The position numbers and the translations under genes are program-made. The notes beneath the pieces are model-generated. The model was not told where the DNA came from, ran no database searches, and saw nothing but the letters and a program-made list of their open reading frames with translations. This document shows positions 1 through 64,000 of a DNA stretch of 64,000 bases, in pieces. Origin of the DNA: an uncultured Alphaproteobacteria bacterium. GTDB taxonomy: Bacteria; Electryoneota; RPQS01. Numbering within the stretch: the first letter of the stretch is position 1; each line of letters starts with the position of its first letter. The DNA lies in contig CAYORN010000002.1 in assembly GCA_964406405.1 (NCBI GenBank), positions 248,025 through 312,024 of the forward strand, read 5' to 3'.

Positions 1-923
1 TGCCGGTAGCCGAAGTCAATCGCGCGATAGAGTTTGAATTCGCGATTGGCCTGCGGCGGGCATTGCAGGATGTGCCGCACCGGATCGAACTCGCTGTACA
101 CCAGATCCTCGACGGCATCAAAGGAGATTTCCTGCTCCTGCTGCCATTTGGTGAGCGACAGGCCGGACATCGCGCCGCGCTTCCACTGCTCGTTGTTGCG
201 CTCGGGATGGACGGAGTAGTGGATGCGGTGAACTTGAAAGGATGAAGGATGAGGGATGAAGGATGAATCAACGTTTACAAGCTTCGCAAATAGATTCAGC
301 GCGCCGCCGCTTGATGAGACGCCGATGAATTGGCCGCCGCTGTCGAGCGCGGGTTTCAGGGCGGTCCAGATCTGCTCGTCGAAGGGTGTGAAGGCCATCT
401 CATCCCAGAAGACCGCGGTGGGTGAATACATGCGCGGGCCGTTGGGCGAGGCGGGTAGCGAGAGAATACGCGAGCCGATGCCAGCAAATTCAATTTCCTC
501 GGCGGAGTTGGTTTTGCGTTTCGGCTGCATGTATTCCGGTAAGTGATCGAGAATGAAGCGCGCGCGGTCGAGCAATTCTTCGGCACAGCGCTCGTTGCGT
601 GAGATGAACAGATAGAGTCCCGATTTCTGGAAGAGCGCGAGCCACAGAGTATAGGCAACGACGCTCCACGTCACCATCATCTGCCGCGACTTGGGGACGA
701 GCAAGAGCCGCTCCTTCTGCATCACCCAGAGGAATTCGCAGAGGTAATCGTAGTCGGGATATTGGCACACGCCGCGCTTCGGATCCTGAGTGTACACGTA
801 CTCAGTGAAGAACTGCCAGGGGTTTTCGGCGGCGGAGCAGAGGGATTGAAAGTCAGTACAATTCAAAGGATGAAGGCGGAAGGATGAAGGATGAATGAAA
901 GACGCTGTAGGGGCTGATTGCAT
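1..923 (-). CDS. Phage terminase large subunit-like protein (TerL), partial; C-terminus runs off the left edge
   Basis: Hand translation of the minus frame, which is absent from the ORF track because it has no stop inside the window. ATG at 921-923. Walker-A-like VPKSRQMMVTW and Walker-B-like VFWDEMAF. Downstream region HRIHYSVHPERNNEQW. Two in-frame GGATGAA arrays are embedded at 240-267 and 868-895. Confidence 0.5.
   Translation of the reverse strand, partial: MQSAPTASFIHPSSFRLHPLNCTDFQSLCSAAENPWQFFTEYVYTQDPKRGVCQYPDYDYLCEFLWVMQKERLLLVPKSRQMMVTWSVVAYTLWLALFQKSGLYLFISRNERCAEELLDRARFILDHLPEYMQPKRKTNSAEEIEFAGIGSRILSLPASPNGPRMYSPTAVFWDEMAFTPFDEQIWTALKPALDSGGQFIGVSSSGGALNLFAKLVNVDSSFIPHPSSFQVHRIHYSVHPERNNEQWKRGAMSGLSLTKWQQEQEISFDAVEDLVYSEFDPVRHILQCPPQANREFKLYRAIDFGYR
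240..267 (+). repeat. Heptamer tandem array GGATGAA-GGATGAG-GGATGAA-GGATGAA, preceded by AAA
   Basis: Read directly. It has the same unit order as the inverted copy at 61247-61274. Inside TerL it is translated antisense as SSFIPHPSSF. Confidence 0.8.
868..895 (+). repeat. Heptamer tandem array GGATGAA-GGCGGAA-GGATGAA-GGATGAA
   Basis: Read directly. Identical in structure to 16301-16328. It lies in the TerL N-terminal codons (SFIHPSSFRLHP). Confidence 0.8.
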
Positions 924-1050
924 CGCCCGCAGAAGTTTCAGAAATTTGTGACTGTGACCCGATGTCTATTGACTTTGCCAGATTGAGGCATTATTTTAGG
1001 TATCAGGTAAATTCGGTTGAATATGACGCAATTGGGAAGGAATTTATGCG

Positions 1051-2292
1051 ATGAAGGTCTTCAAGTACATATTGATTGTTGCGGCGCTCTGTGGATCGGC
1101 AGCGTGGGGGCAGGACAGCTTGCATGTGCGGACGTTGGGACACGTGCCCATGCTCAGCGACTGGTTTCACAATTTCGCAATTCAGGCCAGTTTCGCGTTT
1201 GTCGCGGAGGCTGAATTCGGTCTGCGGATTATTGATTTCTCGAATTCTGGCAGCCCGTTTGTGGCCGGTTCCTATAACGACGGGAGTCATATTCAGGCGG
1301 TCGCTGTCGTGGGAAACTACGCGTACGTCGTCAACGAGATGTCCCTCCAGGTGTTGAATGTTTCCAATGTTCAGAATCCGTTTGGGGTGGGAAGCTGCTT
1401 GCTTGACGCCGGTATTCCCTGGAATGTGAGCGTGGCGGGAAATTACGCGTATGTTTCTGATGTTCTCGGAGGATTCTCGATTGTGGACGTCACAAATCCT
1501 GCTTCACCGGCTACCGTGGGGTATTGGGATGGGGCGTGGGGGACTCATGATGTTAAAGTCGTTGGAACGTACGCGTACGTGGCGCACGACGAGGGTGGTC
1601 TTCGTGTTGTTGACGTCTCCGTTCCCTCGCAACCGGTACAGGTCGGTTACTGTCCGGCACACGTCTATTATGGCATTTATCGCGGCATTGACTCCGCGGT
1701 GGATGTGATGGGAAACTATGCGTACATAGCGGACATGTGGGGCTTACAAGTGGTGGACATTTCCAATCCGCAGGCACCGGTGGAGGTCTTTGACCTCACC
1801 GCAGAAAGCCAGACATTTGACGTGCTCACGGTGGACCACTACTTGTTCGTGGCAGATGGATGGGCGGGGCTGCGAATTATGGATATCACAATTCCAGCGA
1901 TACCGGTTCTCGTCGGTTATTATGACACGCCGGCCAACGCCTACCGGGTAGGGGCGCAGGGCTGTGTTGCCTGCGTGGACGACAGCTCGTCCCTTCGCTT
2001 TTACGATGTGACCTATTTCATTCCATGTGGACCGCCGTCCGCTCCGGCCGGACTTGCCATGCAGATTCCGCCGCGAAACAACAGGGTGAAGCTGCGCTGG
2101 TCGCCCGTCACGACGGACACCACGGGCGCACCCATTGAGGTTGATCGCTATGTCGTGTATGGCACGGCCCATCTGGATTCTATGCAATGGGATTCGATTG
2201 GAGTGCCCGTGCCGCCGGACACGACAGTATTTGTGGATTCGACGGCCACGGGAGAGCGCGGATTTTATCAGGTGCGGGCGGTGGTGGAGTAG
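1051..2292 (+). CDS. Secreted LVIVD-repeat beta-propeller protein with a C-terminal FN3-like region
   Basis: Signal peptide MKVFKYILIVAALCGSAAWG. Five or more repeats of the form GNYAYV..GLxVVDVSNPxxP, which is the LVIVD repeat pattern. Confidence 0.6.
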   Translation: MKVFKYILIVAALCGSAAWGQDSLHVRTLGHVPMLSDWFHNFAIQASFAFVAEAEFGLRIIDFSNSGSPFVAGSYNDGSHIQAVAVVGNYAYVVNEMSLQVLNVSNVQNPFGVGSCLLDAGIPWNVSVAGNYAYVSDVLGGFSIVDVTNPASPATVGYWDGAWGTHDVKVVGTYAYVAHDEGGLRVVDVSVPSQPVQVGYCPAHVYYGIYRGIDSAVDVMGNYAYIADMWGLQVVDISNPQAPVEVFDLTAESQTFDVLTVDHYLFVADGWAGLRIMDITIPAIPVLVGYYDTPANAYRVGAQGCVACVDDSSSLRFYDVTYFIPCGPPSAPAGLAMQIPPRNNRVKLRWSPVTTDTTGAPIEVDRYVVYGTAHLDSMQWDSIGVPVPPDTTVFVDSTATGERGFYQVRAVVE

Positions 2293-2315
2293 CGGCACGC
2301 GTTGCAGTTGTTGTT

Positions 2316-2351
2316 TTCCCCCCTATGATCCCCCCACGAAGTGGGGGGATG
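2316..2351 (+). terminator. Poly-C/poly-G hairpin CCCCCC-TATGAT-CCCCCCAC-GAA-GTGGGGGG followed by a T-rich run; member of a dispersed hairpin family
   Basis: Stem 2330-2337 pairs with 2341-2348. Sits 24 nt after the stop at 2292. A near-identical copy is at 13553-13592. Confidence 0.55.
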
Positions 2352-2352
2352 T

Positions 2353-2652
2353 TTATTTGGAGAAATGTTCCTGCAGAATCTTCAGCGCGTCTTCGACAGT
2401 CAGGGCGGAAGGATCGGAGGATTTGTCTTTCATCAGGTCAAGGAAGAGTTTCGCGGCGGAGGTGTTGCCGCCAATGGCCAAATCGTACAACGTGCGGAGC
2501 AGGTGCTGCACGGCATCGTCGGGGACAGGTTCGAAAGGAAGTTCGAGTTGCGGAGGTTTGGTTACGGGGCGAGTGCGGGAGCACTCGCCGCCGCGCGGAA
2601 GTTGTTGAGACTCGTTCGTGGCGGTCTCGATTTTCTGTCGTTTGGGAGTCAT
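2353..2652 (-). CDS. Small hypothetical protein, possibly an HTH/terminase-small-subunit-like protein
   Basis: 99 aa ORF. The segment LLRTLYDLAIGGNTSAAKLFLD resembles the HTH region of phage small terminase and sigma-like proteins. This is weak evidence. Confidence 0.3.
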   Translation of the reverse strand: MTPKRQKIETATNESQQLPRGGECSRTRPVTKPPQLELPFEPVPDDAVQHLLRTLYDLAIGGNTSAAKLFLDLMKDKSSDPSALTVEDALKILQEHFSK

Positions 2653-2675
2653 GAGATCGTATTAAGGATGAAATG

Positions 2676-2746
2676 GTAGGGCCGGCCGTTGGCCGGCTCT
2701 GTCATGTAATTGTGTCTTTTGGGAGCGGGCCGACGGCCCGCCCTAC
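2676..2746. repeat. GTAG-type REP doublet (REPIN): GTAGGGCCGGCCGTTGGCCGGCT plus the inverted partner GGGAGCGGGCCGACGGCCCGCCCTAC
   Basis: Each arm is internally palindromic. The arms are inverted relative to each other. The 5' GTAG is typical of REP elements. Confidence 0.5.
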
Positions 2747-2758
2747 AAGAGTTTCGTT

Positions 2759-3595
2759 TTACGCTTCGCGGGATTGGCGAAAGGTGGAGCGCAGCGACAT
2801 CGGCGTCAGAAACGGGGCGAGCGTTTGCCACGCCTGCTGCTCGTAGGTGCGTGAGAGCTGCTGCCATTCCTTGGCGCGGCCGGGAATGTCGGTGGTGGCG
2901 CGGCGGGACAACGCTTCCACGGCAAGCGCACGACAAATGATAGACAGCGCGAGTTCCGTGGCTCCGGTTTTCAAGCCCTGATTCGTAGAGTTGGCGTTGT
3001 AGTCCTCGGCCAGCGAGCGGAGAATGATGTCTTCGGCTTCGGTGATCGCTTCGTCAATCAGATCATCTTCGACGCTGCCCGCCGTGACCGTGTAATCCAC
3101 GATCACGCTGGCGCCGTCCGGAATCGCGCCGCCATCTTCGCGCGTGAGCAGGCCGGTCTGATCATTTAGAGAGTAATCCGTGTTGCGACCAAACAACGTG
3201 CAGAACGAATAGTAAACAATCACCGGCTGCATATCGGGAATCGCGCCGGTCGCCAGCCGCCGCACGCTGCCGCTGGTGTAGTCCACTTGATAGTCGAGCT
3301 CCTCGACAAAGATGGTGGTGAGCGCTTCGCTGAGCGTGACGACGACCGTGCCCGGGACAAGCTGCGGATGCTGTAGTGCTACGAACTCTTGCTCCTTCAG
3401 GGTCGCCGAGTTATCCATGAAGGGCGCGGTTTGCAAATCTTGTTTGACCGCGGCGGAATCGGCCACCAAATTGTGGTGCGGCAATTCAATGCTGGCGGTG
3501 CCGCTGAACGTTACGGGATGGTTGCGAATCACCAGCTCCGGAAAGGTGCTCGTGAGCAGGTGCGTTTTGACAAGAACGGGGGTGGTGAAGGACAT
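2759..3595 (-). CDS. Hypothetical acidic protein of the phage-like module, possibly scaffold or structural
   Basis: 278 aa ORF with acidic clusters (DDLIDEAITEAEDII). It is preceded by an octamer-array element. No family was recognised. Confidence 0.4.
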   Translation of the reverse strand: MSFTTPVLVKTHLLTSTFPELVIRNHPVTFSGTASIELPHHNLVADSAAVKQDLQTAPFMDNSATLKEQEFVALQHPQLVPGTVVVTLSEALTTIFVEELDYQVDYTSGSVRRLATGAIPDMQPVIVYYSFCTLFGRNTDYSLNDQTGLLTREDGGAIPDGASVIVDYTVTAGSVEDDLIDEAITEAEDIILRSLAEDYNANSTNQGLKTGATELALSIICRALAVEALSRRATTDIPGRAKEWQQLSRTYEQQAWQTLAPFLTPMSLRSTFRQSREA

Positions 3596-3610
3596 GGGAA
3601 GAGTGGTTTA

Positions 3611-3698
3611 GGAACAAGCCGACAAGCCAACAAACTGACAAGCCGACATGAAGAATCTGATGTCAGTATGTCAGCGTGTCGGATTGTCCGCTTGTGGG
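3611..3698. repeat. Inverted arrays of CTTGTCRG octamers (CYGACAAG x4, then NTGTCRG x5) forming a long imperfect palindrome
   Basis: Read directly. A paralogous element is at 8925-9004. Confidence 0.6.
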
Positions 3699-4064
3699 TT
3701 ATTCGCGGAAGAGTTGGAATTCGACGGTGGCAAAGAGCGTCGTGTTGTACGGTACGCTCTCGATTTGCAGGGCGGTGGTGCTGCCGTTCAGACGGACCTT
3801 GACCGTGAAATCACTGCCGGCATTCTGACAATAGACCGCCAGCGTATCGCCCATTTGAAAAGCGATTTCGTCAACGTCAAAGCGATACGTGGTGCCGTCC
3901 CACAGGTGCAGCGCGCTGATATAGCCGCGGCGCGAGAGCGGATACCCGTTGCCGGCCTGGCCGCCGGGACCGTTCAGGTAGAGCGATTGATTCGTCACCG
4001 CGCCGGAAAACGACATCATGTTCAGCGGTCGCGACGCGAAGAGGAAAGCGTGCGTGAGGTTCAT
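3699..4064 (-). CDS. Hypothetical protein of the phage-like module; start uncertain (ATG at 4064 or GTG at 4136)
   Basis: ORF 3699..4136. The internal start MNLTHAFLF at 4064 places the (GAGAYTT)3 array in the 5' UTR. Confidence 0.35.
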   Translation of the reverse strand: MNLTHAFLFASRPLNMMSFSGAVTNQSLYLNGPGGQAGNGYPLSRRGYISALHLWDGTTYRFDVDEIAFQMGDTLAVYCQNAGSDFTVKVRLNGSTTALQIESVPYNTTLFATVEFQLFRE

Positions 4065-4070
4065 GGGAAA

Positions 4071-4100
4071 GACCTGAGACTTGAGATTTGAGACTTGAAA
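4071..4100. repeat. Heptamer array ACCT-GAGACTT-GAGATTT-GAGACTT-GAAA
   Basis: Read directly. A second copy is at 14722-14746. Confidence 0.6.
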
Positions 4101-4329
4101 TGAAGAGCAGACAGAGATGCGAGCGCCGGAGGGCACGTGCGAAGCGTCTGGTTTGACTGGCTGGCGCCGAATGCTAAGTGCAGTGTCTTTCGAAAGCTAC
4201 TGCGTTGGAAGCCGACTGAACACGATGCCTGATGCCGAAAAAACACGGCGAAAACGCTTGCGAAAGGCCGCAATTTGACCTATTTTAACCCCTACAATCG
4301 CAGAGACTTTTGCTCGAAAGGAGCCGGAG

Positions 4330-6918
4330 ATGAAATCTTTTGGCGTTTTTTCAGCTTGTGTTCTGATGATCGTTTGTACTTTAGCGCCGGTCCGTGCGGA
4401 CCACGTGACGCGCGGCCCGATTTCGCCGCCGCGCGCGATCACCGGCATGGAACCGATGTTGCCCTCGCAAATCGGTCCCGACAACGGCAATCACCCCAAC
4501 GCGGGGCGCGCGCTGGATGAACCCGTCGGCGTCACGTATGCCGCAGGCACGTCATGGTACGACCTGGGGCATAACGGCAGTGCGGGGAAGATGATCGGCG
4601 TGGATGATTCGGGCTATGTGCATCTCGTGTGGACGAAGGGGATGGATAATGCGAATACGAGTCGCTACGTGTATTTCAACGTCTGGAATCCGAACACGCA
4701 GGCGATGGAATCCACCGTCGGAGAGCGCATTGACACGATCTTGTCCACGCGTTCGGGGTTCATCGCGCTGGCGGTGATGGGCGGCGGGTGGGCGTTTCCC
4801 GCATTTCACGAGATTCTGCCCAGCGGCGGGGGGTTGCCTCATGCCGCGGGCGGGATGAGCCTCATGGCGCGCACGCTGAATTTCGGTGTGACCGAGCCGG
4901 CGTGGCTCAATTCCCGGCAGTTGATCTGGCCCAAGATTGCCGTGGGGCGCGACAGCGTGGTGCACATGCTGACCACCGAGAATACTGTACCCTACGCGGT
5001 GTTTTACTCGCGGGGGCTGCCGAACTGGACGAGCCGCACGATCCAATGGCAAGACGTGGGCGGCGCGCAGTACGTGCAGATGGGATCAGCGGGCTATGTT
5101 TCGGCGGACGTTTGCGTGTCGCCAGTGTCGGATCGCATGGCCATGGCCTGGACCGATTATCGTCCGGGCAGCACGCAGAATTCGTACAATCAGGATGTCT
5201 TTTATCGCGTGTCGGAAGACGGCGGGCTGAACTGGAGTGACCTGCTCAACATCACGCAGTTCATGCCGGAAGACACGCACCGGGCGTTTGCCGATCTGAG
5301 CCTGCTGTTCGACGCGCAGGACGATCTGCACATTGCGTTCTCGACGTCGTGGTTTGACGAAACCAGCGGAACCAATTCAAACCAAAGCGGCCGCATCTGG
5401 CACTGGCGCGAAGGGTCGGACTCCATCTCCGCGTTGGGAGACGGGTGGGCAACCGGGCCGGCCATTCCCGGCAATTTTCTGCGCAATGCCTGCCGTCCGA
5501 GCCTGGCGCTGGATACGACGACAGGATATTTGTACTGTTCCTACCAGTGGTACGACCTGAACTCGTATTCGGTGAGCAACTACTACAACGCCGACGTGTG
5601 GATGACAGCTTCAACGGACAACGGCGCGCATTGGTCGGTGGGGCGCAATGTCACGACGACCACGCCGGTGTCGAATCCCTCGCCGGCGAGTGAGTGTTTG
5701 AGCGAGCGCGATATCACTCTGGCCGAACATGTGACCTACGCGAACGGCACGGGATACCTGCATTTGGAGTATGAACTGGATGCGGATGCGGGCGGATCAC
5801 CGCAGTTTGAAGGGGTGACCACCCTAAACACGGTGTATTACCAGCGGATTCCGGTGGACTCGATTTCGCAGACGCCGCTCATGCCGTCGTTTCCGTTTCA
5901 TCTCGGACCGCCCATTCCTCCTGACACGGGCCGCTGCTGCTATGGCAATCCGACGCAGCCGCAGTGCGCATGGCTGACGCTCGCAGCGTGCAACGGACTG
6001 AACGGAAGCTGGGACAGCACGCTGACCTGCGACACTCCGTGTCCGATTCCCGCGACGGGGCGTTGCTGTTACGGCGATTCGGCACAACCGGATTGCGCCA
6101 TGCTGATCCGTGTGGCCTGTCTCGCCTTGCAGGGAGGTTGGGACAGCACCTTAACCTGTGCCACACCGTGCCCGGTGTTCATCGAATGTTCCATCCAGGA
6201 TGAAGAAAACACGCATTGCAACCTGACCGGCGCGCCGATCCCCGATGGCGACCCAAACGGAGTGGATCTTGTCATCAACGTGCCGGTGCGCTATCACATC
6301 ACGGACCTGAATGTGGGCTTGGACATCAGCCACACGCAGTTGACGGATTTGGAAATCACGCTGCGATCACCGGGAGGAACGTCGGTCACGCTGATTTCGC
6401 ACCAGATCGTGGGCGCGAATTTCCGCTGCACGGTGTTTGATGATGAATCTCCGATCTGGATCTGGGATGGCACGCCACCGTACAACGGCAGCTTTAAGCC
6501 GGGGTTGCCGCTGAATGCGTTCGACGGACAAATGGCGCAGGGCAACTGGACGCTGCACGTGAGCGACACCGTGCAATTTGAACCGGGCACGCTCAATTGG
6601 GCCTGTCTTGAGTTCGCCTATGATTACATTGACGCGGCGGACGACGTTCCGCTGCCGGTGGAGTATGCGTTCTCTGCCTATCCGAATCCCTTCAATCCGG
6701 CGACCACATTGAGCTTCAGCGTCGCGGCGCCGGGTGATGTTCAATTGCAGCTCTTCAATCTCGCAGGGCAGCGGGTGCGCACGCTGGTGGATGGTCGCTA
6801 TGAAACCGGAACCTATCAGGTACAACTGGACGCGCGTGATCTGCCGTCGGGAGTTTATTTCTCACGCTTCACGGCCGGGACGTTTGTGAAGACGGAGAAG
6901 TTGGTATTGATGAAATAG
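4330..6918 (+). CDS. Secreted BNR/Asp-box repeat protein with a proprotein-convertase P-domain and a T9SS C-terminal sorting domain
   Basis: Signal peptide. SxDxGxTW-like motifs (STDNGAHW, SEDGGLNW). P-domain signature DLEITLRSPGGTSVTLISH...GNWTLHVSD. C-terminus YPNPFNPATTLSFSV...GVYFSRF...LVLMK. Shine-Dalgarno AGGAG upstream. Confidence 0.7.
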   Translation: MKSFGVFSACVLMIVCTLAPVRADHVTRGPISPPRAITGMEPMLPSQIGPDNGNHPNAGRALDEPVGVTYAAGTSWYDLGHNGSAGKMIGVDDSGYVHLVWTKGMDNANTSRYVYFNVWNPNTQAMESTVGERIDTILSTRSGFIALAVMGGGWAFPAFHEILPSGGGLPHAAGGMSLMARTLNFGVTEPAWLNSRQLIWPKIAVGRDSVVHMLTTENTVPYAVFYSRGLPNWTSRTIQWQDVGGAQYVQMGSAGYVSADVCVSPVSDRMAMAWTDYRPGSTQNSYNQDVFYRVSEDGGLNWSDLLNITQFMPEDTHRAFADLSLLFDAQDDLHIAFSTSWFDETSGTNSNQSGRIWHWREGSDSISALGDGWATGPAIPGNFLRNACRPSLALDTTTGYLYCSYQWYDLNSYSVSNYYNADVWMTASTDNGAHWSVGRNVTTTTPVSNPSPASECLSERDITLAEHVTYANGTGYLHLEYELDADAGGSPQFEGVTTLNTVYYQRIPVDSISQTPLMPSFPFHLGPPIPPDTGRCCYGNPTQPQCAWLTLAACNGLNGSWDSTLTCDTPCPIPATGRCCYGDSAQPDCAMLIRVACLALQGGWDSTLTCATPCPVFIECSIQDEENTHCNLTGAPIPDGDPNGVDLVINVPVRYHITDLNVGLDISHTQLTDLEITLRSPGGTSVTLISHQIVGANFRCTVFDDESPIWIWDGTPPYNGSFKPGLPLNAFDGQMAQGNWTLHVSDTVQFEPGTLNWACLEFAYDYIDAADDVPLPVEYAFSAYPNPFNPATTLSFSVAAPGDVQLQLFNLAGQRVRTLVDGRYETGTYQVQLDARDLPSGVYFSRFTAGTFVKTEKLVLMK

Positions 6919-6936
6919 ATTCCGGCCGGGTTACGT

Positions 6937-6962
6937 CCAACACCCCGGAGGGTGTTGGCTAG
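6937..6962 (+). terminator. Hairpin CCAACACCCC-GGAG-GGGTGTTGG after the stop at 6918
   Basis: Stem-loop read directly. Confidence 0.45.
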
Positions 6963-7114
6963 TCATGACCTGACTCGGCGATGTTCAAGAAGAGAGTGCG
7001 AGCGATTGCGCTCTCTTTGTTTTGCGCAGCGGCGGGCACAGAGACTGTGGCAAAGAAAGGCTGGAGGTAGGGTGAGCTTCCCTCCACACTCCGGCCCGCC
7101 GCGGCGCGCTTAGA

Positions 7115-8194
7115 TTAGTAATCGCTGATGGCGATGGCGTCGTCCACCATGATCGTGTAAACGGACTCTTTCGAGATCACGGCGGTTTCGAGTTTCTGCG
7201 AGATGACCTTCTCGGCTTCGATCAACAGCGGCTGAGCGATGGATTCGCGGATGGCGAAGCGATGATCGAGCGCGGCGAGCTTCGTGACCGTGGCGCCGGG
7301 GCACACGACGAGTTTGGTGTTGATCGGCAGGAAACTGCGATAGTCGCCCTGCATCGTGAAATGCGTGATCCCCTGGAACGCCTGCGGGTCCTGCAGCTGA
7401 TCAATGTTCAGGATTTTCTCGATGTCGGCTTTTGTCGCGAGCAGGTGCGTCATGTGCGCGGGCCCGCCGAACGAGAGCGCGAGATGGGTGAGATCAGAAT
7501 AGGCGAACGTGCCGGCTGTGCCGTTGAAGCAGTTCGTCGGCGCGGGTGAGGTGCCGTCACCGTTGGTGATGATGCCGTAGATCTCGTTGATCTCATCGAA
7601 CGCGATCTGCGCGCCGATCCACCACAGGAACACGCGGAATTCGGCGAGCTTCTGGTTTTTCAGAATGCGGTAAGAGAAATCGAACTGGCGGCCGCGATCC
7701 ACCATCGCCGCGTCCTTTTCGCGGTAGAGCAGCTGCACGACCGGATAGTTGCTGACTTCGTTGCGGCGGGCGAGCGGCTTCTTGGCATCGGCCGTTTTGA
7801 TATAGATCGGCTTCACCGAAGGCCCGCGTTCGGGAACTTGCGCGGCGACCAGTTCGCCGGGGTCCTGCACCATGCGATAGCCGCGTTGGATTTCGCGCGA
7901 GACATATTCCGGCGCGAGAATCAACCCGCCGCCGGTGAGGAATTGCTCGAGCGTCGTGGCGTTGCGTCCCGTGACGACGACATTGGCGAGATAGAGCTGC
8001 CGCTCGAAGGCGTCCAGCGCGCAGTCGAGCGCGCCGTCCGGCTTGCGCGGCGAGGGATCGAGTTCTTCGAGCAGTTCCGAGAGCGTGATCCCGCGCTCCT
8101 GCGCTTCGGCATAGAGCGCCAGATTGGCGGAGCGGGAATAGTCGGAGACTTTTTCGCGGAGGGCGTAGGAATTGGAAAGGTCGAGAGGAGTCAT
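7115..8194 (-). CDS. Putative HK97-fold major capsid-like protein (phage or encapsulin-like)
   Basis: 359 aa counted from the ATG at 8192-8194, with AAGGA upstream. Its size, its position next to a DUF2190-like gene and its lack of a signal peptide fit a capsid protein. The family call is inferred from context, not from a recognised motif. Confidence 0.35.
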   Translation of the reverse strand: MTPLDLSNSYALREKVSDYSRSANLALYAEAQERGITLSELLEELDPSPRKPDGALDCALDAFERQLYLANVVVTGRNATTLEQFLTGGGLILAPEYVSREIQRGYRMVQDPGELVAAQVPERGPSVKPIYIKTADAKKPLARRNEVSNYPVVQLLYREKDAAMVDRGRQFDFSYRILKNQKLAEFRVFLWWIGAQIAFDEINEIYGIITNGDGTSPAPTNCFNGTAGTFAYSDLTHLALSFGGPAHMTHLLATKADIEKILNIDQLQDPQAFQGITHFTMQGDYRSFLPINTKLVVCPGATVTKLAALDHRFAIRESIAQPLLIEAEKVISQKLETAVISKESVYTIMVDDAIAISDY

Positions 8195-8210
8195 GGGAAG
8201 TCCTTGAGGT

Positions 8211-8229
8211 AAAATTGAAAAATGAAAAG
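8211..8229. promoter_or_regulatory. Conserved upstream motif AAAATTGAAAAATGAAAAG (CTTTTCATTTTTCAATTTT on the gene strand)
   Basis: Shared with 9317-9343, upstream of the gene starting at 9313. Confidence 0.4.
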
Positions 8230-8381
8230 CGAAAGAACAAACATGAGATCCTTCCACCGAAGACGGTGTCAGGATGACAATGCTTTGATTTGTGGTTGTT
8301 GTAGTATGGGTCGGCTGCTCAATTCTCGTGCTCGTGTGCTTTGGATTAGCAGCCGACACCGCGACCGGGCGGAACAGAGAT

Positions 8382-8446
8382 TTCGGGCGGGTTCTTGGAC
8401 AGACGGTCGGAGACCGCCACTAGTATTTGTGGAACCCGCCTCGGCA
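8382..8446 (+). repeat. Solo copy of the IS200/RAYT-associated REPIN (TTCGGGCGGGTTCTTG...GGAACCCGCCTCGGC)
   Basis: Aligns end-to-end with 30226-30286, 30301-30363, 61049-61113 and the inverted copy at 29577-29637. Confidence 0.6.
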
Positions 8447-8456
8447 GAACTAAGCA

Positions 8457-8900
8457 TTATGCATCCAGCAACACGTCGCAGGTGGTGTCGGTCGTGTTGA
8501 CGGCAATCACGAGGCCGCGATGCTTGGTGCCGCCGGCCGGGACGTCAGCCACGGTGGATGCTTGGCGGACTTTGCCCGCGCCGTCCACTTCGACTTTTTG
8601 ACCGATGACCGGCGTGGTGGCGGCATACTTGAAGCGCGCGATACCGGTGACCTGCACGGTGCAGAGCGCGGGAATCGCGGTGCCGGCTTGCAGCTCTTCG
8701 GACACCTTGATGACTTTGCCGAGCAGGCGGCCACCGGCGGCGCCCATGCCGACTTTGTTGTTGCTGGTCATGGCGCAGGCGACCAAGCCGTTATCGAGAT
8801 CGGTGAGCGTGAAATCCTGATTGGCGCCGGCATCCACTTCAAACGTGAGCTGCAGATTGGCGCCGGCGCCGTCGTTGGTGACGGAATAGGTGGTGGACAT
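8457..8900 (-). CDS. Putative phage head decoration/cement protein (DUF2190-like, Ala/Gly-rich)
   Basis: 147 aa counted from MSTTYSV, with AAGGAAA upstream. Gly/Ala/Val-rich beta-type composition. Immediately upstream of the putative capsid gene, which is the lambda D-E order. Confidence 0.35.
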   Translation of the reverse strand: MSTTYSVTNDGAGANLQLTFEVDAGANQDFTLTDLDNGLVACAMTSNNKVGMGAAGGRLLGKVIKVSEELQAGTAIPALCTVQVTGIARFKYAATTPVIGQKVEVDGAGKVRQASTVADVPAGGTKHRGLVIAVNTTDTTCDVLLDA

Positions 8901-8924
8901 CTTTTCCTTTTGTGGTTGGTTATA

Positions 8925-9004
8925 TGACAGCGGACAACTGACAAGCCGACAAGCTGACAGAAGGAGAATCACATTTTATCTCAGCATGTCGGAATGTCGG
9001 TTTG
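8925..9004. repeat. Inverted arrays of CTTGTCRG octamers (TGACAG..CTGACAAGCCGACAAGCTGACAG ... CATGTCGGAATGTCGGTTTGTCAG)
   Basis: Read directly. Paralog of 3611-3698. Confidence 0.6.
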
Positions 9005-9313
9005 TCAGCTTCTTCTTACGGGTGTGATCTTGTACGTCTCGTTGAAGAGCTTGCGCGCCGCGCGCCGAGCAAGCAGGAGCGCATCGCCTTGCAGCGTGTA
9101 GGCAAGTTGCGGTTCGGAGCATTGCGGAATCGGTCCGGTGAGTTCCAAGAGCGCTTTCAATTCGCGCTGGAACTCTTGTTCGTAATGCGTCGCGCGCAGG
9201 GACAGGTCTTCATAGGTGTGTGCGGCTTTGCGGAGCTGGTCCAGGAGCTGATCGAGATTCAGATCGGCTGGGTTCTCGAGTTGCCCGATGAGGGGGGAGA
9301 TGGGGTTTGGCAT
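9005..9313 (-). CDS. Hypothetical small protein of the phage-like module
   Basis: ORF 9005..9490, trimmed to MPNPISPLIGQ at 9313, directly after the conserved AAAATTGAAAA motif. Confidence 0.3.
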   Translation of the reverse strand: MPNPISPLIGQLENPADLNLDQLLDQLRKAAHTYEDLSLRATHYEQEFQRELKALLELTGPIPQCSEPQLAYTLQGDALLLARRAARKLFNETYKITPVRRS

Positions 9314-9696
9314 GGGGAAAATTGAAAATCGAAAAATGAAAAGTAGGGGGGAAGCGACGAAGATGCGGTGGGGGAAGACGCTCCTGTTCAAAAGTGACGG
9401 GCATAATGTACTATTTGACAAACGAAAAGTCAAGAACATTTCTAATAAAATGTACATCTGATTGTGTTTTCTGATATTTAATTTGAACACACGGACAAGT
9501 GCGTCCAGTTACAAATTCTGTTTGAACAAATGAATCCGTGCTTAGCGAAGGAAAGCACACTCTGGGTCAGTAAAATGAAACATGCCGTGGCGAGAGGCTG
9601 AATTGCCTCGACCCAAATGCGTGATTGGTTTGAAAACTATGCCAATCTCTTTGTTTGGTCAATTCAGATTTGAATGCGATCCGGCCGGACAAAATG

Positions 9697-9728
9697 AAAA
9701 GCGGTGACCATTCGGCCACCGCTTTCAG
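9697..9728 (-). terminator. Rho-independent terminator (AGCGGTG-GCCGAATG-GTCACCGCT-TTTCATTTT on the minus strand)
   Basis: Hairpin plus T-run just 3' of the minus gene ending at 9753. Confidence 0.6.
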
Positions 9729-9752
9729 CATTCAAACCAGTGTATCAGCGTG

Positions 9753-10781
9753 TCATTTGATCAGGGTCATTCGCTTCACGTTGGTGTACCCGTTTGTCTG
9801 TAAACGGTACAGATAGGTCCCGCTGGAGAACGTGTTGGCATTGAAGACGACACTGTTGCGTCCGGCGCTGCGGAAGCCCTTGACGAGCGTGGCAACCTCT
9901 TCTCCCAGCAGGTTGTACACCTTCAGCGAAACGTCGCCGCTCGCGAGGAGATTGAAGTTGATTTGCGTTTCCGGATTGAACGGATTGGGATAGTTTTGCT
10001 CAAGGTAGTATCCTCGAGCGACTGGGCCTCGCTGAGGATCAGCGTTGGTGCCAGCGGTGGTGATGACGATCTCACCTTGAGTGAAGTTCGGGTTTTGCTC
10101 ATCTTCATAGGAAGTGATTTCGGCTCCGATCGGCACGTCCGCGCTAAGCCACATATAGGAGTATTGTTCGATCGTATCCGCGGGCCAGCCTGGAATTGAT
10201 CTAATCATGAACTCATGGCTCCGCGTCCGCAACACCGGCCAGGAACCGAAGGGAGTCACCAGGGTCCCCCAGCCATCTACGGTTTTCAGGACCGAGTCCA
10301 CCACGGTGATTTCGAACCCGGGCTGGGGTTCAAAGGTGAAGCGCCACACAGATGTCCAACTGGCGAGATAGGTGAGCGGAAGGGGGAAAAACAACGCTTC
10401 CTGATCCGGCACAATGATCATTTCCTCTCCCTCTTCGAAGCTCACTGCACCCTGAAAGAAGACGCCGTTCGCTGCCAGTCGCAAATAAGCGAAACCGCTG
10501 TCGGCGGACATGAAGATACAGTGCGTGGCGGAAGGGAAACTGTCAGCGTACGAGGTCGTGGCAGGATCCACCCATTGCTCGACGCTTTCGTCCCAAGTGC
10601 GATCCGAGATCGACCACGTCTGGTTGGCGCCATCCGCACCAACAGCGACCACTGTGCTTTCGGCTTTTTGGTCCCCGAACGTAGAGCCAAAGGGCGGGAA
10701 ATCGCCCAGCGTAATCGTGATTTGGGCGAAGGCCGGAAGGTGCAGGCATAGAAGGACAAGAACCCAGCAAGAGTATCGCAT
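9753..10781 (-). CDS. Secreted T9SS C-terminal-sorting-domain cargo protein
   Basis: GGAGG Shine-Dalgarno and ATG at 10781. Signal peptide MRYSCWVLVLLCLHLPAFAQ. C-terminus YPNPFNPETQINFNL...GTYLYRLQ...MTLIK. Confidence 0.65.
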   Translation of the reverse strand: MRYSCWVLVLLCLHLPAFAQITITLGDFPPFGSTFGDQKAESTVVAVGADGANQTWSISDRTWDESVEQWVDPATTSYADSFPSATHCIFMSADSGFAYLRLAANGVFFQGAVSFEEGEEMIIVPDQEALFFPLPLTYLASWTSVWRFTFEPQPGFEITVVDSVLKTVDGWGTLVTPFGSWPVLRTRSHEFMIRSIPGWPADTIEQYSYMWLSADVPIGAEITSYEDEQNPNFTQGEIVITTAGTNADPQRGPVARGYYLEQNYPNPFNPETQINFNLLASGDVSLKVYNLLGEEVATLVKGFRSAGRNSVVFNANTFSSGTYLYRLQTNGYTNVKRMTLIK

Positions 10782-11122
10782 GATAATGACCTCCATTTTT
10801 TTTGTTAGAGGGTATCTGATTGAAAAATACGACAAATCTACCGAATTGTCAAGTAGGTTCAGACTTTGCATGAATTTAGAATACTTGTTGTTCGGCTGTT
10901 GAATGGCGCGGGTCTTTGAGGAGCTGTATCTTGATGTGCCCTCCGCCGGGGCGGCAGAGACTTTGGTGGCGCGGCCGCTGCGGGACCGGTCAGAGCCGTT
11001 GAAGGGTGGTTGATCTCACGGCCTATGAAGTGCATCAGTCACGGCCCTTCTTGCAGTTTGGCGAGAGTTTTGCTATGTTTAATTCTACCAGTTGAGATCT
11101 AAGGCGAGCGGAGAGTTTAGTC

Positions 11123-13369
11123 ATGTACATTATTGGAATCGTGTTGGTGATGCTGCTCGGGGGAGGAGCCGGGTTTGCGCAAGATCCGATTTCCGAAATC
11201 CAAAACCCGAATCAGCCCTCCCTTTCCCCCCCCGTAAACGGAGGGGAAGCAAGAGTGGTGCGGGCGGTGCGGACGGCGTCACCGAAGATTGATGGGATCT
11301 TTGACGTGGAGTGGCTGAAGGCGGCGCTTGCGGATCACTTCGTGCAAAAAAGACCTGTGGAGGGCGCGCCTGAATCCCTGCCCACGCGGGTTTTTGTGCT
11401 CTATGACAATGACGCGCTGAATGTCTGCTTCGTGTGCAATGACCATCCGGATTCGATCAGCGCGCGCGTGCTGCGGCGGGACAATGATGATAACTGCGAT
11501 GTGGTGTACATCGCTTTGGATTCGTTTCATGATCGGCGCAATGCCTACTATTTCGGACTGACGGCGGCCGGCGGGCAGGTGGATGGCACCTTTTCCAACG
11601 AGAGCGTGACCGACGGCTCGTGGGACGGAATCTGGGAGTCAGCGGTGGGGAGAACCGACAGCGGTTGGGTGGCGGAGATGCGGATTCCGTTCAGCAGCTT
11701 CCGGCACGGCGGCGCGCGTGCGGACGGCTGGGGATTTCAACTCGAACGGGACGTAAACCGCCGCCAGGAAGAAACGTACTGGCAGCCGGTGTCGGTGCAA
11801 CGCGGCGTGCGGGTGGGAGAGTTTGGAATCCTGGCGGGGCTGGAGAACATCGGCTCGGCGCGGCATCTCGAAGTGCTGCCGCACGCGGTGGCGAGGTTCG
11901 ATGCTCCTGCGGACAGCAACTGGAAGTCGCGGAGCGAATGGAAGGATCTCGGGTTTTACGCGAAGTACGTTCCGGCGGCCTCGTGGACGGTGGACTTTGC
12001 CTATCAGCCGGACTTCGCGCAGGTGGACGTGGATTACGAAGTGATTCAGCTCTCCGATTATCCGGTGTTTTATCCGGAGAAGCGGCCTTTTTTTCTCGAA
12101 GTGAACAACTTCTTTGACACCGCGCCGATTTCGCTCCTGTACACGCGCAGGGTCACTGATCCGGATTTTGGGGGGAGAATTTACGGGCAGTCGGAGAAGT
12201 TTCGGGGGATGGTGTTAGGGGGGCAGAATCGGAATGAACATGGAATTCGTGAGTATGTGACTGCAGGTCGTGCGGTGCTCAATCTGGGTAAACAGCACCA
12301 ACTTGGGCTTACTGGAACAAGTCTATACCGACCGAATGCAGTGCCGTTGGGCGATGCATTTCGCGCGTACACGGGCGGATTGGATGCACGGATCCGGTGG
12401 GGGGCGGAGAATCGGTGGTCATTGTCTGCGGCGGGTGTAAAGCGAGACCGTGTAACGATCGCGGGGGCAGACAAGCTCAATGATCAGCCCTTCGAATTCC
12501 GCAATAGCCTGTATCTGAATCTGCATCCGCTGCCAGTGAAGATGAGCCTGACGGACAACTATCGCGGGCAGGATTACAACATCAATGACTTGGGCTGGAC
12601 GGATTTTTCGAACACGATTGAGCACTACATCTGGTTCGGGAACAACTGGCAGCCGGGAAAGATGCTGGTTCAGCAGTGGGGCCTGGATTTGAACGGCTGG
12701 CAGCGCAACCTGCCCGACGGCACGTTTCCCGAAGGCGGTGGCAATGTCGGGACGTGGTTTCGGACGAAAGAGAATTTTGAATACGGCGGCGGCTGGCAAT
12801 GGGGACTCTTGAGCCGCCGGAATTATGAGACCAACGATAAGTACGTCGTGGGCGAATTCCGGGACAACTTCTTCGAAGATTACGGACGGTTCGTGCTGGA
12901 GCCGCATTATTACCAAGCCGGGTGGGCGTGGTTCGAGACTGACGACCGGACGTGGCTCACGTACTTGAGCGAGGGCACTTACGGCCTGTTCCGCGAAGGG
13001 CACAAGTGGTCGTGGAATCAGGCGGTGACGGTGAAGCCGCGCGCCAATCTGGAAACGACTTTTGCGTCGAACTGGACACAGGTGTGGGGAGTCAGCGATT
13101 ATGATAATTATCAGCCGACGACGTTTCGCGTGTGGCGCTGGGTCACGCGCTATTCGCCGACGTTGAATTTGTCTTTGCGCGGGACGTTACAGTGGATCGA
13201 GGAAGACAAGCAGTTGCTGACCAATCTGTTGCTGGCGTGGAACTGGCATCCGGGAAGCTGGTTCTACGCGGTGTATGACGAGGGTCGCATGACCAATCCG
13301 CTGGCATACAAAACCGAAGGGGACCGGACGGTGCGAGTGAAGGCGACGTATTTTTTTACGGTGAAATAG
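11123..13369 (+). CDS. DUF5916 / carbohydrate-binding family 9-like outer-membrane-associated protein
   Basis: Signal peptide. The N-terminal CBM9-like signature is IDG..D..W...........P..G.P......V..LYD...L.....C.D........R.RRD.....D.V.I.LD.F.D.RN, followed by a long Trp/Tyr-rich beta region. Confidence 0.6.
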   Translation: MYIIGIVLVMLLGGGAGFAQDPISEIQNPNQPSLSPPVNGGEARVVRAVRTASPKIDGIFDVEWLKAALADHFVQKRPVEGAPESLPTRVFVLYDNDALNVCFVCNDHPDSISARVLRRDNDDNCDVVYIALDSFHDRRNAYYFGLTAAGGQVDGTFSNESVTDGSWDGIWESAVGRTDSGWVAEMRIPFSSFRHGGARADGWGFQLERDVNRRQEETYWQPVSVQRGVRVGEFGILAGLENIGSARHLEVLPHAVARFDAPADSNWKSRSEWKDLGFYAKYVPAASWTVDFAYQPDFAQVDVDYEVIQLSDYPVFYPEKRPFFLEVNNFFDTAPISLLYTRRVTDPDFGGRIYGQSEKFRGMVLGGQNRNEHGIREYVTAGRAVLNLGKQHQLGLTGTSLYRPNAVPLGDAFRAYTGGLDARIRWGAENRWSLSAAGVKRDRVTIAGADKLNDQPFEFRNSLYLNLHPLPVKMSLTDNYRGQDYNINDLGWTDFSNTIEHYIWFGNNWQPGKMLVQQWGLDLNGWQRNLPDGTFPEGGGNVGTWFRTKENFEYGGGWQWGLLSRRNYETNDKYVVGEFRDNFFEDYGRFVLEPHYYQAGWAWFETDDRTWLTYLSEGTYGLFREGHKWSWNQAVTVKPRANLETTFASNWTQVWGVSDYDNYQPTTFRVWRWVTRYSPTLNLSLRGTLQWIEEDKQLLTNLLLAWNWHPGSWFYAVYDEGRMTNPLAYKTEGDRTVRVKATYFFTVK
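11215..11246 (+). repeat. Poly-C hairpin element CCCTCC-CTTTCCCCCCCCC-GTAAAC-GGAGGGG inside the coding sequence (encodes SLSPPVNGGE)
   Basis: Same element family as 42213-42238 (intergenic) and 63921-63952 (also coding, PPVNGGG). Confidence 0.55.
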
Positions 13370-13552
13370 CGAAATTGCAAATCCCAAACTGGAAATCCAA
13401 AATTCCAATCAGAACGAACCCCCGAGAGGTTCTGGACGCCCGCGCTTCGAGGACTTGCGCGGTGTCCAGAATGACAATTGAAGAAACGCCGGGCTGGCTT
13501 ATGTACATCGTGCACTTGTTGTGTCTATGCATGATCCGCCTCGGCGAGACGA

Positions 13553-13592
13553 TTTCCCCCCTATGATCCCCCCACCAAGTGGGGGGATTGAT
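13553..13592 (+). repeat. Poly-C/poly-G hairpin TTTCCCCCCTATGATCCCCCCACCAAGTGGGGGGAT (copy of 2316-2351)
   Basis: About 36 of 40 nt are identical to the 2316 copy. Confidence 0.6.
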
Positions 13593-13660
13593 TTTGTGGC
13601 AACATTCGCGGGTTTCTGTCGCTCGTATGAGGAGAAACCGAAGGGAAAGGAGACCTCAGG

Positions 13661-14716
13661 ATGAGACTTAGCATCTTATTCTTTATAGCTTTGCTGGCGG
13701 CCATGGTCGCGCAGGCGGAGACACGGGTCAGCGGCAACGTGTCCGGGACGTGGAGCGAAGAGGGCAGCCCGTATGTCGTGGAAGGGAACATCACGGTGCC
13801 TGCGGGCGAGAAGCTCCTGATCAAGCCGAAAGTGGTGGTACGGTTTGACGGGCCTTACTCCTTCACGGTCAACGGCGAGCTGCGGACACATGAAAGCAAG
13901 TACAAATTGGGCGGTATCAAGCTCGAGATCGGCAACGGGAAGAAGGACAAAGAGACCATGATCCTGTTCACGTCCGATGCGGACGGTACCGGCTGGGGCG
14001 GAATCCGGTTCGTGAAAGCCGATCGGGATTGTGAGCTCACGAATTGCCGGATTGAGCAAGCGGACGTGGCCGGCGACGGCGGGGGCGTGTATTGCGAAGG
14101 CTCGGACGTGGCGATTACAAACTGCGAAATCGAGAACTGCGCGGCGACCGGCTCGGGCGGGGCGATTGCGTGCGTGGGTGGCGACGTGGCGATCACGAAC
14201 TGCGACATCACTCACAACTCCGCGGGCGGCATGGGCGGCGCGATCTACGGCCATGGCGCGAGCATTGCCGTGACGAATTGCGCGGTGAGTGAGAACCGCG
14301 GCGGCGGCATCGCGTGCGTCTCCAAGTCTGAAGTAGCGGTAACCAATGTTGAAATTACCAAGAACACCGGGGCGACGCTGGGCGGCGGCCTCTATTTGAA
14401 ACAGAGCGAAGGCGCGCTGACGAATGTCGAGATCACCGGCAATGAGAACGGCGGCGTGGCGGCGCTGGACAAGTCTGAGCTGGTCGTGACTAACGGCGAC
14501 ATCACCGGGAATCTGGGCAGCGATCGCGCCAACGGAATTCTGTGCGTCAACAGCGAGATGGTGTTTACGAACGGCGAGATCAGCGGCGGGGCAGAGCATG
14601 CCGTTGGATGCTTTGAGAATTCATCGGCCGTGATCACCAACGCGGATCTCTCCAACAGCCATGGCTTGGACAAGGACGAGAGTTCGGAAGTGACGGCGGT
14701 GAACGTGGCGTACTAA
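13661..14716 (+). CDS. Secreted right-handed parallel beta-helix repeat protein
   Basis: Signal peptide MRLSILFFIALLAAMVAQA. Repeats of the form NCxIxxNxAxGxGGAI (ITNCEIENCAATGSGGAIACVGG...). AGGAGA Shine-Dalgarno. Confidence 0.6.
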   Translation: MRLSILFFIALLAAMVAQAETRVSGNVSGTWSEEGSPYVVEGNITVPAGEKLLIKPKVVVRFDGPYSFTVNGELRTHESKYKLGGIKLEIGNGKKDKETMILFTSDADGTGWGGIRFVKADRDCELTNCRIEQADVAGDGGGVYCEGSDVAITNCEIENCAATGSGGAIACVGGDVAITNCDITHNSAGGMGGAIYGHGASIAVTNCAVSENRGGGIACVSKSEVAVTNVEITKNTGATLGGGLYLKQSEGALTNVEITGNENGGVAALDKSELVVTNGDITGNLGSDRANGILCVNSEMVFTNGEISGGAEHAVGCFENSSAVITNADLSNSHGLDKDESSEVTAVNVAY

Positions 14717-14721
14717 GACGT

Positions 14722-14773
14722 GAGACCTGAGACTTGAGACTTGAAAGGCGGCTTGAAGGCCGCCTTTTTTTTG
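14722..14773 (+). terminator. (GAGACYT)3 heptamer array fused to a rho-independent terminator GGCGGC-TTGAA-GGCCGCC-TTTTTTTT
   Basis: Read directly. Sits 6 nt after the stop at 14716. Confidence 0.7.
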
Positions 14774-14970
14774 TTCACAAACGACTCGCCGTGGCGGGTC
14801 CATGCGTGACGAGAACAGCAATAACATGGGAACAGAGACCCGCCCGGCTACCTTAACAGCATTGCAGCGGGGCAGGTCTCAAGTGAGAGATCACGTGACG
14901 AGCCTGGCTGGCGATGGAGGATTTCGGTACACCCGGACCTGCCGCCGCGGCGGTTTTGTTCATCTTTTAC

Positions 14971-15000
14971 TTGACAAGGTCACCATATGGTGACTATATT
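14971..15000 (+). promoter_or_regulatory. Sigma70-like promoter (TTGACA at 14971-14976, TATATT at 14995-15000) overlapping the perfect palindrome GGTCACCATATGGTGAC (14978-14994); TetR operator
   Basis: Read directly. The palindrome sits between -35 and -10, directly upstream of the TetR gene. Confidence 0.6.
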
Positions 15001-15634
15001 GCTGAACAGTCAAGGGAGATGGACCGTGAGAGACAAAGACCAGACGAAACAGAAGATATTACAAGCGGTTGGAAAGCTGATTGCGGAGGGGAACGGGAAG
15101 GCGGGGGTGAATGCCGTGGCGCGGGAAGCCGGAGTGGACAAGGTGCTCATCTACCGCTACTTCGGTGGGATGCCGGAGTTGCTGAGAGCCTATGTCTCTG
15201 AAGGCGAGTTCTGGCCGGGCTTCGAGGATGTGATGGAGACCAGCCCTTACGTAGCCGCCATGCTGCCGCCGGGGGAAATCGGCACCCGCTTCGTGCACGG
15301 CTTCATCCGCGAACTGCGCTCGCGCCCGGTGACGCTCGAAATCCTCCGGCGCGAACTGCAGGAGACGAACGCCCTGACCGCCGAGTTAACAAGGGTGCGG
15401 GATGACTGGACGCGCGACATCGGTGAAAGCTATGCCGGGCGGGGCGGCGATCCGGAAGCGCTGCACGCGCTTGTCACGGCCGGACTGATCTATCTGATGC
15501 TGGCGGGCAAGACGATGGAGACGTTTTGCGGCGTGGACGTGCGAACGGACGAGGGCTGGGAGCGGATCGAGCGGGCGGCGGGGAGGATGTTTGAAAGGAT
15601 GAAGGATGAAGCAGAAAGAAAACTTGAAACTTAA
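14987..15634 (+). CDS. TetR/AcrR-family transcriptional regulator (true start probably GTG at 15026 after AAGGGAGA)
   Basis: N-terminal HTH KILQAVGKLIAEGNGKAGVNAVAREAGVDKVLIYRYFGG. The listed ATG lies inside the operator palindrome. The C-terminus (RMKDEAE) is encoded by the GGATGAA repeat at 15597-15610. Confidence 0.75.
   Translation: MVTILLNSQGRWTVRDKDQTKQKILQAVGKLIAEGNGKAGVNAVAREAGVDKVLIYRYFGGMPELLRAYVSEGEFWPGFEDVMETSPYVAAMLPPGEIGTRFVHGFIRELRSRPVTLEILRRELQETNALTAELTRVRDDWTRDIGESYAGRGGDPEALHALVTAGLIYLMLAGKTMETFCGVDVRTDEGWERIERAAGRMFERMKDEAERKLET
15597..15610 (+). repeat. Heptamer array (GGATGAA)2 preceded by TTGAAA
   Basis: The 20-mer TTGAAAGGATGAAGGATGA is shared with locus 234-253. Confidence 0.6.
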
Positions 15635-15740
15635 ACTTGATACCTACCCGGAGCAGGCACTGATATTCAGCGTTTCAGCGTTTCAGAATTTGAAAAGGCA
15701 CGCGTTCCCGCGTGCCTTGAGGGTGCACCATGTGCCTCCG

Positions 15741-16016
15741 CTATCCCGAGAAACGGTGTTCGCGGACAAAACGGTTAAGTTCGGAGGGTTCAAAGAGAAT
15801 CGCCTTGCGGGACAATCGAATGCACTTCAGCCGGCCTTCGCGCACCCAGCGCATGATCGTCGTGCGATGCACATGCCCGAGATGGAAGGCGGCTTCACTG
15901 AGGGTCAGCAGGGGGGAGCTGGCGGCGCCGGCGCGGCCGGACGACAGCGATTCGCCGGATCGAGACCGGCGCGAGGTAACGCGAGACGGGGTTACGGACT
16001 TGGTAATCATCTTCAC
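15741..16016 (-). CDS. Small HTH DNA-binding protein (excisionase/MerR-like HTH_17 type)
   Basis: LTLSEAAFHLGHVHRTTIMRWVREGRLKCIRLSRKAILFEPSELNRFV fits the excisionase-family HTH. Arg/Ser-rich N-terminus. Confidence 0.4.
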   Translation of the reverse strand: MKMITKSVTPSRVTSRRSRSGESLSSGRAGAASSPLLTLSEAAFHLGHVHRTTIMRWVREGRLKCIRLSRKAILFEPSELNRFVREHRFSG

Positions 16017-16300
16017 GGTGGGCGGAGTCCCGCTCTATGTTTGAGGCGATTGACCCTGAACCTATGCTGTCAATATCCGAAAGCAAACATGCATTGTCAA
16101 TCATTATTCGCGCTTTTTGCGGTTATTGGCGGAGATCAGCAAGCACCCGTCATAATCCGCAAGCTCCGGCTTTTCAGTTTTTCCGACTTAATCTATCTGC
16201 TTACCCGTTATGGGGTATTAACATCCGGAGAGGCAGGGTGCCTCTTCCGGGGCGGAAATGGCGGCTTGAGAAAGTGGGGAATTGTGGGTATCATAGGAAA

Positions 16301-16328
16301 GGATGAAGGCGGAAGGATGAAGGATGAA
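16301..16328 (+). repeat. Heptamer array GGATGAA-GGCGGAA-GGATGAA-GGATGAA
   Basis: Same unit structure as 868-895. Confidence 0.8.
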
Positions 16329-16342
16329 ATAAGGCCAAGAAT

Positions 16343-16367
16343 GTAGGTACACCCCTTGTGGGTGTTC
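16343..16367 (+). repeat. GTAG-type REP: GTAGG-TACACCC-CTTG-TGGGTGT
   Basis: GTAG followed by a hairpin, read directly. Confidence 0.35.
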
Positions 16368-16440
16368 TGGATGCCCGCAACCCCCTGACCCCCAAATCAA
16401 AGATTTGGGGGAAAAAGAGGGGGGAATGGTAAAATGAGGA

Positions 16441-16806
16441 GTGTGCATGGCACGGATTGAAGATTTCCAAGAATTCCGGGCGCGGATGAATGAGCGGATC
16501 CTGAAGCAGGATCATCCGGCAATCAAGCGCTTTTTCAGCGTGGACGCGCTGACGTATCACGAGGGCGCGCTGGACACCAAGACCAAAGAGATGCTGGGTC
16601 TGGCGACCTCGATGGTGTTGCGCTGCGATGACTGCGTGACCTACCACATCCTCGAATGCAAGAAGCAAGGCGTGACCCGCGACGAGTTCTTCGACATCTT
16701 CTCCGTGGCCCTGACCGTGGGCGGCTCGATTGTGATCCCGCATTTGAGAAGAGCGGTGGCGGTGCTGGAAGAAGTGGAAGAGAAGGAAAAGAGAGATAAG
16801 GTGTAG
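16441..16806 (+). CDS. Carboxymuconolactone decarboxylase / AhpD-like family protein
   Basis: CxxCxxxH motif LRCDDCVTYHI. About 120 aa. GAGGAG Shine-Dalgarno. Confidence 0.65.
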   Translation: MCMARIEDFQEFRARMNERILKQDHPAIKRFFSVDALTYHEGALDTKTKEMLGLATSMVLRCDDCVTYHILECKKQGVTRDEFFDIFSVALTVGGSIVIPHLRRAVAVLEEVEEKEKRDKV

Positions 16807-16894
16807 CGCCGCACGGCTGCGCGCGCTGATCGTCGAGTGGGCATGAGAAGACAGGTGCCGACACGGGAGAAAATAGCCAAACTGGAGATCAGCC

Positions 16895-18739
16895 ATGATG
16901 GTTCGCAGTTTCGTAAGAGATCTGAAATTCTTACTATTTGTAATTCTCATCGGATGTTCAGGAAGCGACGACGGAGGAACAACATCTGGGCCGCCGAGTG
17001 CCCCTACCGATCTTCACATTCTCAGCACGACCGCGACAAGCGTTCAGATGCAGTGGACCGATAACGCGACGGACGAGGACGCGTACTATGTGGAGCGTTC
17101 ACCAGTGAATAACCAGTCCTATCAGCAAATCGCTACCCTGGCGCCCAATATCTTTGCCTACTACGACGCGGGTCTGACATCAGGTTCAACGTACTTCTAT
17201 CGAGTGCGGGCTGGGAGGGGAGGGAGTTTCTCCACGTACTCCAACGAAATCGTAGCGGTTGCAGTGCCAAACGTTCCGCCGCAATTCCCAGAGGTGATCT
17301 ATCCGGCTAACGGGGCTACCAACATTTCCCTGTCACCTACTCTTAGGTGGAGCGCGAATGATGCAGACGGCGACCCATTATTGTTCGATGTCTTCTTTGG
17401 GAAGCAACCGAATCCGCCTCTTGTATCCGGTAATCTGCCGGAAGCTTCCCTTCAGAGAACTGGTCTCGACACCAACACAGTTTACTACTGGAAGGTGGTC
17501 GCGAAAGATAGCTATCTCGAAACGTCCGGACCGGTCTGGACATTCCGGACCGGATTCGGCGGCCCATCTATCGCAGTGATCTATCCGAATGGTGGCGAAA
17601 CACTGATCGCAGATTTTTCCGCTGCAATCCTGTGGACATCAGATCAACTGATCGGTACGGTCGATATTCTACTCAGTACGGACGGAGGAAACAACTGGCC
17701 CTATGTTGTCGCATCGAATGCTACTAACACAGGTTCTTTCGTTTGGTCTCTGACGCAAACCTACGGGCCGTCATGCCGACTGCGCATTCAGAGTAGTGCG
17801 AATCCTGAAGTGTATGATGAAAGTGATGGAGATTTTGCTGTTCGCTCGTCGTGGTGGGTGGCCCAGGACAGTGGGACGAACGCGGAACTCAGGGATGTGG
17901 CTTTCACGGACGCATCCAACGGTTGGGCAGTCGGCGATTGGGCAGTCGGCTGGGATGAAGGAACAATCCTACACACTACGAACGGCGGTGTAAGTTGGGA
18001 AGCACAAAACAGCGGGGCCTACGGTTCGCTCTATGGCGTAGCTTTCACGGACGCGAACAACGGTTGGGCGGTTGGAGGGGATGCCTTTGAAACTATTCTA
18101 CACACTTCAAACGGCGGTGCAAGTTGGGCGTCTCTAAGCAGCGGCAGGTTCGTAGGACTCATGGGCGTGGCCTTCACGGATGCGTCCAACGGCTGGATGG
18201 TCGGGCGGAATGGATGGGTTGTACACACGTCGAACGGTGGCATAAGCTGGGAAGCGCAGAATAGTGGGGCTTTAACGTGGCTCAACGGCGTGGCTTTCAC
18301 GGACGCATCCAACGGCTGGGCAGTCGGCGGTCCGAATCCGAATAATGGAACAATCATCCTACATACCGCCAACGGCGGTGTAAACTGGTTTACCCAGAAC
18401 AGCGGGACAGAATTCCCGCTCAACGGCGTGACCTTTACAGACACAAATAACGGCTGGGTAGTCGGGGATCATGGAACGATTCTACACACTACGAACGGCG
18501 GTGTAAACTGGTTTACCCAGAACAGCGGGACGAACGAAGAACTCAGGGACGTAGCTTTCACGGACGCATCCAACGGCTGGGTAGTTGGGTATGAAGGAAC
18601 AATCCTACACACTACAAACGGTGGTGTAAGCTGGGTGCGCCTAAACAGCGGGACCAGCGTTCGGCTCAATGGCGTAGTATTCACAGCCGCCAACAATGGC
18701 TGGGTGGTCGGGGATGACGGAACGATTCTGAAGTGGTGA
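16895..18739 (+). CDS. Lipoprotein with FN3 domains and a BNR/Ycf48-like repeat beta-propeller
   Basis: Lipobox LIGCSG. FN3-like segments. Eight or more repeats of the form ILHTTNGGVSWxxQNSG...GVAFTDxxNGWAVG. Confidence 0.65.
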   Translation: MMVRSFVRDLKFLLFVILIGCSGSDDGGTTSGPPSAPTDLHILSTTATSVQMQWTDNATDEDAYYVERSPVNNQSYQQIATLAPNIFAYYDAGLTSGSTYFYRVRAGRGGSFSTYSNEIVAVAVPNVPPQFPEVIYPANGATNISLSPTLRWSANDADGDPLLFDVFFGKQPNPPLVSGNLPEASLQRTGLDTNTVYYWKVVAKDSYLETSGPVWTFRTGFGGPSIAVIYPNGGETLIADFSAAILWTSDQLIGTVDILLSTDGGNNWPYVVASNATNTGSFVWSLTQTYGPSCRLRIQSSANPEVYDESDGDFAVRSSWWVAQDSGTNAELRDVAFTDASNGWAVGDWAVGWDEGTILHTTNGGVSWEAQNSGAYGSLYGVAFTDANNGWAVGGDAFETILHTSNGGASWASLSSGRFVGLMGVAFTDASNGWMVGRNGWVVHTSNGGISWEAQNSGALTWLNGVAFTDASNGWAVGGPNPNNGTIILHTANGGVNWFTQNSGTEFPLNGVTFTDTNNGWVVGDHGTILHTTNGGVNWFTQNSGTNEELRDVAFTDASNGWVVGYEGTILHTTNGGVSWVRLNSGTSVRLNGVVFTAANNGWVVGDDGTILKW

Positions 18740-18823
18740 ACGAAGACGGCGAACCAAATCTGTTTGCTTGTTGGTACACAGAGCGATCAGGAAACAAAGA
18801 ACATTAATAGGAGAAATGCGATC

Positions 18824-19465
18824 ATGAGCATGATCATTCACGATTACGGACGATTTTGGAACCCACTAGTAGTGGACTGGCGATCTAAGACTCTGAAGGG
18901 GTATGTGAGAAGAAAGAAGAACGAAGGTGCGCGCGACTTCTGGAAAGCAAACGGAGTTTATGTGCTCCACAAGGACTTTGAATTGGTGTACGTCGGTCGT
19001 ACTACTAATCAGCCGATTGGCGACAGGTTGAAATACCATCTCATTGACAACCTAGCCGGGCGATGGAACTCCTTCTCTTGGTTCTCAGTGTCAACGCCCA
19101 CATCCGACGGAGTCAGAGCGACAACGGGCATAAAGCACAACGTGTCTCCTGCAGAAGCCGCGACAACGCTCGAAGCTCTTGCCATCATGATTGCACGTCC
19201 GCAACTTAATCGTGCTGAGGTAAAGTTTCCCGGTAAGGCTCAAGAGATCGTGCAACTCATCCCGGACACCAAGAAAACGTTACTGAAAATGTCGGAACTT
19301 GATGAACGAGATCTTCTCGGCAACATCCATGAGGCTGTATTGCAGCTAAGTTCCGCGTCAGAGAAACCTCGAGCACCTAAAGCGAGGTCACAGAAAAAGT
19401 CCAAGGTAAAGAAACATGCTGGAGGTTCGCTAAGGCGGAGCAAGCGGAACCGAAAACGAGGATGA
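18824..19465 (+). CDS. GIY-YIG nuclease-domain protein with a basic C-terminal tail, on a low-GC islet
   Basis: GVYVLHKDFELVYVGRTTNQPIGDRLKYH, then E (TLEALAIM) and N (PQLN), matches the GIY..YIG..R..H..E..N pattern. Local GC is about 48-50% against about 62% in the flanks. ORF track 18764..19465; probable start MSMIIHDYG. Confidence 0.5.
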   Translation: MSMIIHDYGRFWNPLVVDWRSKTLKGYVRRKKNEGARDFWKANGVYVLHKDFELVYVGRTTNQPIGDRLKYHLIDNLAGRWNSFSWFSVSTPTSDGVRATTGIKHNVSPAEAATTLEALAIMIARPQLNRAEVKFPGKAQEIVQLIPDTKKTLLKMSELDERDLLGNIHEAVLQLSSASEKPRAPKARSQKKSKVKKHAGGSLRRSKRNRKRG

Positions 19466-19507
19466 CCGGACGGCCGTGCGGCACTATATGGTGGGAGTTA
19501 AAGCTTC

Positions 19508-19533
19508 ACGGCCACAACAAATTGTGGCCCTAC
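19508..19533 (-). repeat. GTAG-type REP (minus strand GTAGGGCCACAATTTGTTGTGGCC)
   Basis: Hairpin GGCCACAACAAATTGTGGCC followed by CTAC on the plus strand. Confidence 0.4.
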
Positions 19534-19574
19534 AACATACACAACAAGCACCTTTTCAACAGGAATAACCTTTC

Positions 19575-20885
19575 ATGGAAGACTCCAAACGCAGAGATGC
19601 GATTCAACAATTCTATCTGAAATACGGCTTCGCCACGCGCTGTTTGCACGCGGGCGAAAAGATCGGACAGCCGAAATCCAAGACGCACACCAACGCGATT
19701 TTTCAAAGTTCCACCTTCATCTTTGACAATGCCGAGGAAGGCGCAGATCTCTTCGCGGCGCGGAAGACCGGCTTCGTTTACACAAGGATGGGCAACCCCA
19801 CCGTGCTCGTTGCCGAAGCCAAGCTGAACGCGCTGGAAGGGCGCGACGTGAAGCTCGCCGATCCGGAGAACGTGCGCATCTCCTCCCTGCTCTATTCGTC
19901 GGGCATGGCCGCCACCTCGAGTTTGTGCTTTGCGCTGCTGCATCCCGGCGACGTGCTCTTGCGCGGCGAAGTGCTCTACGGCTCCACCGACCATTTCTTC
20001 AACGACGTGCTGCCCAAGTTCAACGTGAAGACGGTCGTCGTGAACACGTGCAAGCTCGATGAGGTCAAGAAGGCGATCAAGGCCTATCCTAAAGCCAAGA
20101 TGATCTTTTTTGAGACGCCGACGAATCCGCTCATGGACATTTCCGACATCGCCGAGATCACGAAGATCGTGAAGGCAGTGAACCCGGAGATCCTTGTCAC
20201 CGTGGACAACACGTTCTCGACGCCGTATCTGCAGATGCCGTTGAACTTAGGCGCGGACGTGGTGATGCATTCGACGACGAAATATCTGTCGGGGCACGGC
20301 ACGATCATCGGCGGCGCGCTGGTCACGCGGCACGACTGGGTGAAGGACGCGCTCTTCAAGACGATGAAAGACATCGGCTCGTGCCCGTCGCCGTTCGACT
20401 GCTGGCTGCTGAATCTCGGCATGAAGACGCTGCCGATCCGCATGGACAAGCATTGCCGGAATGCAATGGCGGTGGCGAAGTGGCTGGAAAAGCATCCGAA
20501 AGTCACGCGCGTGTTCTATCCCGGCCTCGAATCGCATCCGCAGCACGCGCTCGCCAAACGGCAGATGAAAGACTTCGGCGGAATGATTTCGTTCGATCTG
20601 GCCGGCGGCTATGAAGCGGCGAAAACAGTGATGAATCACGTGCACGTGTTCTCGCTGGCGGTGTCGCTCGGCTGCGTGGACTCGTTGATTCAGCATCCGG
20701 CCTCGATGACGCATGCGATTTACACGCCCGAAGCGCGCGCGCATGCGGGCATTACTGACGGTTTGATTCGCCTTTCCGTCGGCATCGAAGACGAAGAGGA
20801 TTTGATCAAAGATTTAGACCACGCGCTGAAGCTGTGCGCGGAAGCGGTGCCGGCGCGGCGGAAGGCGGAAGCGGCAAGCGTCTAA
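19575..20885 (+). CDS. PLP-dependent Cys/Met-metabolism enzyme (methionine gamma-lyase / cystathionine gamma-synthase family)
   Basis: PLP-lysine motif STTKYLSGHGTIIGG. Conserved N-terminal TRMGNPT. 436 aa. Confidence 0.8.
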   Translation: MEDSKRRDAIQQFYLKYGFATRCLHAGEKIGQPKSKTHTNAIFQSSTFIFDNAEEGADLFAARKTGFVYTRMGNPTVLVAEAKLNALEGRDVKLADPENVRISSLLYSSGMAATSSLCFALLHPGDVLLRGEVLYGSTDHFFNDVLPKFNVKTVVVNTCKLDEVKKAIKAYPKAKMIFFETPTNPLMDISDIAEITKIVKAVNPEILVTVDNTFSTPYLQMPLNLGADVVMHSTTKYLSGHGTIIGGALVTRHDWVKDALFKTMKDIGSCPSPFDCWLLNLGMKTLPIRMDKHCRNAMAVAKWLEKHPKVTRVFYPGLESHPQHALAKRQMKDFGGMISFDLAGGYEAAKTVMNHVHVFSLAVSLGCVDSLIQHPASMTHAIYTPEARAHAGITDGLIRLSVGIEDEEDLIKDLDHALKLCAEAVPARRKAEAASV

Positions 20886-21040
20886 GTACGTAAAATCAAT
20901 CGTCGTCGCCAGACCCACCACGGCGAGCCTCTTGGGCCGGTGCAATCAACCTTTTTCGTCGTTTGCCCATCTAACGAGCAGAAAAGCCGCGCCGGGCGGA
21001 ACTTTCCGGGGCGGCTTACTCGTTTATTAGAAGAATATCA

Positions 21041-21078
21041 GACCCCCCTTTATCCCCCCGCAAGCGGAGGGAAACCGA
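21041..21078 (+). repeat. Hairpin element CAGACCCCCCTTTATCCCCCCGCAAGCGGAGGG
   Basis: Shares CAGACCCCCCTTTA(A)TCCCCCC with 23055-23089. Confidence 0.5.
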
Positions 21079-21084
21079 AAGCAG

Positions 21085-22347
21085 ATGAAACGAACACTAA
21101 CAATCCTGATCCCTGTGCTGGTGATTGCCGGAGGGCTGATCTGGTGGTTTGCCGGGCGCACCGACAAGACGGTTGCTCCTTACCGACTGGGTGTGGTGGA
21201 TCGCGGGCCGGTGCAAGTCGCCGTGACCGCCACCGGGACCGCCAGCGCCGTCACGACCGTCACGGTAGGTTCGCAGGTTTCGGGAACGATCAAGGAAATT
21301 CTGGTAGATTTCAATTCGCTGGTGCATAAAGGGCAGGTGCTCGCGCGGCTGGACCCGACGTTTCTGCAGGCGAGTGTTTCCGAAGCCGAGGCCAATCTCG
21401 AGAAAGCGCAGGCTACCGAAAATCAGGCCGAGCGCGACTTGACGCGCACGACCGACCTCGCCGAGAAAAACTTGGTGGCCCGGGCCGAACTGGATAACGC
21501 GCAGACAAACGTCGAGACCGCAAAGGCGAGTGTGCGGCAAGTCGAATCCGCTCTTACGCGTGCGCGTGTAAATCTTGCCTACTCCGTTATCACCTCGCCG
21601 ATTGACGGCGTCGTGGTTTCGCGCAATGTGGACGTGGGACAGACCGTGGCCGCGAGTTTGCAGGCGCCCACGCTGTTTACGATTGCGCAGGACCTGCGCC
21701 AGATGCAGATCGAAACCAACATTGACGAAGCGGACATCGGACAGATCGAGCCGGGCATGGATGCATCGTTCACCGTGGACACGTATCCCGACGAAACGTT
21801 TCATGCGCGGATTGATCAGATCCGCTATGCCGCAAAGGAAGAACAAGGCGTGGTGACGTATCCGGTGATCCTGCGCGTGGACAATCCGGATTTGAAATTG
21901 CGTCCCGGCATGACGGCAAATGTCACGATTGTGACGGCGAAGCGAGACGATGTACTGAGAATGCCCGCGGCCGCGCTGCGTTTTCGTCCCCCCGATTACA
22001 AGTCGCCGGAACGCGGGAATCATGGAGGGAACGATTCCACCCGTGCCGACAGCAGCGGACGCGGAAATTGGCAGGGGCGGCACGGCAAGCGCGATTCGAC
22101 GAGCGTAGCCGCGACGACTCCCGCTGAGCCGCCGAAACGCCCGGTGACGGTGTTTACCACAGGCAAGGACGGCAAGCCGGAGCCACGCAATGTGATTCCC
22201 GGCCTTAACGACGGCACGCGTGTGGAGATTATCAGCGGCGCTCTCGCGCCGGGGGATTCCGTGATTGTGGGCATGGCCGGCACCAACGCGGGCGGGCAGC
22301 GCTCAACGATGCCGCCAGGCATGGGCGGCGGTCCGGGTCGGCGATGA
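21085..22347 (+). CDS. macA: Efflux-pump periplasmic adaptor subunit (HlyD/MacA family)
   Basis: N-terminal TM segment, coiled-coil and beta-barrel adaptor regions ([18 protein letters not shown]). Sits in an operon with the MacB ATPase and permease. Confidence 0.7.
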
Positions 22348-23069
22348 GCGGCAATCATCCCGCGGTCATTGCGATCCGCGAGCTGGTCAAGACTTACACG
22401 ATGGGCGACGTGCAGGTGCACGCGCTGCGCGGGCTTTCGCTCGACGTTGAGCGCGGCGAGTTCGTGGCGATTCTCGGCGCGTCCGGCTCCGGCAAGTCCA
22501 CGCTGATGAATATTGTCGGCTGTCTGGATCATCCGACCTCCGGCCGCTATTCACTGAACGGCACTGAAGTCTCGCAGCTTTCACGCAGCGAGCTTGCCCA
22601 CATCCGCAATCAGACCGTCGGCTTTGTATTTCAGGGCTTCAATTTGTTGGCACGAACATCGGCACTGGAGAATGTGGAACTGCCGCTGATCTACTCCGAC
22701 TGCACGGCGGCAGAGCGGCATGCCCGCGCCATGGAAGCGCTGACGCGGGTCGGCTTGGCGGACCGCGTGCATCACTTCCCCTCCCAGCTTTCGGGCGGAC
22801 AGCAACAGCGCGTGGCCATTGCCCGCGCGCTTGTCAACCGGCCGGCGCTGATTCTGGCGGATGAACCGACCGGGAATTTAGACACGAAGACGAGCCAGGA
22901 AGTCATGCAGCTTTTCCAGGAATTGAACGACGAGGGCAAAACCATCATTCTGATCACGCACGAACTTGATATTGGCGCGCATGCCAAGCGGCGGATCTGG
23001 CTCCGCGACGGAGAGATCTCGCATGAAGAAAGATCCGAAATCAAGAATTCGAGTCAGACCCCCCTTTAA
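22344..23069 (+). CDS. macB: ABC transporter ATP-binding protein (MacB/LolD-type)
   Basis: Walker [13 protein letters not shown] signature [15 protein letters not shown]. Walker [12 protein letters not shown]. Overlaps macA by 4 nt. Confidence 0.85.
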
Positions 23070-23200
23070 TCCCCCCATCGTATGGGGGGAGAAGTGATGC
23101 TCAAAGAGGCGGTTGACGATTGAGAATTTGTGCCGTCTCGAGTACATTTACGAATTTCTCTTTCCCCCACACGGTGGGGGAAAATACAAAGGGGGTCTGA
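23055..23200. repeat. About 150 bp structured inverted-repeat element (MITE-like): CAGACCCCCC-TTTAAT-CCCCCCATCGTATGGGGGG ... CCCCCACACGGTGGGGG-AAAATACAAA-GGGGGTCTG
   Basis: The right arm (23165-23200) is the reverse complement of the left arm (23055-23089). The spacer is about 70 nt. Lies between the macB ATPase and permease genes. Confidence 0.55.
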
Positions 23201-23210
23201 GTCTTAAGCT

Positions 23211-24431
23211 ATGAATATTCCTGTCCTCTTCCGCGTATCGCTGCGCGCGCTGCTGCGTAATAAAATGCGCTCATTCTTAACGATGCTGGGCATCGTGATC
23301 GGCGTGGCGGCGGTGATTTCGATGGTGAGCATTACGAGCGGCGCGCGCACCGCCGTGAAGTCGCAGATCTCCTCGCTGGGCGACAACGTGTTCATGATTT
23401 TCTCCGGCTCGTTCAGCCGCTCGGGAACGCGCATGGGCTTCGGCACGCGGCAGAATCTTACGCTGGAAGACGTGCAGGCGATCCGCGAGCAGTCCCCCAG
23501 CATACGCTACGTCAGTCCGATGGTGCGATCGAGCGGGCAGCTTGTGTTTGCCGATCAGAACTGGACGACACAGCTCTACGGCGTTTCACCGGAGTATCTC
23601 GACATTCGGCGCTATGAAATCGCCCACGGCCGCATGTTCTCAGAGACCGACGAGCGCGGCTCCGCCAAGGTGGCCGTCGTCGGACAGACCGTCGTGGACA
23701 ATGTGTTCGGCGGCAGCGATCCGGTCGGCAGCATTGTGCGTGTGAAGCGCATGCCGTTTGAAATCATCGGCCGGCTCGCCCCCAAAGGCCAATCCTCGAT
23801 GGGGCAGGATCAGGATGATGTCGTACTGGTGCCGCTCTCGACGGCCGTCAAGAAATTTCAGGGCGGCGAAACGCGCGTGAACATGATCGTCGGTTCAGCG
23901 GTTACCTCCGAAGCTGTCCCGCAGGCGCAAGACGAGATCTCGACTGTGCTCCGCGCGCGCCATCGCATCGGCGCCGCTGACGACGATGATTTTATCATCC
24001 GCACGCAGTCCGAAATTTCCCAAGCCGTGGAAGGCCAGACGCAGACGATGACGGTTCTGCTCGGGTCGGTCGCGCTGGTATCACTGCTCGTCGGCGGCAT
24101 CGGGATTATGAACATCATGCTCGTCTCGGTCACCGAGCGCACGCGCGAGATCGGCATTCGGATGTCCGTCGGCGCGCGTGAGCGCGACATCCTCTGGCAA
24201 TTCCTGCTCGAAGCGATTTCGCTCTCTGCGCTGGGCGGCCTGCTGGGGATTGCGCTCGGCTACACGGTCTCGGTGATCATCAGCAAATTTGCGGGATGGC
24301 CGACACAAATTGATCCCGCCACGGCGTTCATCGCGCTTGCGTTTGCCAGTCTGGTCGGCATTTTCTTCGGCTTCTACCCTGCCCGCAAAGCGTCACGATT
24401 GGATCCGATTGAAGCGCTGAGATACGAATAG
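23211..24431 (+). CDS. ABC transporter permease (MacB/FtsX-like, 4-TM)
   Basis: N-terminal TM segment, a large periplasmic domain and a C-terminal FtsX-like region (GIRMSVGARERDILWQFLLEA). Confidence 0.8.
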   Translation: MNIPVLFRVSLRALLRNKMRSFLTMLGIVIGVAAVISMVSITSGARTAVKSQISSLGDNVFMIFSGSFSRSGTRMGFGTRQNLTLEDVQAIREQSPSIRYVSPMVRSSGQLVFADQNWTTQLYGVSPEYLDIRRYEIAHGRMFSETDERGSAKVAVVGQTVVDNVFGGSDPVGSIVRVKRMPFEIIGRLAPKGQSSMGQDQDDVVLVPLSTAVKKFQGGETRVNMIVGSAVTSEAVPQAQDEISTVLRARHRIGAADDDDFIIRTQSEISQAVEGQTQTMTVLLGSVALVSLLVGGIGIMNIMLVSVTERTREIGIRMSVGARERDILWQFLLEAISLSALGGLLGIALGYTVSVIISKFAGWPTQIDPATAFIALAFASLVGIFFGFYPARKASRLDPIEALRYE

Positions 24432-24483
24432 GCCACAAGGCAGATCTTGAACCTGATCTGTTTAGTCCGACTATTGACAGGTT

Positions 24484-25476
24484 TTGGAAAACATGAGATC
24501 TCGCATTGTCAGTTCTAATTCGTTGCGTAACAGACTCTTCGTGAAACTGCTGACGTGCATGCTTGTCATTGCGACAGCCATATCTTGCTGGGCAGATGGT
24601 GATGATGACTGGATTCCGAGTCTCTATGATCCGTATGAATGGGTGCCGATAGAACAGCATCCCGCCTGCGATCCTTTGGATACTCCACCCGATACCGGTG
24701 TGTTTAACCAGACCTATGTGCTTGCCGCTATTCCTAAGTTTGGCTACCCCTACCACTACACCTTGGTTGCGGGCATTAATGACACGCTGAGTATTACCAT
24801 CAGCCTCAGCAATTTCACGGAAAAGGAGTATGACTTGACAGGGAAGGACTATGGCCAGTGGTTTGCGCCGCAGGTCTATCAAATGCATGTTACCAACTCT
24901 GCAGGTCCCGCATTTCGAGACTCCACACAATTGGGATACCGGGTTCGCGGGTGGTACAGCAGTCAAATTCGGCATCCCGACCAATCCAAATTGCCGGCTC
25001 GGGCATCGTGGTATGACATCAAATTGGATGTATGGAATTTGCCGGAAGGCGACTTCCAAATGTGCGTCTTTCCAACAGACAAGATTCCGAGCGATTTTGG
25101 TGCTCGGACGAGCGGAGGTGGATTTGAGTTCTATCCCGCCCGAGATCTGGCGGACAGTTGCAACGGCTACGAAGGTCTGTTCTGGCGCACTTGGGAGGAC
25201 AGTAATTTTGCTGATGCGGGTAAATGGGTGGATGAGATCATGAACATCAATCCCAAATCCGTGCCGGGCTGGTGGCTCAAGGCTCACAACGCGCTTAGTT
25301 TGCAGGATACATCGGCGGCCAAAGATGCCTTTGACAGCGCCATTGAATTTCTGAACAGCGCCTCTGATCCTGCCATGCCAGATTCGACGACGCGAGCACT
25401 GAGCACCCACGAGAAGAACTATGTTGCCTGGCTCGAAGTAATTCTTCCCTATTATCGTGCGCAGCTGGGACCATAA
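24484..25476 (+). CDS. Secreted hypothetical protein, paralog A of a tandem pair
   Basis: Signal peptide. About 45% identical to 26011..26985 (WNLPEG.FQ.C..PTDK.PSDF, PGWWL.A.NAL.LQDT.AAK.AFD.AI..LN...DPAMPDST, C-terminus RAQLGP). Confidence 0.5.
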   Translation: MENMRSRIVSSNSLRNRLFVKLLTCMLVIATAISCWADGDDDWIPSLYDPYEWVPIEQHPACDPLDTPPDTGVFNQTYVLAAIPKFGYPYHYTLVAGINDTLSITISLSNFTEKEYDLTGKDYGQWFAPQVYQMHVTNSAGPAFRDSTQLGYRVRGWYSSQIRHPDQSKLPARASWYDIKLDVWNLPEGDFQMCVFPTDKIPSDFGARTSGGGFEFYPARDLADSCNGYEGLFWRTWEDSNFADAGKWVDEIMNINPKSVPGWWLKAHNALSLQDTSAAKDAFDSAIEFLNSASDPAMPDSTTRALSTHEKNYVAWLEVILPYYRAQLGP

Positions 25477-25531
25477 CCATAAGCGGCGGGTTTCGCCGAC
25501 TTAACCCGCCCCGACAACATATCTATCTGAG

Positions 25532-25572
25532 CCGGGGCACGATGAACAGATCGTGCCCCCGGTTTTGTTTCG
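25532..25572. terminator. Bidirectional terminator CCGGGGCACGAT-GAACAG-ATCGTGCCCCCGG-TTTTGTTT
   Basis: Lies between the convergent genes ending at 25476 (+) and 25574 (-). Confidence 0.6.
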
Positions 25573-25573
25573 A

Positions 25574-25882
25574 TTACGAGCGGCTGATCCACGCGAACAC
25601 TGCCGCGACGCCGGAGAGCACAATGCCCGTCATCACGCCCACCGCCCAGCGGCGAAAGGATTCGAGTGCAACGAGTCGTTCGTGATGCGCCGAGACCGAT
25701 GAATCCACGGTGCGGGAAAGCGCGGAGAGCTCCTTGCGCATACCGATGATTTGCTCGGTGAGATCGCCGACGCGCGCTATGCGGATTGGGCTGTATGGAT
25801 AGCCGACTTCTCTCAGGAGTGTCGCCAGGATATTGCTCATGAATTCGGACATGCTGTGGGGATGGAGCATCTGCATACCCAA
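25574..25882 (-). CDS. Small protein with a C-terminal TM helix (XhlA/holin-associated-like); start uncertain
   Basis: Coiled region followed by WAVGVMTGIVLSGVAAVFAWI. Confidence 0.3.
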   Translation of the reverse strand: MGMQMLHPHSMSEFMSNILATLLREVGYPYSPIRIARVGDLTEQIIGMRKELSALSRTVDSSVSAHHERLVALESFRRWAVGVMTGIVLSGVAAVFAWISRS

Positions 25883-26010
25883 ACCTGCACTCCAGGCCTC
25901 ACAATCATGGATTCAACTTGTGTGTATCCCAATAACCTCCATTTCATGCTCGGAGATTCGATCTTTGCGAATAGCAGCAAGGATTCATTCACGGTTAGGA
26001 GGGCTCACCG

Positions 26011-26985
26011 ATGAAGGCGTTATTGTGCAAACAATTGGCCTCGTTTGTTGCTCGGATAGCGTGCCTGTGCGCTACTCTTCTGCTTGTACCGGGCACAACT
26101 TTGTCCCAGCCAGAAGATACTGATTTCTATGTTCCCGAAATGTGGCGAGAGTACATTGAACCCCGCGCCTGCTTAGAGTATGCGTTCAAGCCGGACACCG
26201 GGCTACATAATAGCAACATTGTCTTTTATGGAGATTTGCCGGCTTTCGGCTATCCCCTTCATACCTGCTTGGTAAGCGGCATCAATGATACATTGAACGC
26301 TGGGATAACTCTCTACAACGGGACGTCAAAGGACTACGTCATAAAGGGAACAAAGTATGAGTTCTGGTTTGCTCCTCAGATCTATCAACTGTTTGTAGCA
26401 GCTACAGGCGGGTTGCCCTTTCGAGACTCTACGGAAATCGGCTACCGTTTCCGTTACTGGTCTCACGGGCGGATCAGAATACCAACCATTGATGCACTGA
26501 CAGTTGAAGAATCCGGTCGCTCGTCGCTCAAAATTGACATCTGGAATTTGCCAGAAGGCCGCTTTCAGATATGCTTGCAGCCGACAGATAAGGTTCCCTC
26601 CGACTTCAACGCAAAGGCTGACGGATATGTATTTGACTATCATGCTGCACAGAATCTGGCCGACAGTTGCAACGCATACGAAGCGTGTTTTTGGCGCGCA
26701 GATGAAGACAGCAATTTTTCCGCGGCAAAAGACTGGGCGGGGAAGATCACTGGCATCAATCCTGCTTCGGTACCCGGTTGGTGGTTGACAGCCTATAATG
26801 CGCTTCAGTTGCAGGATACGACGGCGGCTAAGAGTGCCTTTGATAAGGCTATCGATTACTTGAATAAGGGTGCGGACCCCGCCATGCCGGATTCCACCAA
26901 ACGGCCTTTGATGGAAATCGAGAAACTGTATATTCTGTGGCTGCAACGGTGGCTGCCGTGGAACCGCGCGCAACTTGGGCCGTAA
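26011..26985 (+). CDS. Secreted hypothetical protein, paralog B of a tandem pair
   Basis: See paralog A (24484..25476). Confidence 0.5.
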   Translation: MKALLCKQLASFVARIACLCATLLLVPGTTLSQPEDTDFYVPEMWREYIEPRACLEYAFKPDTGLHNSNIVFYGDLPAFGYPLHTCLVSGINDTLNAGITLYNGTSKDYVIKGTKYEFWFAPQIYQLFVAATGGLPFRDSTEIGYRFRYWSHGRIRIPTIDALTVEESGRSSLKIDIWNLPEGRFQICLQPTDKVPSDFNAKADGYVFDYHAAQNLADSCNAYEACFWRADEDSNFSAAKDWAGKITGINPASVPGWWLTAYNALQLQDTTAAKSAFDKAIDYLNKGADPAMPDSTKRPLMEIEKLYILWLQRWLPWNRAQLGP

Positions 26986-27039
26986 AAACACACCCAGATC
27001 CGACGCGGCGATACTGCGAGATGAACACTACAAGAGAAG

Positions 27040-27070
27040 CGGCGACCCTTGAACAGGTCGCCGTTTTTGC
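27040..27070. terminator. Terminator GGCGACC-CTTGAACA-GGTCGCC-GTTTTTGC
   Basis: Lies between the convergent genes 26985 (+) and 27092 (-). Confidence 0.55.
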
Positions 27071-27091
27071 TTCACATTTCCTATTCCAATT

Positions 27092-27826
27092 CTACTTCAC
27101 CCCGGTCACACCCGGCTTGGCCTCCGGGGCAGTCTCGGGGGCGGGCTTGGGCGGGGGGTCAAGCGCGGCAATCTTACGCCGCTCGATTTCGCCAAAGATC
27201 AGGTAGTAGCTGCCGATCCCCGCCGCAATGACTAATCCGATCAAGCTGTACAGCGTGACGTGGTACCGCCCGATCGTGTAGTGCGGATTGCCGACAAAGA
27301 GAATCGCGATATTGGACAGAAAAATCAAGAGGCGGATTTCGGTCGGCCCGATCCCGCCGAAGGAAATCTTGAACACGCCGCGCGTCATCGAAACCAAATT
27401 CACCAGCGTCATCATGGCGTAATAGCTGATCACCAGCAACAGCGCCACACGCATGTCCATCAGCGGCGACAAGCCCATTCCGAAGCAGATGAAGAACACC
27501 GCCAGCGTGTCGCTGTTGTGATCTACGAAAAAGCCGTAGCGGTTGCGCTCGATGTGCCGCACGCGCGCCAGCGTTCCGTCCAGACTGTCCCCCCACCAGT
27601 GCAGAATGAGACCGAAATTGGCCAGCCAGAGCCATTGCAGGCCAAAGGTTGTGAGCCAATACGAGCAGCCGATCATCAGCGCCGCGAATTGCGCCACCGC
27701 CGTCAGATGATCGGGCACGACCCACGCCGGCAGCCGCTTCGCCATCCACGGCAGCACGCGCCGCTCGAAGGGGCCGAGCGATATGTCATTGATGCGGAAT
27801 TTCGGGGTCTCGCCTTGAATGGTCAT
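27092..27826 (-). CDS. CDP-alcohol phosphatidyltransferase family protein
   Basis: Motif WWGDSLDGTLARVRHIERNRYGFFVDHNSD, i.e. D-G-x2-A-R...G...D...D. Multi-TM. Confidence 0.7.
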   Translation of the reverse strand: MTIQGETPKFRINDISLGPFERRVLPWMAKRLPAWVVPDHLTAVAQFAALMIGCSYWLTTFGLQWLWLANFGLILHWWGDSLDGTLARVRHIERNRYGFFVDHNSDTLAVFFICFGMGLSPLMDMRVALLLVISYYAMMTLVNLVSMTRGVFKISFGGIGPTEIRLLIFLSNIAILFVGNPHYTIGRYHVTLYSLIGLVIAAGIGSYYLIFGEIERRKIAALDPPPKPAPETAPEAKPGVTGVK

Positions 27827-28190
27827 GCCGCTTCTCCCGGAAGATAAGTTTTTCGTTCAGCCAGAATTTGATAAACGGCCCGGCCGCCATCCCGAGGATG
27901 TTGGCCAACAGATAATGCACGCCGAAAAAAGTGGAAAGCGTCCACAGAATCGAAACGTTTGCCGTCAGATCCACCGCGCCGGTCGCCGCATTGTAGAGCA
28001 AAAGCTGCTTCAAGAACGGCGGGCGGTTCTGGCGATCGCGCCATGCCCAGTAGCGCATCCAGATGAAGTTGTGAATGATGGCGATCTCGATCGCCATCAT
28101 ACTCGCCGGGATAATCGGAATGTACAGCACACCCTTGAACAGATACAGGCAGGCCGTATTCACGAGCATCCCGAGCCACGCCACCGCCAT
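27786..28190 (-). CDS. GtrA-family membrane protein
   Basis: MAVAWLGMLVNTACLYL...HNFIWMRYWAWRDR...FIKFWLNEKLIFR. ORF trimmed to M156 of the 289-aa track ORF. Confidence 0.55.
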   Translation of the reverse strand: MAVAWLGMLVNTACLYLFKGVLYIPIIPASMMAIEIAIIHNFIWMRYWAWRDRQNRPPFLKQLLLYNAATGAVDLTANVSILWTLSTFFGVHYLLANILGMAAGPFIKFWLNEKLIFREKRHDHSRRDPEIPHQ

Positions 28191-28261
28191 GAACTTCCCG
28201 CTACGCAACACGAACGCGAGCCGCGCGGGCTCCGCTGGGGTCGTGGGCGGCTGATTGTCTT

Positions 28262-29662
28262 TCACAACGACCCGCTGGAGAAAATGGTGTAGCTTTCCGC
28301 AAGCCAGACGATGACGAAGAGCACCGCCATTCCTATAACGCCGATCCGTTGAACCCTTGACGCGTTCCGCCATGCTCCCGGCGTCGAGAGCGCCGCGGCG
28401 CCCAGCAAAAGCGCGGGGAGCATCGGCGCATGATAGCGCGGCAAACCATACATGATCAAGGCCGAGAACGTTCCCAAGACGAGTTGGAATATTAGGAAGC
28501 CGCGCCACGGCGTATTCGTCACGAGACCCAACCCGGCAATTCCTGCCAGTACAATCAGTGCGTAGCCGAGCGCAGTAAGAATTAACAGCAGCAGCGGAAC
28601 CGCCCTGAGTTTCTCGGCTAACGACACATCCGCCCGCGGCGCATAGTGCGCCCACAACGCCATGTCCGTGCTCCAGAAGTAGGCAAACTTCTTGGGCCAG
28701 AGCTTGAGCGTTGCGAACGGATGCGACCGCGCATAATTCAGCGCCAATTGCGTCGCGTGCAGATCGCGCTCGGTTTCTGTGGTGCGCACGAATTCCAGCG
28801 GCGCGGTCACGACGTCATCGAAGCGGTACGCGCCGGTAGCCTGCGGATTGTTGCCGATATAGAGATTGATTCCCGAGTTCGTATTCAGGGCAAACCGATT
28901 GACGGCAGCGCTGTTTCGAATCATCCACGGCAAAATGGTCACAAACATTACAGCAAAGATCACGAGTGCCGCGCGCACGCGGCGATGATAGAGCAGGTGC
29001 AGCAGAATGGCCGCGGCGAGCAGCGCTCCTGTCGCGCGGGTGAGCAGCAGCAGACCAAGGATAAACCCCACGGCAATGCAACGCCGCACTGCGTTCGCTC
29101 TTTCGAGGCGATCATAAACGACCATCGCCAGCACCCACAAGAACACGAACAGCGTCTCAGTGAGAAAGAGCGACGTATAGAGAATTGCCGCCGGATACAG
29201 GAGCCACGCCCCGGCCATCATCACAGCCACGCGGTCCGCGTACCTGCGCCGCACCGAGGCAAAGAGCAGAAGCGCCGTTGTCAGATCGAGCAATAACTGG
29301 AAATAGAACACCGCGTGCTCGCCGCCGAAGAGTCGGATGAGCAAGCCCGCCGTCGCCGGAAAGAGCAGATCGCGATATGCCGTCGGCGCGCCGTGGAACG
29401 CAAAGCCGTGACCCTGCGCGACGTTCTGCGCGATCTCGTAATACTCCGGCTCATCGGGCGCGCGGAGCAACGCTCCGGCCGGGCGTAGTTCAATCGCCGC
29501 GAGCCGCAGCAGCGCGCCGACGATCAAGAGCAGCCAAAGGGTGCGGGGGAGGTGCAGAATTTTCAAACTTAAGTTGCCGAGGCAGGTTCCAGTAGAATTA
29601 TGAAGTGCCGAGCACGGACCCGAGAACCTGCCCGAAATCCGGCCACACACGTTCCGAGGCAA
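28262..29662 (-). CDS. Glycosyltransferase family 39 (ArnT/PMT-like) integral membrane protein
   Basis: Multi-TM N-terminus with a periplasmic-loop pattern, including LLLTRATGALLAAAILLH. 466 aa. Confidence 0.55.
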   Translation of the reverse strand: MPRNVCGRISGRFSGPCSALHNSTGTCLGNLSLKILHLPRTLWLLLIVGALLRLAAIELRPAGALLRAPDEPEYYEIAQNVAQGHGFAFHGAPTAYRDLLFPATAGLLIRLFGGEHAVFYFQLLLDLTTALLLFASVRRRYADRVAVMMAGAWLLYPAAILYTSLFLTETLFVFLWVLAMVVYDRLERANAVRRCIAVGFILGLLLLTRATGALLAAAILLHLLYHRRVRAALVIFAVMFVTILPWMIRNSAAVNRFALNTNSGINLYIGNNPQATGAYRFDDVVTAPLEFVRTTETERDLHATQLALNYARSHPFATLKLWPKKFAYFWSTDMALWAHYAPRADVSLAEKLRAVPLLLLILTALGYALIVLAGIAGLGLVTNTPWRGFLIFQLVLGTFSALIMYGLPRYHAPMLPALLLGAAALSTPGAWRNASRVQRIGVIGMAVLFVIVWLAESYTIFSSGSL

Positions 29663-30363
29663 GTTTCACGAGCACAGGGATTAAACGTCATCGTTTCCGA
29701 AAACCTGCCTGAAAACGTCGCGCTTAGAGAATCCTGACAGTCACATTTCCTTTGCCCAGTCCAAGGTACTCATGGATGCTCGACCAGCGATAATTCTCTG
29801 CCGTCTCCACCAAACCGGATCGCACAGGATTATTATGTAGGTATTTGAGCTTCACAATACATGCTCCGAGAGGCACCGACACATCGTCATAGCGTGGATG
29901 TCACAATGGCTGCCCGAGATTCTCGTGCAGACCCAGCATCTTTGATGTGTGTTGCTTGAAGCTCTTTATCAGCGCGGGGATGCCGGCGTTTGCTGTTTCT
30001 TGATGTAGCAGCGCGTGAAAATGATCCGGCATAAGAACATACCCTATGCAATCAATTGCATGCCGCACACGATAATATTCGAAACATCGCAGAACATTCT
30101 GACAATCCTCTTCATGCACGAAGCGAAGACCCCGAATCCGCGTTACGGTGGTCACAAAATGGTTGCTACCCGCGACATTAAGCTGCAGATGGCGCTGCCG
30201 CATGAGGAGATGCTGACGGTTGGATTTCGGGCAGGTTCTCGCACACTGCTCAACAGACAACTGCTCTCGAGGAACCTGCCTCGGCGCTTCGATCTGACAT
30301 TTCGGGCCGGTTCTTGGATTCGATTACGGTGTACCGCAAATTGCCTTGGAACCTGCCTCGGCG
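29577..30363. mobile_element. IS200/IS605-family (RAYT-like) element: HuH Y1 transposase gene flanked by inverted REPIN copies
   Basis: Left arm 29577-29637, which is the reverse complement of the right arms at 30226-30286 and 30301-30363. Each arm is a hairpin of CGGGCAGGTTC...GAACCTGCCTCG. Confidence 0.6.
29901..30260 (-). CDS. tnpA: IS200-family HuH tyrosine transposase (TnpA/RAYT), possibly C-terminally truncated
   Basis: HuH motif YVLMPDHFHALL. Only about 35 aa follow it before the stop, so the catalytic-Tyr helix may be missing. Confidence 0.55.
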   Translation of the reverse strand: MSVEQCARTCPKSNRQHLLMRQRHLQLNVAGSNHFVTTVTRIRGLRFVHEEDCQNVLRCFEYYRVRHAIDCIGYVLMPDHFHALLHQETANAGIPALIKSFKQHTSKMLGLHENLGQPL

Positions 30364-30364
30364 A

Positions 30365-31249
30365 TTAATGGACATTCGCGAACTTGTACGCCAGCCCCAG
30401 CGACAGCGTCTCTTTGAACCGCCCGCCGAGGTCAAGCTCTTTGTCGTACAGCAACTGCCACCCGAGGCTCACCTGCAGCAGCGACGTGATGCTTGTGCGC
30501 AACGTATTGTCCCAGTTGAGATCCGCCGTCTTCCAATAATCATTCGGCAGCACGTCACTCTGCGCATTGAAGAGTGCCTGGAACACGGTGAGTTTCGAGG
30601 CCAAGCTGTATTTCGCCTTCGGCGAGCCGAGCACCAGATCCGTCACCCAATCAATCCCGCCGTCGTTGGCGGTTTTCGTGGCGTGATTCATATGCTGACG
30701 GAGACCGAAACCGATGCGCGTCGTCAGTACTCTCACGTCTGGCACCTTAATCAGATCGCGGGCCACACCGAGAGCTTCCGTCAGAACCACTGGATTGAAG
30801 TAGATCTTGCTCGGTCCCGTGGCGTCGAGAAACTGCGATTCCAGCGTTCCCGAAAAATACGGGTCCACCGCCCAGCCTTTGGTCAGGCGCAGAATGCTGT
30901 CATAACGGATCTTGTCCGCGGATTTTTTCGGCTTCTCCCAGTGCTTAGTGCTGTCAATTTGCGTGTGGGTCTGGCCGAATTCGAGCTTCAGCTCGTTATT
31001 GAAGAGCCAGCTCTTCGAAAATTGCCGCTCCGCCGTGGCGCGCAGACTCGACACCCAGATAATCGTTCCGGATTCTCCGCCCGCCCAATTGTCCGAGTAC
31101 ACGGCCTGCGTCAGGCCTAAACTGGTTTCGATGCCGACTTTCCATGCCGGCATCACCTTGGTTGTATCAGCCGTCGGCGCTTGCGCCAAGACGAGCTGTG
31201 AAAAACAGAAAAGCGAAAAAACGAAAGCGTATCGTCGGCGAAGAATCAC
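30365..31249 (-). CDS. Outer-membrane beta-barrel protein (DUF3078-like)
   Basis: Signal peptide MILRRRYAFVFSLFCFSQLVLAQA. Alternating amphipathic beta-strands. Ends in an aromatic-rich strand. Confidence 0.4.
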   Translation of the reverse strand: MILRRRYAFVFSLFCFSQLVLAQAPTADTTKVMPAWKVGIETSLGLTQAVYSDNWAGGESGTIIWVSSLRATAERQFSKSWLFNNELKLEFGQTHTQIDSTKHWEKPKKSADKIRYDSILRLTKGWAVDPYFSGTLESQFLDATGPSKIYFNPVVLTEALGVARDLIKVPDVRVLTTRIGFGLRQHMNHATKTANDGGIDWVTDLVLGSPKAKYSLASKLTVFQALFNAQSDVLPNDYWKTADLNWDNTLRTSITSLLQVSLGWQLLYDKELDLGGRFKETLSLGLAYKFANVH

Positions 31250-31294
31250 ACAAGCTCCTTTGTGAGATGAGAAAGTGCACGTAAGGGACAGTAC

Positions 31295-31726
31295 TCAGCC
31301 GCGGGACTTGAGCAGGTCACGAATTTCGGAGAGTAGCACTTGGTCCTTGGTCGGCGCTGGCGGAGCGGCAGGGGCCGCGGCTTCCTGGCGCTTCATTCGA
31401 TTGATGCCCTTCACGACCATGAAAATGGCGAAGGCGACAATGAGGAAATTAATGATGGTGTTGACGAAGAGTCCGACGTTCAAGGAAACGGCGCCCGCGG
31501 CCTTGGCCTGCGCGAGTGATGCATAAGGTCCCGCAGGATTGCCATCTTTCAGCAGCAGGAACATGTTTGAGAAGTCCACATTGCCGAGCAACAGCCCGAT
31601 CGGCGGCATGAGTACATCGGCTACGAATGAGCCGACAATGGCTCCAAAGGCCGCACCGATGACGATACCGACCGCCAAATCTACCACGCTGCCACGCATG
31701 GCAAAGGCTTTGAATTCCTTGAACAT
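31295..31726 (-). CDS. mscL: Large-conductance mechanosensitive channel
   Basis: [44 protein letters not shown] is the canonical MscL N-terminus and TM1. Confidence 0.85.
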
Positions 31727-31902
31727 TGCTTCGTATCTCCCGTTTGGTTGGATTTTGTTTATGATACTGCAGGCCAGAACTTGTTGAGCAAAAAACCGCC
31801 GGGGGTGCGTGGTCGCTCCGGCGGGTGTATCTCAGGGGATCAGTTAAGCGCTAGCGCATACGGGAGACGCGCCGAAAACGGGGGTCAGTCCGGTGGCAAT
31901 CT

Positions 31903-32391
31903 CTACAAGTCCTCGCGCGCTTCCTGCGCGTCCGGAACTTCGTTCTTCAAACTGGCCAGGCAATCCATGGCGGCCTGCGCTCCCGCGGCGCAACTCGTGA
32001 CGTGCTTGACGAACGCCGCCAGGCGGTTCAGCGTATCATCGTCCAAATGATGTTCCATCACGCACGCTTCGCGCTCGGCCGCCTCTTTTGTCACGCCCAG
32101 CACTTCAATCAAGAATTTCCGCGTGAGGTTGAAGCGGTCGCAGATCTCCTGCCCGACGCGCTTGCCGCGATTGGTGAGCGAAATCCGCCCGTAGTTTTCC
32201 TGCATCAAAAGCCCCACATCGCGCAGGCAGTTCACGGCGTGCCGCGCCGTGGGTAGGCGCACACCTTGCGACCGCGCCAGGTCGGTTAGCCGCACGCTGT
32301 CGCCCGCGCGAGAGAGCTGGTAGAGCGCCCGGAGGTAGTTTTCCCGCGTCGGAGTTAGGGGGTTGTCCTTGAGGACAGTATGTTGGTGCAT
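31903..32391 (-). CDS. DtxR/MntR-family metal-dependent transcriptional regulator
   Basis: TRENYLRALYQLSRAGDSVRLTDLARSQGVRLPTARHAVNCLRDVGLL is a winged-helix region, followed by a metal-site region. Confidence 0.7.
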   Translation of the reverse strand: MHQHTVLKDNPLTPTRENYLRALYQLSRAGDSVRLTDLARSQGVRLPTARHAVNCLRDVGLLMQENYGRISLTNRGKRVGQEICDRFNLTRKFLIEVLGVTKEAAEREACVMEHHLDDDTLNRLAAFVKHVTSCAAGAQAAMDCLASLKNEVPDAQEAREDL

Positions 32392-32479
32392 GATAATATT
32401 AACCTTACGGTTATCGTTCCTTCTAACAATTAAGCAATATTTGAGGAAATGTCAAATTGAAAGCTCGCAGCCTCAATCG

Positions 32480-32692
32480 TCACATTCGCTTGCCCACCAG
32501 CACTCTCGCGGCAAAAAAGAGCGCGGCGATGAGAATGAAGAGGATCAGCTTGTACGGCAATCCCCACAGGAAAATGATGAGCACCAGTCCCAGAAACGCC
32601 ACGACGCTCCACTCGCGGTAGCGCGGCGGAAAGACAAGATAAATGCCGATCGCGATCACCGCAATGGCCAGCAGAAGAAGACCATTGTCCAT
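32480..32692 (-). CDS. Small two-TM membrane protein
   Basis: Hydrophobic 70-aa ORF immediately upstream of agcS. Confidence 0.3.
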   Translation of the reverse strand: MDNGLLLLAIAVIAIGIYLVFPPRYREWSVVAFLGLVLIIFLWGLPYKLILFILIAALFFAARVLVGKRM

Positions 32693-32703
32693 GAGTGACC
32701 TCC

Positions 32704-34074
32704 TTAGTTACGTACTTGCTCCGCGGAAACAGGTTCCGGTTCCGTTGCGTGTTTCTTTTCCCACAAATGCGCGCGGGTTTCCGCCACTATCACACCACTC
32801 AACGCCAGCAGCGAAATCAGATTCGGCACGGCCATCAGACCGTTCGTGATGTCCGCAAACGTCCACACCGACTTAATGGAAACCACGGAGCCGACCATCA
32901 CCGCCATCACCCACATCCAGCGATAGTACTTGATGACGCCGGTGCCGAAGAGATACTCCGCCGCCTTCTCGCCGTAGTAGGACCAGCCGAGAATCGTCGA
33001 AAACACAAACGTCAACAGTGCTACCGCGAGAATGATCGGCCCGATGGTGTTGAATTCATTGAATGCGGCGTGAGTGAGCGCTGCGCCGTTCAGTCCTTGC
33101 GTCCACAAGCCGGAATTCACGACCACCAATCCGGTCATTGCGCACACCACGACCGTATCCCAAAATGTGCCTGTACTCGATACCAACGCTTGTCGCACCG
33201 GATTCGTGGTTTGCGCCGCGGCGGCCACAATCGGCGCGCTGCCCAGTCCCGACTCATTTGAAAACAATCCGCGCGCCACGCCATAGCGCAGCGCTTCCCG
33301 AACTCCCGCCCCTAAGAATCCGCCGACCGCCGCCTGCCCGGTGAACGCCGTGCTCAAAATCAGCTTGACCGTCTCGCCCAGCGTGTCGAACTTCCAAATC
33401 AGAAGAATCAAACAGCCGAGGACATAGAAGACCGCCATGAACGGCACCAGGCCTTCACACACGCGGGCGATGGACTTGATTCCGCCGACAATCACCAGCG
33501 CCGTGAACGCCGTCATGATGAGGCCGCTGATCCACGGCGAAACGTGAAACGTCTCATTCACCATCGTCGAGATCGAGTTCGCCTGCACCATGTTGCCGAT
33601 GCCGAAGGCGGAGATCGCCGTGAACACGGCGAACAGCACCGCCAGCCACTTCTGCTTCATGCCGCGTTCGATGGCATACATCGGCCCGCCGGAGAAGTGT
33701 CCCTGCTCGTTCTTGACGCGGTACTTCACCGCGAGCAGCGCTTCGCCGTACTTGGTCGCGATGCCGAACACGCCGGTCAGCCACATCCACAGCACGGCTC
33801 CCGGCCCGCCTGCGGCAACTGCCGTGGCCACACCGACGATGTTGCCGGTGCCGATCGTCGCCGCCAGCGCGGTGGTCAGCGCGCCGAAGTGACTGATGTC
33901 ACCCTCGCCTTCTTTGGTTCGCTGGAACGAGAGCTTGATCGCCTTGCCCAGATACCGCTGGATGAACCGCAGGCGGAAGGTCAGGTACAGGTGCGTCCCG
34001 ACCAGCAAAATCAGCAGAGGCGGTCCCCAGACGAAATCGGCAATCTGACCCAGAAGATGCTCCGCAGTGGGCAT
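32704..34074 (-). CDS. agcS: Sodium:alanine/glycine symporter (AGCS family)
   Basis: 456 aa, multi-TM. Conserved segments GGPGAVLWMW..G..GIATKYGEALLAVKYR. Confidence 0.8.
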   Translation of the reverse strand: MPTAEHLLGQIADFVWGPPLLILLVGTHLYLTFRLRFIQRYLGKAIKLSFQRTKEGEGDISHFGALTTALAATIGTGNIVGVATAVAAGGPGAVLWMWLTGVFGIATKYGEALLAVKYRVKNEQGHFSGGPMYAIERGMKQKWLAVLFAVFTAISAFGIGNMVQANSISTMVNETFHVSPWISGLIMTAFTALVIVGGIKSIARVCEGLVPFMAVFYVLGCLILLIWKFDTLGETVKLILSTAFTGQAAVGGFLGAGVREALRYGVARGLFSNESGLGSAPIVAAAAQTTNPVRQALVSSTGTFWDTVVVCAMTGLVVVNSGLWTQGLNGAALTHAAFNEFNTIGPIILAVALLTFVFSTILGWSYYGEKAAEYLFGTGVIKYYRWMWVMAVMVGSVVSIKSVWTFADITNGLMAVPNLISLLALSGVIVAETRAHLWEKKHATEPEPVSAEQVRN

Positions 34075-34340
34075 GAAAACTCCTTCAATTAGTCCTGCGA
34101 CTCAATATAGAACGGCCATAGGATAATTGCAAATCGTTGTTTTTCTGTGCAAGACATTGTTTCTGACCCACAATGATGTCGTTTCCCTATTTGTTCTCAG
34201 TATTTTTTGTTTCGATTCAAAATATCTTGCCGGAACAGCATTTATAATCTATCTTGTGTACTTGTTGGTATGTTTTGATCGTTCGCGAATAAGTTTCTGT
34301 TTTCATTCTATGTGAACTGTTTCGCAAAGGAGTAAGCGCC

Positions 34341-36251
34341 ATGTTCTTCCGCACGATTTTGTCACTGTTGGTTTTCGCGGCAGCGGCTTTCGGTGCCGTG
34401 CCGCAGCAGATCAACTATCAGGGTACCCTCACGCGCCCGGATGGGACACCGCTGGATACGGTTGTGTCCATGACCTTCAGCTTGTACGATCAAGCCGGCG
34501 ATCCCCCGCTCTGGACAGAGACACAACCCGCATGCACGGTGCGAGCGGGCCTTTTCGCGGCTGCGCTGGGGTCAGTGATTCCAATTCCGAACACGATGTT
34601 TTTATACTACGGACGATTGTTACAGATGTGGCTCGGCATTGCCGTGGGCAACGATGCTGAAATGACGCCACAGATTGCCGTGCAGTCGGTTCCGTACGCA
34701 AGAGTCGTTGGGACACTTAGCGGAGCCATGGGTGGCACTGTCTTTGGAGAAATCCGCACGGATACGCTGCATCTCGAATTTGGCATTCGTTTCCCGGACG
34801 GGAGTTTTCAAAACTCCGCTGGTGGCGGCGGAGGACAACAGTACTCGGACACCTCCACCTATGACGCCACGCGCACGTGGGTGCAAAGCAACGGCTATTT
34901 GCGGGGCGCGAACAACGTGATCAGCGCGACCGGATTCGTGGGCGGCGGCCGGAACAATTATGCCCGAGGCGATTATGCTGTGGTCGCGGGCGGCGGTGGT
35001 ACTCCGACCGATTCCAACTCTGCCATCGGCAATTATTCGGCCATCGGCGGGGGGAGAAGTAGCACTGCCAGCGGCAATTATGCCACGGTGGGCGGCGGCT
35101 ATAATAGCACTGCCAGCGGCGAGGCTGCCACGCTGGGCGGCGGCTCTTATAACTTTGCCACCGACTCTGCGGCCACCGTGGGCGGCGGCCGTTACAATCG
35201 CGCTCGGGGCCGATATAGCGTCGTCGCGGGCGGGGGAGGCGCTTCCCTTGCTGACAGCAACTCTGCCAGCGGCAACTATTCGGCCATCGGCGGCGGATGT
35301 GGTAGCACTGCCAGCGGCAATTATACCACCGTGGGCGGCGGCTCCAGCAACGAGGCCACTATTAGCTATGCCACAGTCAGCGGCGGCTTTGGTAGCACTG
35401 CCAGCAGCTACTCTGCCACGGTGGGCGGCGGCTACAGCAACGATGCCGCTTTTGGCTATGCCACGGTGGGCGGCGGCGCCAACAACAATGCCCTGGGTAA
35501 CTATGCCACGGTGGGCGGCGGCTCCAGCAACGATGCCAGCGACAACTCTGCCACCGTGGGCGGCGGAGGCAACAATACGGCCAGCGGCATATTCGCAACC
35601 ATCCCCGGCGGCAATCAGAACCGGGCGACCGGCGACTACAGTTTTGCCGCCGGACGCAGGGCACAGACAAATGGTGAAGGAGTCTTCGCCTGGGCGGATG
35701 CCACGGGTGATACCTTCTCGATCGGCTTGGCAAACAGCTTCAACGCCCGGGCCTCAAATGGTTTCCGTTTCTGGACTACCAGCGACATCACGCAGAACAT
35801 TGGCGCGCGGCTCCCCGCCGGCGGCTCGTCATGGACCACGCTGTCAGACTCGACCAAGAAGCGCAACATCCGTTTAGTAGATACGAAAGACGTGCTGGAC
35901 AAGGTGGCGCAGATGCCGATCAAACAGTGGAGCTACCAGTCGCAGGATCCTTCCATCGAGCACATCGGCCCGATGGCGCAGGATTTCTGGATGCAATTCC
36001 ATTTAGGGGATGACAGCCTGAGCATCTCGACCATTGACCCCAGCGGCATTGCGCTGGCGGCGATTCAGGAACTGGCGAAGAGAAACGAGAAACTGGAAGC
36101 TCGGAGTACAACCATGGAGGCGGAGATCAGCGAGTTGCGCTCGCGGCTGAGCGGGGATGACAAGCATCTGGCTGAATTACGAACACTTGTGCAGACCCTC
36201 GCAGCCGACAAACAGCAGTCTTCAAGTACACTTTCAGCAGCAGTTAAGTAA
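34341..36251 (+). CDS. Secreted Gly-rich repeat (tail-fibre / YadA-head-like) protein with a C-terminal peptidase-S74 intramolecular-chaperone domain and coiled-coil
   Basis: Signal peptide. N-terminal AVPQQINYQGTLT. Dozens of GGGxxNxAxGxYSxVxGG repeats. C-terminus LSDSTKKRNIRLVD..DVLDKVAQMPIKQWSYQ....EHIGPMAQDF fits the endosialidase-chaperone motif. Confidence 0.6.
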   Translation: MFFRTILSLLVFAAAAFGAVPQQINYQGTLTRPDGTPLDTVVSMTFSLYDQAGDPPLWTETQPACTVRAGLFAAALGSVIPIPNTMFLYYGRLLQMWLGIAVGNDAEMTPQIAVQSVPYARVVGTLSGAMGGTVFGEIRTDTLHLEFGIRFPDGSFQNSAGGGGGQQYSDTSTYDATRTWVQSNGYLRGANNVISATGFVGGGRNNYARGDYAVVAGGGGTPTDSNSAIGNYSAIGGGRSSTASGNYATVGGGYNSTASGEAATLGGGSYNFATDSAATVGGGRYNRARGRYSVVAGGGGASLADSNSASGNYSAIGGGCGSTASGNYTTVGGGSSNEATISYATVSGGFGSTASSYSATVGGGYSNDAAFGYATVGGGANNNALGNYATVGGGSSNDASDNSATVGGGGNNTASGIFATIPGGNQNRATGDYSFAAGRRAQTNGEGVFAWADATGDTFSIGLANSFNARASNGFRFWTTSDITQNIGARLPAGGSSWTTLSDSTKKRNIRLVDTKDVLDKVAQMPIKQWSYQSQDPSIEHIGPMAQDFWMQFHLGDDSLSISTIDPSGIALAAIQELAKRNEKLEARSTTMEAEISELRSRLSGDDKHLAELRTLVQTLAADKQQSSSTLSAAVK

Positions 36252-36281
36252 GACGATCACCTATATTCGAATCAGGAGACG

Positions 36282-39179
36282 ATGATGAGAACGCGAATCG
36301 TTTTGTTTGTCCTTACGCTTTTCGTAAGCACCACCTTTGCGGCCATTCCGCAGCAAATCAATTACCAAGGCTCGTTAGCCAACACGTCCGGTGGCACGCT
36401 GGACACGACGGTGGCGATGACGTTCAAAATTGGGCCAACTCCTGCGGGAGGCTCGCCGGATTGGACGGAGACGCATCCGGCGGTGGTTGTGACTGATGGA
36501 CTATTTCAAGTGTCACTCGGATCGGTGACGACTTTGAATGATTTGTTCCAATCGAATCGTTGGTTGGGAATCACAGTTGGCAACAATACCGAGATGATTC
36601 CGCGAGAGCAGGTTGTCTCAGTTGCTCATGCCTATCGTGTGGGCACGGTGGATGGCGCGAGCGGAGGTTACATCACGAGCACAACAACAGTCAGTGGCGA
36701 CTTGAGTGTCGGTGACAGCAACACTGGAATTGGCATCTATGGGTTGTTGGTTGGTTCAGATCACACCATCAGCGGAAATCGCTCCTCGATCACCGGTGGA
36801 GCCGACAACCACATCAGTTCTCAATACAGTCATATCGGCGCGGGATCGGATAATCACGCGAACGGCGACTTTTCCGTGATTGGCGGCGGCGGCTCGAACA
36901 CTACTAATCAATTTGCCTTCGTTGGTGGAGGAGCGAACAATTTCGCGCTTGGCATTTATGGCGTGATCGGAGGTGGATATTCGAACTACACCATAGACGA
37001 CAGTGCCGCGACGGTCGCGGGTGGATATTCCAATAACGCAAACGCCAAATTTGCGGCTATCGGTGGAGGACGCAATAATACGGCCAGTGGTGTAGGATCT
37101 GTCGTGAGTGGTGGTGCTCAGGACTCAGCTTCTGGTGTGTACTCTGCAGTCAGCGGCGGTTACATTAACACAGCCTCGGGTTATACTGCCACGATCGGTG
37201 GCGGCTACAATAATGCGGCCAGTGGTGAAGTATCTGTCGTGAGTGGTGGTTCTCAGGACTCAGCTTCTGGTGCGTACTCTGCAGTCGGCGGTGGCAACAA
37301 TAATACAGCCTCGAGCTTTTTTACCACAGTCGGCGGCGGCAACAGTAACAGAGCCAGCGGTGAACTAGCCACGATCGGTGGCGGCAACAGTAACACAGCC
37401 TCGGGTTATACTGCCGCAGTCGGCGGCGGCACAAGCAACATAGCCTCGGACACCAATGCCACGATCGGCGGAGGACGCAATAATACGGCCAGTGGTGTAG
37501 GATCTGTCGTGAGTGGTGGTGTTCAGGACTCAGCTTCTGGTCAGTACTCTGCAGTCGGCGGCGGGTGGGAGAATACGGCCTCGGGCACCAATGCCACTGT
37601 CGGTGGCGGCAACAGTAACACGTGCTCGGGCAATGCTGCCACAATCAGCGGTGGTGCGCAAAATATTGCAGACGGCATTCAAACGACGGTCGCTGGCGGG
37701 AGGCGTAACGTTGCCTCGGACATTTATTCCGCAATCGGCGGTGGTTCCGCTAACATGTCCTTGGGCAGCTATACCACAGTCGGCGGCGGCAACAGTAACA
37801 CAGCCTTGGGTTATGCTGCCACAGTCGGCGGCGGAGTCAGCGACACCGCCAGTGGAAACTACTCAGCCGTCGCGGGAGGATACAGCAACACCGCCAGTGG
37901 AAACTACTCAGCCGTCGCGGGAGGATACAGCAACACCGCCACAGGAAACTCCTCAGCCGTCGCGGGCGGATTCAGCAACACCGCCAGTAATTATTACTCA
38001 GCCGTCGCGGGAGGATACAGCAACACCGCCACAGGAAACTCCTCAGCCGTCGCAGGCGGATACAACAACCACGCCACAGGAGGCGCCTCAGCCGTCGCAG
38101 GCGGAGAAACGAACACCGCCAGTGCAGACTACTCAAACGTCGCAGGCGGAAACAACAACACCGCCACAGGAGGCGCTGCTACGATTGGCGGCGGCACAAG
38201 CAACACAGCCAGTGGTCAAGGATCTGTCGTGAGTGGTGGTGCACAAGACTCAGCTTCTGGTCAGTACTCTGCAGTCGGCGGCGGGTGGGACAATACTGCC
38301 TCGGGCATTTATTCCACAGTCGGCGGCGGTTCCTATAACACGTGTTTGGGCAATTCTGCTGCAGTCGGCGGCGGAGGCAATAACATTGCCTCTGGCTTTT
38401 TTACCTCAGTCGGCGGCGGCTACACTAACACAGCTTCTGGTGTGTACTCTACAGTCGGCGGCGGTGGCGTTAACATAGCCTCGGGCGGAAATGCCACAGT
38501 CGGCGGCGGGTTGTACAATAAGGCGCACGGAGACTATTCGTTTGTCGGCGGCGGTGGTGGTTCATCACAAATTGATTCCAATTCGGCACAGGGTGAAGCC
38601 TCCGTTATTCCGGGTGGGCGGAGTAATGTTGCTCTCGGGCGATTCTCGTTTGCCTCTGGCTATCGCGCCAAAGCGTTGCATAATGGCGCCTTTGTGTGGG
38701 CCGACTCCATTTTTGCGGATTTCAGTTCAAGTGCGTCGAATCAATTTAGCGTTCGTGCCTCGGGCGGAACAAGAATTTACACCAATTCAACTGCGACCTT
38801 AGGCGCACAACTTCTCGCCAATGCAACTGCGTGGACAGTGTTGTCAGACAGCACCAGAAAGACGGATATTGAGCGCGTGAATACCAAGGTCGTGTTGGAC
38901 AAAGTCATGCAATTGCCCATCAGCGAATGGCGCTACAAAGAACAACCGGATGCAACAATTCGCCATATCGGCCCAATGGCACAGGATTTCTGGGCGCAGT
39001 TTCATCTTGGAGAAGACAGCTTAGGTATCTCGACGATTGATCCGGACGGCATTGCATTAGCCGCGATTCAGGAACTGGCGAGGCGACTCGAAGCCGTGGA
39101 AGCGGAGAACACTGCTCTGCGCGCTCGGGTGCAGACGCTCGAAGCTGCTGAACAAAAGACCATGAAGGAGGGGAAGTAA
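36282..39179 (+). CDS. Secreted Gly-rich repeat protein, 965 aa paralog of 34341..36251 with the same S74-like C-terminal domain
   Basis: N-terminal AIPQQINYQGSLA. Repeats. C-terminus LSDSTRKTDIERVN..VVLDKVMQLPISEWRYK....RHIGPMAQDF...AAIQELARRLEAVEAEN. Confidence 0.6.
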   Translation: MMRTRIVLFVLTLFVSTTFAAIPQQINYQGSLANTSGGTLDTTVAMTFKIGPTPAGGSPDWTETHPAVVVTDGLFQVSLGSVTTLNDLFQSNRWLGITVGNNTEMIPREQVVSVAHAYRVGTVDGASGGYITSTTTVSGDLSVGDSNTGIGIYGLLVGSDHTISGNRSSITGGADNHISSQYSHIGAGSDNHANGDFSVIGGGGSNTTNQFAFVGGGANNFALGIYGVIGGGYSNYTIDDSAATVAGGYSNNANAKFAAIGGGRNNTASGVGSVVSGGAQDSASGVYSAVSGGYINTASGYTATIGGGYNNAASGEVSVVSGGSQDSASGAYSAVGGGNNNTASSFFTTVGGGNSNRASGELATIGGGNSNTASGYTAAVGGGTSNIASDTNATIGGGRNNTASGVGSVVSGGVQDSASGQYSAVGGGWENTASGTNATVGGGNSNTCSGNAATISGGAQNIADGIQTTVAGGRRNVASDIYSAIGGGSANMSLGSYTTVGGGNSNTALGYAATVGGGVSDTASGNYSAVAGGYSNTASGNYSAVAGGYSNTATGNSSAVAGGFSNTASNYYSAVAGGYSNTATGNSSAVAGGYNNHATGGASAVAGGETNTASADYSNVAGGNNNTATGGAATIGGGTSNTASGQGSVVSGGAQDSASGQYSAVGGGWDNTASGIYSTVGGGSYNTCLGNSAAVGGGGNNIASGFFTSVGGGYTNTASGVYSTVGGGGVNIASGGNATVGGGLYNKAHGDYSFVGGGGGSSQIDSNSAQGEASVIPGGRSNVALGRFSFASGYRAKALHNGAFVWADSIFADFSSSASNQFSVRASGGTRIYTNSTATLGAQLLANATAWTVLSDSTRKTDIERVNTKVVLDKVMQLPISEWRYKEQPDATIRHIGPMAQDFWAQFHLGEDSLGISTIDPDGIALAAIQELARRLEAVEAENTALRARVQTLEAAEQKTMKEGK

Positions 39180-39180
39180 G

Positions 39181-39735
39181 ATGAAACGTGTTCTGTTCAT
39201 CCTCATCTGCGCACTATTGTGCGGTTCCGCACTCTTTGCTCAGCCGCAGCAAAGCGAGAATTTTCGCATCACGAAGTCCGTGCTGCACGCGGGCGGCGGA
39301 GCGAGCACGTCGGCGAACTTTCGATTGGTGAGTGCCTTCGGCCAGCCGACGCCGATCGGCGTCTCCTCCAGCGCGAACTTTGTGCTCTCGGCGGGTTTTC
39401 TTACGCCCTCGTTTGCCGCGTCTCCTCTGAGCCCAATCCAGAATCTCGTGATCATCCGCCAGCCGGCCTCCAACAACATGAAGCTCGACTGGGGCACGAT
39501 TGCGGGCGCGACCTTGTACACGATCTACCGTGATGTAACGCCGACCTTCACGCCCGGTCCGGGTAATCTGCTCGGCACGAGCGCGACGAACACGTTCACG
39601 GACGTGGGCGCCGTGAATCTACCCGCAACGAAGTACTTCTACAATGTCACCTCATCCGCCGGAAACGGACCCGCAGTCGCTTCGACACCGCCCGGTAAAC
39701 TTCAAAAGCGAAGTGACGCCCAATCGAAGAACTGA
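39181..39735 (+). CDS. Small secreted protein (FN3-like beta sandwich)
   Basis: Signal peptide MKRVLFILICALLCGSALFAQ. The start overlaps the stop of the preceding gene. Confidence 0.4.
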   Translation: MKRVLFILICALLCGSALFAQPQQSENFRITKSVLHAGGGASTSANFRLVSAFGQPTPIGVSSSANFVLSAGFLTPSFAASPLSPIQNLVIIRQPASNNMKLDWGTIAGATLYTIYRDVTPTFTPGPGNLLGTSATNTFTDVGAVNLPATKYFYNVTSSAGNGPAVASTPPGKLQKRSDAQSKN

Positions 39736-39757
39736 ACCGCTGTCATTCCAAGCACAG

Positions 39758-39786
39758 CAAACCCCCGGTCCTGCGACCGGGGGTTT
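39758..39786 (+). terminator. Hairpin AAACCCCCGGTC-CTGCG-GACCGGGGGTTT
   Basis: Same stem sequence as the terminator at 42150-42175. Confidence 0.55.
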
Positions 39787-39935
39787 GAGCGTTGTGGAGG
39801 CGAAAAGACGTTTTCCTGTCGCGTCTGCAACCGGACGAATGAATCATCAATTCACCTTCCCACCATATGGGCGGATTGGCTTGACTCGCTGAACTTGCAC
39901 CCACTTTCTTTCCTCAGAAGCTTGGCGTTTCCCTC

Positions 39936-39964
39936 TTGACAATCGGAGAAAATGGGTGCATATT
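39936..39964 (+). promoter_or_regulatory. Sigma70-like promoter TTGACA-17-CATATT
   Basis: Read directly, upstream of 40039. Confidence 0.4.
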
Positions 39965-40038
39965 GATCTATTCGCTTCCGCTGGAGGTGTAACAAAATTG
40001 GGTGTCTGGTTCAGTCATCCACTATATGGCGGTCTATC

Positions 40039-40515
40039 ATGCGACTCTCGTTCTTGTTCCTGCTGCTGTGTTTGTCTGTACTGGTGTGGGCACAGAGCGA
40101 CAATCCCGGTCCGATCATTTACGTCACGGGTACAGATGTCGGTTGCTCATCCACAGAGGACTGCGATTTTGCGACAGGATGCACGTCTTACACTTTCAAA
40201 GTGACCGTTACACAGACCTATGACCTCGGAGCCTGGACGGAATGCACCGGCAGCAACTGTTGGCACTGTGCCGCATGCGTGAAGATCTATGACGCCATGC
40301 CGCCTGCTCCACTCATCGCTCAATGCAACACCATGCAGCAGTGTGCTAACTTCAATTGCAGCCAGCACTGCACGGCGAATTTGAGTTCTGGGCGGCTTTA
40401 TCGCATGGATGTATGTCTGATCTCCTGCCACAGCCCCAATTGTCTGGCCTGCGGAGAGGAACAAGCTGGATGCACGGCTCACGGCTGCATAAGTAACAGC
40501 CAACCCTGCCCGTGA
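40039..40515 (+). CDS. Small secreted cysteine-rich protein (about 24 Cys in 138 mature residues)
   Basis: Signal peptide MRLSFLFLLLCLSVLVWAQ. Many CxxC and CxC pairs. Confidence 0.45.
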   Translation: MRLSFLFLLLCLSVLVWAQSDNPGPIIYVTGTDVGCSSTEDCDFATGCTSYTFKVTVTQTYDLGAWTECTGSNCWHCAACVKIYDAMPPAPLIAQCNTMQQCANFNCSQHCTANLSSGRLYRMDVCLISCHSPNCLACGEEQAGCTAHGCISNSQPCP

Positions 40516-42119
40516 CCGTGAAGTGGCCGTCTCTCAGTTGTGCCGCATTGTCACTCCTGCTCTGGCAGATTCCTGCTGCAGCGCGTGTGGTTCATGTCCC
40601 GGGCGACGTGTTGACCATCCAGGCCGGTCTGGATGACCTTACCGATGGCGACACCGTTCAAGTTGCACGCGGGCGCTATGCGGAGTTGTTAATCGGGCCG
40701 CCGCTGTCCTTCGTGATGATCGGGGAATTCGAGCCGGATTCTGGTGAAGCGGCGCGACCCTTCGTCTATGCTACAGGCTTGCCGGGCGCGGACACAACGG
40801 GAGTTTTTCATTTGGCTCGCTTCAGCCGCGTCGTCATCGAGAACATGAAATTTCAAAACGGCCCCTTGCCGGATTCGTCCCTCTGGTATCGCCGTGGCAT
40901 CCGCAGTTGGGCCGATCGTGTGACCTTGCGAAACTGCATCGTGGATTCCACCTGCACCGGGTTTCGACAGGAGCAGGACAGTATTGGTGCGGTGATCACC
41001 CTGGACGACTGTCAGTTTCGCGGGAACCTCAGTCGCTGTGTCTTTTCCCGCACCAACAATGTGATTCACGCTCGTAACTGCTTATTCACATCGCTTGGCA
41101 CTTGGGGTACCACTCTGGCTACGTGCCTTGATTCATCCACCTACGTGAACTGTACCTTTCGCGGTCTCCAGATAAGAGCGGCCTTGAGTGTTTTTGGCCA
41201 AGGGTTTGTGGTCGATAATTGCGTCTTCGGACCCTGTCAAACCACAGCCTTTCAACCGGTGATTGAAACCAGTGAGATCGGGGGTCGCTTTGTCAACAAT
41301 CAGTTCCAGGATTGTGTGTATGGTTCGTGTGTGCTTTATCTTCGCCCCGATCCGCAAGCGCCGGTAGAAGTGCGTGGGAATATCTTTGAACGCTGCCGCG
41401 GAATGGGACCCCAAGCCTTCGGTGTCATAAACGTGCTTGCCGAAACGGATGCCGACACCGGAAGCTATGCGCTCATTGCGGATAATGTCTTCACCGGCAA
41501 TAGCGGCACCGTAGGCTCAAACGATCTTTTCCTGTACTATTCGAAAGCCTTGATCTACAACAACCGGTTCGAACGAGATACCGCTAATGGCTTGCCCGCC
41601 GTGCGTATGGACACGGCGTGGACATGGTGGCTGGGGGATTCAGTGCTTTTGCGCGACAATCTTTTTTCAGACTGCGGCTATGCGGCCTTTGGGTGCACTT
41701 TCATGGACGCCCGCCACAACTGGTGGGGAGATGCCACCGGCCCATACCATGAAAGCCTGAATTCTCACGCCACGGGAGATACAATTGTGGGAAGTTTACA
41801 GTTCATCCCCTGGTATGTGGACACGAGTTTCGCCGCGGTGCGCGAGCGGAGATCGTTGTTGCCGAACGACCTGCAGTTGTCCGTTTTCCCGAATCCGTTC
41901 AACAGCATCGTCTCTATCGAACTTGCCTTTTCGCCGAAAACAGGTCCCGTGGAACTGGCCATTTATGATCTGCTGGGGCGCGCGGTGATGCGTAAATCCT
42001 TTTCTGCTTCGCCAGTACATTTTGAATGGGACGCGGCGGCGTTCGGCTCCGGGACATACTATGTGGAAGCACGTACCGATGCGTTCCATCATGTCCGCAG
42101 GATGGCTTTGCTGAAATAA
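40512..42119 (+). CDS. Secreted right-handed beta-helix protein with a T9SS C-terminal sorting domain
   Basis: C-terminus LSVFPNPFNSIVSIELAF...GTYYVEAR...MALLK. Parallel-beta-helix repeats (NCIVDSTCTG, NCLFTSLG, NCTFRG, NCVFG). Confidence 0.6.
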   Translation: MTVKWPSLSCAALSLLLWQIPAAARVVHVPGDVLTIQAGLDDLTDGDTVQVARGRYAELLIGPPLSFVMIGEFEPDSGEAARPFVYATGLPGADTTGVFHLARFSRVVIENMKFQNGPLPDSSLWYRRGIRSWADRVTLRNCIVDSTCTGFRQEQDSIGAVITLDDCQFRGNLSRCVFSRTNNVIHARNCLFTSLGTWGTTLATCLDSSTYVNCTFRGLQIRAALSVFGQGFVVDNCVFGPCQTTAFQPVIETSEIGGRFVNNQFQDCVYGSCVLYLRPDPQAPVEVRGNIFERCRGMGPQAFGVINVLAETDADTGSYALIADNVFTGNSGTVGSNDLFLYYSKALIYNNRFERDTANGLPAVRMDTAWTWWLGDSVLLRDNLFSDCGYAAFGCTFMDARHNWWGDATGPYHESLNSHATGDTIVGSLQFIPWYVDTSFAAVRERRSLLPNDLQLSVFPNPFNSIVSIELAFSPKTGPVELAIYDLLGRAVMRKSFSASPVHFEWDAAAFGSGTYYVEARTDAFHHVRRMALLK

Positions 42120-42146
42120 TGCACGCTGCTATTTGTTTCCAACAAC

Positions 42147-42185
42147 AAGAACCCCCGGTCGCTGGACCGGGGGTTTGTTCTTTCC
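42147..42185 (+). terminator. Rho-independent terminator AACCCCCGGTC-GCTG-GACCGGGGGTT-TGTTCTTTCC
   Basis: Read directly. Confidence 0.65.
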
Positions 42186-42212
42186 AGAGAGATCCTTCCG
42201 CCGCCCCCTTCT

Positions 42213-42238
42213 TTTTCCCCCGTAAACGGGGGAAAAAG
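42213..42238. repeat. Perfect hairpin TTTTTCCCCC-GTAAAC-GGGGGAAAAA (intergenic member of the C-run/GTAAAC element family)
   Basis: Lies between convergent genes. Confidence 0.6.
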
Positions 42239-42267
42239 ATGGCGTCAGGATGACACGCGGGCGCGTG

Positions 42268-43884
42268 TCACTTCATCAGCACCATCTTCTGCGTGGCGCT
42301 GAAGGCGTTGACGTTCAGGCGATAGTAGTAAATTCCAGATGGTAGATTTGCGCCGTCGAACGCCACCGTGTACGTTCCCACAGCCTGCTCGGAACTCACT
42401 AACTCATTCACCAGACGGCCCGCCACGTCGTAAACCTTCAGGCTGACGAAGCCCGCGTCTTTCAGCGAGTAGCTGAACGACGTCGTCGGGTTGAACGGAT
42501 TCGGATAGTTCGCCGAGAGCGCATATTCCGTGATCAGAGTGCTGTGTGGCGTGACGCTTTCCGTCGCCACCGTCACCCGGCTGCCGCTCACGTCCACCGC
42601 CACCAGCGAATAGCTATAGGCCCGGCCGTTGGTCACGTCGCGGTCAATCCACGAGTAGTCATGCCCGCTCGCGTCTCCTTGGCTCGGCACCTGCGCCACG
42701 ACCTGTCCGTCGCGTTCCACGTCGAACCGCGCGTTGTTCGTTTCGCTCCGCGTGTTCCAATTCAAGGTTACTTCGCGGTCTCCGGCCACAGCCTCGAAAT
42801 CGCCGAACTCCACCGGCAGAATCTGATCAATCGTCATGCAGAAGCAGCCCCAATGAGCATGCCAATTACGCGGCACGCACGTAACCACCAGCCAATAGCC
42901 CAGCTCGTTGCGATACACGTCCCATTCCGGCGAACCCGTGCCCGGCGTGCACTCGGTCGGCCCGCAGGCGTCCGTGTTGCAGCCTGGCGTGAATTCGATC
43001 GCATGAATGATCGGCGGATTAAACGACGTGTTCAACGGAATCATCAGAAACTCGTCGCACGGGCAGATCGTCACGCACCACGACCCGGGACCGGTAATCT
43101 CTGCCGGTCCGGTCGGCGTGCAGCAATCCCAGTTGTCCCACGTCTCCACAGGCAGAATATTCACCGGCTGCGAGTCGTCAATGGTAAACGTGCGATTGCC
43201 GATCGCATTCTCCCACTGGCAACCGTCCGTGCCTGCGCGGTTGAATTTGAATTGAATGCTTGGGTTCGAACCGGCCGGGAAGGTCCACGAGCCTTCGTAG
43301 ATCTCGTCGCCATCCGGATCGGAGAGTACTGTGGTGCACTGGCTCCACCCTTGGAAATCCCCCGCGACGAACACCCCCGCCGAGAACAGATCAAACTCCA
43401 GGCAGGCCATGTCCACGCGGAAGACAACCGTCACCGCCTGCTCCGTGGCCGGCGTGATGTTCACCGCGTAAGGCGGATTGCACTCGCACTGCGTGCAGAT
43501 CGGCCCGGCATAGGGAGTGTTATCGCTGAGATCCAGCACGTCGTAGTAGTACTGCATGGGATCGCCGGCCTCTGTCGCCGCGGACGGAATGGTCGCCACC
43601 CATTCATCGTTACTGCCAATGTCCGTGTTGAACGTGGCCACTGCCTGATGCCAACTGCCTTCCGATGCGCGCTTGTAGTTCAATGTCGCCAGCACGTCGG
43701 CGCACGGGCCGGGCATGTCGGTACAGCCGCCTTTCCACACCTGCACATACACGCCGATGTTCTGGTTGTCCGCATAGCTCACGTACTGACAGGGCCAGAT
43801 ATTCCCTGCCCAGCCGATAGAGGCATATGCCACCCCGGTACACACCACGAGGAACAACGCCACAAATGTCACAAATTTCCGCAT
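42268..43884 (-). CDS. Secreted T9SS C-terminal-sorting-domain cargo protein
   Basis: Signal peptide MRKFVTFVALFLVVCTGVAYA. C-terminus YPNPFNPTTSFSYSL...GIYYYRLN...MVLMK. Confidence 0.65.
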   Translation of the reverse strand: MRKFVTFVALFLVVCTGVAYASIGWAGNIWPCQYVSYADNQNIGVYVQVWKGGCTDMPGPCADVLATLNYKRASEGSWHQAVATFNTDIGSNDEWVATIPSAATEAGDPMQYYYDVLDLSDNTPYAGPICTQCECNPPYAVNITPATEQAVTVVFRVDMACLEFDLFSAGVFVAGDFQGWSQCTTVLSDPDGDEIYEGSWTFPAGSNPSIQFKFNRAGTDGCQWENAIGNRTFTIDDSQPVNILPVETWDNWDCCTPTGPAEITGPGSWCVTICPCDEFLMIPLNTSFNPPIIHAIEFTPGCNTDACGPTECTPGTGSPEWDVYRNELGYWLVVTCVPRNWHAHWGCFCMTIDQILPVEFGDFEAVAGDREVTLNWNTRSETNNARFDVERDGQVVAQVPSQGDASGHDYSWIDRDVTNGRAYSYSLVAVDVSGSRVTVATESVTPHSTLITEYALSANYPNPFNPTTSFSYSLKDAGFVSLKVYDVAGRLVNELVSSEQAVGTYTVAFDGANLPSGIYYYRLNVNAFSATQKMVLMK

Positions 43885-44256
43885 CGCTCACCCCTTTCTA
43901 AACAATTCGAATACAATAGCTTCAAGGTGTCACACATCCTGCGCGAAACCGGGAACTCAAATGAGCATCCGGTACAATAAGTATAGTCAGAGCCTATCGC
44001 GATGTCAAGTACTCCGCGAATATTCCTCAAGAATACTTCTGTTGCTGACCCACTTCAATTCTGACTTTCAGTTTTCGGGGAAAATTTCTTCTCCGTACCG
44101 CGTTATCCTAATGCGTGTTCTTGATCCAGGTGTGTTCTAACAATCTGTCGTTTCTGCTCTAATAAGCAGACGATTGGCACCACTGGATATCCGAGTCTTA
44201 TTTGGAGTTGGTATCGTAAAGGACAGCCGCACGTGCTGCGTATCGAGATCATGAAA

Positions 44257-44285
44257 AACCCTCGGTCAGCTGACCGAGGGTTTTG
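44257..44285. terminator. Palindromic terminator AAACCCTCGGTC-AGCT-GACCGAGGGTTTT
   Basis: Read directly. Confidence 0.55.
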
Positions 44286-44310
44286 TTGACTGCAACCGCC
44301 GCTGATTTCG

Positions 44311-44661
44311 TCAGTCTGCCACTCGCCACACCATCCAGTGCTGCGAACCGGGCACGACGTATGGCGCGATCGCGTCGGAATACTTCTGGAATTTCCCGGT
44401 TCCCACCAGCTTCATCATCGCGTCCCAGTCAACCAAACTTGCGACCATATACTCGTTGACAATGTGCGAGGGCGACGCGCCGATGTGTCCGACCAGCGTG
44501 CGCCGGCTCTGCGGCTTCAGCACGCCGGACGTTTCCATCTCGGCATCCCATTTCTTCAGAATCTCCAGCACTTCCTTCTGCTTTCCGAAGGGAATGTCAA
44601 AGTGCCACTGACATGCAAACATGAGAACCTCCTGTTGTTCAGACTGATGAATCACCGGCAC
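44311..44661 (-). CDS. Hypothetical small protein
   Basis: 116-aa ORF. No motif recognised. Confidence 0.3.
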   Translation of the reverse strand: MPVIHQSEQQEVLMFACQWHFDIPFGKQKEVLEILKKWDAEMETSGVLKPQSRRTLVGHIGASPSHIVNEYMVASLVDWDAMMKLVGTGKFQKYSDAIAPYVVPGSQHWMVWRVAD

Positions 44662-44859
44662 TTGGCGCCGGCGCGCTTGATAAACTCGTCAATCGTGCCA
44701 AACCGCTCGACGGCGTCTTCCAGCGCCGCGTAGCTCTGCATCCGCCCGCTCGGGAAGTGTGCCGTCATCCACAAAGACCAGATGATTGCCTTCCAAGTGC
44801 ACGCCGCCTCTGCGTCGCGCTCGCCGCCGATGTGATCGCCATGCAATCCTACTAACACT

Positions 44860-46236
44860 TCAAACGGGCTTGATGTTCTGATTCACGCGGAACAGGTTCT
44901 TGGGATCATACTTCTTCTTGATTTGCGCCAGGCGGGCGTAGTTGTCTTTGTAGGTGGCTTTGATCCGCTCCTCGCCCTCTTCCATCATGAAATTGACGTA
45001 CGCTCCGCCCGCCGAGTGGGGATGGAGCGCATCAAAGTAGCCCTTCGACCAGGCCGTGATCTTTTCTTTGTTTGCAGGATCGGGATCAATTCCGGCCACA
45101 ATCTGCGCCCACTTGGCCTGGCGATATGCCCACGGCGTGTCGCTATTCCCGGGACGGCTCGCCGCACCATCAATCGGATAAAGGTGCATCGTCGAAAGCG
45201 CGGTCGGCATGGCCGATCCCCATTTCACGTGCTCCGCGACCGCGGCGTCGCTCAATTCATTCATGAAATCGGCGCGCCAATACCACAGCAATCCGGGAGG
45301 AAGCAGCGCGTCAAACATGCTCTGCACCGCCGGATACGGCAGCGGCCCGGCGAAATCGAGCGCCGGATTTTTGAAAGCGCGAATTGGCTTGAACGCGTCT
45401 TCGGCCTTGTCCATCGGTCCCGAGTAGCACCACACGATGCCGCACATCTTCTTGTTGTGCAGATGCTCGGGGAAGTGCGGGTTAGGCGGCACCGATAGAA
45501 AGGCAAAGAAGCCGGTGAGTTCGTTCGGTGCCTTCGTGATGAAATCGCGGTACCACTTCAGCACGTCGGAGGCCTGATCGAGTTCATAGAGCATCGGGCC
45601 GCCATAAACCATCGTCACCGGGTGCGCTTTGTACAGGAACGACGTCACCACGCCGAAGTTGCCGCCGCCGCCGCGCAGTGCCCAGTACAAATCCGGGTTC
45701 TGGTCGGCGCTCGCCGTGACCAAGCTGCCATCGGCCAGCACGACGTCCGCCGCAAGCAGATTATCAATCGTGAGCCCAAAATTCCGCGTGAGATGACCGA
45801 GGCCGCCGCCCAGCGTAAGCCCGCCAATGCCGGTGGTCGAGATGATTCCCGCCGGAACAGCCAGACCGAACGGATGTGCGGCGTGATCCACATCGCCCCA
45901 CGTCGTTCCGCCGCCCGCGCGCACCGTCCGCGCCACCGGATCCACATGCACCCATTTCATCGGCGCCAGATCAATGACCAATCCGTCATCGCAAATGCCC
46001 AACCCTCCGGCATTGTGCCCGCCGCAGCGAATGGACACTAAGACGTTGTTGTCGCGCGCAAAATTGACGGCCGTGATCACATCCGCTACATCGGCACAGC
46101 GCGCGAACATGCGTGGCCGCTTTTGGATCATGCCGTTGTGAACTTTGCAGGCCTCGTCATAACCTGCATCCTCCGGCTGAATGAGCTGGCCGCGCAGTGC
46201 CGCCTTGAAGCCTTCGACTTTCGCTTTGTCGAGCAT
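44860..46236 (-). CDS. FAD-linked oxidoreductase (PCMH-type FAD-binding domain with a BBE-like C-terminus)
   Basis: N-terminal FAD-binding region: ..VNFARDNNVLVSIRCGGHNAGGLGICDDGLVIDL. Confidence 0.75.
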   Translation of the reverse strand: MLDKAKVEGFKAALRGQLIQPEDAGYDEACKVHNGMIQKRPRMFARCADVADVITAVNFARDNNVLVSIRCGGHNAGGLGICDDGLVIDLAPMKWVHVDPVARTVRAGGGTTWGDVDHAAHPFGLAVPAGIISTTGIGGLTLGGGLGHLTRNFGLTIDNLLAADVVLADGSLVTASADQNPDLYWALRGGGGNFGVVTSFLYKAHPVTMVYGGPMLYELDQASDVLKWYRDFITKAPNELTGFFAFLSVPPNPHFPEHLHNKKMCGIVWCYSGPMDKAEDAFKPIRAFKNPALDFAGPLPYPAVQSMFDALLPPGLLWYWRADFMNELSDAAVAEHVKWGSAMPTALSTMHLYPIDGAASRPGNSDTPWAYRQAKWAQIVAGIDPDPANKEKITAWSKGYFDALHPHSAGGAYVNFMMEEGEERIKATYKDNYARLAQIKKKYDPKNLFRVNQNIKPV

Positions 46237-46339
46237 GGCAACTTCTCCTGACAGGGTTGAAACGAGTGTAAACTACTTGTAGATCAAAAAAGGAATATTT
46301 TTGGGCAAATTTTTTTGCTTCCACCGCGGCCAACTCAAC

Positions 46340-47056
46340 TCAGCGGTTGGCTGCGCTCGTGTCGGTACGAATCGTGACGAGCGCGAATACTTCGCTGCCC
46401 TCTTCGGTCTTCAGGTGTCCGACTCCTGGCGCGTAGTATTTGTGCTCGCTCACTCCCGGTTCCAACGGCGTCCACTCTCTTGTCTTCAGGCAGTTCGTGA
46501 ACGTGCCGTACGGGACCGTGACCGTTTCTGTAAGGCTCTCTACGTCCGCCATATCTTCCGCTTCGCCTTCCAGAAATTCTTGGCGATACGATTCGCCGAC
46601 CTGCGGATGCGCTTTCATGATAATCCCCGGCTGGGCGCCATCCTCGCCGGCTTCCCATGAGCCTTCGGTGCTCACCACCACGCCATTCTCGTATTGCAGA
46701 GAAATCTCGCCGAAGTACCAGACATTGCTGTCCGTGCCTTGCGCATACCAATCGTAGGTTTCTTCGACCAACTCGCGGTCAGCCCAGCCGCGATCCCGCA
46801 CGACCACGCACGTCACGCCCATAACGACTCTTGTCTGATGCGTGACTTCGACTTCATTGCTGTCGGTTGCGCTGACGTAGACGTAGGTTTGCCCCGGCGT
46901 CAGCGGGAAGAGCGGATTGGTGATCGCGTTCGTAAACTGGGCGGGATCAATAACCGGATGGTACTCCGATTCCTCCGCCTTGTCTTTCTTGCAGGACAAA
47001 ACAACAATCGCTGTGAACACGGCCAGCGCCAGAAGAGCAAACGTACGCTTCATCAT
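46340..47056 (-). CDS. Lipoprotein, hypothetical
   Basis: Trimmed to MMKRTFALLALAVFTAIVVLSC (lipobox), with AAGGAG upstream. Confidence 0.45.
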   Translation of the reverse strand: MMKRTFALLALAVFTAIVVLSCKKDKAEESEYHPVIDPAQFTNAITNPLFPLTPGQTYVYVSATDSNEVEVTHQTRVVMGVTCVVVRDRGWADRELVEETYDWYAQGTDSNVWYFGEISLQYENGVVVSTEGSWEAGEDGAQPGIIMKAHPQVGESYRQEFLEGEAEDMADVESLTETVTVPYGTFTNCLKTREWTPLEPGVSEHKYYAPGVGHLKTEEGSEVFALVTIRTDTSAANR

Positions 47057-47100
47057 GAAAGTCTCCTTAAGTTGCGGACGAAGAGTGCGAACCGGCGATC

Positions 47101-47382
47101 TTACAGGAGCGTCAGGACCGCTCCCGTGATCGCTCCCGTCACGACACTCGAAATCAGGATAAAGGGTTTGCTCTTGGATGCCCAGCCGCCGCAGGCGAGC
47201 CAGACGACCAGTCCGGTGAGCAAGCCGTAGAGCACGCCGTAACCCAATCCGCAAAACCAAGCGCACTCCGGCTGGATGGTAAACGCGACGAGCAGCCCAA
47301 CCGTTCCGCCGCGCAAGGTGGACGCCAGCAGCACCTGCAACTTGTATGGCTCTTCCTTGACCCAAAAGATGGGCGATGCCAT
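47101..47382 (-). CDS. Small integral membrane protein (3 TM segments)
   Basis: Hydrophobic 93-aa ORF with an AT-rich upstream region. Confidence 0.4.
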   Translation of the reverse strand: MASPIFWVKEEPYKLQVLLASTLRGGTVGLLVAFTIQPECAWFCGLGYGVLYGLLTGLVVWLACGGWASKSKPFILISSVVTGAITGAVLTLL

Positions 47383-47715
47383 GACAGCGTGAATACCGGC
47401 GCCAAGGAGAAATGCGGGGATGAGGTATATAATGTGGACTTAGCTGGACCGCGAAAAACTATTTTTGTGCGAAACGAACTCGCCCTAAATATAAGCGGGA
47501 AATAGGGAATCGGGAAGCGGACGATTTTGGAGAAAGAATGGCGAACGATTGCGAACATGGCGAGAGCTAAGTTGTAGCGTCTCTAATGGTGGACACAAGC
47601 TCATATCTAACATCTTAATATACACAAATATGTAACAAAAATCAAGTATTTTTGAATATTTGTTTAATTTATGAATAGGTCGGAGGTGGGGTGGGGTGCG
47701 TGGGAACGAGGAGTG

Positions 47716-48162
47716 TCAGAACAGCTTAGGAATAACGCGCGTGGTGCGGGCGGCGTAGGCGGCGCCCTCCGGGTAGTGCGCACGGAGGAAGGATTCTTCA
47801 CAGAACATCCGGGTCACCATTCCGGCAGTGACTCCGAGGGCGAGGAGACGATTGATCGCGGACAGATGCACACTCACGCCCGCCAGCGTGAACAGAATCA
47901 CGGCGGCATAGATCGGGTGGCGGAGGAAGCGGTACGGGCCGTGCGTCACGAGTCTGCCTTTCGTCGGATTGGCCGCCGCATGAAAACTCCGCCGGCCAAA
48001 CGTGATGCGTACCCAAAGCATGAGCAATCCGGCCGCGACTTGCAGCACAATCACCACCGGCGACAGGGAAAACAGCCCGTGCCGCAGAAACAGCAGCACG
48101 ATCGCGACCACACTAACGGCTGTGACAAAAAGGGAGAGGGATTTGAGGGACATGAGGTGCAC
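47716..48162 (-). CDS. Isoprenylcysteine carboxyl methyltransferase (ICMT/PEMT) family protein
   Basis: YRFLRHPIYAAVILFTLAGV matches the ICMT C-terminal motif. Multi-TM. Confidence 0.6.
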   Translation of the reverse strand: MHLMSLKSLSLFVTAVSVVAIVLLFLRHGLFSLSPVVIVLQVAAGLLMLWVRITFGRRSFHAAANPTKGRLVTHGPYRFLRHPIYAAVILFTLAGVSVHLSAINRLLALGVTAGMVTRMFCEESFLRAHYPEGAAYAARTTRVIPKLF

Positions 48163-48219
48163 AAATATTGATCACGGGGCGCGTGAAGATGCATGCCGCA
48201 GGAAAGGGGGCGCGAGACC

Positions 48220-48882
48220 CTACTCCGTAGGGATCCCCAATGTGCTACAATCCACCTTTATGTTTACCGTGATCACGCTATCTGCACGGATAATAACGGG
48301 CACTTTGCTCATTTTCTCCGACCACTTGGCAGCCAACAAAGTGTCGAGTCCGACACAGATGTCTCGAATCTCGTAATAGCCATTCGGATTCGAAGAGACA
48401 TGACGTTTGGCGTGTACCAGGGCGACAGGCACTGAAATACCCTCTCCAGTTTCCAAGTCCGTCACGCGGCCTTTGATCTTTCCGGTTTGGGCTTGGTAAG
48501 TGATCTTCGAGTGGGTCTGGGCATAGTTCTCGGGAGGAGAACTGTAATCAGGAACCGAACCGAGTTGAGGGTTGGGACGCAGAGAGGCGGCCATCAGAAC
48601 GAAGTCTGCAATCGTAACCGTGTCTCTTCGGATCTCAATCGGGATGGTTATCGGATAATACCCTATGGCCTGCACGCACAAGGTGTCGAGACCCGCTGGG
48701 AGCGATTGAATGGAATATCCGGCTCCAGTGTGGATGTCAACTCCGCCATGCGCATGGAGAATCTCAACGATTGCGCCGAGGACCTCTTCGCCGGAATCAT
48801 CTCTTACGTGACCTCTAACCGTTCCCGTCTGCGCGAATGCGTTCGTGATGGCAAAGAGCAGAAGTACGAGTGAGAGTTTCAT
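48220..48882 (-). CDS. Secreted carboxypeptidase-regulatory-like (CarbopepD_reg) domain protein
   Basis: Signal peptide. Two GxVRGxVxDxxGEPLxGAxV-type motifs. A paralog is at 53740..54423. Confidence 0.5.
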   Translation of the reverse strand: MKLSLVLLLFAITNAFAQTGTVRGHVRDDSGEEVLGAIVEILHAHGGVDIHTGAGYSIQSLPAGLDTLCVQAIGYYPITIPIEIRRDTVTIADFVLMAASLRPNPQLGSVPDYSSPPENYAQTHSKITYQAQTGKIKGRVTDLETGEGISVPVALVHAKRHVSSNPNGYYEIRDICVGLDTLLAAKWSEKMSKVPVIIRADSVITVNIKVDCSTLGIPTE

Positions 48883-48947
48883 CGGTGCCTCGAATTTGCT
48901 TTGTATTGAAGAGCCAGCCGTGCGGCACTGCGAAGACGGACCGTTGC

Positions 48948-49349
48948 TTATTTGCTCTTGGCTTGTCGCTTAGAATTTGACTTCAGCCAAGCAGCGAACT
49001 CAGGCTCCGAGATTTCTTTCGTCGTCAGTCCTAACGTCATGGAAACGGCTTCGGGCTCCGGCAGTTCGACTTTGAAACCGTTCAGGATGAGAAACAGACC
49101 GGCACAGGTCAGCGCGGCGCGTTTGTTCCCATCCACGAAAGGGTGGTTGCGGGTGATCGCCTGCGCGTAACCTGTCGCGAGCGTGAAGAGGTCTGACTCG
49201 CCATGGTGGAAACGGTTGCGAGGACTGTCCAGTGCGGAATCGAGCAGATTCTCGTCACGAATTCCAGCCGAACCTCCAAAGCGCACCAGCAGTTTGTCGT
49301 GGAACGCCAGCACCATGTATTTGCTGAGCCACTCCGGCTCGCGTTTCAC
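48948..49349 (-). CDS. doc: Doc (death-on-curing) toxin, Fic family
   Basis: Fic motif HPFVDGNKRAALTCAGLFL. Confidence 0.8.
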   Translation of the reverse strand: MKREPEWLSKYMVLAFHDKLLVRFGGSAGIRDENLLDSALDSPRNRFHHGESDLFTLATGYAQAITRNHPFVDGNKRAALTCAGLFLILNGFKVELPEPEAVSMTLGLTTKEISEPEFAAWLKSNSKRQAKSK

Positions 49350-49570
49350 TTCGCCAGCTCGCGGAGCGCGTTCTTATGGCGGTCCATGAAGTCTTCGGCC
49401 AGCTCCATCGCGCGCGCAAATTTTGGATCATACGGCGTGAGACGGTAGCCATCCGGGGATTCGGTCAGAAACAGCTCGTCGCCTTCCTTCACGTTGAGGA
49501 AGGCCGCCGCCTCGGCGGGAAGGATCACTCCCAGCGAGTTGCCGACCTTTCTAACTGTCAAATTAACCAT
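49346..49570 (-). CDS. AbrB/MazE-type antitoxin (Phd-functional partner of Doc)
   Basis: MVNLTVRKVGNSLGVILPAEA is the SpoVT/AbrB swapped-hairpin. 4-nt overlap with doc. Confidence 0.7.
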   Translation of the reverse strand: MVNLTVRKVGNSLGVILPAEAAAFLNVKEGDELFLTESPDGYRLTPYDPKFARAMELAEDFMDRHKNALRELAK

Positions 49571-49628
49571 TGCTTACATCTGGGAATGCTGCGACACGGA
49601 GGTCGCTGCCTAATGGGGTTTAACAATA

Positions 49629-49657
49629 ATTATAACAAATATCGGGCCGATTGTCAA
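49629..49657 (-). promoter_or_regulatory. Consensus sigma70 promoter TTGACA-17-TATAAT for the antitoxin-doc operon, with an AT palindrome (ATAATTAT) over the -10 box
   Basis: Minus strand reads CCCCCTTGACAATCGGCCCGATATTTGTTATAATTATTGTT. Conserved at the paralogous copy 53623-53651. Confidence 0.65.
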
Positions 49658-49738
49658 GGGGGGTTTCGGCGGGGTCAAGGGGTCCCGATTTTAGAATATG
49701 CCGAGACCCATAGACCCCGCATGGCGAAAAGCCTAAGC

Positions 49739-50623
49739 TCACAGCGCCGAGAAGCCCTGAATCGCCACGATACAGCCGACGATCATGATAATGATACTCG
49801 CAAAGTACGGGGCACGTCGGCTGAAGACTTCAAATCCTTTCCAACGGCTGGTGACATGCCGCGTGCCCCAAGCCGCGAGCACCCCCGATAGCATCAGGGT
49901 CAGCGCCAAGCCGATGCTGAAACAGAGCACCAGCACAATCCCCAGCCAGAAGCGCTGCAATTGCAGGCAGAGCAGTAACACCGTCACCGCAGCGGGACAG
50001 GGCAGCAAACCGCCGGTTAATCCGAAGAGTATGACTTGGCCCGTGGTCGCGGTGCCCTTGGCGGCAAAGCGCTGGCGGATTTCGCGGGCATGGGCGCGCT
50101 CGTGTGAGTCTTCGTAATCCGGCGCATCAAGTGAAAGTCCCGCATGATGATGGGATTCGTTTTGCTCAGCATGTTGATGTTCATGGCCGTGCGTGTGTCC
50201 ACTTTGAACGGCACTCATAGACTCCGGCTGATGCTCGTGAGCATGATGATCGTGCTGCGCGGCCCGCTTAGCGCGGAGCTGGTCGCGGCGGGTGCGGAAC
50301 ATCATCCACAAGGCCATGCCGACGATGATCGCACCAGAGGCGATTTGAAAATAAGGCTCCCCGGTTTCGGCATTCCAGTTCTTGCCAAAGGTCAGGGCCA
50401 CGAGAGCTACGACCCATACGATGGCCGTATGCGAAATGGTCGCAGAGATTGCCAACAAGACTGCTTGGCCGATGGTGCCGCGCACGGCAACAATGAACGC
50501 GGCCATCATGGTTTTCGAGTGTCCCGGCTCGAGGCCGTGGAGCGCGCCGAGCAAGATCGCGCTGGGAACGAACAGCCACGCATGCGCCGCGCTTTGCTGA
50601 ATGAGGGTGTTGAATTCGGTCAT
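49739..50623 (-). CDS. rcnA: Nickel/cobalt efflux transporter (RcnA-like) with a His-rich loop
   Basis: 6 TM segments plus the loop HDHHAHEHQPESMSAVQSGHTHGHEHQHAEQNESHHHAG. Confidence 0.65.
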   Translation of the reverse strand: MTEFNTLIQQSAAHAWLFVPSAILLGALHGLEPGHSKTMMAAFIVAVRGTIGQAVLLAISATISHTAIVWVVALVALTFGKNWNAETGEPYFQIASGAIIVGMALWMMFRTRRDQLRAKRAAQHDHHAHEHQPESMSAVQSGHTHGHEHQHAEQNESHHHAGLSLDAPDYEDSHERAHAREIRQRFAAKGTATTGQVILFGLTGGLLPCPAAVTVLLLCLQLQRFWLGIVLVLCFSIGLALTLMLSGVLAAWGTRHVTSRWKGFEVFSRRAPYFASIIIMIVGCIVAIQGFSAL

Positions 50624-50701
50624 GGATGATGGTTGGTCGCGGCGTACCGGCGGGACGGATCGCCCGCCGGTACGCGATTCAAAATGCCTGAACCGTTGCC
50701 T

Positions 50702-51160
50702 CTATCCCTGAGCGGGAGTTTTTTCGAGCAGGATGTTTTTCTCCTTGATCTTCCGGAGATACACCTGATCGTTCTTCTGGAACTGATTTCTCGAGTCTGC
50801 GCAGCAGAAATAAATGCGCTCGCCGTTGTAGTCCGCATACACGCCGCGGTCAATCGGTTTTCCGGAAACAACGTCAACCGTCTGCGGCTTACCGGGTTCG
50901 CCCTTAATGTCGGTCGTCTGCGTTGCGCCGAGGGTCGGAACCGGGCTGTTTGGATTCGAAAAGAGGTTTGCGGCGGCCGGCTTGTCTTTGGCCTTGGAAC
51001 ACGACATGGCGGCACTCAACATCAGGATGAGCGCGAGTGCCGCAATGATTCGAATGAGGGGGGACAACTGGATCTCCTTCGCAATGAGCTTCCTGAATGA
51101 TGACTGATGTGCGCACAAAACGGCCACGCCGCCCGCATGGGCCCGTTCTAAAGCGTTCAA
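50702..51160 (-). CDS. YHS/TRASH-domain metal-binding (lipo)protein; start uncertain
   Basis: C-terminus YADYNGERIYFCCADSRNQFQKN. Lipoprotein-like ILMLSAAMSCSK. Confidence 0.45.
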   Translation of the reverse strand: MNALERAHAGGVAVLCAHQSSFRKLIAKEIQLSPLIRIIAALALILMLSAAMSCSKAKDKPAAANLFSNPNSPVPTLGATQTTDIKGEPGKPQTVDVVSGKPIDRGVYADYNGERIYFCCADSRNQFQKNDQVYLRKIKEKNILLEKTPAQG

Positions 51161-51166
51161 GAATGA

Positions 51167-51448
51167 TCAGGAAAGCGCGCGCGGAGGGTGTTGGGGAGGA
51201 GAGAGGAACACATTGGCAGGAATATGCAGCGCAGGAGCGTCAATTACATGCACGGGCAAGGGTGTGGTCAGCTCGGCGGTGGACGGAACCGCTTGAGTAA
51301 GATGTGTATGACAGCAGCCGCTATCCTCTTGTCCGTGGGCGCACGCGGTGGCTTCCGCCACCGGATGCATATGTGCGACCGGCAGGGCGTGAATTACTGA
51401 CCCGGCAAGCAGGAACAGGAGAAGCACATGTGATAGAATTCTTGCCAT
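51167..51448 (-). CDS. Small secreted His/Cys-rich protein (putative metal-binding)
   Basis: Signal peptide MARILSHVLLLFLLAGSVIHA. Motif HMHPVAEATACAHGQEDSGCCHTH. Confidence 0.3.
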   Translation of the reverse strand: MARILSHVLLLFLLAGSVIHALPVAHMHPVAEATACAHGQEDSGCCHTHLTQAVPSTAELTTPLPVHVIDAPALHIPANVFLSPPQHPPRALS

Positions 51449-52048
51449 TGCTCTTATACTTCTGCCATTCAGAGCAGGTTCCAAGTTGCTGCCGTACATT
51501 GGGTCGGCATTACGTCTTCAATTCCTTCTTCCTTGCCCCTGGATCAGGCCACATCGGACTCGTTCAGCTCGTCGTGGAAGATGAGAAAGTCTAAGGAGAC
51601 CGGGGGCACGGCCAACTGACGCAGCAGGGTTGTGACTTGGCCGCGGTGATAGTTCGAGTGGTTGACGACGTGGTACATCTGGCGCCAAAGGGGATACGCC
51701 CAAGACTCTCCCTGCTGATTGACATAGGGCACGGTTGCCGCCAGGCGGTCCGCGGTCAAGGCGTTCAGGAAGGGACGCTGACGGCCTTCCCCCTCGAGCC
51801 ACCGCTGTTTCAGGCTCTCGACGTTGGGATAATCCGCCGCCGAAGCAGGCGGCCGGGGTGCGTTTCCCTTCCACCGCTCGAGCCACATCCATTCCGCCCA
51901 GACAATATGCGAGCGTATCTTAAAAACATCGGAGGAGGATTACAATACAGCCGAGGTGCAGGAAGCCGAGGTAGTTCTCGATGCAGTGGTCGTGGCGGAT
52001 GACAATGCGTCGGAACTGTTGCAACCAGGCAAACAGTCGTTCGACCTT

Positions 52049-52354
52049 CTAGCGTCTTCGGTAGCGACGTAATTTTCTTCCGTCCTGGGTCTTGATGATC
52101 CGGTTGGATTTGTTGGGGGCGATCAGTTCCACGCCGTGCTCGTGGAGAAGTTGTTCGTCCAGTGGATCACTGTCATAGGCTTTGTCACCGATCAGGCGGG
52201 GCGGAAGTTCGTCGAGGAAGAGAGCCTTCAGCGTTTCCCGCACCAGCTTTATTTCATGCGGCGAAGCACTCGCCGTACAGATGGCGATAGGAAAACCATG
52301 GCGGTCTGCAATTGCCATGACCTTTGTGCCTTTGCCCCGCTTGGTTTTTCCCAC
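52049..52354 (-). CDS. IS5-family transposase OrfB (DDE catalytic C-terminal part), expressed by a -1 frameshift as an OrfAB fusion
   Basis: The -1 frame after AAAAAAG reads ...[25 protein letters not shown].., continuous with orfB. Confidence 0.65.
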
Positions 52355-52701
52355 CTGCCGCCCCCTTTTTTCGCCGGCACGAACATGCCGTCGATGAAGG
52401 ATTCGGACAGATCAAGACCGCCGCGGTCTCGCAGGTCTAAGGCCAGGGCCAGCAACACGCGCCAGAACGTCTCATCGCGACAGTATTCCTGAAAGCGGCG
52501 ATGGCAGGTTTGGTAGGGCGGATAGCGATCCGGTAAATCATGCCACGGGGCTCCCGTCCTCAAGATCCATAGGATCGCATTCCAGACGTCGCGCGCCGGA
52601 ACGCGGGGCCGACCCCGACCATCCACCTTGCCGCGTCTAAGCCGAGGCTTCTCAATCAGTAAGGGGGCAATCCGAGTCCACTGGTCGTCGCTCAAGTCCA
52701 T
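52249..52701 (-). CDS. IS5-family transposase OrfA (DUF4096 N-terminal HTH part)
   Basis: [19 protein letters not shown]...[22 protein letters not shown]. Ends after the slippery site GCGAAAAAAGGGGGC at 52361-52375. Confidence 0.7.
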
Positions 52702-52966
52702 CGCAGTAACCTCCTGAAAAAAGAGAGGTCACCAAGATACGAGACGCCACGCTAACTGTCAACTGTTTTTGAGATATGCTTGCGTCAATGTGTCGCGAAG
52801 CGACGGGTAGCTGTTGCCCAGATTTTGTACGAACTGTTCCGGCGTGAGCGGCGCCACCGCCGCGAAACTTCGGTCGTTCGCCCAGCGATTGTAACGGTAT
52901 AGCTCCCGCATCGTCTCGACGTCAACCATTCGATCTTCCTTCTCCGGTGAGAACAGGGTTACGTCT

Positions 52967-53365
52967 TCAACTCCTTCTTCCGCGCCGGGAGAAGGTTTTG
53001 AGCCAGTCGGCGAATTCTCGCTCCGTGACCTTGTTCGTGGCAAGCTTTATCACCATCACAACGGCATCTGCTTCCGGCAATTTGACGGTGAAGCCGTTCA
53101 ACATCAGAAAGAGACCGGCACACGTCAATGCGACACGTTTGTTGCCGTCCACGAACGGATGATTGCGACTGATCGCCTGAGCGTAAGCCGTGGCCAGCAT
53201 GAATACATCCGTCTCGCCGTAGTGGAAGCGGTTCTTGGGACTATCTAACGCCGAATCCAGCAAGCCTTCATCACGCAGCCCGGACACGCCTCCAAAGCGC
53301 ACGAGAAGTTCGTCATGAATTGGAAGAACGAAGCGCTTTTCCACCCACGCCGGCTCACGCTTCAC
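52967..53365 (-). CDS. doc: Doc toxin, second copy (about 70% identical to 48948..49349)
   Basis: HPFVDGNKRVALTCAGLFL. Confidence 0.8.
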   Translation of the reverse strand: MKREPAWVEKRFVLPIHDELLVRFGGVSGLRDEGLLDSALDSPKNRFHYGETDVFMLATAYAQAISRNHPFVDGNKRVALTCAGLFLMLNGFTVKLPEADAVVMVIKLATNKVTEREFADWLKTFSRRGRRS

Positions 53366-53586
53366 TTCCCCAACTCGCGCAGTGCGTTCTTGTGGCGATC
53401 AATGAATTCATTGGCCAAATTCATCGCCTGCTCAAACTCCGGATCGTAGGGCGTAATGCGGTAGCCATCCGGGGTTTCGGTCAGATACAACTGATCGCCT
53501 TCTTTCACGCGCAGAAAAGCGGCGGCCTCGGCGGGGAGGATGACTCCTAACGAGTTGCCAACTTTTCTAATTGTCAGATTTACCAT
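53362..53586 (-). CDS. AbrB/MazE-type antitoxin, second copy (about 85% identical to 49346..49570)
   Basis: MVNLTIRKVGNSLGVILPAEA. Confidence 0.7.
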   Translation of the reverse strand: MVNLTIRKVGNSLGVILPAEAAAFLRVKEGDQLYLTETPDGYRITPYDPEFEQAMNLANEFIDRHKNALRELGK

Positions 53587-53622
53587 AACTTACCGTTGTG
53601 ACTGAGTTTAAGTTTTACAATA

Positions 53623-53651
53623 ATTATAACACACCTTGGGCCAGTTGTCAA
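53623..53651 (-). promoter_or_regulatory. Consensus sigma70 promoter TTGACA-17-TATAAT, paralogous to 49629-49657
   Basis: Minus strand reads CAGCCCTTGACAACTGGCCCAAGGTGTGTTATAATTATTGT. Confidence 0.65.
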
Positions 53652-53739
53652 GGGCTGCAAGAAAAGAAGCGCCCCGCCGGGCCGCCGCGCAATCTGTCCT
53701 TATGTCCTGAGTTCCTTCTTCCTCGCCGCGGGGAACAAC

Positions 53740-54423
53740 CTATTTCGCTGTCTCGCGGCGCATCAACAAGAAATCGACTTCGTAGTTGCGATCCATGAGG
53801 GCCGAAACAATATGACCGCTGCCTTCGTATTCGCGAGTCTCGGTGCCCATCGTGTATCGGCCCCGCATCAACCTGTGCATCGCAAAACCACCTGCGGAAT
53901 CCGTGACGAGCGTGAAACAACAAGCTTCATACAAAGTGTTTTTCTCGTACCGGTCCTGACGCTTTTCTTCGACCGTGATTAACGCGTTAGAAATCGGTTC
54001 ATGCGTGTCTCGATCATATACGCGCCCGGTGATTGCGTTCATTCCGACTTCGGGTTCCGCAGCTTCGTACACTCCTCGATATGTGCCGCCGCGTTCGGCA
54101 AGCGCATGCACCCGATATTTAGTGTCCGCCATGATCACATCCGGCACCAATTCGGTATCTGCGCGAACAGCTATCGGAATCAAGCTATCATCGTACTCTG
54201 CCGCCGAAATCTTAAGAGTATCCAGCCCGACCGGAAGATCGCACAGCATGTAATTGCCTTCGCCATCGCTCAGTACTACCGAACGGTGCGCTTGCAACGT
54301 GGTCAATACGGTTCCCGTGATGGGAACGCTGAACTTCTTGTCTATAACCCGCCCCTTGACAACGCCCGTTTGCGCGAAGGCATTCATGACAACAAAGAGC
54401 ATGAACAAGATTCTGAGTTTCAT
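53740..54423 (-). CDS. Secreted CarbopepD_reg-like domain protein (paralog of 48220..48882)
   Basis: MKLRILFMLFVVMNAFAQTGVVKGRVIDKKFSVPITG. Confidence 0.5.
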   Translation of the reverse strand: MKLRILFMLFVVMNAFAQTGVVKGRVIDKKFSVPITGTVLTTLQAHRSVVLSDGEGNYMLCDLPVGLDTLKISAAEYDDSLIPIAVRADTELVPDVIMADTKYRVHALAERGGTYRGVYEAAEPEVGMNAITGRVYDRDTHEPISNALITVEEKRQDRYEKNTLYEACCFTLVTDSAGGFAMHRLMRGRYTMGTETREYEGSGHIVSALMDRNYEVDFLLMRRETAK

Positions 54424-54490
54424 CAGATTCTCCAATTTGCTTCGAGGTGCGGGCAGGCTTCGAAGACTCAACCAGCCCCTACGAGCACGG

Positions 54491-55768
54491 TTACGTCTTC
54501 AATTCCTTCTTCCGCGCCGCGGGGAATAGCACGTTATTCAGAATCAAGCGGTAGCCGGGAGAGTTCTTGTGCAGCGCGAGATTCGTGGGCGGGTCGCCGA
54601 CCTGATGGCGATAGTCCTCCGGGTCGTGCCCGCCGTAGTACGCGAAGAAGCCCTTGCCGAACGGGCCGTAGAGATATTTCACCTCATCCGTGCCTTCGTT
54701 CTGCGCAAGGATCGTCACCGACGACTTGATGAAGCGCTTATGGAACGCCGTCGTCTGCCCCATGAACCCCTTCACCACGCTGGTATGATCCTGCGTCAGC
54801 ATCGAGGGCACCGGATCGTACTTGGCCGAGAAATCAAAGAGTGTAAAATAATCGCCTTCGTCCCCGCGCGCCATCCGCCCCGTGCGCGGCGACACGTCAA
54901 TGTCCGAAAACTCGTAGATCATCGGATCGGTGAACAGCGTGTAGTCCTTGAAAGTCAGCCCGTAATCGAAGCGCAGCTTGTTCATGAAGCCGGGATCAAT
55001 GCCGTCGCCGTCGAACGTCGGCGCGCAGATGTCCGTCTCCGCGGCGGAGAGCGCGATGTCGTAGCTGTCCGTCGCGCTGCACATGGCGAACATGAAGCCG
55101 CCCTGCCCGAGATAGCTGCGCAGCGTGCGCGCCACCGCGAGCTTCAATTGGGAGACCTTGGCAAAGCCCAGCGCATGCGCGCGCGCTTCTTCGGTCTGCA
55201 CCTGCCGGATGTACCAATCCGCGTTGCGATACATCGAATAGAATTTGCCGTACTGCCCGGTGAAATCTTCGTGATGCAAATGCACCCAGTCGTATTTGCC
55301 GAGCTTCCCCGCGAGAATATCTTCGTCGTAGATCCGGTCGAACGGAATCTCGGCATACGTCAGCGCGAGGTTCACCGCGTCATCCCACGGCCCGTCCTCT
55401 ACCTCCGGCGGCGCATAGATCGCGATCTTCGTCGCCTTTTCCAGCACCACGACTTCCATATTGTTCTGATCAATCTCGGCGTACACGGCGCCCGCGTCGG
55501 CGGTTTCGCTGGCCACGCCGCGCAAGCGGCAGTCGCTCTCAATCTCCGGCGCGGAATCCATCATGAAACTCCCGCCGCGGTAGTTGAGCAGCCACTCCAC
55601 CTTGAGTCCGCGCGAGAGCGCCTCCCACGCAATGCCATAGGCCTTGAGGTGATCTGTCTGCGAGAGATCCATCGGAATCAAGAGCTTCTGGGCGAAAGCC
55701 GGAAGAGCCAGCAGCAAAACGCAAAGGATGAAGGATGAAGGATGAAGGATGAAACGGAAAGCGTGCAT
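54491..55768 (-). CDS. Secreted hypothetical protein; the signal peptide is partly encoded by the (GGATGAA)4 array
   Basis: MHAFRFILHPSSFILCVLLLALPAFAQ. About 425 aa. No family recognised. Confidence 0.45.
   Translation of the reverse strand: MHAFRFILHPSSFILCVLLLALPAFAQKLLIPMDLSQTDHLKAYGIAWEALSRGLKVEWLLNYRGGSFMMDSAPEIESDCRLRGVASETADAGAVYAEIDQNNMEVVVLEKATKIAIYAPPEVEDGPWDDAVNLALTYAEIPFDRIYDEDILAGKLGKYDWVHLHHEDFTGQYGKFYSMYRNADWYIRQVQTEEARAHALGFAKVSQLKLAVARTLRSYLGQGGFMFAMCSATDSYDIALSAAETDICAPTFDGDGIDPGFMNKLRFDYGLTFKDYTLFTDPMIYEFSDIDVSPRTGRMARGDEGDYFTLFDFSAKYDPVPSMLTQDHTSVVKGFMGQTTAFHKRFIKSSVTILAQNEGTDEVKYLYGPFGKGFFAYYGGHDPEDYRHQVGDPPTNLALHKNSPGYRLILNNVLFPAARKKELKT
55726..55753 (+). repeat. Heptamer array (GGATGAA)x4, perfect
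   Basis: Read directly. Antisense to the gene, it is translated as FILHPSSFIL. Confidence 0.8.
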
Positions 55769-55818
55769 ATTGGAAACTTGATCTTGTTTACTTTTCTGAC
55801 TGGGATTTGGGATTTTCT

Positions 55819-56310
55819 TCACTCTTCCACGTTCAGTCCCTGCTTCGGCTTTTTGGGCAGCTGCCGCCACTCATCGAACGTGATGGTTTGCCCCGCTTCG
55901 AGAAAAAGCTTGAGATTGGTCAGCGCCCATTGCCAGCCTTCGCGCATGTGGTCCACGTCGGCTGCGGACTTCAGCTCGCGGTGCAAGAGCCGCACGAGCA
56001 CGCGCTCTTTCGCCGCGTCACGGAAGGTGAGCGTCACGATCGAGCCGGGGCAGTGCTGCGGATTATCCCAGGTGAACGTCAGTTGGCGGGGCGGATCTAC
56101 TTCCAGATACTCGCCCTGATCGCCGTCCGCATTGGAGTATTTTCCACCTTTGCGCAGATCCACCTCGGCTTGGGCGGTGAACCACCGCAAGAGCAAAGCC
56201 GGGTCGGTAAATGCGCCAAAGGCCGCGTTGGCCGAGGCTTTGATTGTGCGATGCAGATGGAGGCGGTACGTTCCTTCACGCTGCAGTTTGGTCATGAAGG
56301 CGGCTGCCAC
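55819..56310 (-). CDS. SRPBCC-fold protein (AHSA1/activator-of-Hsp90-ATPase-like)
   Basis: 163 aa. LHRTIKASANAAFGAFTDPALLLRWF...YLEVDPPRQLTFTW fits the AHSA1 pattern. Confidence 0.6.
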   Translation of the reverse strand: MAAAFMTKLQREGTYRLHLHRTIKASANAAFGAFTDPALLLRWFTAQAEVDLRKGGKYSNADGDQGEYLEVDPPRQLTFTWDNPQHCPGSIVTLTFRDAAKERVLVRLLHRELKSAADVDHMREGWQWALTNLKLFLEAGQTITFDEWRQLPKKPKQGLNVEE

Positions 56311-56417
56311 GTTTCAGGAATAATCTGAAGTGTCATTTCTTTAGTAAACCGCAAAATCGTCAGATGAACTGTTCCGGGTGTTTGAAAGCGGAAGCAAACG
56401 AAATAGGAAGGGTCTCT

Positions 56418-57065
56418 TTATAGATTTGCCCCTTCTTGCGACAGATCAAGACTTTCCCTTCGCATATATTCGTTGATAATAATCTCCAAATTCAAGATGG
56501 GGTGAATATATTCAGCGAGTGCAGCTTTAGCGAAGAAGTAATACATACCAACAGCAGGAGTAGCTTTGATCGTCTCAACCAATTTGCGTTTCTCTGGATT
56601 TGAATGGACTAACTCGCCGTAAAGGTACAGATCCACACAATTTTCGGCACTTAATTGCATCCCGGCCACTCTGACTGTTACAGGAAGTTGCATTTTAGGA
56701 ATGTAATTAAATACTCTGTTCCACTCCTGTGTGCTCTTGAAAAGATCGTCATAGACACCGTGCGTGAGCTTCATCACAAGATTGGAGATCTTTCCGAATT
56801 CTATCTCTTCGCCTTGCAATAGGAATTTTCTAATTTTGACTGCAAAGGCAGTAAACGGGTCGTCGTGAGGCGATTGAAGTGTCTCTTTTGTGCCTTGGTC
56901 CTTATGATAAGAAACGCTTAGCTGAATCCGGGGTGCCATGCCATCGGCTAATACCGTGCATTGTCGAAGCAGTGTTGCTTCAGCGAGATACAAGTTAAGT
57001 CGATCGCTCTCTGAAAGGCGTTTTGTCATTTGCTGCTCGGTATCAAATGAGCCATCTTGAGGCAA
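56418..57065 (-). CDS. Low-GC orphan hypothetical protein (215 aa)
   Basis: Local GC is about 42% against about 62% in the flanks. The start is 7 nt after the stop of the TPR gene. No motif recognised. Confidence 0.4.
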   Translation of the reverse strand: MPQDGSFDTEQQMTKRLSESDRLNLYLAEATLLRQCTVLADGMAPRIQLSVSYHKDQGTKETLQSPHDDPFTAFAVKIRKFLLQGEEIEFGKISNLVMKLTHGVYDDLFKSTQEWNRVFNYIPKMQLPVTVRVAGMQLSAENCVDLYLYGELVHSNPEKRKLVETIKATPAVGMYYFFAKAALAEYIHPILNLEIIINEYMRRESLDLSQEGANL

Positions 57066-57071
57066 GTTGCT

Positions 57072-58991
57072 CTATGACACCTTATTCGTCAATATCCGCG
57101 CCTTGCGCCGCGCCTGCTCCAGATAAATCGAGCGCGGATGATCGAGCAGGAATTTTTGAAACTCCTCCAGCGCCACGGTGTTTTCCTGTAAGTCTTCCAT
57201 CCGGATCACCGCTTTGATGTATTTCGCGCGATCGAGGTCCACGGACTCGGGATAGCTTTGAATGAACGTGTCGAGCACCGCAATGGCCAGTTGTGGTTTG
57301 CCCGAGCTGCGCAGCGCCAACGCCTGCGAGAACCGCGCCCATTCCGCCAACTTGCCGCTTTTCAAAAAATTTGCCGACTCGTCGAACCGCACCGCTGCTA
57401 CCGAATCCGCATGTTTGAACGACGAGTAATCGCCCTCGGCAAACGCTCGCACAGCCCGGTACACGCCCTGCTCATCTAAGAGCGCCGAATACATCACCGC
57501 ATCGTTGAACGCCGTGTTCGATGTTGCCGCGCCTTGAATCGAGTCCAGCGCCGCATAGGCCTGTGAGACCGAGTCGCGCCAGATATTCGCCCGCGCAATG
57601 CGCAGGAGCGCCGTGCCGCCGTCTTCATTCACCGCGGGCAAGCCCAGCTTCACCACGTCGCTCCACGCTTGAATAGCGTTGTCATACTCTCCCATCCACG
57701 CGTGCGCGTCACCGATCCGCAAGCCTACCAGCGAGCGCGACACAGATGCGCTCTTATTCCACAGCCCGTTGAAGATGGTCAACGCGTCCGCCGGATTCTG
57801 CTCATGCGCCAATAAGATCTCGCCGATCCGGAAGCGCGCTTCGTCCACTTCCTTCAGCTTCGCGTTCTTGTCAATGAAGCTCTCGTAGGCGTGTTTGGCA
57901 TCGGCCCAGTGCCCTGTCGCTTCTGAGCAGCGGCCCAGCCCCAGTTCCGCGCGCGCCGCTACGTCAATCGGCGGCTTCCACGCCAACACCTTCTGAAAGC
58001 CCCGCCGCGCGAGTTCCACTGCGCCTTCATCCAACAGCGTCTGCGAGTTCGCCAGCACCAGCGTTCCGCCGCCGTCCGTCAGCGAGTCGGCGGTAATCGT
58101 CGCATTCAGCGCTTCCTCCAGATCCGCCGCTTTGAGCAAATATCCGGCGTACAATCGCCACAGCGTGCCGTTTTTGCGGTCATGCTGTACCGCCTTCTTG
58201 AGCACCGCACTCACTTTCTCGACGACGGTCGAATCGTCGGGAAACTGATTCAGATAGGTCTGCGCGATCTGCCAACCGCTCGGCATGCTCTGCGCGTACA
58301 GCAGCAGCTCCGCCGCCGCCGCCGCATAGTCCATCTGCCCGCGCAAGCTCATTGCCAATTCCAGCGCCATGAACGCCGACGTCTTCGAGACTTTCCGATG
58401 CTCGCGGATCAGCTTTTCGCTGTCTTCCCAGCGGCGATTCTGCTGCAGCGTGAGCACCAGCATCCGCACCGCTTCGTCGCTGTTGTTGTACTCTTTGAGC
58501 GCGCCGTTCCAGATCTCCCATGCCGCCGTTTCATTGCCATCGCCGCGCGCGAGCGCGACCTGCCCGCGCATGAGCGTCAGCGAAAAGCTGCTCGAGGGAT
58601 CCGACAGCGGCTTCATTTCGCCACTGAGTTCGCTTTTTTGCAGGCAGTCGTTGAGAAAGCTGTCCGCTTCGTCGTAGCGCTTCAGAATGATTAATGTCCG
58701 CGGTACGGCCTGCAAGGCATCCGGATTCCACGCCGAACGGTTCAGCACCTCGCGCCACATCGAGAGCGCGCGCTCATAGTCGCCGCGCGCTTCCGCGCCC
58801 CGCGCCCGTTCGATGATGATCTGCTCTTCCGTCTTCTGCCGCGGCACGAGCGTCCGCACCTGTCCCGGCGGCCCGCCCCCTTTGACTTCAATCTTGATCT
58901 GCTGTCCCAAAAGCGGCAGGGCAAACATCAACAGGATTGGAAGGATGTATTTCAGTTTGATGGTCATTACTTTGATTTGCAAATATTTCAC
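57072..58991 (-). CDS. Secreted tetratricopeptide-repeat (TPR) protein
   Basis: Signal peptide. Multiple helical repeats of A..Y..A...W-type 34-aa units. Confidence 0.6.
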   Translation of the reverse strand: MKYLQIKVMTIKLKYILPILLMFALPLLGQQIKIEVKGGGPPGQVRTLVPRQKTEEQIIIERARGAEARGDYERALSMWREVLNRSAWNPDALQAVPRTLIILKRYDEADSFLNDCLQKSELSGEMKPLSDPSSSFSLTLMRGQVALARGDGNETAAWEIWNGALKEYNNSDEAVRMLVLTLQQNRRWEDSEKLIREHRKVSKTSAFMALELAMSLRGQMDYAAAAAELLLYAQSMPSGWQIAQTYLNQFPDDSTVVEKVSAVLKKAVQHDRKNGTLWRLYAGYLLKAADLEEALNATITADSLTDGGGTLVLANSQTLLDEGAVELARRGFQKVLAWKPPIDVAARAELGLGRCSEATGHWADAKHAYESFIDKNAKLKEVDEARFRIGEILLAHEQNPADALTIFNGLWNKSASVSRSLVGLRIGDAHAWMGEYDNAIQAWSDVVKLGLPAVNEDGGTALLRIARANIWRDSVSQAYAALDSIQGAATSNTAFNDAVMYSALLDEQGVYRAVRAFAEGDYSSFKHADSVAAVRFDESANFLKSGKLAEWARFSQALALRSSGKPQLAIAVLDTFIQSYPESVDLDRAKYIKAVIRMEDLQENTVALEEFQKFLLDHPRSIYLEQARRKARILTNKVS

Positions 58992-59224
58992 AGCAACCGC
59001 TCGAGATCTTCCGGCGAGAGTTCGATGTCGCGCAAGATTTTTCTCCGCAAACCGCGACCGATATCCTTGCCCTTGTGCATTGGCACGCTGGTGCGACGGC
59101 CGTCCGGATGGACATAGCGTTGATGACTTGTCCCAGAATGGGCGGTGCGGAGTTCAAATTCTAATTTCCCCAAAACCGCCGCAAGTTGGCGTGCAGTGAC
59201 GACGGGGAGTTTGACGGGGGTCAT
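58988..59224 (-). CDS. hicA: HicA-family toxin (mRNA interferase)
   Basis: GTSHQRYVHPDGRRTSVPMHKGKDIGRGLRRKILRDI. Confidence 0.75.
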   Translation of the reverse strand: MTPVKLPVVTARQLAAVLGKLEFELRTAHSGTSHQRYVHPDGRRTSVPMHKGKDIGRGLRRKILRDIELSPEDLERLL

Positions 59225-59469
59225 GCGGATTTGCTGCGGTATTCAATTTCCAGCGTCTTGATTCCCACTACTTCCGGATACCGCGTTTCAACTGGCCGCC
59301 CTTCGTCCTCCGCTTCCCGCAGACACATCTGAATCACATCGCGCACGTTTTCGAGCGCTTCCTCGAACGTGTCGCCCTGCGAGTAACATCCTTGCAGAGC
59401 AGGACATTCGGCCACGTAGATTCCGTCTTCGTCCTGCTCGATGATAACCTGCAATCGGTAATTCGGCAT
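59221..59469 (-). CDS. hicB: HicB-family antitoxin (UPF0150 RNase-H-like fold)
   Basis: YRLQVIIEQDEDGIYVAECPALQGCYSQGDTFEEALENVRDVI. 4-nt overlap with hicA. Confidence 0.7.
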   Translation of the reverse strand: MPNYRLQVIIEQDEDGIYVAECPALQGCYSQGDTFEEALENVRDVIQMCLREAEDEGRPVETRYPEVVGIKTLEIEYRSKSA

Positions 59470-59482
59470 AAGATTCCTCTGC

Positions 59483-60940
59483 TTACTTCAGCAACACCAT
59501 TTCCCGCGTGACGCTCTTGTCCCCGGCATTCAGCCGCACAAGATACACGCCTGACGGCTGCTGTTCCGCGTTCCACGTCACCTGATGCCGCCCGGCGTTC
59601 TGCGTTCCGGAAACGAGCGTCGCCACCTCGCGTCCGCTAATGTCGAAGATCGTCAAATTCACCGGCGCCGTAGCGGTCAACTCATACTCGAGTTGCGCCA
59701 CCGCATTGAACGGATTCGGGTAAGACGAAAGGATAAAGGACAAGGGATGAGGGATGAAATTATCCTCCGCCGCCAGCACCTCTTCCTGCGGCAAGGCGAA
59801 CAAAAATGCGCCGCCCGGCACGCCGCCCGGCAGCGGCGCGGTCGTGAAAACTGCATACACTGTCCCGCCGTCCACCAGGACGTCCACGCTATTGCAAGCT
59901 TCGTTTTCGGGCATCGGCTCGATGTGCAACAGGCCGGTGGACTGCCCGTTGGCATCCATCCCTTCGATCCACACCTGTTGTTCGCCCTGCGTCTGCGACA
60001 CCACGAACCCAATCACGCTCGTGCCCCACGGTCCCGGCGCAATATTCCAATAGGCCGCAAAGCGCTGCACCGGCAGCGGTCCCGGATCGAACGGGTCATG
60101 CGCTATGGTGAAGTCCATTGCATGTATGACCAATCGCAGGCTGTACTCCACCGGACTCGAAGTGGGCTGGACGCTCGTCACCAGCATCCGCAGTTCGCCG
60201 TTCGTATAGTCGAAGGCCGGCGTGCTGTTGAACCAGCCGTCGGCCAGTGTTTCGTGATACAGCGTCACCGGATTCTGCGGCGTACCGTCGCTGGCGAATG
60301 GATGCAGAACTGCATCTATTACGATCGCCGCTCCTTCTTGATGCGGATTGTACTCCACCAGAATCGCTTGCGATCCCGCCGCGTACACAAAAGCGATGTT
60401 CGTCAGCGCCAGCGTGTCTTCGCGGGTGATCGTGCCGTTCACGTCCGCCCAAATCAAAATCTGCTGATTGATGTTGAATTCATAATAGGTGACAAAAATG
60501 CCGCTCGGCAGCGTGATCGCCGTCGGACTGATCGCGTTTCCGCGATGCAACGTATCCAGTATCTGCCCCTCCGGGGAGATAAACAGGAGTTCGAGTTCCG
60601 TCACTCAACTGTGGTACACCATGTACGGATCGCTGCCGTCCATGGCGTGCAGAATCGTCAGGTTTCCCGGGCAATAGATCACGCCCAACGGCACTTCCTG
60701 ATAGTTGATGCGTTCCACCACCTGTCCCTGTGCTGCCACGCGCGCGCCATGCGTCGCCACTTGCGCCTCCGACACCGACGACCACGAGCACAACAGGTTC
60801 GCACCGTCGTGCTCGATGTGCGGATAGAAATAATTGATGCCGGTTCCCAGATCCAACCGCACCGGATCGAAATCCTCCTGTGCCAACAGCATCAGCGGCA
60901 CGGCCAGCAGCAGTACAATGTAAGCCAATCTCATGTTCAT
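59483..60940 (-). pseudogene. T9SS cargo protein gene interrupted by a single in-frame TGA (at 60605-60607); N-terminal signal-peptide segment 60608-60940, C-terminal segment 59483-60604
   Basis: ...YMVYHS-TGA-VTELELL...: both ORFs are in the same frame. The signal peptide MNMRLAYIVLLLAVPLMLLAQ is only in the upstream segment, and the T9SS CTD (YPNPFNAVAQLEY...VYLVRLN...MVLLK) is only in the downstream segment. Confidence 0.5.
59731..59758 (+). repeat. Degenerate heptamer array GGATAAA-GGACAAG-GGATGAG-GGATGAA
   Basis: Antisense to the gene, it is translated as FIPHPLSFIL directly before the T9SS CTD. Confidence 0.6.
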
Positions 60941-61048
60941 TCCATGGTTGTAAAGAATGCGGGAAAAGAGAAGTTTTGATGTGGTTTTCAGCAGAGCCGT
61001 CTTGCGGTGTTCATTTTGGAATTTCAACTTGCGGCTCATACGTGTACA

Positions 61049-61113
61049 TTTCGGGCAGGTTCTTGTCTGACTGTCCGTCACGTTGTAAGCTCGCCGTGGA
61101 ACCTGCCTCGGCG
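61049..61113 (+). repeat. Solo copy of the RAYT-associated REPIN (TTCGGGCAGGTTCTTG...GGAACCTGCCTCGGCG)
   Basis: Aligns with 30226-30286. It lies in the promoter region of the gene starting at 60940. Confidence 0.6.
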
Positions 61114-61246
61114 AAATTATCAAGCAGATCCTCTGCTATTCACGCGCCGGGCGAGTTTCGAAGCATTCCTGTATCCTGAAGCCACAACCGGAGGTTGTGG
61201 CTAGTCTGATCGGGTCCGACTGGGATTTCGGAATTTTCACTCGGGC

Positions 61247-61274
61247 TTCATCCTTCATCCCTCATCCTTCATCC
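61247..61274 (-). repeat. Heptamer array GGATGAA-GGATGAG-GGATGAA-GGATGAA on the minus strand (inverted copy of 240-267)
   Basis: Sits 6 nt after the TGA stop of the gene ending at 61280. Confidence 0.8.
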
Positions 61275-61279
61275 TTTCT

Positions 61280-64000
61280 TCACTTCCACTTCGACAGCGC
61301 CTCGAAGTACTGCCGGATTAACTGCTCGTAGTCCGGCGTGTACTTCGCGTCGAGCGCGCGCAACAGGTCTTCGCGGAGCTGATCCTGCCCCGGCTTATCG
61401 GGCAGTTCGCGCGGCGAACTGCGCATCACGTCCTGGCCGGTCTGCGATTGCCGCTTGGGCGAGAACTCGCGCTCGCGCTGCGCCCGCTGGAAATCCAGCA
61501 GCCGCGTCTCGATGTGCTCCTGCTTTTGCAGCGTCTGCTCGCTCACGTTGCGGTCTCTCAAGTCCTGCGCCACGTCCTGCATATCCTTGGCCACGTCGTC
61601 GAGTTTGCCCAGACTCTGCTGCGACGCCGCCACCTCTTCCGCTAATTCCTTCGCAGTTCTCGCCAGCGCATCCTGCTCCACGGCGATCCGCTGCATCGAA
61701 GCCTGCTCACCCATCGAAAGCTGGCCGGGGTTCTGGTTGCCCATCATCTCCTGCGTCTGCTGATTGAGCTTTTGCTGCTTCCCTGCCATCTGCCCCGCGT
61801 TGTTGCACATCGAGTTCGGGTTCGGCTTGTTGCACGAACTCTTGCTCGATGAACACGACGACTGGTTCTGCTTCAGCGCCGCGTTTAGCGCCGAAAGCGC
61901 CTGCTTGCGGTAGTGCGTCGCCGTGCGCGGGTCGCGCTCCTGCGTCGCTTGCGAAGCCTGATCCATCTGCATCATCGCCTGATGCATCGCGCCCATCAGC
62001 TGCGGCGTCACATACATGGACTGCTTCGCCAGCTCCGTCAGATCCTGATTTACGCGCTGGAGCGCTTGTTTCAGGTTCTCTTGCTCCTCCGCGGCCTCGG
62101 CCATCTGCGGGCTGCCCGCTTCGAGGTCTTCGGACTGCTTCCACAGCGCTTCCTGCCGCATCGAAAGATCAAGCAACTGATCGCGCGACCGTTCCAGCTT
62201 CGCCAGCGCTTCGAAGTCCATCTCCTGCGACATCTGCTGCTTGATATTCTGGAGCGCGTTCGCCATCTCCGACATCTTCCGCCGCGCGTGTTTGCCCTTC
62301 TTCTTGGCCGCCTGGTTCTGGCACATGCTCATCTGCTGCGAGTTCTGCTCCATCTGCTCGCTCAGCTTTTCCTGCTCGGATTCCTTTTGCAGCTCCTGCA
62401 TCTGCTCCTGTGCCTTGGCCTGATTCTCCTTCATCTCTTTGGCCAATTCCGCCATCTTTTTCTCGATCTCCTTCATCTCCTGCGCGAGCTTCTTCTGCTC
62501 TTCGGCGTTCTTCTGCGCGGTTTCGGGAGTGTTCTGTTCCATCTTCTCGTTGAGCTGCTCCTGCTGCCGCCCGAGTTCGTCGAGGCGGCGCGTCAGCTCG
62601 TCGAGCTTCTTCTCCATTTGCAGCTGCTTCAGCATGTTCAAGGTCTGGTCGAGCGCCTGCTCGAATTGATCCTGATGCTTCTGAAAATTCTCCATCGCCT
62701 TACGCAGCTCCTCTTCCGAGGGCTGCTGCATCGCCTGCGCGAGCTTCTGCAGCGCTTCGCGCATCTCCGGCGTAATCACTTCTTTCACCAGCTCCTGAAT
62801 CTGCTGCATCTTATCCATCACGGAGGGCGAGAACATCGAGCGCTGCTCGGCCTGCTGTTGCGCCTGCTGAATCGCGTCGGCGACTTTTTCCAGCAGGTCG
62901 TTCATCGCCGCCTGCTTCTGCATCAGCTGCTCGATCTCCTGCTTCTTCTCCCAGCTCATCTCCGGGTTGGATTTGAACTCTTCGACCGCTTCATCCACCT
63001 TCTTGCGAATCTCTTCCGACTCCTTCATCAGATCGGCTAGCGAAATCTGCTGCGTCTGCGCTTGCGCCTGCTCTTTCTCGAACAGCTCCTGCATCGAGGG
63101 GTAGCGCAAGAGCCGCGTCTCCGTGCGCGCGCGTTTCGGGCCGTGGATCCGGTCGTTGTCCCACACCTCTACGAAGAACATCACCTGATCTTCCGGCAGG
63201 AGGTCTAAGGGCGTCAGGTCCCACAAGAGTTCGCCGGTCGCTTTCCCCGGCTCTACAACTTTGTAATCTATCGCCAGCGGCTGATACACCGACTCGTCAT
63301 CTTTTACCTCGGGCGCTTCATAGGCTGACGTGCGATGATAACGCAGCGTCATCCGCGTGAAGCCGTAATCGTCCAACGCTTCCGCAACCACGGAGACCTT
63401 CACGTTCGCCGCGATGTCAATATCCTGCGCCGGCTCGAGCAGCGTAATCATCGGTGCTTCATCGGGGCGCGCCGTAATCCGGTACAGGATTTGATCGCGG
63501 CTGTCGAAGCCGTCCGTATCCATCAGGCGAATGCGGTAGTATCCGCTCCGCTCGACCATGAAGTCGCCGTTTGCCCGCGATCCGTCCAACGCTAGGCTCT
63601 GCGTCATCCCCGGCTTGAGATCATCCCGCGCGGCGGAGGAATCCGTCGCGATAAACTCCAATCGCGCACTTTTCAAACTCTTCGTTGCTGCGAGCGAGAG
63701 TTTCACTTTCGTCCCGATCAGCGCTGACACGTCACCCACATTCTCTTCGAGTGTTTGCTCTTCGAGATTCGTGTACGCCGGCGGCATCAGCTTCAGCGAA
63801 AGAAATCTCACGGCGGGCAGTTCCTGCACCGCCACATTGTACTTATCGGTTTTCACTCGGCCCGCCATTGCCCAATACGTAAATGGCGACGTAATCCCGC
63901 GATAGGTGTAGTGATATGTTCCCCCTCCGTTTACGGGGGGGGTAAGGGGGGGCTGGAGTGAAAGAGTAATCGGTTCGGTGGCTGACTTCCCTTTTTCGAT
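61280..64000 (-). CDS. Large Q/E-rich coiled-coil protein with an N-terminal beta domain (DUF4175-like); N-terminus runs off the right edge
   Basis: The frame stays open upstream of the listed Met (…PPVNGGGTYHYTYRGITSPFTYWAMAGRV…). The central roughly 500 aa are Q/E/K-rich heptads. C-terminus YFEALSKWK. Confidence 0.55.
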   Translation of the reverse strand: MEKGKSATEPITLSLQPPLTPPVNGGGTYHYTYRGITSPFTYWAMAGRVKTDKYNVAVQELPAVRFLSLKLMPPAYTNLEEQTLEENVGDVSALIGTKVKLSLAATKSLKSARLEFIATDSSAARDDLKPGMTQSLALDGSRANGDFMVERSGYYRIRLMDTDGFDSRDQILYRITARPDEAPMITLLEPAQDIDIAANVKVSVVAEALDDYGFTRMTLRYHRTSAYEAPEVKDDESVYQPLAIDYKVVEPGKATGELLWDLTPLDLLPEDQVMFFVEVWDNDRIHGPKRARTETRLLRYPSMQELFEKEQAQAQTQQISLADLMKESEEIRKKVDEAVEEFKSNPEMSWEKKQEIEQLMQKQAAMNDLLEKVADAIQQAQQQAEQRSMFSPSVMDKMQQIQELVKEVITPEMREALQKLAQAMQQPSEEELRKAMENFQKHQDQFEQALDQTLNMLKQLQMEKKLDELTRRLDELGRQQEQLNEKMEQNTPETAQKNAEEQKKLAQEMKEIEKKMAELAKEMKENQAKAQEQMQELQKESEQEKLSEQMEQNSQQMSMCQNQAAKKKGKHARRKMSEMANALQNIKQQMSQEMDFEALAKLERSRDQLLDLSMRQEALWKQSEDLEAGSPQMAEAAEEQENLKQALQRVNQDLTELAKQSMYVTPQLMGAMHQAMMQMDQASQATQERDPRTATHYRKQALSALNAALKQNQSSCSSSKSSCNKPNPNSMCNNAGQMAGKQQKLNQQTQEMMGNQNPGQLSMGEQASMQRIAVEQDALARTAKELAEEVAASQQSLGKLDDVAKDMQDVAQDLRDRNVSEQTLQKQEHIETRLLDFQRAQREREFSPKRQSQTGQDVMRSSPRELPDKPGQDQLREDLLRALDAKYTPDYEQLIRQYFEALSKWK
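63921..63952 (-). repeat. Poly-C hairpin element CCCCCCC-TTA-CCCCCCCC-GTAAAC-GGAGGGGG on the minus strand (encodes PPVNGGG in frame)
   Basis: Reverse-complement relative of 11215-11246. Confidence 0.55.

Follow-up and report, generated by a model that had tools for sequence, protein, structure and literature searches.

RcGTA, a gene transfer agent of Alphaproteobacteria placed by the ICTV among the viriforms, is specified by a phage-derived cluster for an HK97-fold head and a terminase. The cluster is chromosomally fixed, lacks integration and replication genes, is under purifying selection, and is conserved across a large clade; some components are encoded apart from it. RcGTA has a full siphovirus-type tail with a tube, tape measure, and baseplate, and its packaging of random host DNA has been demonstrated. 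FpGTA of Faecalibacterium prausnitzii arises from an operon of some 10 kb with the order TerS-TerL-portal-scaffold-MCP, while a second operon supplies lysis and fibre genes. Its tail-less-looking 40-nm particles, their proteome, and their DNA (8.4-8.9 kb of host origin) have been shown experimentally (PMC12946183, Nat Commun 2026).

The locus described here resembles both. It lies within a 64-kb stretch of DNA (the window) and is best read as one end of a cassette of phage origin that is fixed in the chromosome and serves capsid formation and DNA packaging; no publication describing the cassette was found in the literature. All of the features of the RcGTA cluster listed above, from its fixed position to the separately encoded component, recur in the cassette. 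However, there is no detectable sequence-family link between the two, no such tail has been found in the cassette, and its order, with the MCP block before TerL and portal, is unusual. With FpGTA it shares a compact operon, approximately 10 kb long and including small conserved proteins, an apparently tail-less or podovirus-like character, presence throughout a bacterial lineage, and, in a Caldithrix-type clade, a separate block comparable to the FpGTA fibre and holin-endolysin genes. The host phyla differ, and since annotation assigns the FpGTA MCP to the N4-gp56 family whereas the cassette MCP has no NCBIfam match, TIGR04387 included, the MCPs belong to different families.

Outside the clade, the cassette is closest in sequence to chromosomal cassettes of gut Acutalibacteraceae, deposited as 'Bacteriophage sp.' (MT835508, MT835952). 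They are small like that of the window and encode TerS-TerL-portal-phrog_16951-MCP; MT835508 is flanked by cellular ABC-transporter genes. Their MCP is about 28% identical (tblastn), and the family HMMs match MCP (1e-52 to 6e-56), portal (7e-11 to 9e-20), C6 (2e-19 to 6e-22), and a PBSX-family TerL (5e-09 to 4e-15). However, they keep the canonical phage order, TerL-portal-C6-MCP, whereas the window-type order puts the MCP block first, and no homology to p121 or p278 could be detected for those of their small downstream proteins that were tested.

Phage-like genes of the window occupy its minus strand from 1 to 9313 and encode the N-terminus of TerL, an HK97-fold major capsid protein (MCP), a cement-like 147-residue protein, and four small conserved proteins, interrupted by two secreted-protein genes on the opposite strand (Table 1). 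An initial annotation had proposed a phage-derived head and packaging module here; its individual features were all recovered, and the module itself is borne out by these proteins. The small genes p99, p278, p121, and sm102 are genuine families conserved in relatives. In those relatives, the cassette reads [small] p147-MCP-p121-p278-[p99]-TerL-portal-C6-small 1-TM protein. As the window stops inside TerL, its portal and C6 are deduced from relatives, and the leftward extension suggested earlier is supplied by the closest relative, L005, which has a full TerL and a portal there.

Table 1. Features of the cassette and its surroundings in the window
Feature	Position	Strand	Evidence or context
TerL, N-terminal 307 aa	1..923 (ATG at 923)	-	PHROG TerL families, motifs
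LVIVD beta-propeller with signal peptide, without T9SS C-terminal domain	1051..2292	+	Pfam LVIVD 3e-52
GC-rich hairpin, terminator-like on the + strand	2328..2350	.	between convergent p99 and LVIVD genes
p99, possible small-terminase-like (DUF5681-like)	2353..2652	-	just upstream of TerL
p278, acidic, pI 4.6	2759..3595	-	family in 57 loci
Bulged hairpin of TGTCGGCT-type octamers	3613..3696	-	between p121 and p278
p121, small beta-rich protein	3699..4064	-	family in 53 loci
Secreted BNR-like / proprotein-convertase P-domain protein with T9SS C-terminal sorting domain	4330..6918	+	Pfam
MCP, HK97 fold, 359 aa	7115..8194	-	phrog_3922, AF2 model and Foldseek
Leader motif TTTTCATTTTTCAATTTT	8211..8228	-	about 17 nt 5' of MCP ATG
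p147, Gly/Ala-rich, 147 aa	8457..8900	-	phrog_4588, weak PF09956
Octamer-repeat hairpin	8940..9006	-	between sm102 and p147
sm102, 102 aa, helical	9005..9313	-	first cassette gene in clade A
Leader motif TTTTCATTTTTCGATTTT(CAATTTT), two overlapping copies	9318..9342	-	just before sm102 ATG
Sigma-70-type promoter, TTGACT-17 nt-TACATT	9405..9433	-	within AT-rich tract 9314-9750
AT-rich upstream region	9434..9750	-	blocks conserved with L002
Small coiled-coil and C-terminal TM protein, displaced homologue	25574..25882	-	tblastn

MCP matches the major head protein family phrog_3922 (3e-36), and Foldseek comparison of its AlphaFold model (pLDDT 73.5) with the PDB retrieves HK97 gp5 and encapsulins (probability 1.0, E about 1e-6), confirming the HK97 fold suspected initially. 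Its N-terminal region of about 110 residues is helical and delta-domain-like. Homologues 58-97% identical are present in more than 120 clusters; because they span 354-360 residues, the ATG at 8194 is preferred as the start over a GTG at 8359. The strongly conserved p147 (mean column identity 74%) matches phrog_4588, 'virion structural protein' (3e-11). Its proposed link to DUF2190 is weakly supported: PF09956, now named Phage_cement_2, matches 8 of 23 family members, all below threshold (best E 0.005). p147 is probably a capsid cement or decoration protein.

TerL was also identified correctly. A 307-residue minus-strand frame (3-923) that runs out of the left end of the window contains the Walker A and Walker B sequences KSRQMMVT and FWDEMAF; its matches to PHROG TerL families range from 1e-15 to 7e-11. 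Relatives encode proteins of 440-475 residues, and alignment A1 shows no variation in the KSRQ P-loop, the WDE Walker B, or the nuclease aspartates. The product of p99 had been called a small HTH protein, which is unsupported; its only domain match is a weak one to PF18932 (DUF5681), at 0.051 for the window protein and 2.5e-4 for the L005 homologue. The family (HMM match 8e-23) occurs at a conserved position in clade A and in LCP-89-type loci and is possibly small-terminase-like. The small terminase is uncertain, and two clades have no recognizable gene for it. The portal of relatives is phrog_3753 (5e-30 to 8e-35). C6 is phrog_16951 (1e-20); its copy in Clostridia relatives sits between portal and MCP and is weakly similar to prohead proteases. 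C6 is putatively protease- or scaffold-like.

The acidic protein of the initial annotation, p278, consists of two beta repeats (DYxVDYxxGxIRR) followed by a C-terminal helical domain. It matches phrog_807/20240 at 1e-8; a match to NF052337 (tail_tube_6XGR) at 3e-13 is below the cut-off and confined to the repeat region. Its motif DxLIxxAITEAEDxI and gene position point to a head-completion or adaptor protein. p121 always directly precedes p278, none of 46 p121-p278 junctions holds an insertion, and p121 has no match in Pfam, PHROG, or the other protein-family databases searched. sm102, likewise without a database match, is possibly a scaffold or regulator. The small 1-TM protein, which may be holin-like, comes after portal-C6 in relatives, but its window homologue (61% identical by tblastn to an 80-residue protein of L094; start codon uncertain) is displaced by 16 kb.

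The cis-elements noted initially are present as well. The octamer arrays before two genes form the arms of long bulged hairpins (MFE -45.6 kcal/mol, z -6.8 at p121-p278; -33.3 kcal/mol, z -3.3 at sm102-p147), and the octamer is locus-specific, with 17 matches versus 6.6 expected, including 12 that fall within the cassette or next to it. In L002, whose MCP is 89% identical, the first hairpin sequence is not kept and a diverged hairpin occupies the second site. The shared motif, TTTTCATTTTTCNATTTT, lies just 5' of the MCP and sm102 ATGs (4 matches versus 0.09 expected). Upstream, the promoter has its -35 box at 9433-9428 and its -10 box at 9410-9405, beyond which the AT-rich region includes an upstream TTGAACA...GTTCAA element in degenerate form. 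The promoter sequence TTGACA-17-TGTATATT shows little or no variation across 14 clade-A species, although sm102 itself diverges (about 32-56% identity to the window protein).

A scan with the TerL profile, using one genome per species, yielded 319 loci, and the top 65 were examined. At least three core genes are present in 59, and 56 of these 59 are collinear on a single strand. The 59 species-level genomes are labelled Calditrichota, Ca. Electryoneota, KSB1, and LCP-89 on their NCBI records, labels of which several are clearly unreliable. Carriers are described as Calditrichota-like sediment bacteria, about 60 species in all. Between the window and L002/L005, dN/dS is 0.08 for MCP, 0.13 for TerL, 0.17 for p278, 0.18 for p147, 0.22 for p121, and 0.29 for sm102; the cassette is under purifying selection. 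Cassette dS (0.5-1.3) is similar to the values for DUF5916 (1.14) and C18 (1.11), two cellular genes in the flanks, and MCP conservation (89%) exceeds that of neighbouring cellular proteins (43-65%). These values bear on the prophage remnant, one of the initial options, if it is taken in the sense of decay: an ordinary defective prophage, with head genes left over from a once-complete temperate phage that degenerate where they stand and have acquired morons. The partial virion gene set, its interruption by cellular genes, and contig breaks inside or beside the cassette in several MAGs would fit such decay. However, selection on about eight intact, collinear genes, the invariant TerL catalytic residues, and the retained promoter contradict it; the remnant reading is highly unlikely and is largely refuted by the conservation data.

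The interrupting genes were correctly recognized, the second matching P_proprotein (2e-12) and Por_Secre_tail (1e-8) in Pfam. They leave the window operon in blocks: p147-MCP, p121-p278-p99, TerL, and, from relatives, portal onward. Both the insertions (T9SS cargo, LVIVD, PadR+MacB, or a Dam-like methylase) and their junctions vary by lineage, and cassette genes are not lost. The P-domain junction, empty in most loci, holds one such gene in the window, three in L002, and PadR+MacB in L087/L095; most relatives also have no LVIVD gene at its junction. T9SS interleaving is thus not a defining trait of the system, as most of the 59 loci form a single compact same-strand operon. A compartment built from the capsid and linked in function with the embedded T9SS cargo genes could draw on the several lineages that have T9SS-CTD or LVIVD genes within the cassette or next to it. 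However, the window has five T9SS-CTD genes, about one per 13 kb, so adjacency is expected by chance, and the conserved TerL nuclease residues and portal imply DNA, not protein, as the cargo. The compartment has almost no probability; the T9SS and LVIVD genes in the window cassette belong to abundant cellular families and entered secondarily, as lineage-specific insertions.

The genes on either side of the cassette are ordinary chromosomal ones. T9SS-372, DUF5916, and C18 are common to the window and L002/L003; L093 and L094 share PRTase-RDD-lactamase_B-PPIase-response regulator on one side and MGMT-PMT-pyruvate kinase on the other; and L087 and L095 have an internal PadR+MacB insertion in common. 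In seven contexts annotated with Pfam, the flanks lack genes for integrase, replication, tape measure, and tail tube, flank clustering gave no recurrent cluster that could be an integrase, replication, or tail gene, and no adsorption or tail device was identified in the clade to which the window belongs. IMG/VR, with 2.9 million contigs, contains one short (8.4-kb) cassette fragment. GenBank phages give five matches only; the two records examined carry chromosomal-looking cassettes, and for one of them the proteins are those of gut Acutalibacteraceae and lie on contigs of up to 2.4 Mb.

The main rival is a capsid-forming satellite family that would make its own small heads, package itself, borrow helper tails, and spread horizontally. 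cf-PICIs are likewise head-only, with TerS/TerL, portal, protease, MCP, and connectors but no tail. They carry an integrase, regulators, replication genes, and att sites, and are mobile. The cassette, compared with them by description, has a similar module (MCP, portal, TerL, a possible TerS, and protease/scaffold- and connector-like proteins), and XRE and HTH+M78 (ImmA-like) regulators adjoin some copies. Its relationships are also partly at odds with host labels: the Ca. Hatepunaea (Electryoneota) cassette is closer to that of Caldithrix (MCP 78%) than to that of Ca. Electryonea (63%), and one MAG holds two copies with TerL only 42% identical (L038/L051). The deep history of the cassette is not cleanly vertical, which means old paralogues, horizontal transfer, or chimeric bins and also weighs against the GTA-like reading. 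However, integrase, primase/replication, and excision genes are absent from every annotated context, no sign of cf-PICI mobility is seen at the locus, the flanks are syntenic across species with matching dS, and viral-contig collections nearly lack the cassette. Cellular genes occupy as much as about 8 kb at single junctions; such splits and the 16-kb displacement would defeat self-packaging in a small head. A satellite is therefore unlikely. An inducible, autonomous small temperate podovirus, with replication and integration genes too divergent to recognize, is very improbable. The Caldithrix-type cassette, which continues into genes for a ConA-like (fibre-like) lectin, a small protein with a TM segment, and an Amidase_2 endolysin to form an 11-12 kb virion-plus-lysis unit, and the many small ORFs without annotation favour it. 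However, unit and flanks have no conserved polymerase-, primase-, or integrase-sized genes, the position is fixed with insertions common to relatives, and IMG/VR yields no circular or terminally redundant genome.

Of the three origins proposed initially, a domesticated, GTA-like one fits best, and the cassette is rather likely to be a domesticated, gene-transfer-agent-like head and packaging element, or viriform. The direct basis is MCP, TerL, and portal homology, MCP fold, conserved order, purifying selection, and chromosomal context. An element no longer packaging its own contiguous genome can tolerate an operon split by cellular genes. In the mechanism proposed, the host-type sigma-70 promoter 5' of the first gene would drive the operon, in one clade with a divergent XRE-family regulator also at the promoter end. 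MCP with its delta-like region would assemble on the portal, aided by C6 as a scaffold or prohead-protease-like protein, and p147 would cement the capsid. TerL, in some clades with the DUF5681-like small subunit, would pump DNA into the head, and p121 and p278 would complete the portal vertex. The holin-like protein would release particles able to transfer DNA to recipient cells; in the Caldithrix-type clade, the adjacent endolysin and lectin protein may add lysis and adsorption. A gene set that stays intact and collinear across about 60 species is thus probably that of a domesticated GTA-type particle, of a kind that is probably new to the group.

The seven minus-strand genes that the initial annotation had placed at window positions 1-9313 are all present (see the table), and a scan of the window genes with PHROG and Pfam identifies three of the seven. 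Because an AF2 model of the major capsid protein (MCP) built from 50 homologues (pLDDT 73.5, pTM 0.72) resembles HK97 gp5 and encapsulins, the fold that had been suggested for it is upheld: 98 matches in the PDB pass E<=1e-3, and the best, to these proteins, have a probability of 1.0. As modelled, the MCP has the HK97 fold, which is defined by A and P domains, a spine helix and an E-loop; the E-loop region (residues 125-166) is predicted at low confidence. It is preceded by an N-terminal region of ~110 aa that is helical and delta-domain-like in appearance. An NCBIfam search with the window MCP and its homologues yielded no match.

Positions of the cassette genes, nearby cellular genes and other elements in the window
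Feature	Position	Strand	Identification
TerL N-terminus	3-923, continues beyond window	-	PHROG TerL match, 1e-15
LVIVD propeller	1051-2292	+	Pfam; no C-terminal Por_Secre_tail
p99	2353-2652	-	cassette gene
GC-rich REP-like palindromic units	2690-2745		
p278	2759-3595	-	cassette gene
p121	3699-4064	-	cassette gene
P-domain protein with T9SS C-terminal sorting domain	4330-6918	+	Pfam, Por_Secre_tail
MCP, 359 aa	7115-8194	-	major head protein phrog_3922, 3e-36
p147	8457-8900	-	virion structural protein phrog_4588, 3e-11
sm102	9005-9313	-	cassette gene
Promoter, sigma-70-type	9433-9405		
T9SS gene with Por_Secre_tail	9753-10871		Por_Secre_tail found
C18	13661-14716	+	signal-peptide beta-helix protein, POMP-repeat-like
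Secreted protein, ~325 aa	24484-25476	+	paralogue of 26011-26985, full-length similarity
Homologue of small coiled-coil/TM operon-end protein	25574-25882		holin-like
Secreted protein, ~325 aa	26011-26985	+	paralogue of 24484-25476, full-length similarity

The description of p147 as DUF2190-like is weakly supported. PF09956 (formerly DUF2190, now Phage_cement_2) weakly matches 8 of 23 p147 homologues (best E 0.0048), but these scores fall below the Pfam gathering threshold and the window protein itself has no hit at E<=5. p147 resembles Phage_cement_2 without scoring as a member. No match to p147 was found among GenBank phages by tblastn. TerL, of which the window holds the ATPase portion, scores below the cut-off of its Pfam model (Terminase_6N-type, 17.3 vs 22) and has PHROG TerL matches up to 2e-25; no variation occurs among 30 sequences at K59-S-R-Q, W154-D-E, D290, D349 and D432. 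By these residues, it is a large terminase with a predicted P-loop, Walker B motif and RNase-H-like nuclease acidic residues. The p278 protein has two beta repeats that it shares with NF052337, an Ig-decorated tail-tube protein (3e-13, under the cut-off), and a helical, adaptor-like C-terminus; a single-sequence AlphaFold model of it (pLDDT 37.5) was discarded. Alignment profiles of p278, p121, p147 and the MCP gave nothing significant against PDB sequences. That the cassette includes a small terminase is doubtful, and no adsorption device is recognisable in the window's clade.

What these genes are is decided by their relatives' loci. A scan with a TerL profile over one genome per species detected 319 loci, and the best 80 were analysed with tblastn, clustering of ORFs and family-specific HMMs. 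Three or more core genes are present in 59 of the 65 top non-planctomycete loci, and in 56 of these 59, order and strand are identical: where present sm102 or C25, p147, MCP, p121, p278, in some loci p99, TerL, portal, the protease/scaffold-like C6, and a small one-TM protein. Portal (phrog_3753, 5e-30 to 8e-35) and C6 (phrog_16951, 1e-20) fall beyond the left edge of the window and are present in its closest relatives; exact matches of the window MCP and p278 occur only on Logan contigs of 1.3 kb and 6 kb, so the left side is taken from the related loci L005 and L006. MCP homologues form more than 120 clusters at 58-97% identity on cellular contigs of up to 4.5 Mb; those with names belong to Calditrichota, KSB1, LCP-89 and Ca. 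Electryonea, and TerL has the same pattern. A MAG labelled C. abyssi (L052) is among the carriers of the cassette. With TerL, portal, an HK97-fold MCP and cellular flanks, these are caudoviricete-derived virion structural and packaging genes seated in a cellular chromosome.

Some clades carry additional genes. In the Caldithrix-type clade, the operon extends with C14, a ConA-like lectin protein (phrog_10356, 'virion structural'), a small TM protein and an Amidase_2 endolysin (phrog_822, 5e-37); in another, a divergent XRE regulator lies upstream. Tail tube, tape measure, integrase and replication genes are absent from the seven Pfam-annotated cassette contexts, ORF clustering of the loci reveals no recurrent flanking cluster of the integration, replication or lysogeny type, and the window has no tRNA that might point to tRNA-linked integration. 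The main rival explanation, a satellite that steals its tails, is suggested by the head-only gene content, as in the capsid-forming PICI satellites. However, those satellites are mobile and carry an integrase, att sites and a replication module beside the head genes, whereas the cassette shows no sign of their mobility and its annotated contexts contain neither integrase nor replication genes. We consider a satellite unlikely.

Three observations concern the sampled loci. Across L007-L071, median pairwise identity is higher for MCP (62%) and p147 (59%) than for TerL (42%) and portal (47%), whereas phage families usually show the reverse, TerL and portal being more conserved than the capsid protein. 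In two MAGs (L047/L068 and L067/L069), the assembly breaks within TerL, and in one of them the contigs share ~95 codons. The window likewise starts within TerL; strain variation, or a repeat in TerL, may be the reason. Finally, 15 loci from Planctomycetes/Phycisphaerae (L072-L086) match the TerL profile through the C-terminal nuclease half alone (32-41%); these have recurrent neighbour clusters of their own (C16, C23, C28 and C31) and may represent another conserved phage-like cassette.

Within clades, the cassette is vertically inherited and under purifying selection. In comparisons of the window with L002/L005, dN/dS comes to 0.08 for MCP, 0.13 for TerL and 0.17-0.29 for the remaining genes; dS in the cassette (0.5-1.3) is similar to that of flanking cellular genes (1.1), and MCP identity is 89% vs 43-65% for cellular neighbours. 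The window and L002/L003 have the flanking genes T9SS-372, DUF5916 and C18 in common. In both L093 and L094, the cassette lies between PRTase-RDD-lactamase_B-PPIase-response regulator and MGMT-PMT-pyruvate kinase, and L087 and L095 have the same internal insertion. MCP, TerL, portal and p278 all recover the same clades. Vertical descent is not clear between clades: the cassette of Ca. Hatepunaea clusters with that of Caldithrix and not with that of Ca. Electryonea, in disagreement with NCBI phylum labels. Host labels derived from record titles are unreliable. One MAG, CAZCEM01, contains two cassette copies (L038 and L051; 42% TerL identity), which are either true paralogues or the product of a chimeric bin.

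The 'mosaic' with T9SS genes arose secondarily. In compact loci the cassette is free of cellular genes; elsewhere, inserts of more than 1 kb separate MCP from p121 at 3 of 43 junctions, p278 from TerL at 4 of 55, TerL from portal at 6 of 45 and portal from C6 at 1 of 36, and never p147 from MCP (39 junctions) or p121 from p278 (46 junctions). The inserts differ by lineage: one T9SS gene in the window, three in L002 (the relative with the 89% identical MCP), LVIVD genes, PadR and MacB in L087/L095, and a Dam-like methylase with small ORFs in L093. In addition, T9SS-CTD genes are frequent in the genome, with five in the 64-kb window, and therefore their adjacency to the cassette needs no functional explanation. 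Of the initial interpretation, the GTA-like part is supported and the link between cassette and T9SS cargo is not.

The L093 insert (10702-13783 of that locus, between TerL and portal) consists of the methyltransferase (MethyltransfD12) and four small ORFs on the same strand. In the window, the homologue of the operon-end protein is displaced by 16 kb and is flanked by two paralogous secreted proteins. C18 turns up repeatedly next to the cassette in distant lineages and in one instance within it (it is also found at L002, L020, L047, L050, L052, L054 and L065), and carries a T9SS CTD in Caldithrix; its recurrence could be chance, secreted beta-helix proteins being common, or could mark a tailspike-like partner.

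The cis-elements reported for the module are real. Octamer arrays are confined to the cassette locus, where they fold as long bulged hairpins after the sm102 and p121 stop codons, and a T-rich leader motif precedes the sm102 and MCP ATGs. The arrays were rejected as a conserved RNA element, their sequences not being kept even in the 89% relative; stable intergenic hairpins recur by presence only (62-73% of spacers at z<-2, by crude mononucleotide shuffles). REP-like palindromes of the GTAGGGCGGG...CCCGCCCTAC type occupy cassette intergenic spacers of two related genomes at different junctions, that of the window and L002 (9885-9990). A promoter, TTGACA-17-TGTATATT, lies 5' of the first gene and shows little or no variation among 14 species; sm102, the gene behind it, has ~32-56% identity to the window protein in relatives. 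A further element, TTGAACA-N3-(T)GTTCAA, ~60 nt 5' of the -35, is conserved in clade A, the window's own group (alignment A7 columns 101-118; e.g. L047 3982-3997). In some species it contains a Cheo/LexA-box-like GAAC-N4-GTTC; in the window, the element as a whole is degenerate. Because this element is half conserved, ~60 nt from the -35 and without an intact window copy, a LexA/Cheo-box reading was not adopted. No regulator was identified for the window.

Viral collections contain little of this cassette. IMG/VR holds one 8.4-kb fragment among 2.9 million contigs, and GenBank phages give only five matches, all to unverified human-gut records. The two gut records examined carry TerS-TerL-portal-C6-MCP cassettes, and one of them encodes proteins of Acutalibacteraceae, found on contigs of up to 2.4 Mb. 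These gut relatives have the canonical TerL-portal-C6-MCP order, so the MCP-first order is a derived feature common to the cassettes described here. C6 has a Clostridia relative with weak similarity to prohead proteases (phrog_18299, 7e-5; NF045541, 0.03). By hhalign, p121 and p278 profiles have no homology to the small proteins of the Acutalibacteraceae cassette.

Together, selection, flank synteny, TerL residues, the promoter, scarcity in viral collections, the nearest relatives and dispersal count for domestication, and the locus is probably a domesticated GTA-like head and packaging cassette. GTA particles hold mostly random host DNA rather than their own genome, and their head capacity is below the length of the encoding locus. 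Among known systems, the cassette would work most like a GTA. Its gene content and its seeming lack of a tail place it closest to FpGTA of Faecalibacterium; however, the FpGTA MCP is of the N4-gp56 family (RCH50849.1 annotation) and the cassette MCP has no NCBIfam match, so it is not of the FpGTA family. Nor is it a member of the RcGTA family. A literature search on GTAs and phage-like elements in Calditrichota, Caldithrix, KSB1 and Electryoneota found nothing relevant.

In the proposed mechanism, the host promoter would drive the operon; the MCP, with its delta-domain-like region, would assemble on the portal with C6; p147 would cement the shell; TerL would fill the head with DNA; p121 and p278 would close the portal vertex; and the one-TM protein, plus the amidase where present, would release the particles. 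The packaged DNA would most likely be host DNA because the cassette lacks replication functions and, in the window's lineage, is too broken up for packaging in one piece. In the window's closest relative, the cassette genes span ~20 kb including cellular inserts. A more specific reading, which we hold tentatively, is that of an ancient FCB-group viriform of GTA type. It would predate the Calditrichota/Electryoneota/LCP-89/KSB1-like split, make HK97-type particles with no tail or a very short one, still function though broken up by host genes, and package host DNA.

Experimentally supported GTAs are few and mostly alphaproteobacterial, and to our knowledge none is known in the FCB superphylum. 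FpGTA has been called one of very few GTAs outside Alphaproteobacteria (PMC12946183, 2026). If the ancient FCB-group reading is true, GTAs would have had an independent origin in a superphylum without known ones. With a conserved, selected cassette in ~60 species from sediment phyla that are abundant, a further domestication, likely independent, would join them. For annotation, such loci are readily mis-called prophages or viral contigs. They also form a natural series of one element, compact in most lineages and split by cellular genes in others, which shows the gene pairs that must stay together, p147-MCP and p121-p278, with portal-C6 parted once. For the organisms themselves, the cassette would suggest that anaerobic sediment communities, which are poorly known, exchange genes by means of capsids.

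Follow-up and report, generated by a model that had tools for sequence, protein, structure and literature searches.

Arrays of tandem heptamers at gene borders have been described before, as the STRR sequences of Calothrix and Nostoc, the GGGAATC repeats of Xanthomonas and the TAACTGA repeats of Beggiatoaceae. Published heptamer arrays have four units and lie 28 nt from the 5' ORF as against 160 nt from the 3' ORF; they are found on the coding strand downstream of ORFs and on the non-coding strand upstream, and they form inverted pairs (PMC4692102). For TAACTGA, the forward orientation gives stops in all frames and the reverse is open, and S1, Csp and CsrA have been named as candidates for these repeats (PMC4679880). 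The GGATGAA module reported here is one family of this same heptameric simple-sequence-repeat class. Its arrays obey the rules published for Xanthomonas and Nostoc, namely about four units, purine-strand polarity and pairs that are always convergent.

The window, by which we mean the whole stretch of 64,000 nucleotides that was analysed, belongs to an uncultured FCB-group bacterium, the closest named relatives of which are Calditrichota and KSB1 MAGs. It carries seven AAA(GGATGAA)n arrays, where chance would give 0:

237-267, plus strand: AAA(GGATGAA-GGATGAG-GGATGAA-GGATGAA), antisense within the TerL-like ORF 3-866 (minus strand)
865-895, plus strand: AAA(GGATGAA-GGCGGAA-GGATGAA-GGATGAA), abutting or overlapping the TTG start (866-864) of the TerL-like gene
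15594-15610, plus strand: AAA(GGATGAA)2, sense, over the 3' end of the TetR gene 14987-15634
16298-16328, plus strand: AAA(GGATGAA-GGCGGAA-GGATGAA-GGATGAA), intergenic between an HTH_17 gene (15741-16016, minus) and a CMD gene (16447-16806, plus)
55723-55753, plus strand: AAA(GGATGAA)4, antisense in the signal peptide of a conserved secreted protein, 54491-55768 (minus)
59728-59758, plus strand: degenerate AAA(GGATAAA-GGACAAG-GGATGAG-GGATGAA), antisense in ORF 59483-60604 (minus)
61247-61277, minus strand: AAA(GGATGAA-GGATGAG-GGATGAA-GGATGAA), sense, 2 nt past a TGA stop (61282-61280)

All seven positions given in a preliminary description were confirmed, with AAA before each array. The sequence GGATGAAGGATGAA occurs eight times in the window against 0.00 expected from 100 dinucleotide shuffles, and the 28-mer, allowing up to three mismatches, gives five matches against 0 expected. 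The proposal of a non-random dispersed family stands. The repeat unit is a discrete 30-nt module of AA plus four heptamers, AA(GGATGAR)4. Positions 236-267 and 61247-61278 are 100% complementary across 32 nt, and the same 28-mer is present at 868-895 and 16301-16328. The array at 15597-15610 has two units only, and that at 59731-59758 has three mismatches to (GGATGAR)4.

The arrays inside genes are translated antisense, and their placement in a linker, a signal peptide and a pre-CTD position had been given correctly. Of the two arrays that had been assigned to TerL, however, only the linker array is inside the protein. It is read as SSFIPHPSSF in a hypervariable linker just N-terminal of a conserved F-x-V-H-R-I-H-Y motif. 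Heptamer arrays are found at the identical codon position in orthologs L244, L245 and L246, and a CCCCC..GGGGG hairpin element takes the place of the array in the closer relative L120. Since all TerL-like homologs begin with MNSSDFQ, which corresponds to the window TTG at 866-864, the array at 865-895 abuts or overlaps the start codon outside the protein and thus forms a pyrimidine-rich 5' leader. No GGATGAA array was found at the TerL start in relatives; the L120 ortholog has a plain ATG there and no array, and deleting 866-895 from the window sequence gives back ..TTTC-ATG-AAT...

The signal peptide that contains the array at 55723-55753 reads MHAFR-FILHPSSFIL-CVLLLALPAFA/QK. At least 20 orthologs of this protein have array-encoded peptides at the same position, and the DNA of L368, L369 and L370 holds a perfect 30-nt array, even though 4-fold-site identity among the genes is 0.47-0.62. 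The window and L368 have (TTCATCC)4.3, L370 mixes CTCATCC with TTCATCC units, and L369 has (TTCATCG)4.3. The signal-peptide and TerL-linker arrays are old, being present at the same codon in orthologs as perfect repeats despite saturated synonymous sites, and are not the recent insertions that had been suspected. Such perfection suggests that the arrays have been homogenised or replaced, or that selection acts on the nucleotide sequence itself. More generally, what relatives have at the corresponding sites is the same array, an array of another heptamer or octamer family, or nothing. The array at 59728-59758 is read as FIPHPLSFIL (about residues 283-292), immediately before a match to the T9SS C-terminal domain (295-369). 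The gene upstream of the array at 61247-61277 is DUF4175-like (61280-63868), and the first GGATGAA unit begins 5 nt after its TGA, not 6 nt as first described.

The window also carries arrays of the same class outside the GGATGAA family, including (AGACTTG)4, (AAACTTG)3 and octamer arrays that are missing from the preliminary description:

3614-3700, plus strand: convergent octamer-array pair, (ACAAGCCG)4 and (TGTCAGCx)4
4070-4098, plus strand: (AGACTTG)4, overlapping the stop codon of a 147-aa gene, 3648-4091
8925-9010, plus strand: second convergent pair of the octamer family of 3614-3700
14716-14744, plus strand: (AGACTTG)4-type array, beginning at the TAA stop of gene 13661-14716, with a hairpin and T-run after it
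15620-15640, plus strand: (AAACTTG)3, containing the TetR stop codon TAA (15632-15634)
15666-15686, plus strand: (TTCAGCGT)2.6, in pyrimidine orientation

The first octamer pair lies between the divergent genes 2759-3595 (minus) and 3648-4091 (plus) and also over their starts, and folds at -37.9 kcal/mol (z = -4.5); the second, which folds at -37.5 kcal/mol (z = -6.3), extends over the start of gene 8457-8972 and the stop of gene 9005-9490, both on the minus strand. The intergenic regions orthologous to 4070-4098 in L244 and L245 have arrays of other families or orientation. At the TetR end, RMKDEAE had been taken as the array-encoded C-terminus. The array is indeed in the tail in sense orientation and codes for part of it (..ERMKDEAERKLET), but the protein extends further, ending ...ERMKDEAERKLET*, as the tail continues through (AAACTTG)3 to the TAA. 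TetR orthologs terminate about 8 aa earlier. No GGATGAA array was found at the TetR tail in relatives; at the same place L503 has an array of another family with xxGCTGAA units, and the array at 15666-15686 is the retained inverted partner of a (CGCTGAAA)-type array that is still present there. The L503 site corresponding to 16298-16328 is masked by Ns. A Logan contig of 100% identity begins precisely at the 16298-16328 array.

The arrays have a fixed polarity at ORF borders, with the purine-rich strand running 5' to 3' away from the neighbouring ORF. Arrays that follow a stop are thus on the coding strand and those that precede a start on the non-coding strand, and mRNA trailers therefore contain GGAUGAA and mRNA leaders UUCAUCC. 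Among the matches listed, with ORFs of foreign loci assigned by a crude longest-ORF rule, (GGATGAR)3 arrays inside ORFs were sense in 0 cases and antisense in 46-51, 29-37 lay over the 3' end of a same-strand ORF, and the median distance was 6.5-14 nt to the same-strand stop upstream and 37-157 nt to genes downstream. Array pairs were convergent in 30, 29 and 48 cases and divergent in 0, 0 and 0. The purine-rich strand also predicted the ORF side for 358 arrays of other families (80 vs 35, p = 3e-5). Of the window's five arrays that are not internal to a gene, one (16298-16328) is closer to its 3' neighbour.

Because TGA occurs in each of the three frames of the purine strand, that strand can only terminate ORFs, as in the TetR tail and in the array past the DUF4175-like stop. 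No frame of the pyrimidine strand is closed and the 30-nt module equals 10 codons, so that this strand survives as a leader, within a signal peptide and in two linkers, one between domains and one before the CTD. The outcome in coding DNA is a passive reading-frame filter. The suggestion that AAGGA plus ATG acts as a ribosome-binding site and start codon does not fit: the ATGs of the arrays open 5-codon ORFs only, same-strand ORFs downstream are at a median of 157 nt, and similarly placed sister families in the window have neither AAGGA nor ATG.

The arrays are not peculiar to the source genome. In the public collections scanned, where counts are lower bounds, (GGATGAR)3 arrays are spread over more than 10 bacterial phyla and are also present in viral contigs, with at least 119 loci in genome contigs and at least 120 in viral contigs. 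The genome-contig matches listed include Acidobacteriota, Planctomycetota, Chloroflexota (among them the complete genome of Herpetosiphon aurantiacus DSM 785), Cyanobacteria, Bacteroidota, Verrucomicrobiota, Armatimonadota and others. Exact copies of the 28-mer that contains GGCGGAA as an interior unit are present at no fewer than 120 unrelated metagenomic loci; those listed have a G+C content of 0.39-0.71 and unrelated flanks, and 97-98% have A at positions -2 and -1. Four units are found in 63 of the 140 GGATGAR arrays listed. In unselected period-7 families the copy number peaks at 4.x and falls sharply at 5 (50, 50, 54, 16, 9 and 71, 81, 99, 30, 6), whereas periods 6, 8 and 9 decay monotonically. 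No strain-level polymorphism of the arrays was seen among L120-L123.

Shared interior variants had been read as a sign of copying rather than independent slippage. Copying or homogenisation of some form is required, and independent point mutation does not account for the spread of the GGCGGAA 28-mer, nor for perfect arrays in orthologs with only about 50% 4-fold identity, one of which has all four units changed to TTCATCG. The GGATGAA-GGATGAG-GGATGAA-GGATGAA order is weak evidence, however. It is the commonest single-G variant across many phyla (13 of the 140 arrays listed), and its sharing by the loci at 240 and 61247 thus tells little about copying within the genome.

We suggest, with a probability of roughly 0.6, that the arrays are 30-nt modules of the known class that are renewed by a length-limited templated process, with selection at the mRNA level acting on their orientation. 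The modules would be made and renewed in a template-dependent manner, perhaps by replication slippage, or by template switching or gene conversion between arrays at GAR...GAR microhomologies; we do not infer a transposase. Polarity would come from selection on the mRNA. A leader that is unstructured and free of G, starts and stops would be tolerated or useful, and an array rich in purines, with its SD-like and AUG sequences, would be tolerated only past a stop codon. Such selection accounts for the allowed orientations; the closeness of arrays to ORFs is not obviously explained. Plain slippage would give decaying copy numbers and lineage-specific units, and it predicts neither a sharp four-unit mode nor the same interior-variant 28-mer across organisms of 39-71% G+C. 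Slippage that altered the array length would cause a frameshift in the TerL linker or signal peptide.

It is possible, though we consider it doubtful, that the module serves in cis, as RNA or ssDNA, as the dedicated target of a trans-acting factor that has four binding sites of 7 nt each, and that purifying selection maintains it. Ribosomal protein S1, the cold-shock proteins (which bind heptanucleotides) or other OB-fold proteins may bind the pyrimidine version; a CsrA-like protein may recognise A-R-GGAUG, or a HutP/TRAP-like ring may take one triplet per 7 nt. The AAGGAUG or AGGGAUG unit matches the A-R-GGAUG core of the CsrA SELEX consensus, and S1, Csp and CsrA are already candidates for the sister TAACTGA repeats. 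Nucleotide-level conservation in the signal peptide, the sharp and family-independent four-unit mode and the strand-specific placement beside starts and stops also argue for such a site. However, hundreds of differing heptamers have the same length and polarity, which one sequence-specific reader cannot fit, and the family switches at orthologous sites. Furthermore, CsrA sites are usually in hairpin loops, but the modules alone are unstructured (MFE 0.0 in both orientations), and no G-quadruplex was predicted on the arrays in either orientation. No gene for CsrA or another candidate factor was found within the window, and published reporter and transcriptome studies of sister families did not find a clear role.

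A tiny mobile element comparable to REP/REPIN, MITE or cyanobacterial SDR sequences, copied by an enzyme encoded elsewhere in the genome, is unlikely. Identical 30-31-nt copies at unrelated window loci, the wide distribution of one 28-mer, the TerL start that is filled in the window and empty in L120, and the other small repeat in the TerL linker of that sister genome would all suit it, and inverted doublets make up 39% of the copies listed, as in REPINs. Against this, the unit has no terminal inverted repeats, target duplication or hairpin, the doublet loops differ in length and sequence with arms often out of register, and no RAYT, IS200 or reverse-transcriptase genes were found within the window. 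REP families are lineage-specific, but GGATGAA crosses phyla, and the arrays persist at orthologous sites with units that switch as a whole.

That the arrays are three-frame stop cassettes, ending read-through or frameshifted translation at gene ends by a TGA in each frame, is highly improbable. No trinucleotide is more enriched in heptamer units than TGA/TCA (families containing it number 56 of 141 vs 34 expected, 49 of 168 vs 31 and 8 of 10 vs 2.5), the TGA of the array is the stop codon of many ORFs, and control heptamers with TGA are commoner (at least 120 and 92) than those with TAG or without stops (11 and 29). But this explanation is already weakened by the test of strand orientation: among the 358 other-family arrays taking the TGA strand as reference fails to predict the ORF side (44 vs 42), and taking the purine-rich strand succeeds even in stop-less units (42 vs 21). 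In addition, the published GGGAATC family has no stop codon, the widespread GGCGGAA variant keeps one frame open (with nine sense-internal cases among the matches listed), and roughly one copy in three lies antisense in a leader or gene, a position in which stops are irrelevant. Contingency loci, in which slippage would switch TerL, the secreted protein and other genes by unit number, are scarcely credible: a period of 7 is not a multiple of 3, so that one unit gained or lost would shift the frame, and secreted or surface proteins are among the hosts, but we saw no sign of the phase variation raised earlier, with 4.3 units constant in all orthologs examined, a copy-number peak at 4 with no long tail, conserved housekeeping-like genes among the hosts, and published analyses of sister families that argue against it.

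Thus, we favor templated renewal of a length-limited module. What is new is the GGATGAA family and the lineage that carries it; the kind of element is already known.

The (GGATGAA)n arrays of the window are a new family of the known class of heptameric simple sequence repeats (SSRs), which includes the repeats of Rehm et al. (2015; PMC4692102), the STRR and the TAACTGA repeats, and they occur in new lineages. The window itself is ordinary chromosomal DNA from an FCB-group bacterium rich in T9SS-sorted proteins, and the nearest named homologs are found in MAGs of Calditrichota, KSB1, LCP-89 and Zixibacteria. The seven arrays listed in the preliminary description, each with AAA before it, are all confirmed, against an expectation of 0 in 64 kb. 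In addition, GGATGAAGGATGAA occurs eight times and the 28-mer, with up to three mismatches, five times, while dinucleotide-preserving shuffles contain neither. The 7-nt unit is repeated directly, head to tail, as in the heptameric SSR class. Four units are present in five of the seven arrays, and TRF reports a period of 7, 4.3-4.4 copies and 82-100% matches at 238, 866, 16299, 55724 and 61246. TRF also detects sister arrays that are absent from the earlier list. The arrays of the window are as follows, with start coordinates that vary slightly by whether AAA is counted.

240-267, GGATGAR array, translated in the terminase-large-subunit-like (TerL-like) ORF 3-866 (minus strand)
868-895, GGATGAR array with GGCGGAA as unit 2, next to the start of the same ORF
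15597-15610, GGATGAR array of only two units, at the end of the TetR gene 14987-15634 (plus strand)
16301-16328, GGATGAR array, the same 28-mer as 868-895
55726-55753, GGATGAR array in the secreted-protein gene 54491-55768 (minus strand)
59731-59758, decayed GGATGAR copy in the T9SS-CTD ORF 59483-60604 (minus strand)
61247-61274, GGATGAR array, beginning 2 nt past a TGA stop
4070-4098, (AGACTTG)4 sister array
14716-14744, (AGACTTG)4 sister array
15620-15640, (AAACTTG)3 sister array
3614-3700 and 8925-9010, octamer arrays

Over 32 nt, the segment 236-267 is a perfect complement of 61247-61278. The unit order common to these two loci was at first taken as a sign of copying. The sharing is real, but as a sign of copying within this genome it is weak, since across phyla no single-G variant is commoner than GGATGAA-GGATGAG-GGATGAA-GGATGAA (13 of 140 arrays). 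Within the window, inverted pairing is seen in the octamer family only. Each of the octamer arrays, (ACAAGCCG / CTGACAAG)n at 3608-3705 and 8920-9015, is followed by an inverted copy, with the same convergent polarity as in the heptamer arrays. The predicted products, at -37.9 and -37.5 kcal/mol (z = -4.5 and -6.3, respectively), are long, imperfect hairpins that cross gene starts and stops. The arrays also disturb assembly and sequence records. A Logan unitig from the same organism (SRR13723393; window 16300-18400) begins exactly at the array 16298-16328, and in the public record of a relative (L503, about 1835-1930) the counterpart of this site is masked by Ns.

Several arrays are translated. 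The TerL-like ORF reads 240-267 as SSFIPHPSSF, a linker ahead of the conserved F-x-V-H-R-I-H-Y motif. A second array had been placed within this protein. However, its homologs all begin with MNSSDFQ, which corresponds to the window TTG at 866-864. Thus, the array at 865-895 is a leader that abuts the start codon and lies outside the protein, and 240-267 is the one array inside it. The closest ortholog (L120) has a plain ATG start and no array there. The array 55726-55753 lies inside the signal peptide MHAFR-FILHPSSFIL-CVLLLALPAFA/QK, while 59731-59758 encodes FIPHPLSFIL immediately ahead of the Pfam CTD match, in an ORF whose counterpart in L368, a relative's locus, is strongly diverged. The TetR tail ..ERMKDEAERKLET is array-encoded, and orthologs end about 8 residues earlier.

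The TerL-like gene is itself conserved (L120, L244, L245 and L246), on chromosomal contigs of Mb size in MAGs of the Calditrichota, KSB1, LCP-89 and Zixibacteria type. Its mates in the conserved cluster (window 3-4091) are 278-aa, 147-aa, ~360-aa and ~85-aa proteins without a Pfam match. The cluster is possibly a phage-like or gene-transfer-agent-like module that has been domesticated. One ortholog (P0012; alignment A1, columns 220-290) has (HETGA)6 in the same hypervariable linker, a short tandem repeat that is likewise translated and has a 15-nt period.

Comparison of orthologous sites shows how the arrays behave over time. At the signal-peptide site, at least 20 orthologs with 79-89% identity carry the array peptides FILHPSSFIL, FIPHPSSLIP or FIVHRSSFIV, which are missing from more distant orthologs. 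The DNA is an identical (TTCATCC)4.3 in the window and L368, a mixture of CTCATCC and TTCATCC in L370, and (TTCATCG)4.3 in L369, where the change is found in all four units. The genes compared have an overall nucleotide identity of 0.75-0.79 and an identity of 0.47-0.62 at 4-fold-degenerate sites. By an arithmetic estimate, a match of 30/30 has a chance of ~6e-4 at a whole-gene identity of 0.78, and a lower one at the neutral-site rate. In L244, L245 and L246 the TerL linker has an array at the same codon as in the window. The unit variants differ, with GGTGGAA and GGCGGAG among those at the same interior position; in L120, a closer relative, the place is taken by a CCCCC..GGGGG hairpin element. 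At the TetR end, the flanks of L503 align closely with the window, and L503 carries a different array, built of xxGCTGAA units and paired with an inverted partner; the window, with (GGATGAA)2 and (AAACTTG)3, has kept the partner alone of the L503-type pair. From the signal-peptide, TerL-linker and TetR comparisons we conclude that the array sites are persistent and that their content is replaced or homogenised block-wise, with no decay by point mutation. The preliminary description had considered that orthologs might encode the same peptide by non-repetitive codons; the peptide is indeed present, but the codons are repetitive. It also raised phase variation, which the data do not bear out, with a unit number of 4.3 in every TerL-linker and signal-peptide ortholog examined and no polymorphism among strains L120-L123, whose sole difference is a masked stretch.

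Other repeats and repeat-containing genes are present in the window. A G+C-rich nested hairpin family, TTTCCCCCC..CCCCCC-loop-GGGGGG, occurs at 2315-2350, 13553-13588 and 23056-23091, and at 10600-10650 of L120, with copies up to 97% identical; in the TerL linker of this closest relative an element of the kind is translated as PPSDGG..EGG, and PPxxGG-like stretches occur in other orthologs. The terminator-like hairpin AACCCCCGG-loop-CCGGGGGTT has three copies (39758-39787, 42150-42177 and 44257-44284), each after a T9SS-protein gene. The hairpin CCCCCCCC-GTAAAC-GGAGGGG forms a 39-nt inverted repeat, 11213-11251 and 63917-63955, which is 90% complementary over a distance of 52 kb. The Fic/DOC genes 48948-49349 and 52967-53365 are duplicated, with a 300-nt direct repeat (48982-49281 and 52998-53297; 71% identity) and a 43-nt upstream motif (49618-49660 and 53612-53654; 84% identical), and the interval between the two genes contains an IS4/5-family transposase fragment (DUF4096, 52249-52701). 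The adjacent large proteins 34341-36251 and 36282-39179 are built of 45-nt (15-aa) GGG-rich repeats, each with a terminal Peptidase_S74 intramolecular-chaperone domain, a tail-fibre-like or ice-binding-like architecture.

The family is widespread. (GGATGAR)3 is present at 119 or more loci in public genome contigs, and its carriers among the matches listed are Acidobacteriota, Planctomycetota, Chloroflexota (including the complete genome of Herpetosiphon aurantiacus), Cyanobacteria, Bacteroidota, Verrucomicrobiota, Armatimonadota, Hydrogenedentes and Ignavibacteriota. Viral contigs carry it too, in numbers that are a lower bound. The exact 28-mer with interior GGCGGAA is found in metagenome contigs of G+C 0.39-0.71 with unrelated flanks, and this count is likewise a lower bound. 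The two bases ahead of it are A in 97-98%, and apart from AA at -2 and -1 the flanks of 124 copies have nothing in common. Because of this nearly constant AA and the otherwise unrelated flanks, we define the unit as a discrete module of 30 nt that consists of AA and four heptamers. Although GGATGAR is frequent, it is not uniquely special, since control heptamers of the same composition are all far above chance in viral loci: (GAGTGAR)3 92, stop-less (TGGAGAR)3 29 and TAG-containing (GGTAGAR)3 11.

Two rules describe the class, based on loci picked for containing GGATGAR arrays and on ORFs called, in the foreign loci, by the longest-ORF rule. First, period 7 dominates the tandem repeats (405 of 1189 TRF rows), and its copy number peaks at 4.x with a sharp drop at 5, both for GGATGAR (mode 4, 140 genome arrays) and for unselected period-7 families, whereas periods 6, 8 and 9 decay monotonically. 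Second, the arrays have a polarity with respect to ORFs. Among the listed loci, (GGATGAR)3 is never inside an ORF in sense, while 46-51 per set are inside in antisense (in the first genome tally, 14 of 41 were no further in than codon 30) and 29-37 extend over the 3' end of an ORF on their own strand. Non-overlapping arrays have a same-strand stop upstream at a median of 6.5-14 nt and downstream genes at a median of 37-157 nt. An inverted partner accompanies 46 of 118 copies. Array pairs within 100 nt are convergent, with the purine array first, in 30, 29 and 48 cases and divergent in 0, 0 and 0 (107:0 in total), and many are bordered by convergent ORFs that end at the array's own TGA.

This polarity follows the purine content. 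Since TGA is the most enriched trinucleotide among heptamer units, a three-frame stop cassette could be the organising rule. However, in 358 arrays of other families the orientation of the TGA strand does not predict the side of the ORF (44 vs 42), which speaks against this, while that of the purine-rich strand does (80 vs 35, p = 3e-5), also for stop-less units alone (42 vs 21). Thus, the purine-rich strand, read 5' to 3', points away from the adjacent ORF, and stop codons decide only whether an array may sit in a same-strand ORF (3 same-strand vs 41 opposite). In the window, four of the five non-internal arrays (865, 15594, 55723 and 61247) have the nearer ORF on the 5' side of the purine strand, the exception being 16298. 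Seeding of arrays by duplication of a native stop codon is not favored, as in long ORFs the stops fall in units 1, 2 and 3 at about 10:4:6. Nor is there a replication-strand bias, since genome loci show no link with GC skew (mean 0.0006); the positive skew of viral-contig arrays reflects one-strand gene orientation.

We found no relevant paper on the repeat sequence itself. The closest known repeats are the GGGAATC heptamers of Xanthomonas and GGGGA(C/T)T of Nostoc PCC 7120, which are dispersed, mostly at ORF borders, with four units preferred and a function that is not known (Rehm et al. 2015; PMC4692102). They lie 28 nt from the 5' ORF and 160 nt from the 3' ORF, irrespective of ORF orientation. 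After an ORF they are on the coding strand and may overlap the stop codon, and before an ORF they are on the non-coding strand; they form inverted pairs and are kept between the same genes in related genomes (PMC4692102). GGATGAR shares the four units, ORF-border polarity, inverted pairs and site retention. It differs in having GG tracts only, with no G-quadruplex predicted (ViennaRNA with G-quadruplex terms, MFE 0.0), in its FCB-group host, in the antisense translation of several copies and in the spread of the same sequence across many phyla. Since the four-unit mode holds without G tracts, the published G-quadruplex account of four units (PMC4692102) cannot be general.

The TAACTGA repeats of marine Beggiatoaceae, Cyanobacteria and some Bacteroidetes occur as 2-6 tandem copies, with more than 100 sets per genome and a patchy cross-phylum distribution without an evident vehicle (MacGregor 2015; PMC4679880). 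Read forward, they have stops in all three frames and therefore only overlap ORF ends; the reverse is open and lies inside a few proteins, at peripheral positions (PMC4679880). GGATGAR follows the same reading-frame logic, in tandem heptamers with a patchy cross-phylum spread, but its unit is different and no alternative RNA polymerase subunit is associated. Forward TAACTGA sets are mostly a few nt upstream of start codons, whereas forward GGATGAR follows stops and its reverse precedes starts. A Nostoc preprint describes (TTTTGAA)3-4 repeats near start codons. According to the accounts in PMC4679880 and PMC4692102 of the STRR of heterocystous cyanobacteria and of the long SSRs of Mrazek et al. 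(2007), no long SSRs are more over-represented in many bacteria than those with a heptanucleotide unit, and a genome has several families, mostly intergenic; GGATGAR and its sisters share these features. As relayed in these two papers, the descriptions state neither a strand or position rule nor a fixed module of 30 nt, and the STRR units CCCCAGT, TTGGTCA and CAACAGT are unrelated in sequence to GGATGAR. Beyond PMC4692102 and PMC4679880, our analysis adds that the four-unit mode is independent of G tracts and that polarity follows purine content, not stop codons.

Other identities were also compared. The arrays alone are predicted to be unstructured, with an MFE of 0.0 kcal/mol in both orientations. 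The GGATGAR unit matches the CsrA consensus core A-R-GGAUG. CsrA-titrating RNAs of the CsrB/RsmZ type are dedicated sRNAs with GGA motifs in hairpin loops, in genomes with csrA. The arrays are unstructured, the 64-kb window has no Rfam match at the gathering threshold and no csrA, and the sister families have no GGA. REP/REPIN elements, which are RAYT-mobilised, are 20-40 nt long, highly repeated and extragenic, often as hairpin-capable inverted doublets. GGATGAR is similarly short, highly repeated and often in inverted doublets, but its unit is not even an imperfect palindrome and forms no hairpin, it has no conserved 5' tetranucleotide, its doublet loops are not conserved, its sequence is not lineage-specific, and no RAYT (IS200-like) transposase is seen among ~50 scanned window ORFs. 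A MITE-type transposon is also unsupported, for want of terminal inverted repeats and target-site duplication. The suggestion that the array supplies a ribosome-binding site and start codon fails: its ATGs open MKDEG*, downstream same-strand ORFs are a median of 157 nt off in genomes, and its pairing to a generic 16S tail reaches -7.6 kcal/mol vs -20.4 for a full SD, weak mimicry at best.

The arrays are a discrete module with a fixed ORF-border polarity, a frame filter, and block-wise persistence and replacement. We suggest that they would arise by a template-dependent, length-limited process, either through slippage or, at GAR microhomologies between arrays, through template switching or gene conversion. 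Selection at the mRNA level would then permit the pyrimidine version, which is free of G, starts and stops, in leaders and N-terminal coding sequence, and the purine version only after stops. A bolder reading, to which we give roughly one chance in seven, is that putative dedicated machinery actively writes and rewrites the module, ~30 nt with four heptamers, at ORF borders, as a unit common to bacteria at large and to phages. The machinery could be an enzyme of templated synthesis or conversion, or else a reader that binds single strands at four sites, like the four RNA-binding OB folds of S1. If true, this reading would explain the family-independent four-unit length, the 107:0 convergent polarity, the switching of units across whole arrays and the fact that arrays inside genes are perfectly conserved.

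We know of no accepted origin or function for the heptamer tandem repeats of bacteria, which have been known since the first STRR description. The findings from this study add a very widespread new family, in phyla without an earlier description of the class and in viral contigs, and evidence that four-unit length and the purine-strand-away-from-ORF rule hold for the class as a whole, whether or not a unit has G-quadruplex potential or stop codons. They also provide clean cases of arrays that are perfect in conserved genes despite saturated synonymous sites, and of whole-array unit switches. For annotation they are a warning, since N-terminal extensions, C-terminal tails, insertions of 10 residues and breaks in contigs all result from the modules. 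Should there be a dedicated writer or reader, it would be testable in cultivable carriers such as Herpetosiphon aurantiacus DSM 785.

Follow-up and report, generated by a model that had tools for sequence, protein, structure and literature searches.

A REP-associated tyrosine transposase gene interrupted by a nonsense codon and its family of long-looped REP hairpins in a probable Calditrichota/KSB1-like bacterium

The 64-kb window (the whole stretch of DNA that was analyzed) very likely carries a vertically inherited, single-copy REP-associated tyrosine transposase (RAYT) gene that was recently interrupted by a nonsense mutation, together with a cognate REP hairpin family, in a bacterium that is probably Calditrichota/KSB1-like. 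This is a known bacterial system and the example is an ordinary one; particular to it are the premature stop and the large, freely varying hairpin loops.

The RAYT gene occupies positions 30203..29724 on the minus strand (159 codons plus stop), as delimited by translation, Pfam and NCBIfam matches, and alignment with 14 homologs. It starts with an ATG at 30203 (MRQRH, matching the homologs), and the HuH-containing open reading frame spans 29901..30260. The HuH motif PDHFHALL (residues 59–66) is invariant across the alignment. The RAYT-type C-terminal region, KLKYLHNNPV…YRWSS, is also conserved; its Tyr motif, KLKYLHNNPV, lies in the same frame as the HuH part, from which it is parted by a TGA at codon 101. 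When this stop was translated as W, the sole NCBIfam family match was REP_Tyr_transpos (NF047646; 79.5 bits against a cut-off of 80, E-value = 2.2e-22), and the protein also matches Pfam Y1_Tnp ('Transposase IS200 like'; 26.9 bits against a cut-off of 23, E-value = 5.7e-6). Close homologs are called 'REP-associated tyrosine transposase [Calditrichota]' or 'RayT' in their source databases. Judged by these sequence features, the protein is a RAYT-type HUH/Y1 enzyme, which bears out the sequence-only reading that had recognized such a protein from its HFHALL motif. In annotation, the gene should read as a nonsense-interrupted RAYT rather than as an IS200 transposase, and the 65-nt elements around it as REPs. 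A promoter and terminator scan of the locus was uninformative.

Two REP hairpins lie on each side of the gene, in tandem and not inverted within a pair, and the upstream and downstream pairs point in opposite directions. Upstream, on the plus strand, the proximal hairpin (30225..30285; 63.1 bits) lies 21 nt upstream of the RAYT ATG and has perfect arms and a 31-nt loop, and the distal one (30300..30362; 66.1 bits) ends 2 nt from the stop of a DUF3078 gene and carries one uncompensated A>C change in its left arm. Downstream, on the minus strand, the proximal hairpin (29653..29714; 57.2 bits) lies 9 nt past the RAYT stop; its arms are degenerate and include a G-T wobble and a pair in which both partners have changed (C-G>T-A). 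The distal one (29576..29637; 71.1 bits) precedes by 9 nt the TTG (29566) at which a PMT_2 glycosyltransferase gene likely starts, and the orthologous position is occupied in the relative L082. The gene had earlier been described as flanked by one inverted and two direct copies; the inverted flanking holds, but the degenerate copy at 29653–29714 is a second inverted one, which makes the count two plus two.

Away from the RAYT gene, the 64 kb contain three strong REP copies and three weak relics, all of them intergenic. The two solo copies named in the sequence-only reading are real, intact hairpins, and the places assigned to them (between capsid and decoration genes, and in the promoter of a T9SS gene) are roughly right. 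Specifically, the hairpin at 8381..8445 (plus strand; 61.7 bits), which bears a compensated A-T>G-C stem variant, lies in the spacer between genes matching a phage major head protein (7115–8359; E-value = 5e-36) and a virion structural protein (8457–8972). The hairpin at 61049..61112 (plus strand; perfect arms, 64.6 bits) lies in a 675-nt spacer between a DUF4175-like gene (stop 61280) and a gene for a T9SS-sorted protein (start 60604), about 445 nt upstream of the latter gene with its T9SS sorting domain. The third copy (14785..14852, minus strand; CCGGGCGGGTC…GACCCGCCACGGCG, 36-nt loop) is diverged, and the orthologous spacer of the relative L103 also contains REPs. Beside it, in inverted orientation, a candidate degenerate REP with a loop of about 57 nt was found by eye (14863..14951, plus strand; GCGGGGCAGGTC…GACCTGCCGCCGCGG; a weak 8.4 bits, E-value = 1.7), and the two form the sole REPIN- or BIME-like inverted pair in the window, itself degenerate. 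A candidate decayed REP directly follows the stop of the gene at 4330..6918 (6917..6982, plus strand; 17.6 bits, E-value = 0.004); its arms resemble the variant of the relative L084 (TTCCGGCCGGGTTAC…), and its loop contains a perfect 9-bp inner hairpin. A further candidate relic (13484..13548, plus strand; 12.3 bits, E-value = 0.13) retains the right arm and the tail CCGCCTCGGCGAG, its left arm having decayed. All bit scores and E-values for hairpins come from a covariance-model scan of the 64-kb window, and the 47.8 bits of the copy at 14785–14852 are those of a sequence in the model's training set. GC skew in the window tracks gene orientation and carries no replication-strand information.

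The arms TTTCGGGCAGGTTCT and GGAACCTGCCTCGGC are paired at 8381–8445, 30225–30285, 30300–30362, and 61049–61112 on the plus strand and at 29576–29637 on the minus strand, and the arms of five REP copies are nearly perfect. The composite pattern GGCAGGTTC-N30-40-GAACCTGCC has three exact matches in the window against 0.00 expected from 100 shuffles; an 11-mer with one mismatch allowed has 6 matches against 1.41 expected.

Each element of about 62–65 nt consists of a 5' tag (A/G)ATTT, a 12-bp stem (CGGGCAGGTTCT/GGAACCTGCC-T-CG) with a conserved 1-nt bulge, an apical region of 31–35 nt that is unconstrained in sequence, and a 3' tail GCG. A T·G wobble and the bulge render the hairpin strand-specific. 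The sequence-only reading had taken each copy for a REP doublet. The arms (CGGGCAGGTTC and GAACCTGCCTCG, 11–15 nt) are, however, not self-complementary, and in the homologous loci L001, L005, and L002 the same two arms abut as one compact hairpin with a loop of 2–8 nt. Because relatives close the same arms over such short loops, the 65-nt unit is a single REP with an expanded loop; each element is one stem-loop and not two REPs. The 'REPIN' label fits only under an operational definition, namely two inverted seed sequences close together. Likewise, of the classic RAYT/REPIN layout that had been proposed, the inverted flanks and solo intergenic copies stand as a REPtron, but the units are single REPs and not REPINs.

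Across relatives, the arms (AGATTyCGGGCRGG…CCYGCCTCGGCGG) stay the same and the loops measure 2–8 nt, 31–37 nt, or about 85 nt, which is captured by the family-wide pattern CGGGCRGGTYC-N(2-90)-GRACCYGCCNCGGCG. The arms are conserved across lineages in which synonymous divergence has reached saturation (pS 0.62–0.78). In the stem, 96.5 per cent of cells are paired, compared to 36–59 per cent when the partners are slid; four pairs change on both sides, and A-T is replaced by G-C in 4 of 12 sequences. The stem is therefore under selection. Loops, by comparison, have a pairwise identity of 54 per cent against 50 per cent for shuffles, and folded on their own they do no better than shuffles (z from +0.6 to -1.5). 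Loops are partly common to tandem or orthologous copies: about two-thirds of the loop is common to the tandem copies at the homologous locus L105, and the loop of the hairpin at 30300..30362 has the 9-mer GATTCGATT in common, at the identical offset, with the upstream REP of the orthologous locus L082. Loops are thus inherited rather than made anew, and two ideas, that they contain a conserved inner hairpin and that they are captured 'spacers', were rejected. The series of loops of 2, about 33, and about 85 nt, with invariant arms and saturated neutral divergence, amounts to a natural deletion and insertion experiment, in light of which recognition may depend on nothing but the hairpin foot, the bulge, and the flanking tags. 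If six copies have perfect or near-perfect arms and yet unrelated loops, then either the solo copies are strongly selected or the rest of the genome holds many sub-lineages of loops, neither of which was seen; this weighs against the RAYT–REP reading.

The gene order DUF3078–RAYT–PMT_2 is kept in L082 and L104, and because of this persistence the RAYT gene, which occurs once in the 64-kb window, appears to be vertically inherited. The syntenic relatives are 61–67 per cent identical, with saturated synonymous sites. Inverted REP polarity was found at every homologous locus inspected (n = 7: L001, L002, L005, L082, L083, L104, and L105), and relatives also carry REPs at other loci (L086 and L103). 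The family had been called private; on the contrary, its arm consensus is common to homologous RAYT loci from other metagenomes. A metagenome-wide scan for the exact pattern of both arms returned 19 stretches, none from the organism of the window, among which only L086 and L103 look like genuine family members and the others are chance GC-rich palindromes. The arm pattern had no match in the viral contigs scanned.

These data also bear on the possibility that the region is an insertion sequence of the IS200/IS605 type, with the flanking repeats as its ends and the solo copies as leftovers of other IS copies. Pfam does place the protein in Y1_Tnp, hairpins are present at both ends of the RAYT unit, and in a sequence search of solved structures the best matches were ISDra2 TnpA chains (E-value = 0.008), ahead of E. 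coli TnpA-REP (4ER8; E-value = 0.11), although all of these matches are marginal. Yet the NCBIfam match is to the RAYT equivalog model and none is to an IS200-type model, and a gene that is single in the window and keeps its neighbors in relatives at such divergence is unlike a mobile IS. Moreover, the flanking hairpins are mutually inverted and doubled, and their arms are identical to those of solo hairpins that have no adjacent transposase remnant. We consider the insertion-sequence explanation highly improbable.

The hairpins could instead be host regulatory or structural elements (mRNA stabilizers, attenuators, or protein-binding sites) to which the RAYT gene is linked only secondarily. 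Their intergenic positions, most of them inside same-strand gene arrays, mean that they are probably transcribed; some adjoin stop or start codons, one copy lying 2 nt past the stop of DUF3078 and another 9 nt ahead of the PMT_2 start; and the stem is conserved with covariation. E. coli REPs are reported to affect mRNA turnover (Messing et al. 2012; PMC3479197). Against a purely host function, the elements have no uniform polarity with respect to local transcription (of the 6 strong copies, 4 are antisense-type and 2 sense-type) even though the hairpin is strand-specific. In addition, no Rfam family corresponds to the REP (Rfam and tRNA scans of the 64-kb window gave no match), there is no terminator-like T-run at the locus, and it is the arm sequence, beyond the structure, that co-varies with RAYT lineage across loci. 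As the primary account of the hairpins, a host element is very improbable, but it is not exclusive of a RAYT gene with a cognate REP family and is compatible with it.

For that RAYT–REP system, we borrowed a mechanism from E. coli TnpA-REP and IS200/IS605 TnpA. The enzyme would be an HUH/Y1 single-strand DNA nuclease-transposase that binds the hairpin foot and flanking tag on single-stranded DNA, cuts near the hairpin, and rejoins the strand elsewhere; such cutting and rejoining would presumably spread hairpins into intergenic DNA. Arms would persist either because copies with damaged arms escape recognition or because the host selects for arms, and loops would drift. The REP population would be maintained or slowly decaying, not expanding. 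Of the two fates raised in the sequence-only reading, mobilization in trans or decay, either may apply; five copies keep nearly perfect arms, and the C-terminal coding part has decayed no further than the rest. Neither GTAG nor CGTC is present at either hairpin end (on the 5' side, the window has (A/G)ATTT and relatives have ATTC, ATTG, or GTTG). The biochemically studied REPs belong to GTAG-tagged families (PMC3479197, PMC3733652), so this mechanism is transferred by analogy.

Among known systems, the E. coli TnpA-REP (RAYT, YafM) or 'REPtron' is similar in several respects (Messing et al. 2012; PMC3479197): an HUH enzyme of about 160 amino acids with a catalytic Tyr and a C-terminal extension past the IS200 core; inverted imperfect hairpins that flank the gene and are also dispersed intergenically (REP/BIME); and a conserved stem irregularity (bulge) with conserved nucleotides 5' of the foot. 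In contrast, similarity to 4ER8 is marginal, the window gene (known from sequence) has a nonsense codon, and its REPs have the tag ATTT or ATTC instead of GTAG and variable loops of 31–35 nt instead of a few nt. The RAYT–REPIN systems of Pseudomonas and Enterobacteria share a single-copy, vertically inherited RAYT with conserved synteny, and cognate repeats that flank the gene and spread extragenically, in which inverted pairs of a conserved motif can form a hairpin (Bertels and Rainey 2011, PMC3116915; Bertels et al. 2017, PMC5581495). In a REPIN, both halves are REPs that carry short palindromes of their own, and the population centers on a master sequence that includes the spacer (PMC3116915, PMC5581495), whereas in this family the two halves are the non-palindromic arms of a single REP stem, the copies have unrelated spacers, and inverted whole units occur as the one degenerate pair at 14785–14951 in the 64-kb window.

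TIRYT genes, or 'TIRtrons' (Di Nocera et al. 2013, PMC3733652), also combine a RAYT-like gene with flanking inverted repeats that lack GTAG; some of these repeats are self-complementary, and their families are moderately abundant (PMC3733652). The same source defines a GTAG-tagged REP superfamily by GTAG or a close variant at the hairpin foot and mentions REP families whose loops are long, up to 27 bp. Unlike many reported TIRs, the repeats in the window have no GGGGWSAS motif (PMC3733652); compared with TIRYT by class description, they are stem-loops homologous to the compact REPs of relatives. The IS200/IS605 TnpA proteins (IS608, ISDra2) belong to the same HUH/Y1 fold family (Pfam Y1_Tnp) and serve as a model for how ends might be recognized through hairpins on single-stranded DNA. 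The RAYT unit differs from them in being single in the window and not mobile as a unit, in its inverted, doubled ends, and in the RAYT-type C-terminal region (YLHNNPV…WSS) of its protein. Work on RAYT/REP systems has dealt almost exclusively with Proteobacteria; with the locus and its relatives, the pattern of a syntenic single-copy RAYT, inverted flanking REPs, and solo intergenic copies reaches a Calditrichota/KSB1-like lineage whose tag is not GTAG.

The interruption of the RAYT gene is an in-frame TGA at 29903–29901 (minus strand; context TTG TGA C), 36 codons past the second His of the HuH motif. The truncation that had been noticed about 35 amino acids past the motif is hence real, but the suspected frameshift downstream of 29901 is not needed to recover the catalytic-Tyr region: a single TGA replaces the Trp codon, and KLKYLHNNPV follows in frame. 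The affected residue is near-invariant in homologs (TGG; W in 80 of 86 homologous loci) and aligns with a conserved Trp of ISDra2 TnpA. Genome-wide recoding of TGA was rejected, since TGA closes 18 of the 46 long open reading frames in the window. In comparisons with relatives, pN is 0.20–0.26 downstream of the TGA and 0.21 upstream of it. Because the catalytic-Tyr region is in frame and as well conserved as the N-terminus, the inactivation is, on present evidence, recent or leaky: the gene would have lately gained a TGG>TGA nonsense change, and the enzyme in this genome has probably lost its activity or is produced solely through read-through.

Across the 86 homologous loci there are just two in-frame stops, each at W101. 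The second is in L105, an independent homolog from a different sample (about 46–49 per cent identical), which likewise retains an intact in-frame Tyr motif after the TGA. A search of truncated homolog products for others ending exactly before the Trp yielded the window gene (P0003) and L105 (P0025) and no further cases; P0215 (L106) was rejected as a frameshift and deletion pseudogene and P0016 as a mis-called start. This coincidence of codon sits awkwardly with a plain pseudogene.

Of the bacterial stop codons, UGA is the most prone to read-through; it is misread as Trp, and it terminates weakly when C follows, as in the window gene. The RAYT may then be alive, with the UGA a tolerated or programmed leaky stop that tRNA-Trp reads, restoring the native residue. 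A cell would make mostly a 100-aa, HuH-only fragment without the catalytic Tyr and little full-length protein, and a potentially genotoxic nuclease would be kept very low. The shared codon, the lack of relaxed constraint in the C-terminal part, and the intact REP arms agree with such a stop. However, TGG becomes TGA by one G>A transition, among the easiest nonsense mutations, and several family members are ordinary pseudogenes (L005/P0024 and L106/P0215 through frameshifts, L004 through a REP insertion), so a same-codon coincidence of a few per cent is plausible. Furthermore, close relatives of both TGA genes have TGG, the base after the stop differs (C in the window gene, T in L105), and no read-through signal was identified. 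We therefore regard a functional leaky stop as unlikely. More speculative, and in our estimate doubtful, is the idea that UGA is a recurrent, selected 'dimmer switch' in the RAYT clade, with near-cognate decoding by tRNA-Trp giving a trace of full-length enzyme beside abundant HuH-only fragment; if true, it would explain the shared TGA codon, the intact downstream coding sequence, and the intact REP arms. That a second lineage has TGA at this very site offers a minor clue to how RAYT nucleases may be restrained. The TGA-bearing sequence of the window recurs identically in a Logan contig, reported for two samples.

The interpretation of the locus as a RAYT/REP system by the sequence-only reading is right in kind. 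The minus-strand ORF 29901..30260 includes YVLMPDHFHALL, and the same-frame reading of 30263..29721 gives …MRQRHLQLNVAGSNHFVTTVTRIRG…PDHFHALL…ENLGQPL*HPRYDDVSVPLGACIVKLKYLHNNPVRSGLVETAENYRWSS…VRIL*. Because all homologues in the alignment begin with MRQRH or MLRRH, we place the RAYT start at the ATG at 30203; by the same alignment, the start of the 119-aa ORF at 30260 is a spurious extension running into a repeat. From this start and the same-frame reading it follows that the gene spans 30203..29724 (minus strand), with 159 codons and one in-frame TGA at codon 101 (29903-29901). When the stop was translated as Trp, the protein sequence matched NCBIfam NF047646 ('REP-associated tyrosine transposase'; E 2.2e-22, 79.5 bits against a cut-off of 80) and no other NCBIfam model, and also Pfam Y1_Tnp. 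Database homologues are ~160 aa long and are named at source 'REP-associated tyrosine transposase [Calditrichota]', 'RayT', or transposase (Calditrichaeota/KSB1 MAGs), and the hits among sequences with solved structures were marginal (E 0.008 for ISDra2 TnpA; E 0.11 for E. coli TnpA-REP). The 64-kb window (G+C 56.8 per cent) contains no second RAYT copy.

A frameshift had been raised as a possible cause of the truncation, but none is involved: there is a single in-frame TGA, after which the C-terminal part continues in frame. The TGA takes the place of Trp in a conserved 'LW' pair, whose Leu is ≥90 per cent conserved in the homologue alignment; W occupies this position in 80 of 86 homologous loci, and the codon aligns with a Trp of ISDra2 TnpA. 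In comparisons with L082 and L083, the orthologues nearest to the window gene (66–67 per cent identity), synonymous sites are saturated (pS 0.62–0.78), and pN is 0.21 before the stop and 0.20–0.26 after it. Since pN is alike on both sides, the C-terminal part has been normally constrained over practically the whole period of divergence. In this genome TGA acts as a normal stop, terminating 18 of the window's 46 long ORFs. The base itself is confirmed by Logan contig SRR13723396 (reported for two samples; 100 per cent identical to window 24126-36203), though this contig is not independent of the window sequence. The simplest reading is a recent TGG>TGA knockout of the RAYT gene.

Only one other in-frame stop is found among the 86 loci. 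Locus L105 (287-766; ENA ERZ13693047 NODE_49681), from a different sample, encodes a RAYT ~46–49 per cent identical to the window gene and reads …HGVRL-TGA-CNNYDDV…KLNYLHNNPV…PWSS…, with TGA at the same Trp codon and the C-terminus, including the Tyr motif, intact in frame. In both cases the nearest relatives carry TGG at this codon, and because TGG>TGA is a single transition we estimate the probability of such a same-site coincidence at a few per cent. The tRNA-Trp misreads UGA as Trp, which would bring back the native residue; programmed or tolerated read-through is an improbable explanation. No additional products that stop immediately ahead of this Trp turned up in the searches. With knockout kept as the simplest reading, the same-site TGA in two lineages is a modestly interesting coincidence. 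Other defective members are ordinary, with a frameshift in L005/P0024, a frameshift and a deletion in L106/P0215, and a REP-like insertion in the L004 RAYT. The last (L004:3001-3573; Calditrichaeota MAG DeMMO2_36) is apparently split near codons 95–125 by about 100 nt of its own REP-like repeats GGGGCATGTGAGGAATGAGGACACATGCCGCCGCG, as if a REP had inserted into its own mobilising gene.

In the window, the paired arms TTTCGGGCAGGTTCT / GGAACCTGCCTCGGC occur with correct spacing at 8381-8445, 30225-30285, 30300-30362 and 61049-61112 on the plus strand, and at 29576-29637 and 29653-29714 on the minus strand; the last copy is degenerate and had been overlooked. The composite arm pattern has 3 exact matches versus 0.00 expected, and an 11-mer with one mismatch allowed has 6 versus 1.41; the repeats are real. 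Their inverted arrangement stands, but not the description of one inverted and two direct copies: there are two per side, the left pair inverted relative to the right. An unfiltered scan of the whole window with a covariance model trained on 12 copies recovered the six copies and 14785-14852 (minus strand; 47.8 bits), all seven being training sequences, and added candidates at 6917-6982 (17.6 bits, E 0.004) and 13484-13548 (12.3 bits, E 0.13). A degenerate inverted partner of 14785-14852, seen by eye at 14863-14951, scores only 8.4 bits. Together these intergenic copies and candidates range from perfect to decayed. REPs are also present in the L103 spacer orthologous to window 14717-14986. Beside this REP cluster lies a GC-rich hairpin AAAAAAGGCGGCCTTCAAGCCGCCTTTC with an A-run on one side and a short T-run on the other (14741-14770; conserved at L103:3524-3552), probably a bidirectional intrinsic terminator. 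Within the loop of the decayed REP 6917-6982 is a perfect 9-bp hairpin, CCAACACCC-CGGA-GGGTGTTGG (6930-6958), directly after the stop of gene 4330..6918.

Each element had been taken for a REP doublet (REPIN) of a private family, and neither description is supported. Neither arm is a palindrome on its own; paired with each other, they make a 12-bp stem that has a conserved 1-nt bulge (CGGGCAGGTTCT paired to GGAACCTGCC-T-CG). At the RAYT locus L001 of a MAG (protein 50 per cent identical), the flanking repeat AGATTCCGGGCAGGTCC-AC-GGACCTGCCTCGGCGGA, in three copies, has the same arms and a 2-nt loop, forming a compact single REP. Loops measure 5–8 nt in L005 and L002, ~31–37 nt in the window, L082, L083, L104, L103, L086 and L105, ~50 nt in L003, and ~85 nt in L084. 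Because relatives close the same arms with loops of other sizes, we take the 62–65-nt element to be one REP stem-loop whose apical region is enlarged, not two REPs. At every homologous locus inspected, the copies on the two sides of the gene have opposite orientations; L105 has long-loop REPs (TTTCGGCAGGGTCGC…GCGACCCTGCTCGGCG), one upstream and inverted, two downstream in tandem.

In a 12-sequence alignment, 96.5 per cent of stem cells are paired, versus 36–59 per cent with partners slid; four stem pairs show two-sided changes, and one position is A-T in seven sequences and G-C in four, including window copy 8381. Because of the bulge and of a T·G wobble at the stem top, the hairpin is strand-specific, and recognition of one DNA strand would fit better than a double-strand binding site, although few columns stand behind this preference. 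The E. coli structure paper describes a 5' tetranucleotide and a stem irregularity as essential for binding and cleavage (PMC3479197), in agreement with the constrained foot, bulge and tags here. MAG MFD05674.bin.2.33 (L001 and L005) has a pair of diverged RAYT genes, of which one is intact and the other frameshifted, each with its own compact REP variant (…GGCAGGTCC-AC-GGACCTGCC… versus …GGCAGGGCGAAGACGACCTGCC…), which suggests paired RAYT/REP sub-lineages inside one genome.

The six window loops (31–35 nt) have a pairwise identity of 54 per cent, versus 50 per cent when shuffled and 91 per cent for the arms; folded alone they do no better than shuffles, and no conserved inner structure was found in them. 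The two tandem copies of L105 have about two-thirds of the loop in common, and GATTCGATT occurs at the same offset in window copy 30300 and the L082 upstream copy, which argues that loops are inherited, not created at insertion. The best reading of these comparisons is that constraint acts on the foot, bulge and flanking tags, and that the apical region is free to drift. Published work has already described some REP families whose loops are long and variable, as well as 'TIRYT' genes, which are RAYT-like and have inverted repeats lacking GTAG (PMC3733652); the long unconstrained loops are a modestly interesting feature.

According to the genes called on the Logan contig that is identical to the window, the order on one strand is DUF3078–RAYT–PMT_2 glycosyltransferase–GtrA–CDP-alcohol phosphatidyltransferase, and DUF3078–RAYT–PMT_2 is kept in L082 and L104. 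In L083 the RAYT adjoins a Na/Ala symporter gene that lies 2.5 kb off in the window. In this the window gene behaves like a domesticated, vertically inherited RAYT (PMC5581495) and unlike an insertion sequence. Between symporter and RAYT, the window (30218-33306) has four genes (a 70-aa ORF, Fe-dependent repressor, MscL and DUF3078), whereas in the 66 per cent identical L083 (1-660) the RAYT directly follows the symporter; the difference is a local deletion or insertion beside the REP-flanked gene. The PMT_2 gene call (28262-29662; 462–466 aa) begins within the REP region, and comparison with L082 and L104 (MK(I/L)…RTLW) suggests a true start at the TTG at 29566, 9 nt past the REP.

The neighbours of the solo copies had been described roughly correctly, as capsid/decoration genes and a T9SS gene: copy 61049 lies in a 675-nt spacer upstream of a T9SS sorting-domain gene, and copy 8381 lies between two genes, one matching the major head protein of a phage (E 5e-36), the other a virion structural protein. 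The latter two (phrog_3922 for the head protein) and an unknown 161-aa ORF form a three-gene minus-strand cluster (7115-9490) that has genes for T9SS-sorted proteins on either side. Among the few adjacent ORFs that were scanned, none matched a terminase or portal protein. The cluster may be what is left of a prophage, or a capsid-like system that has been domesticated.
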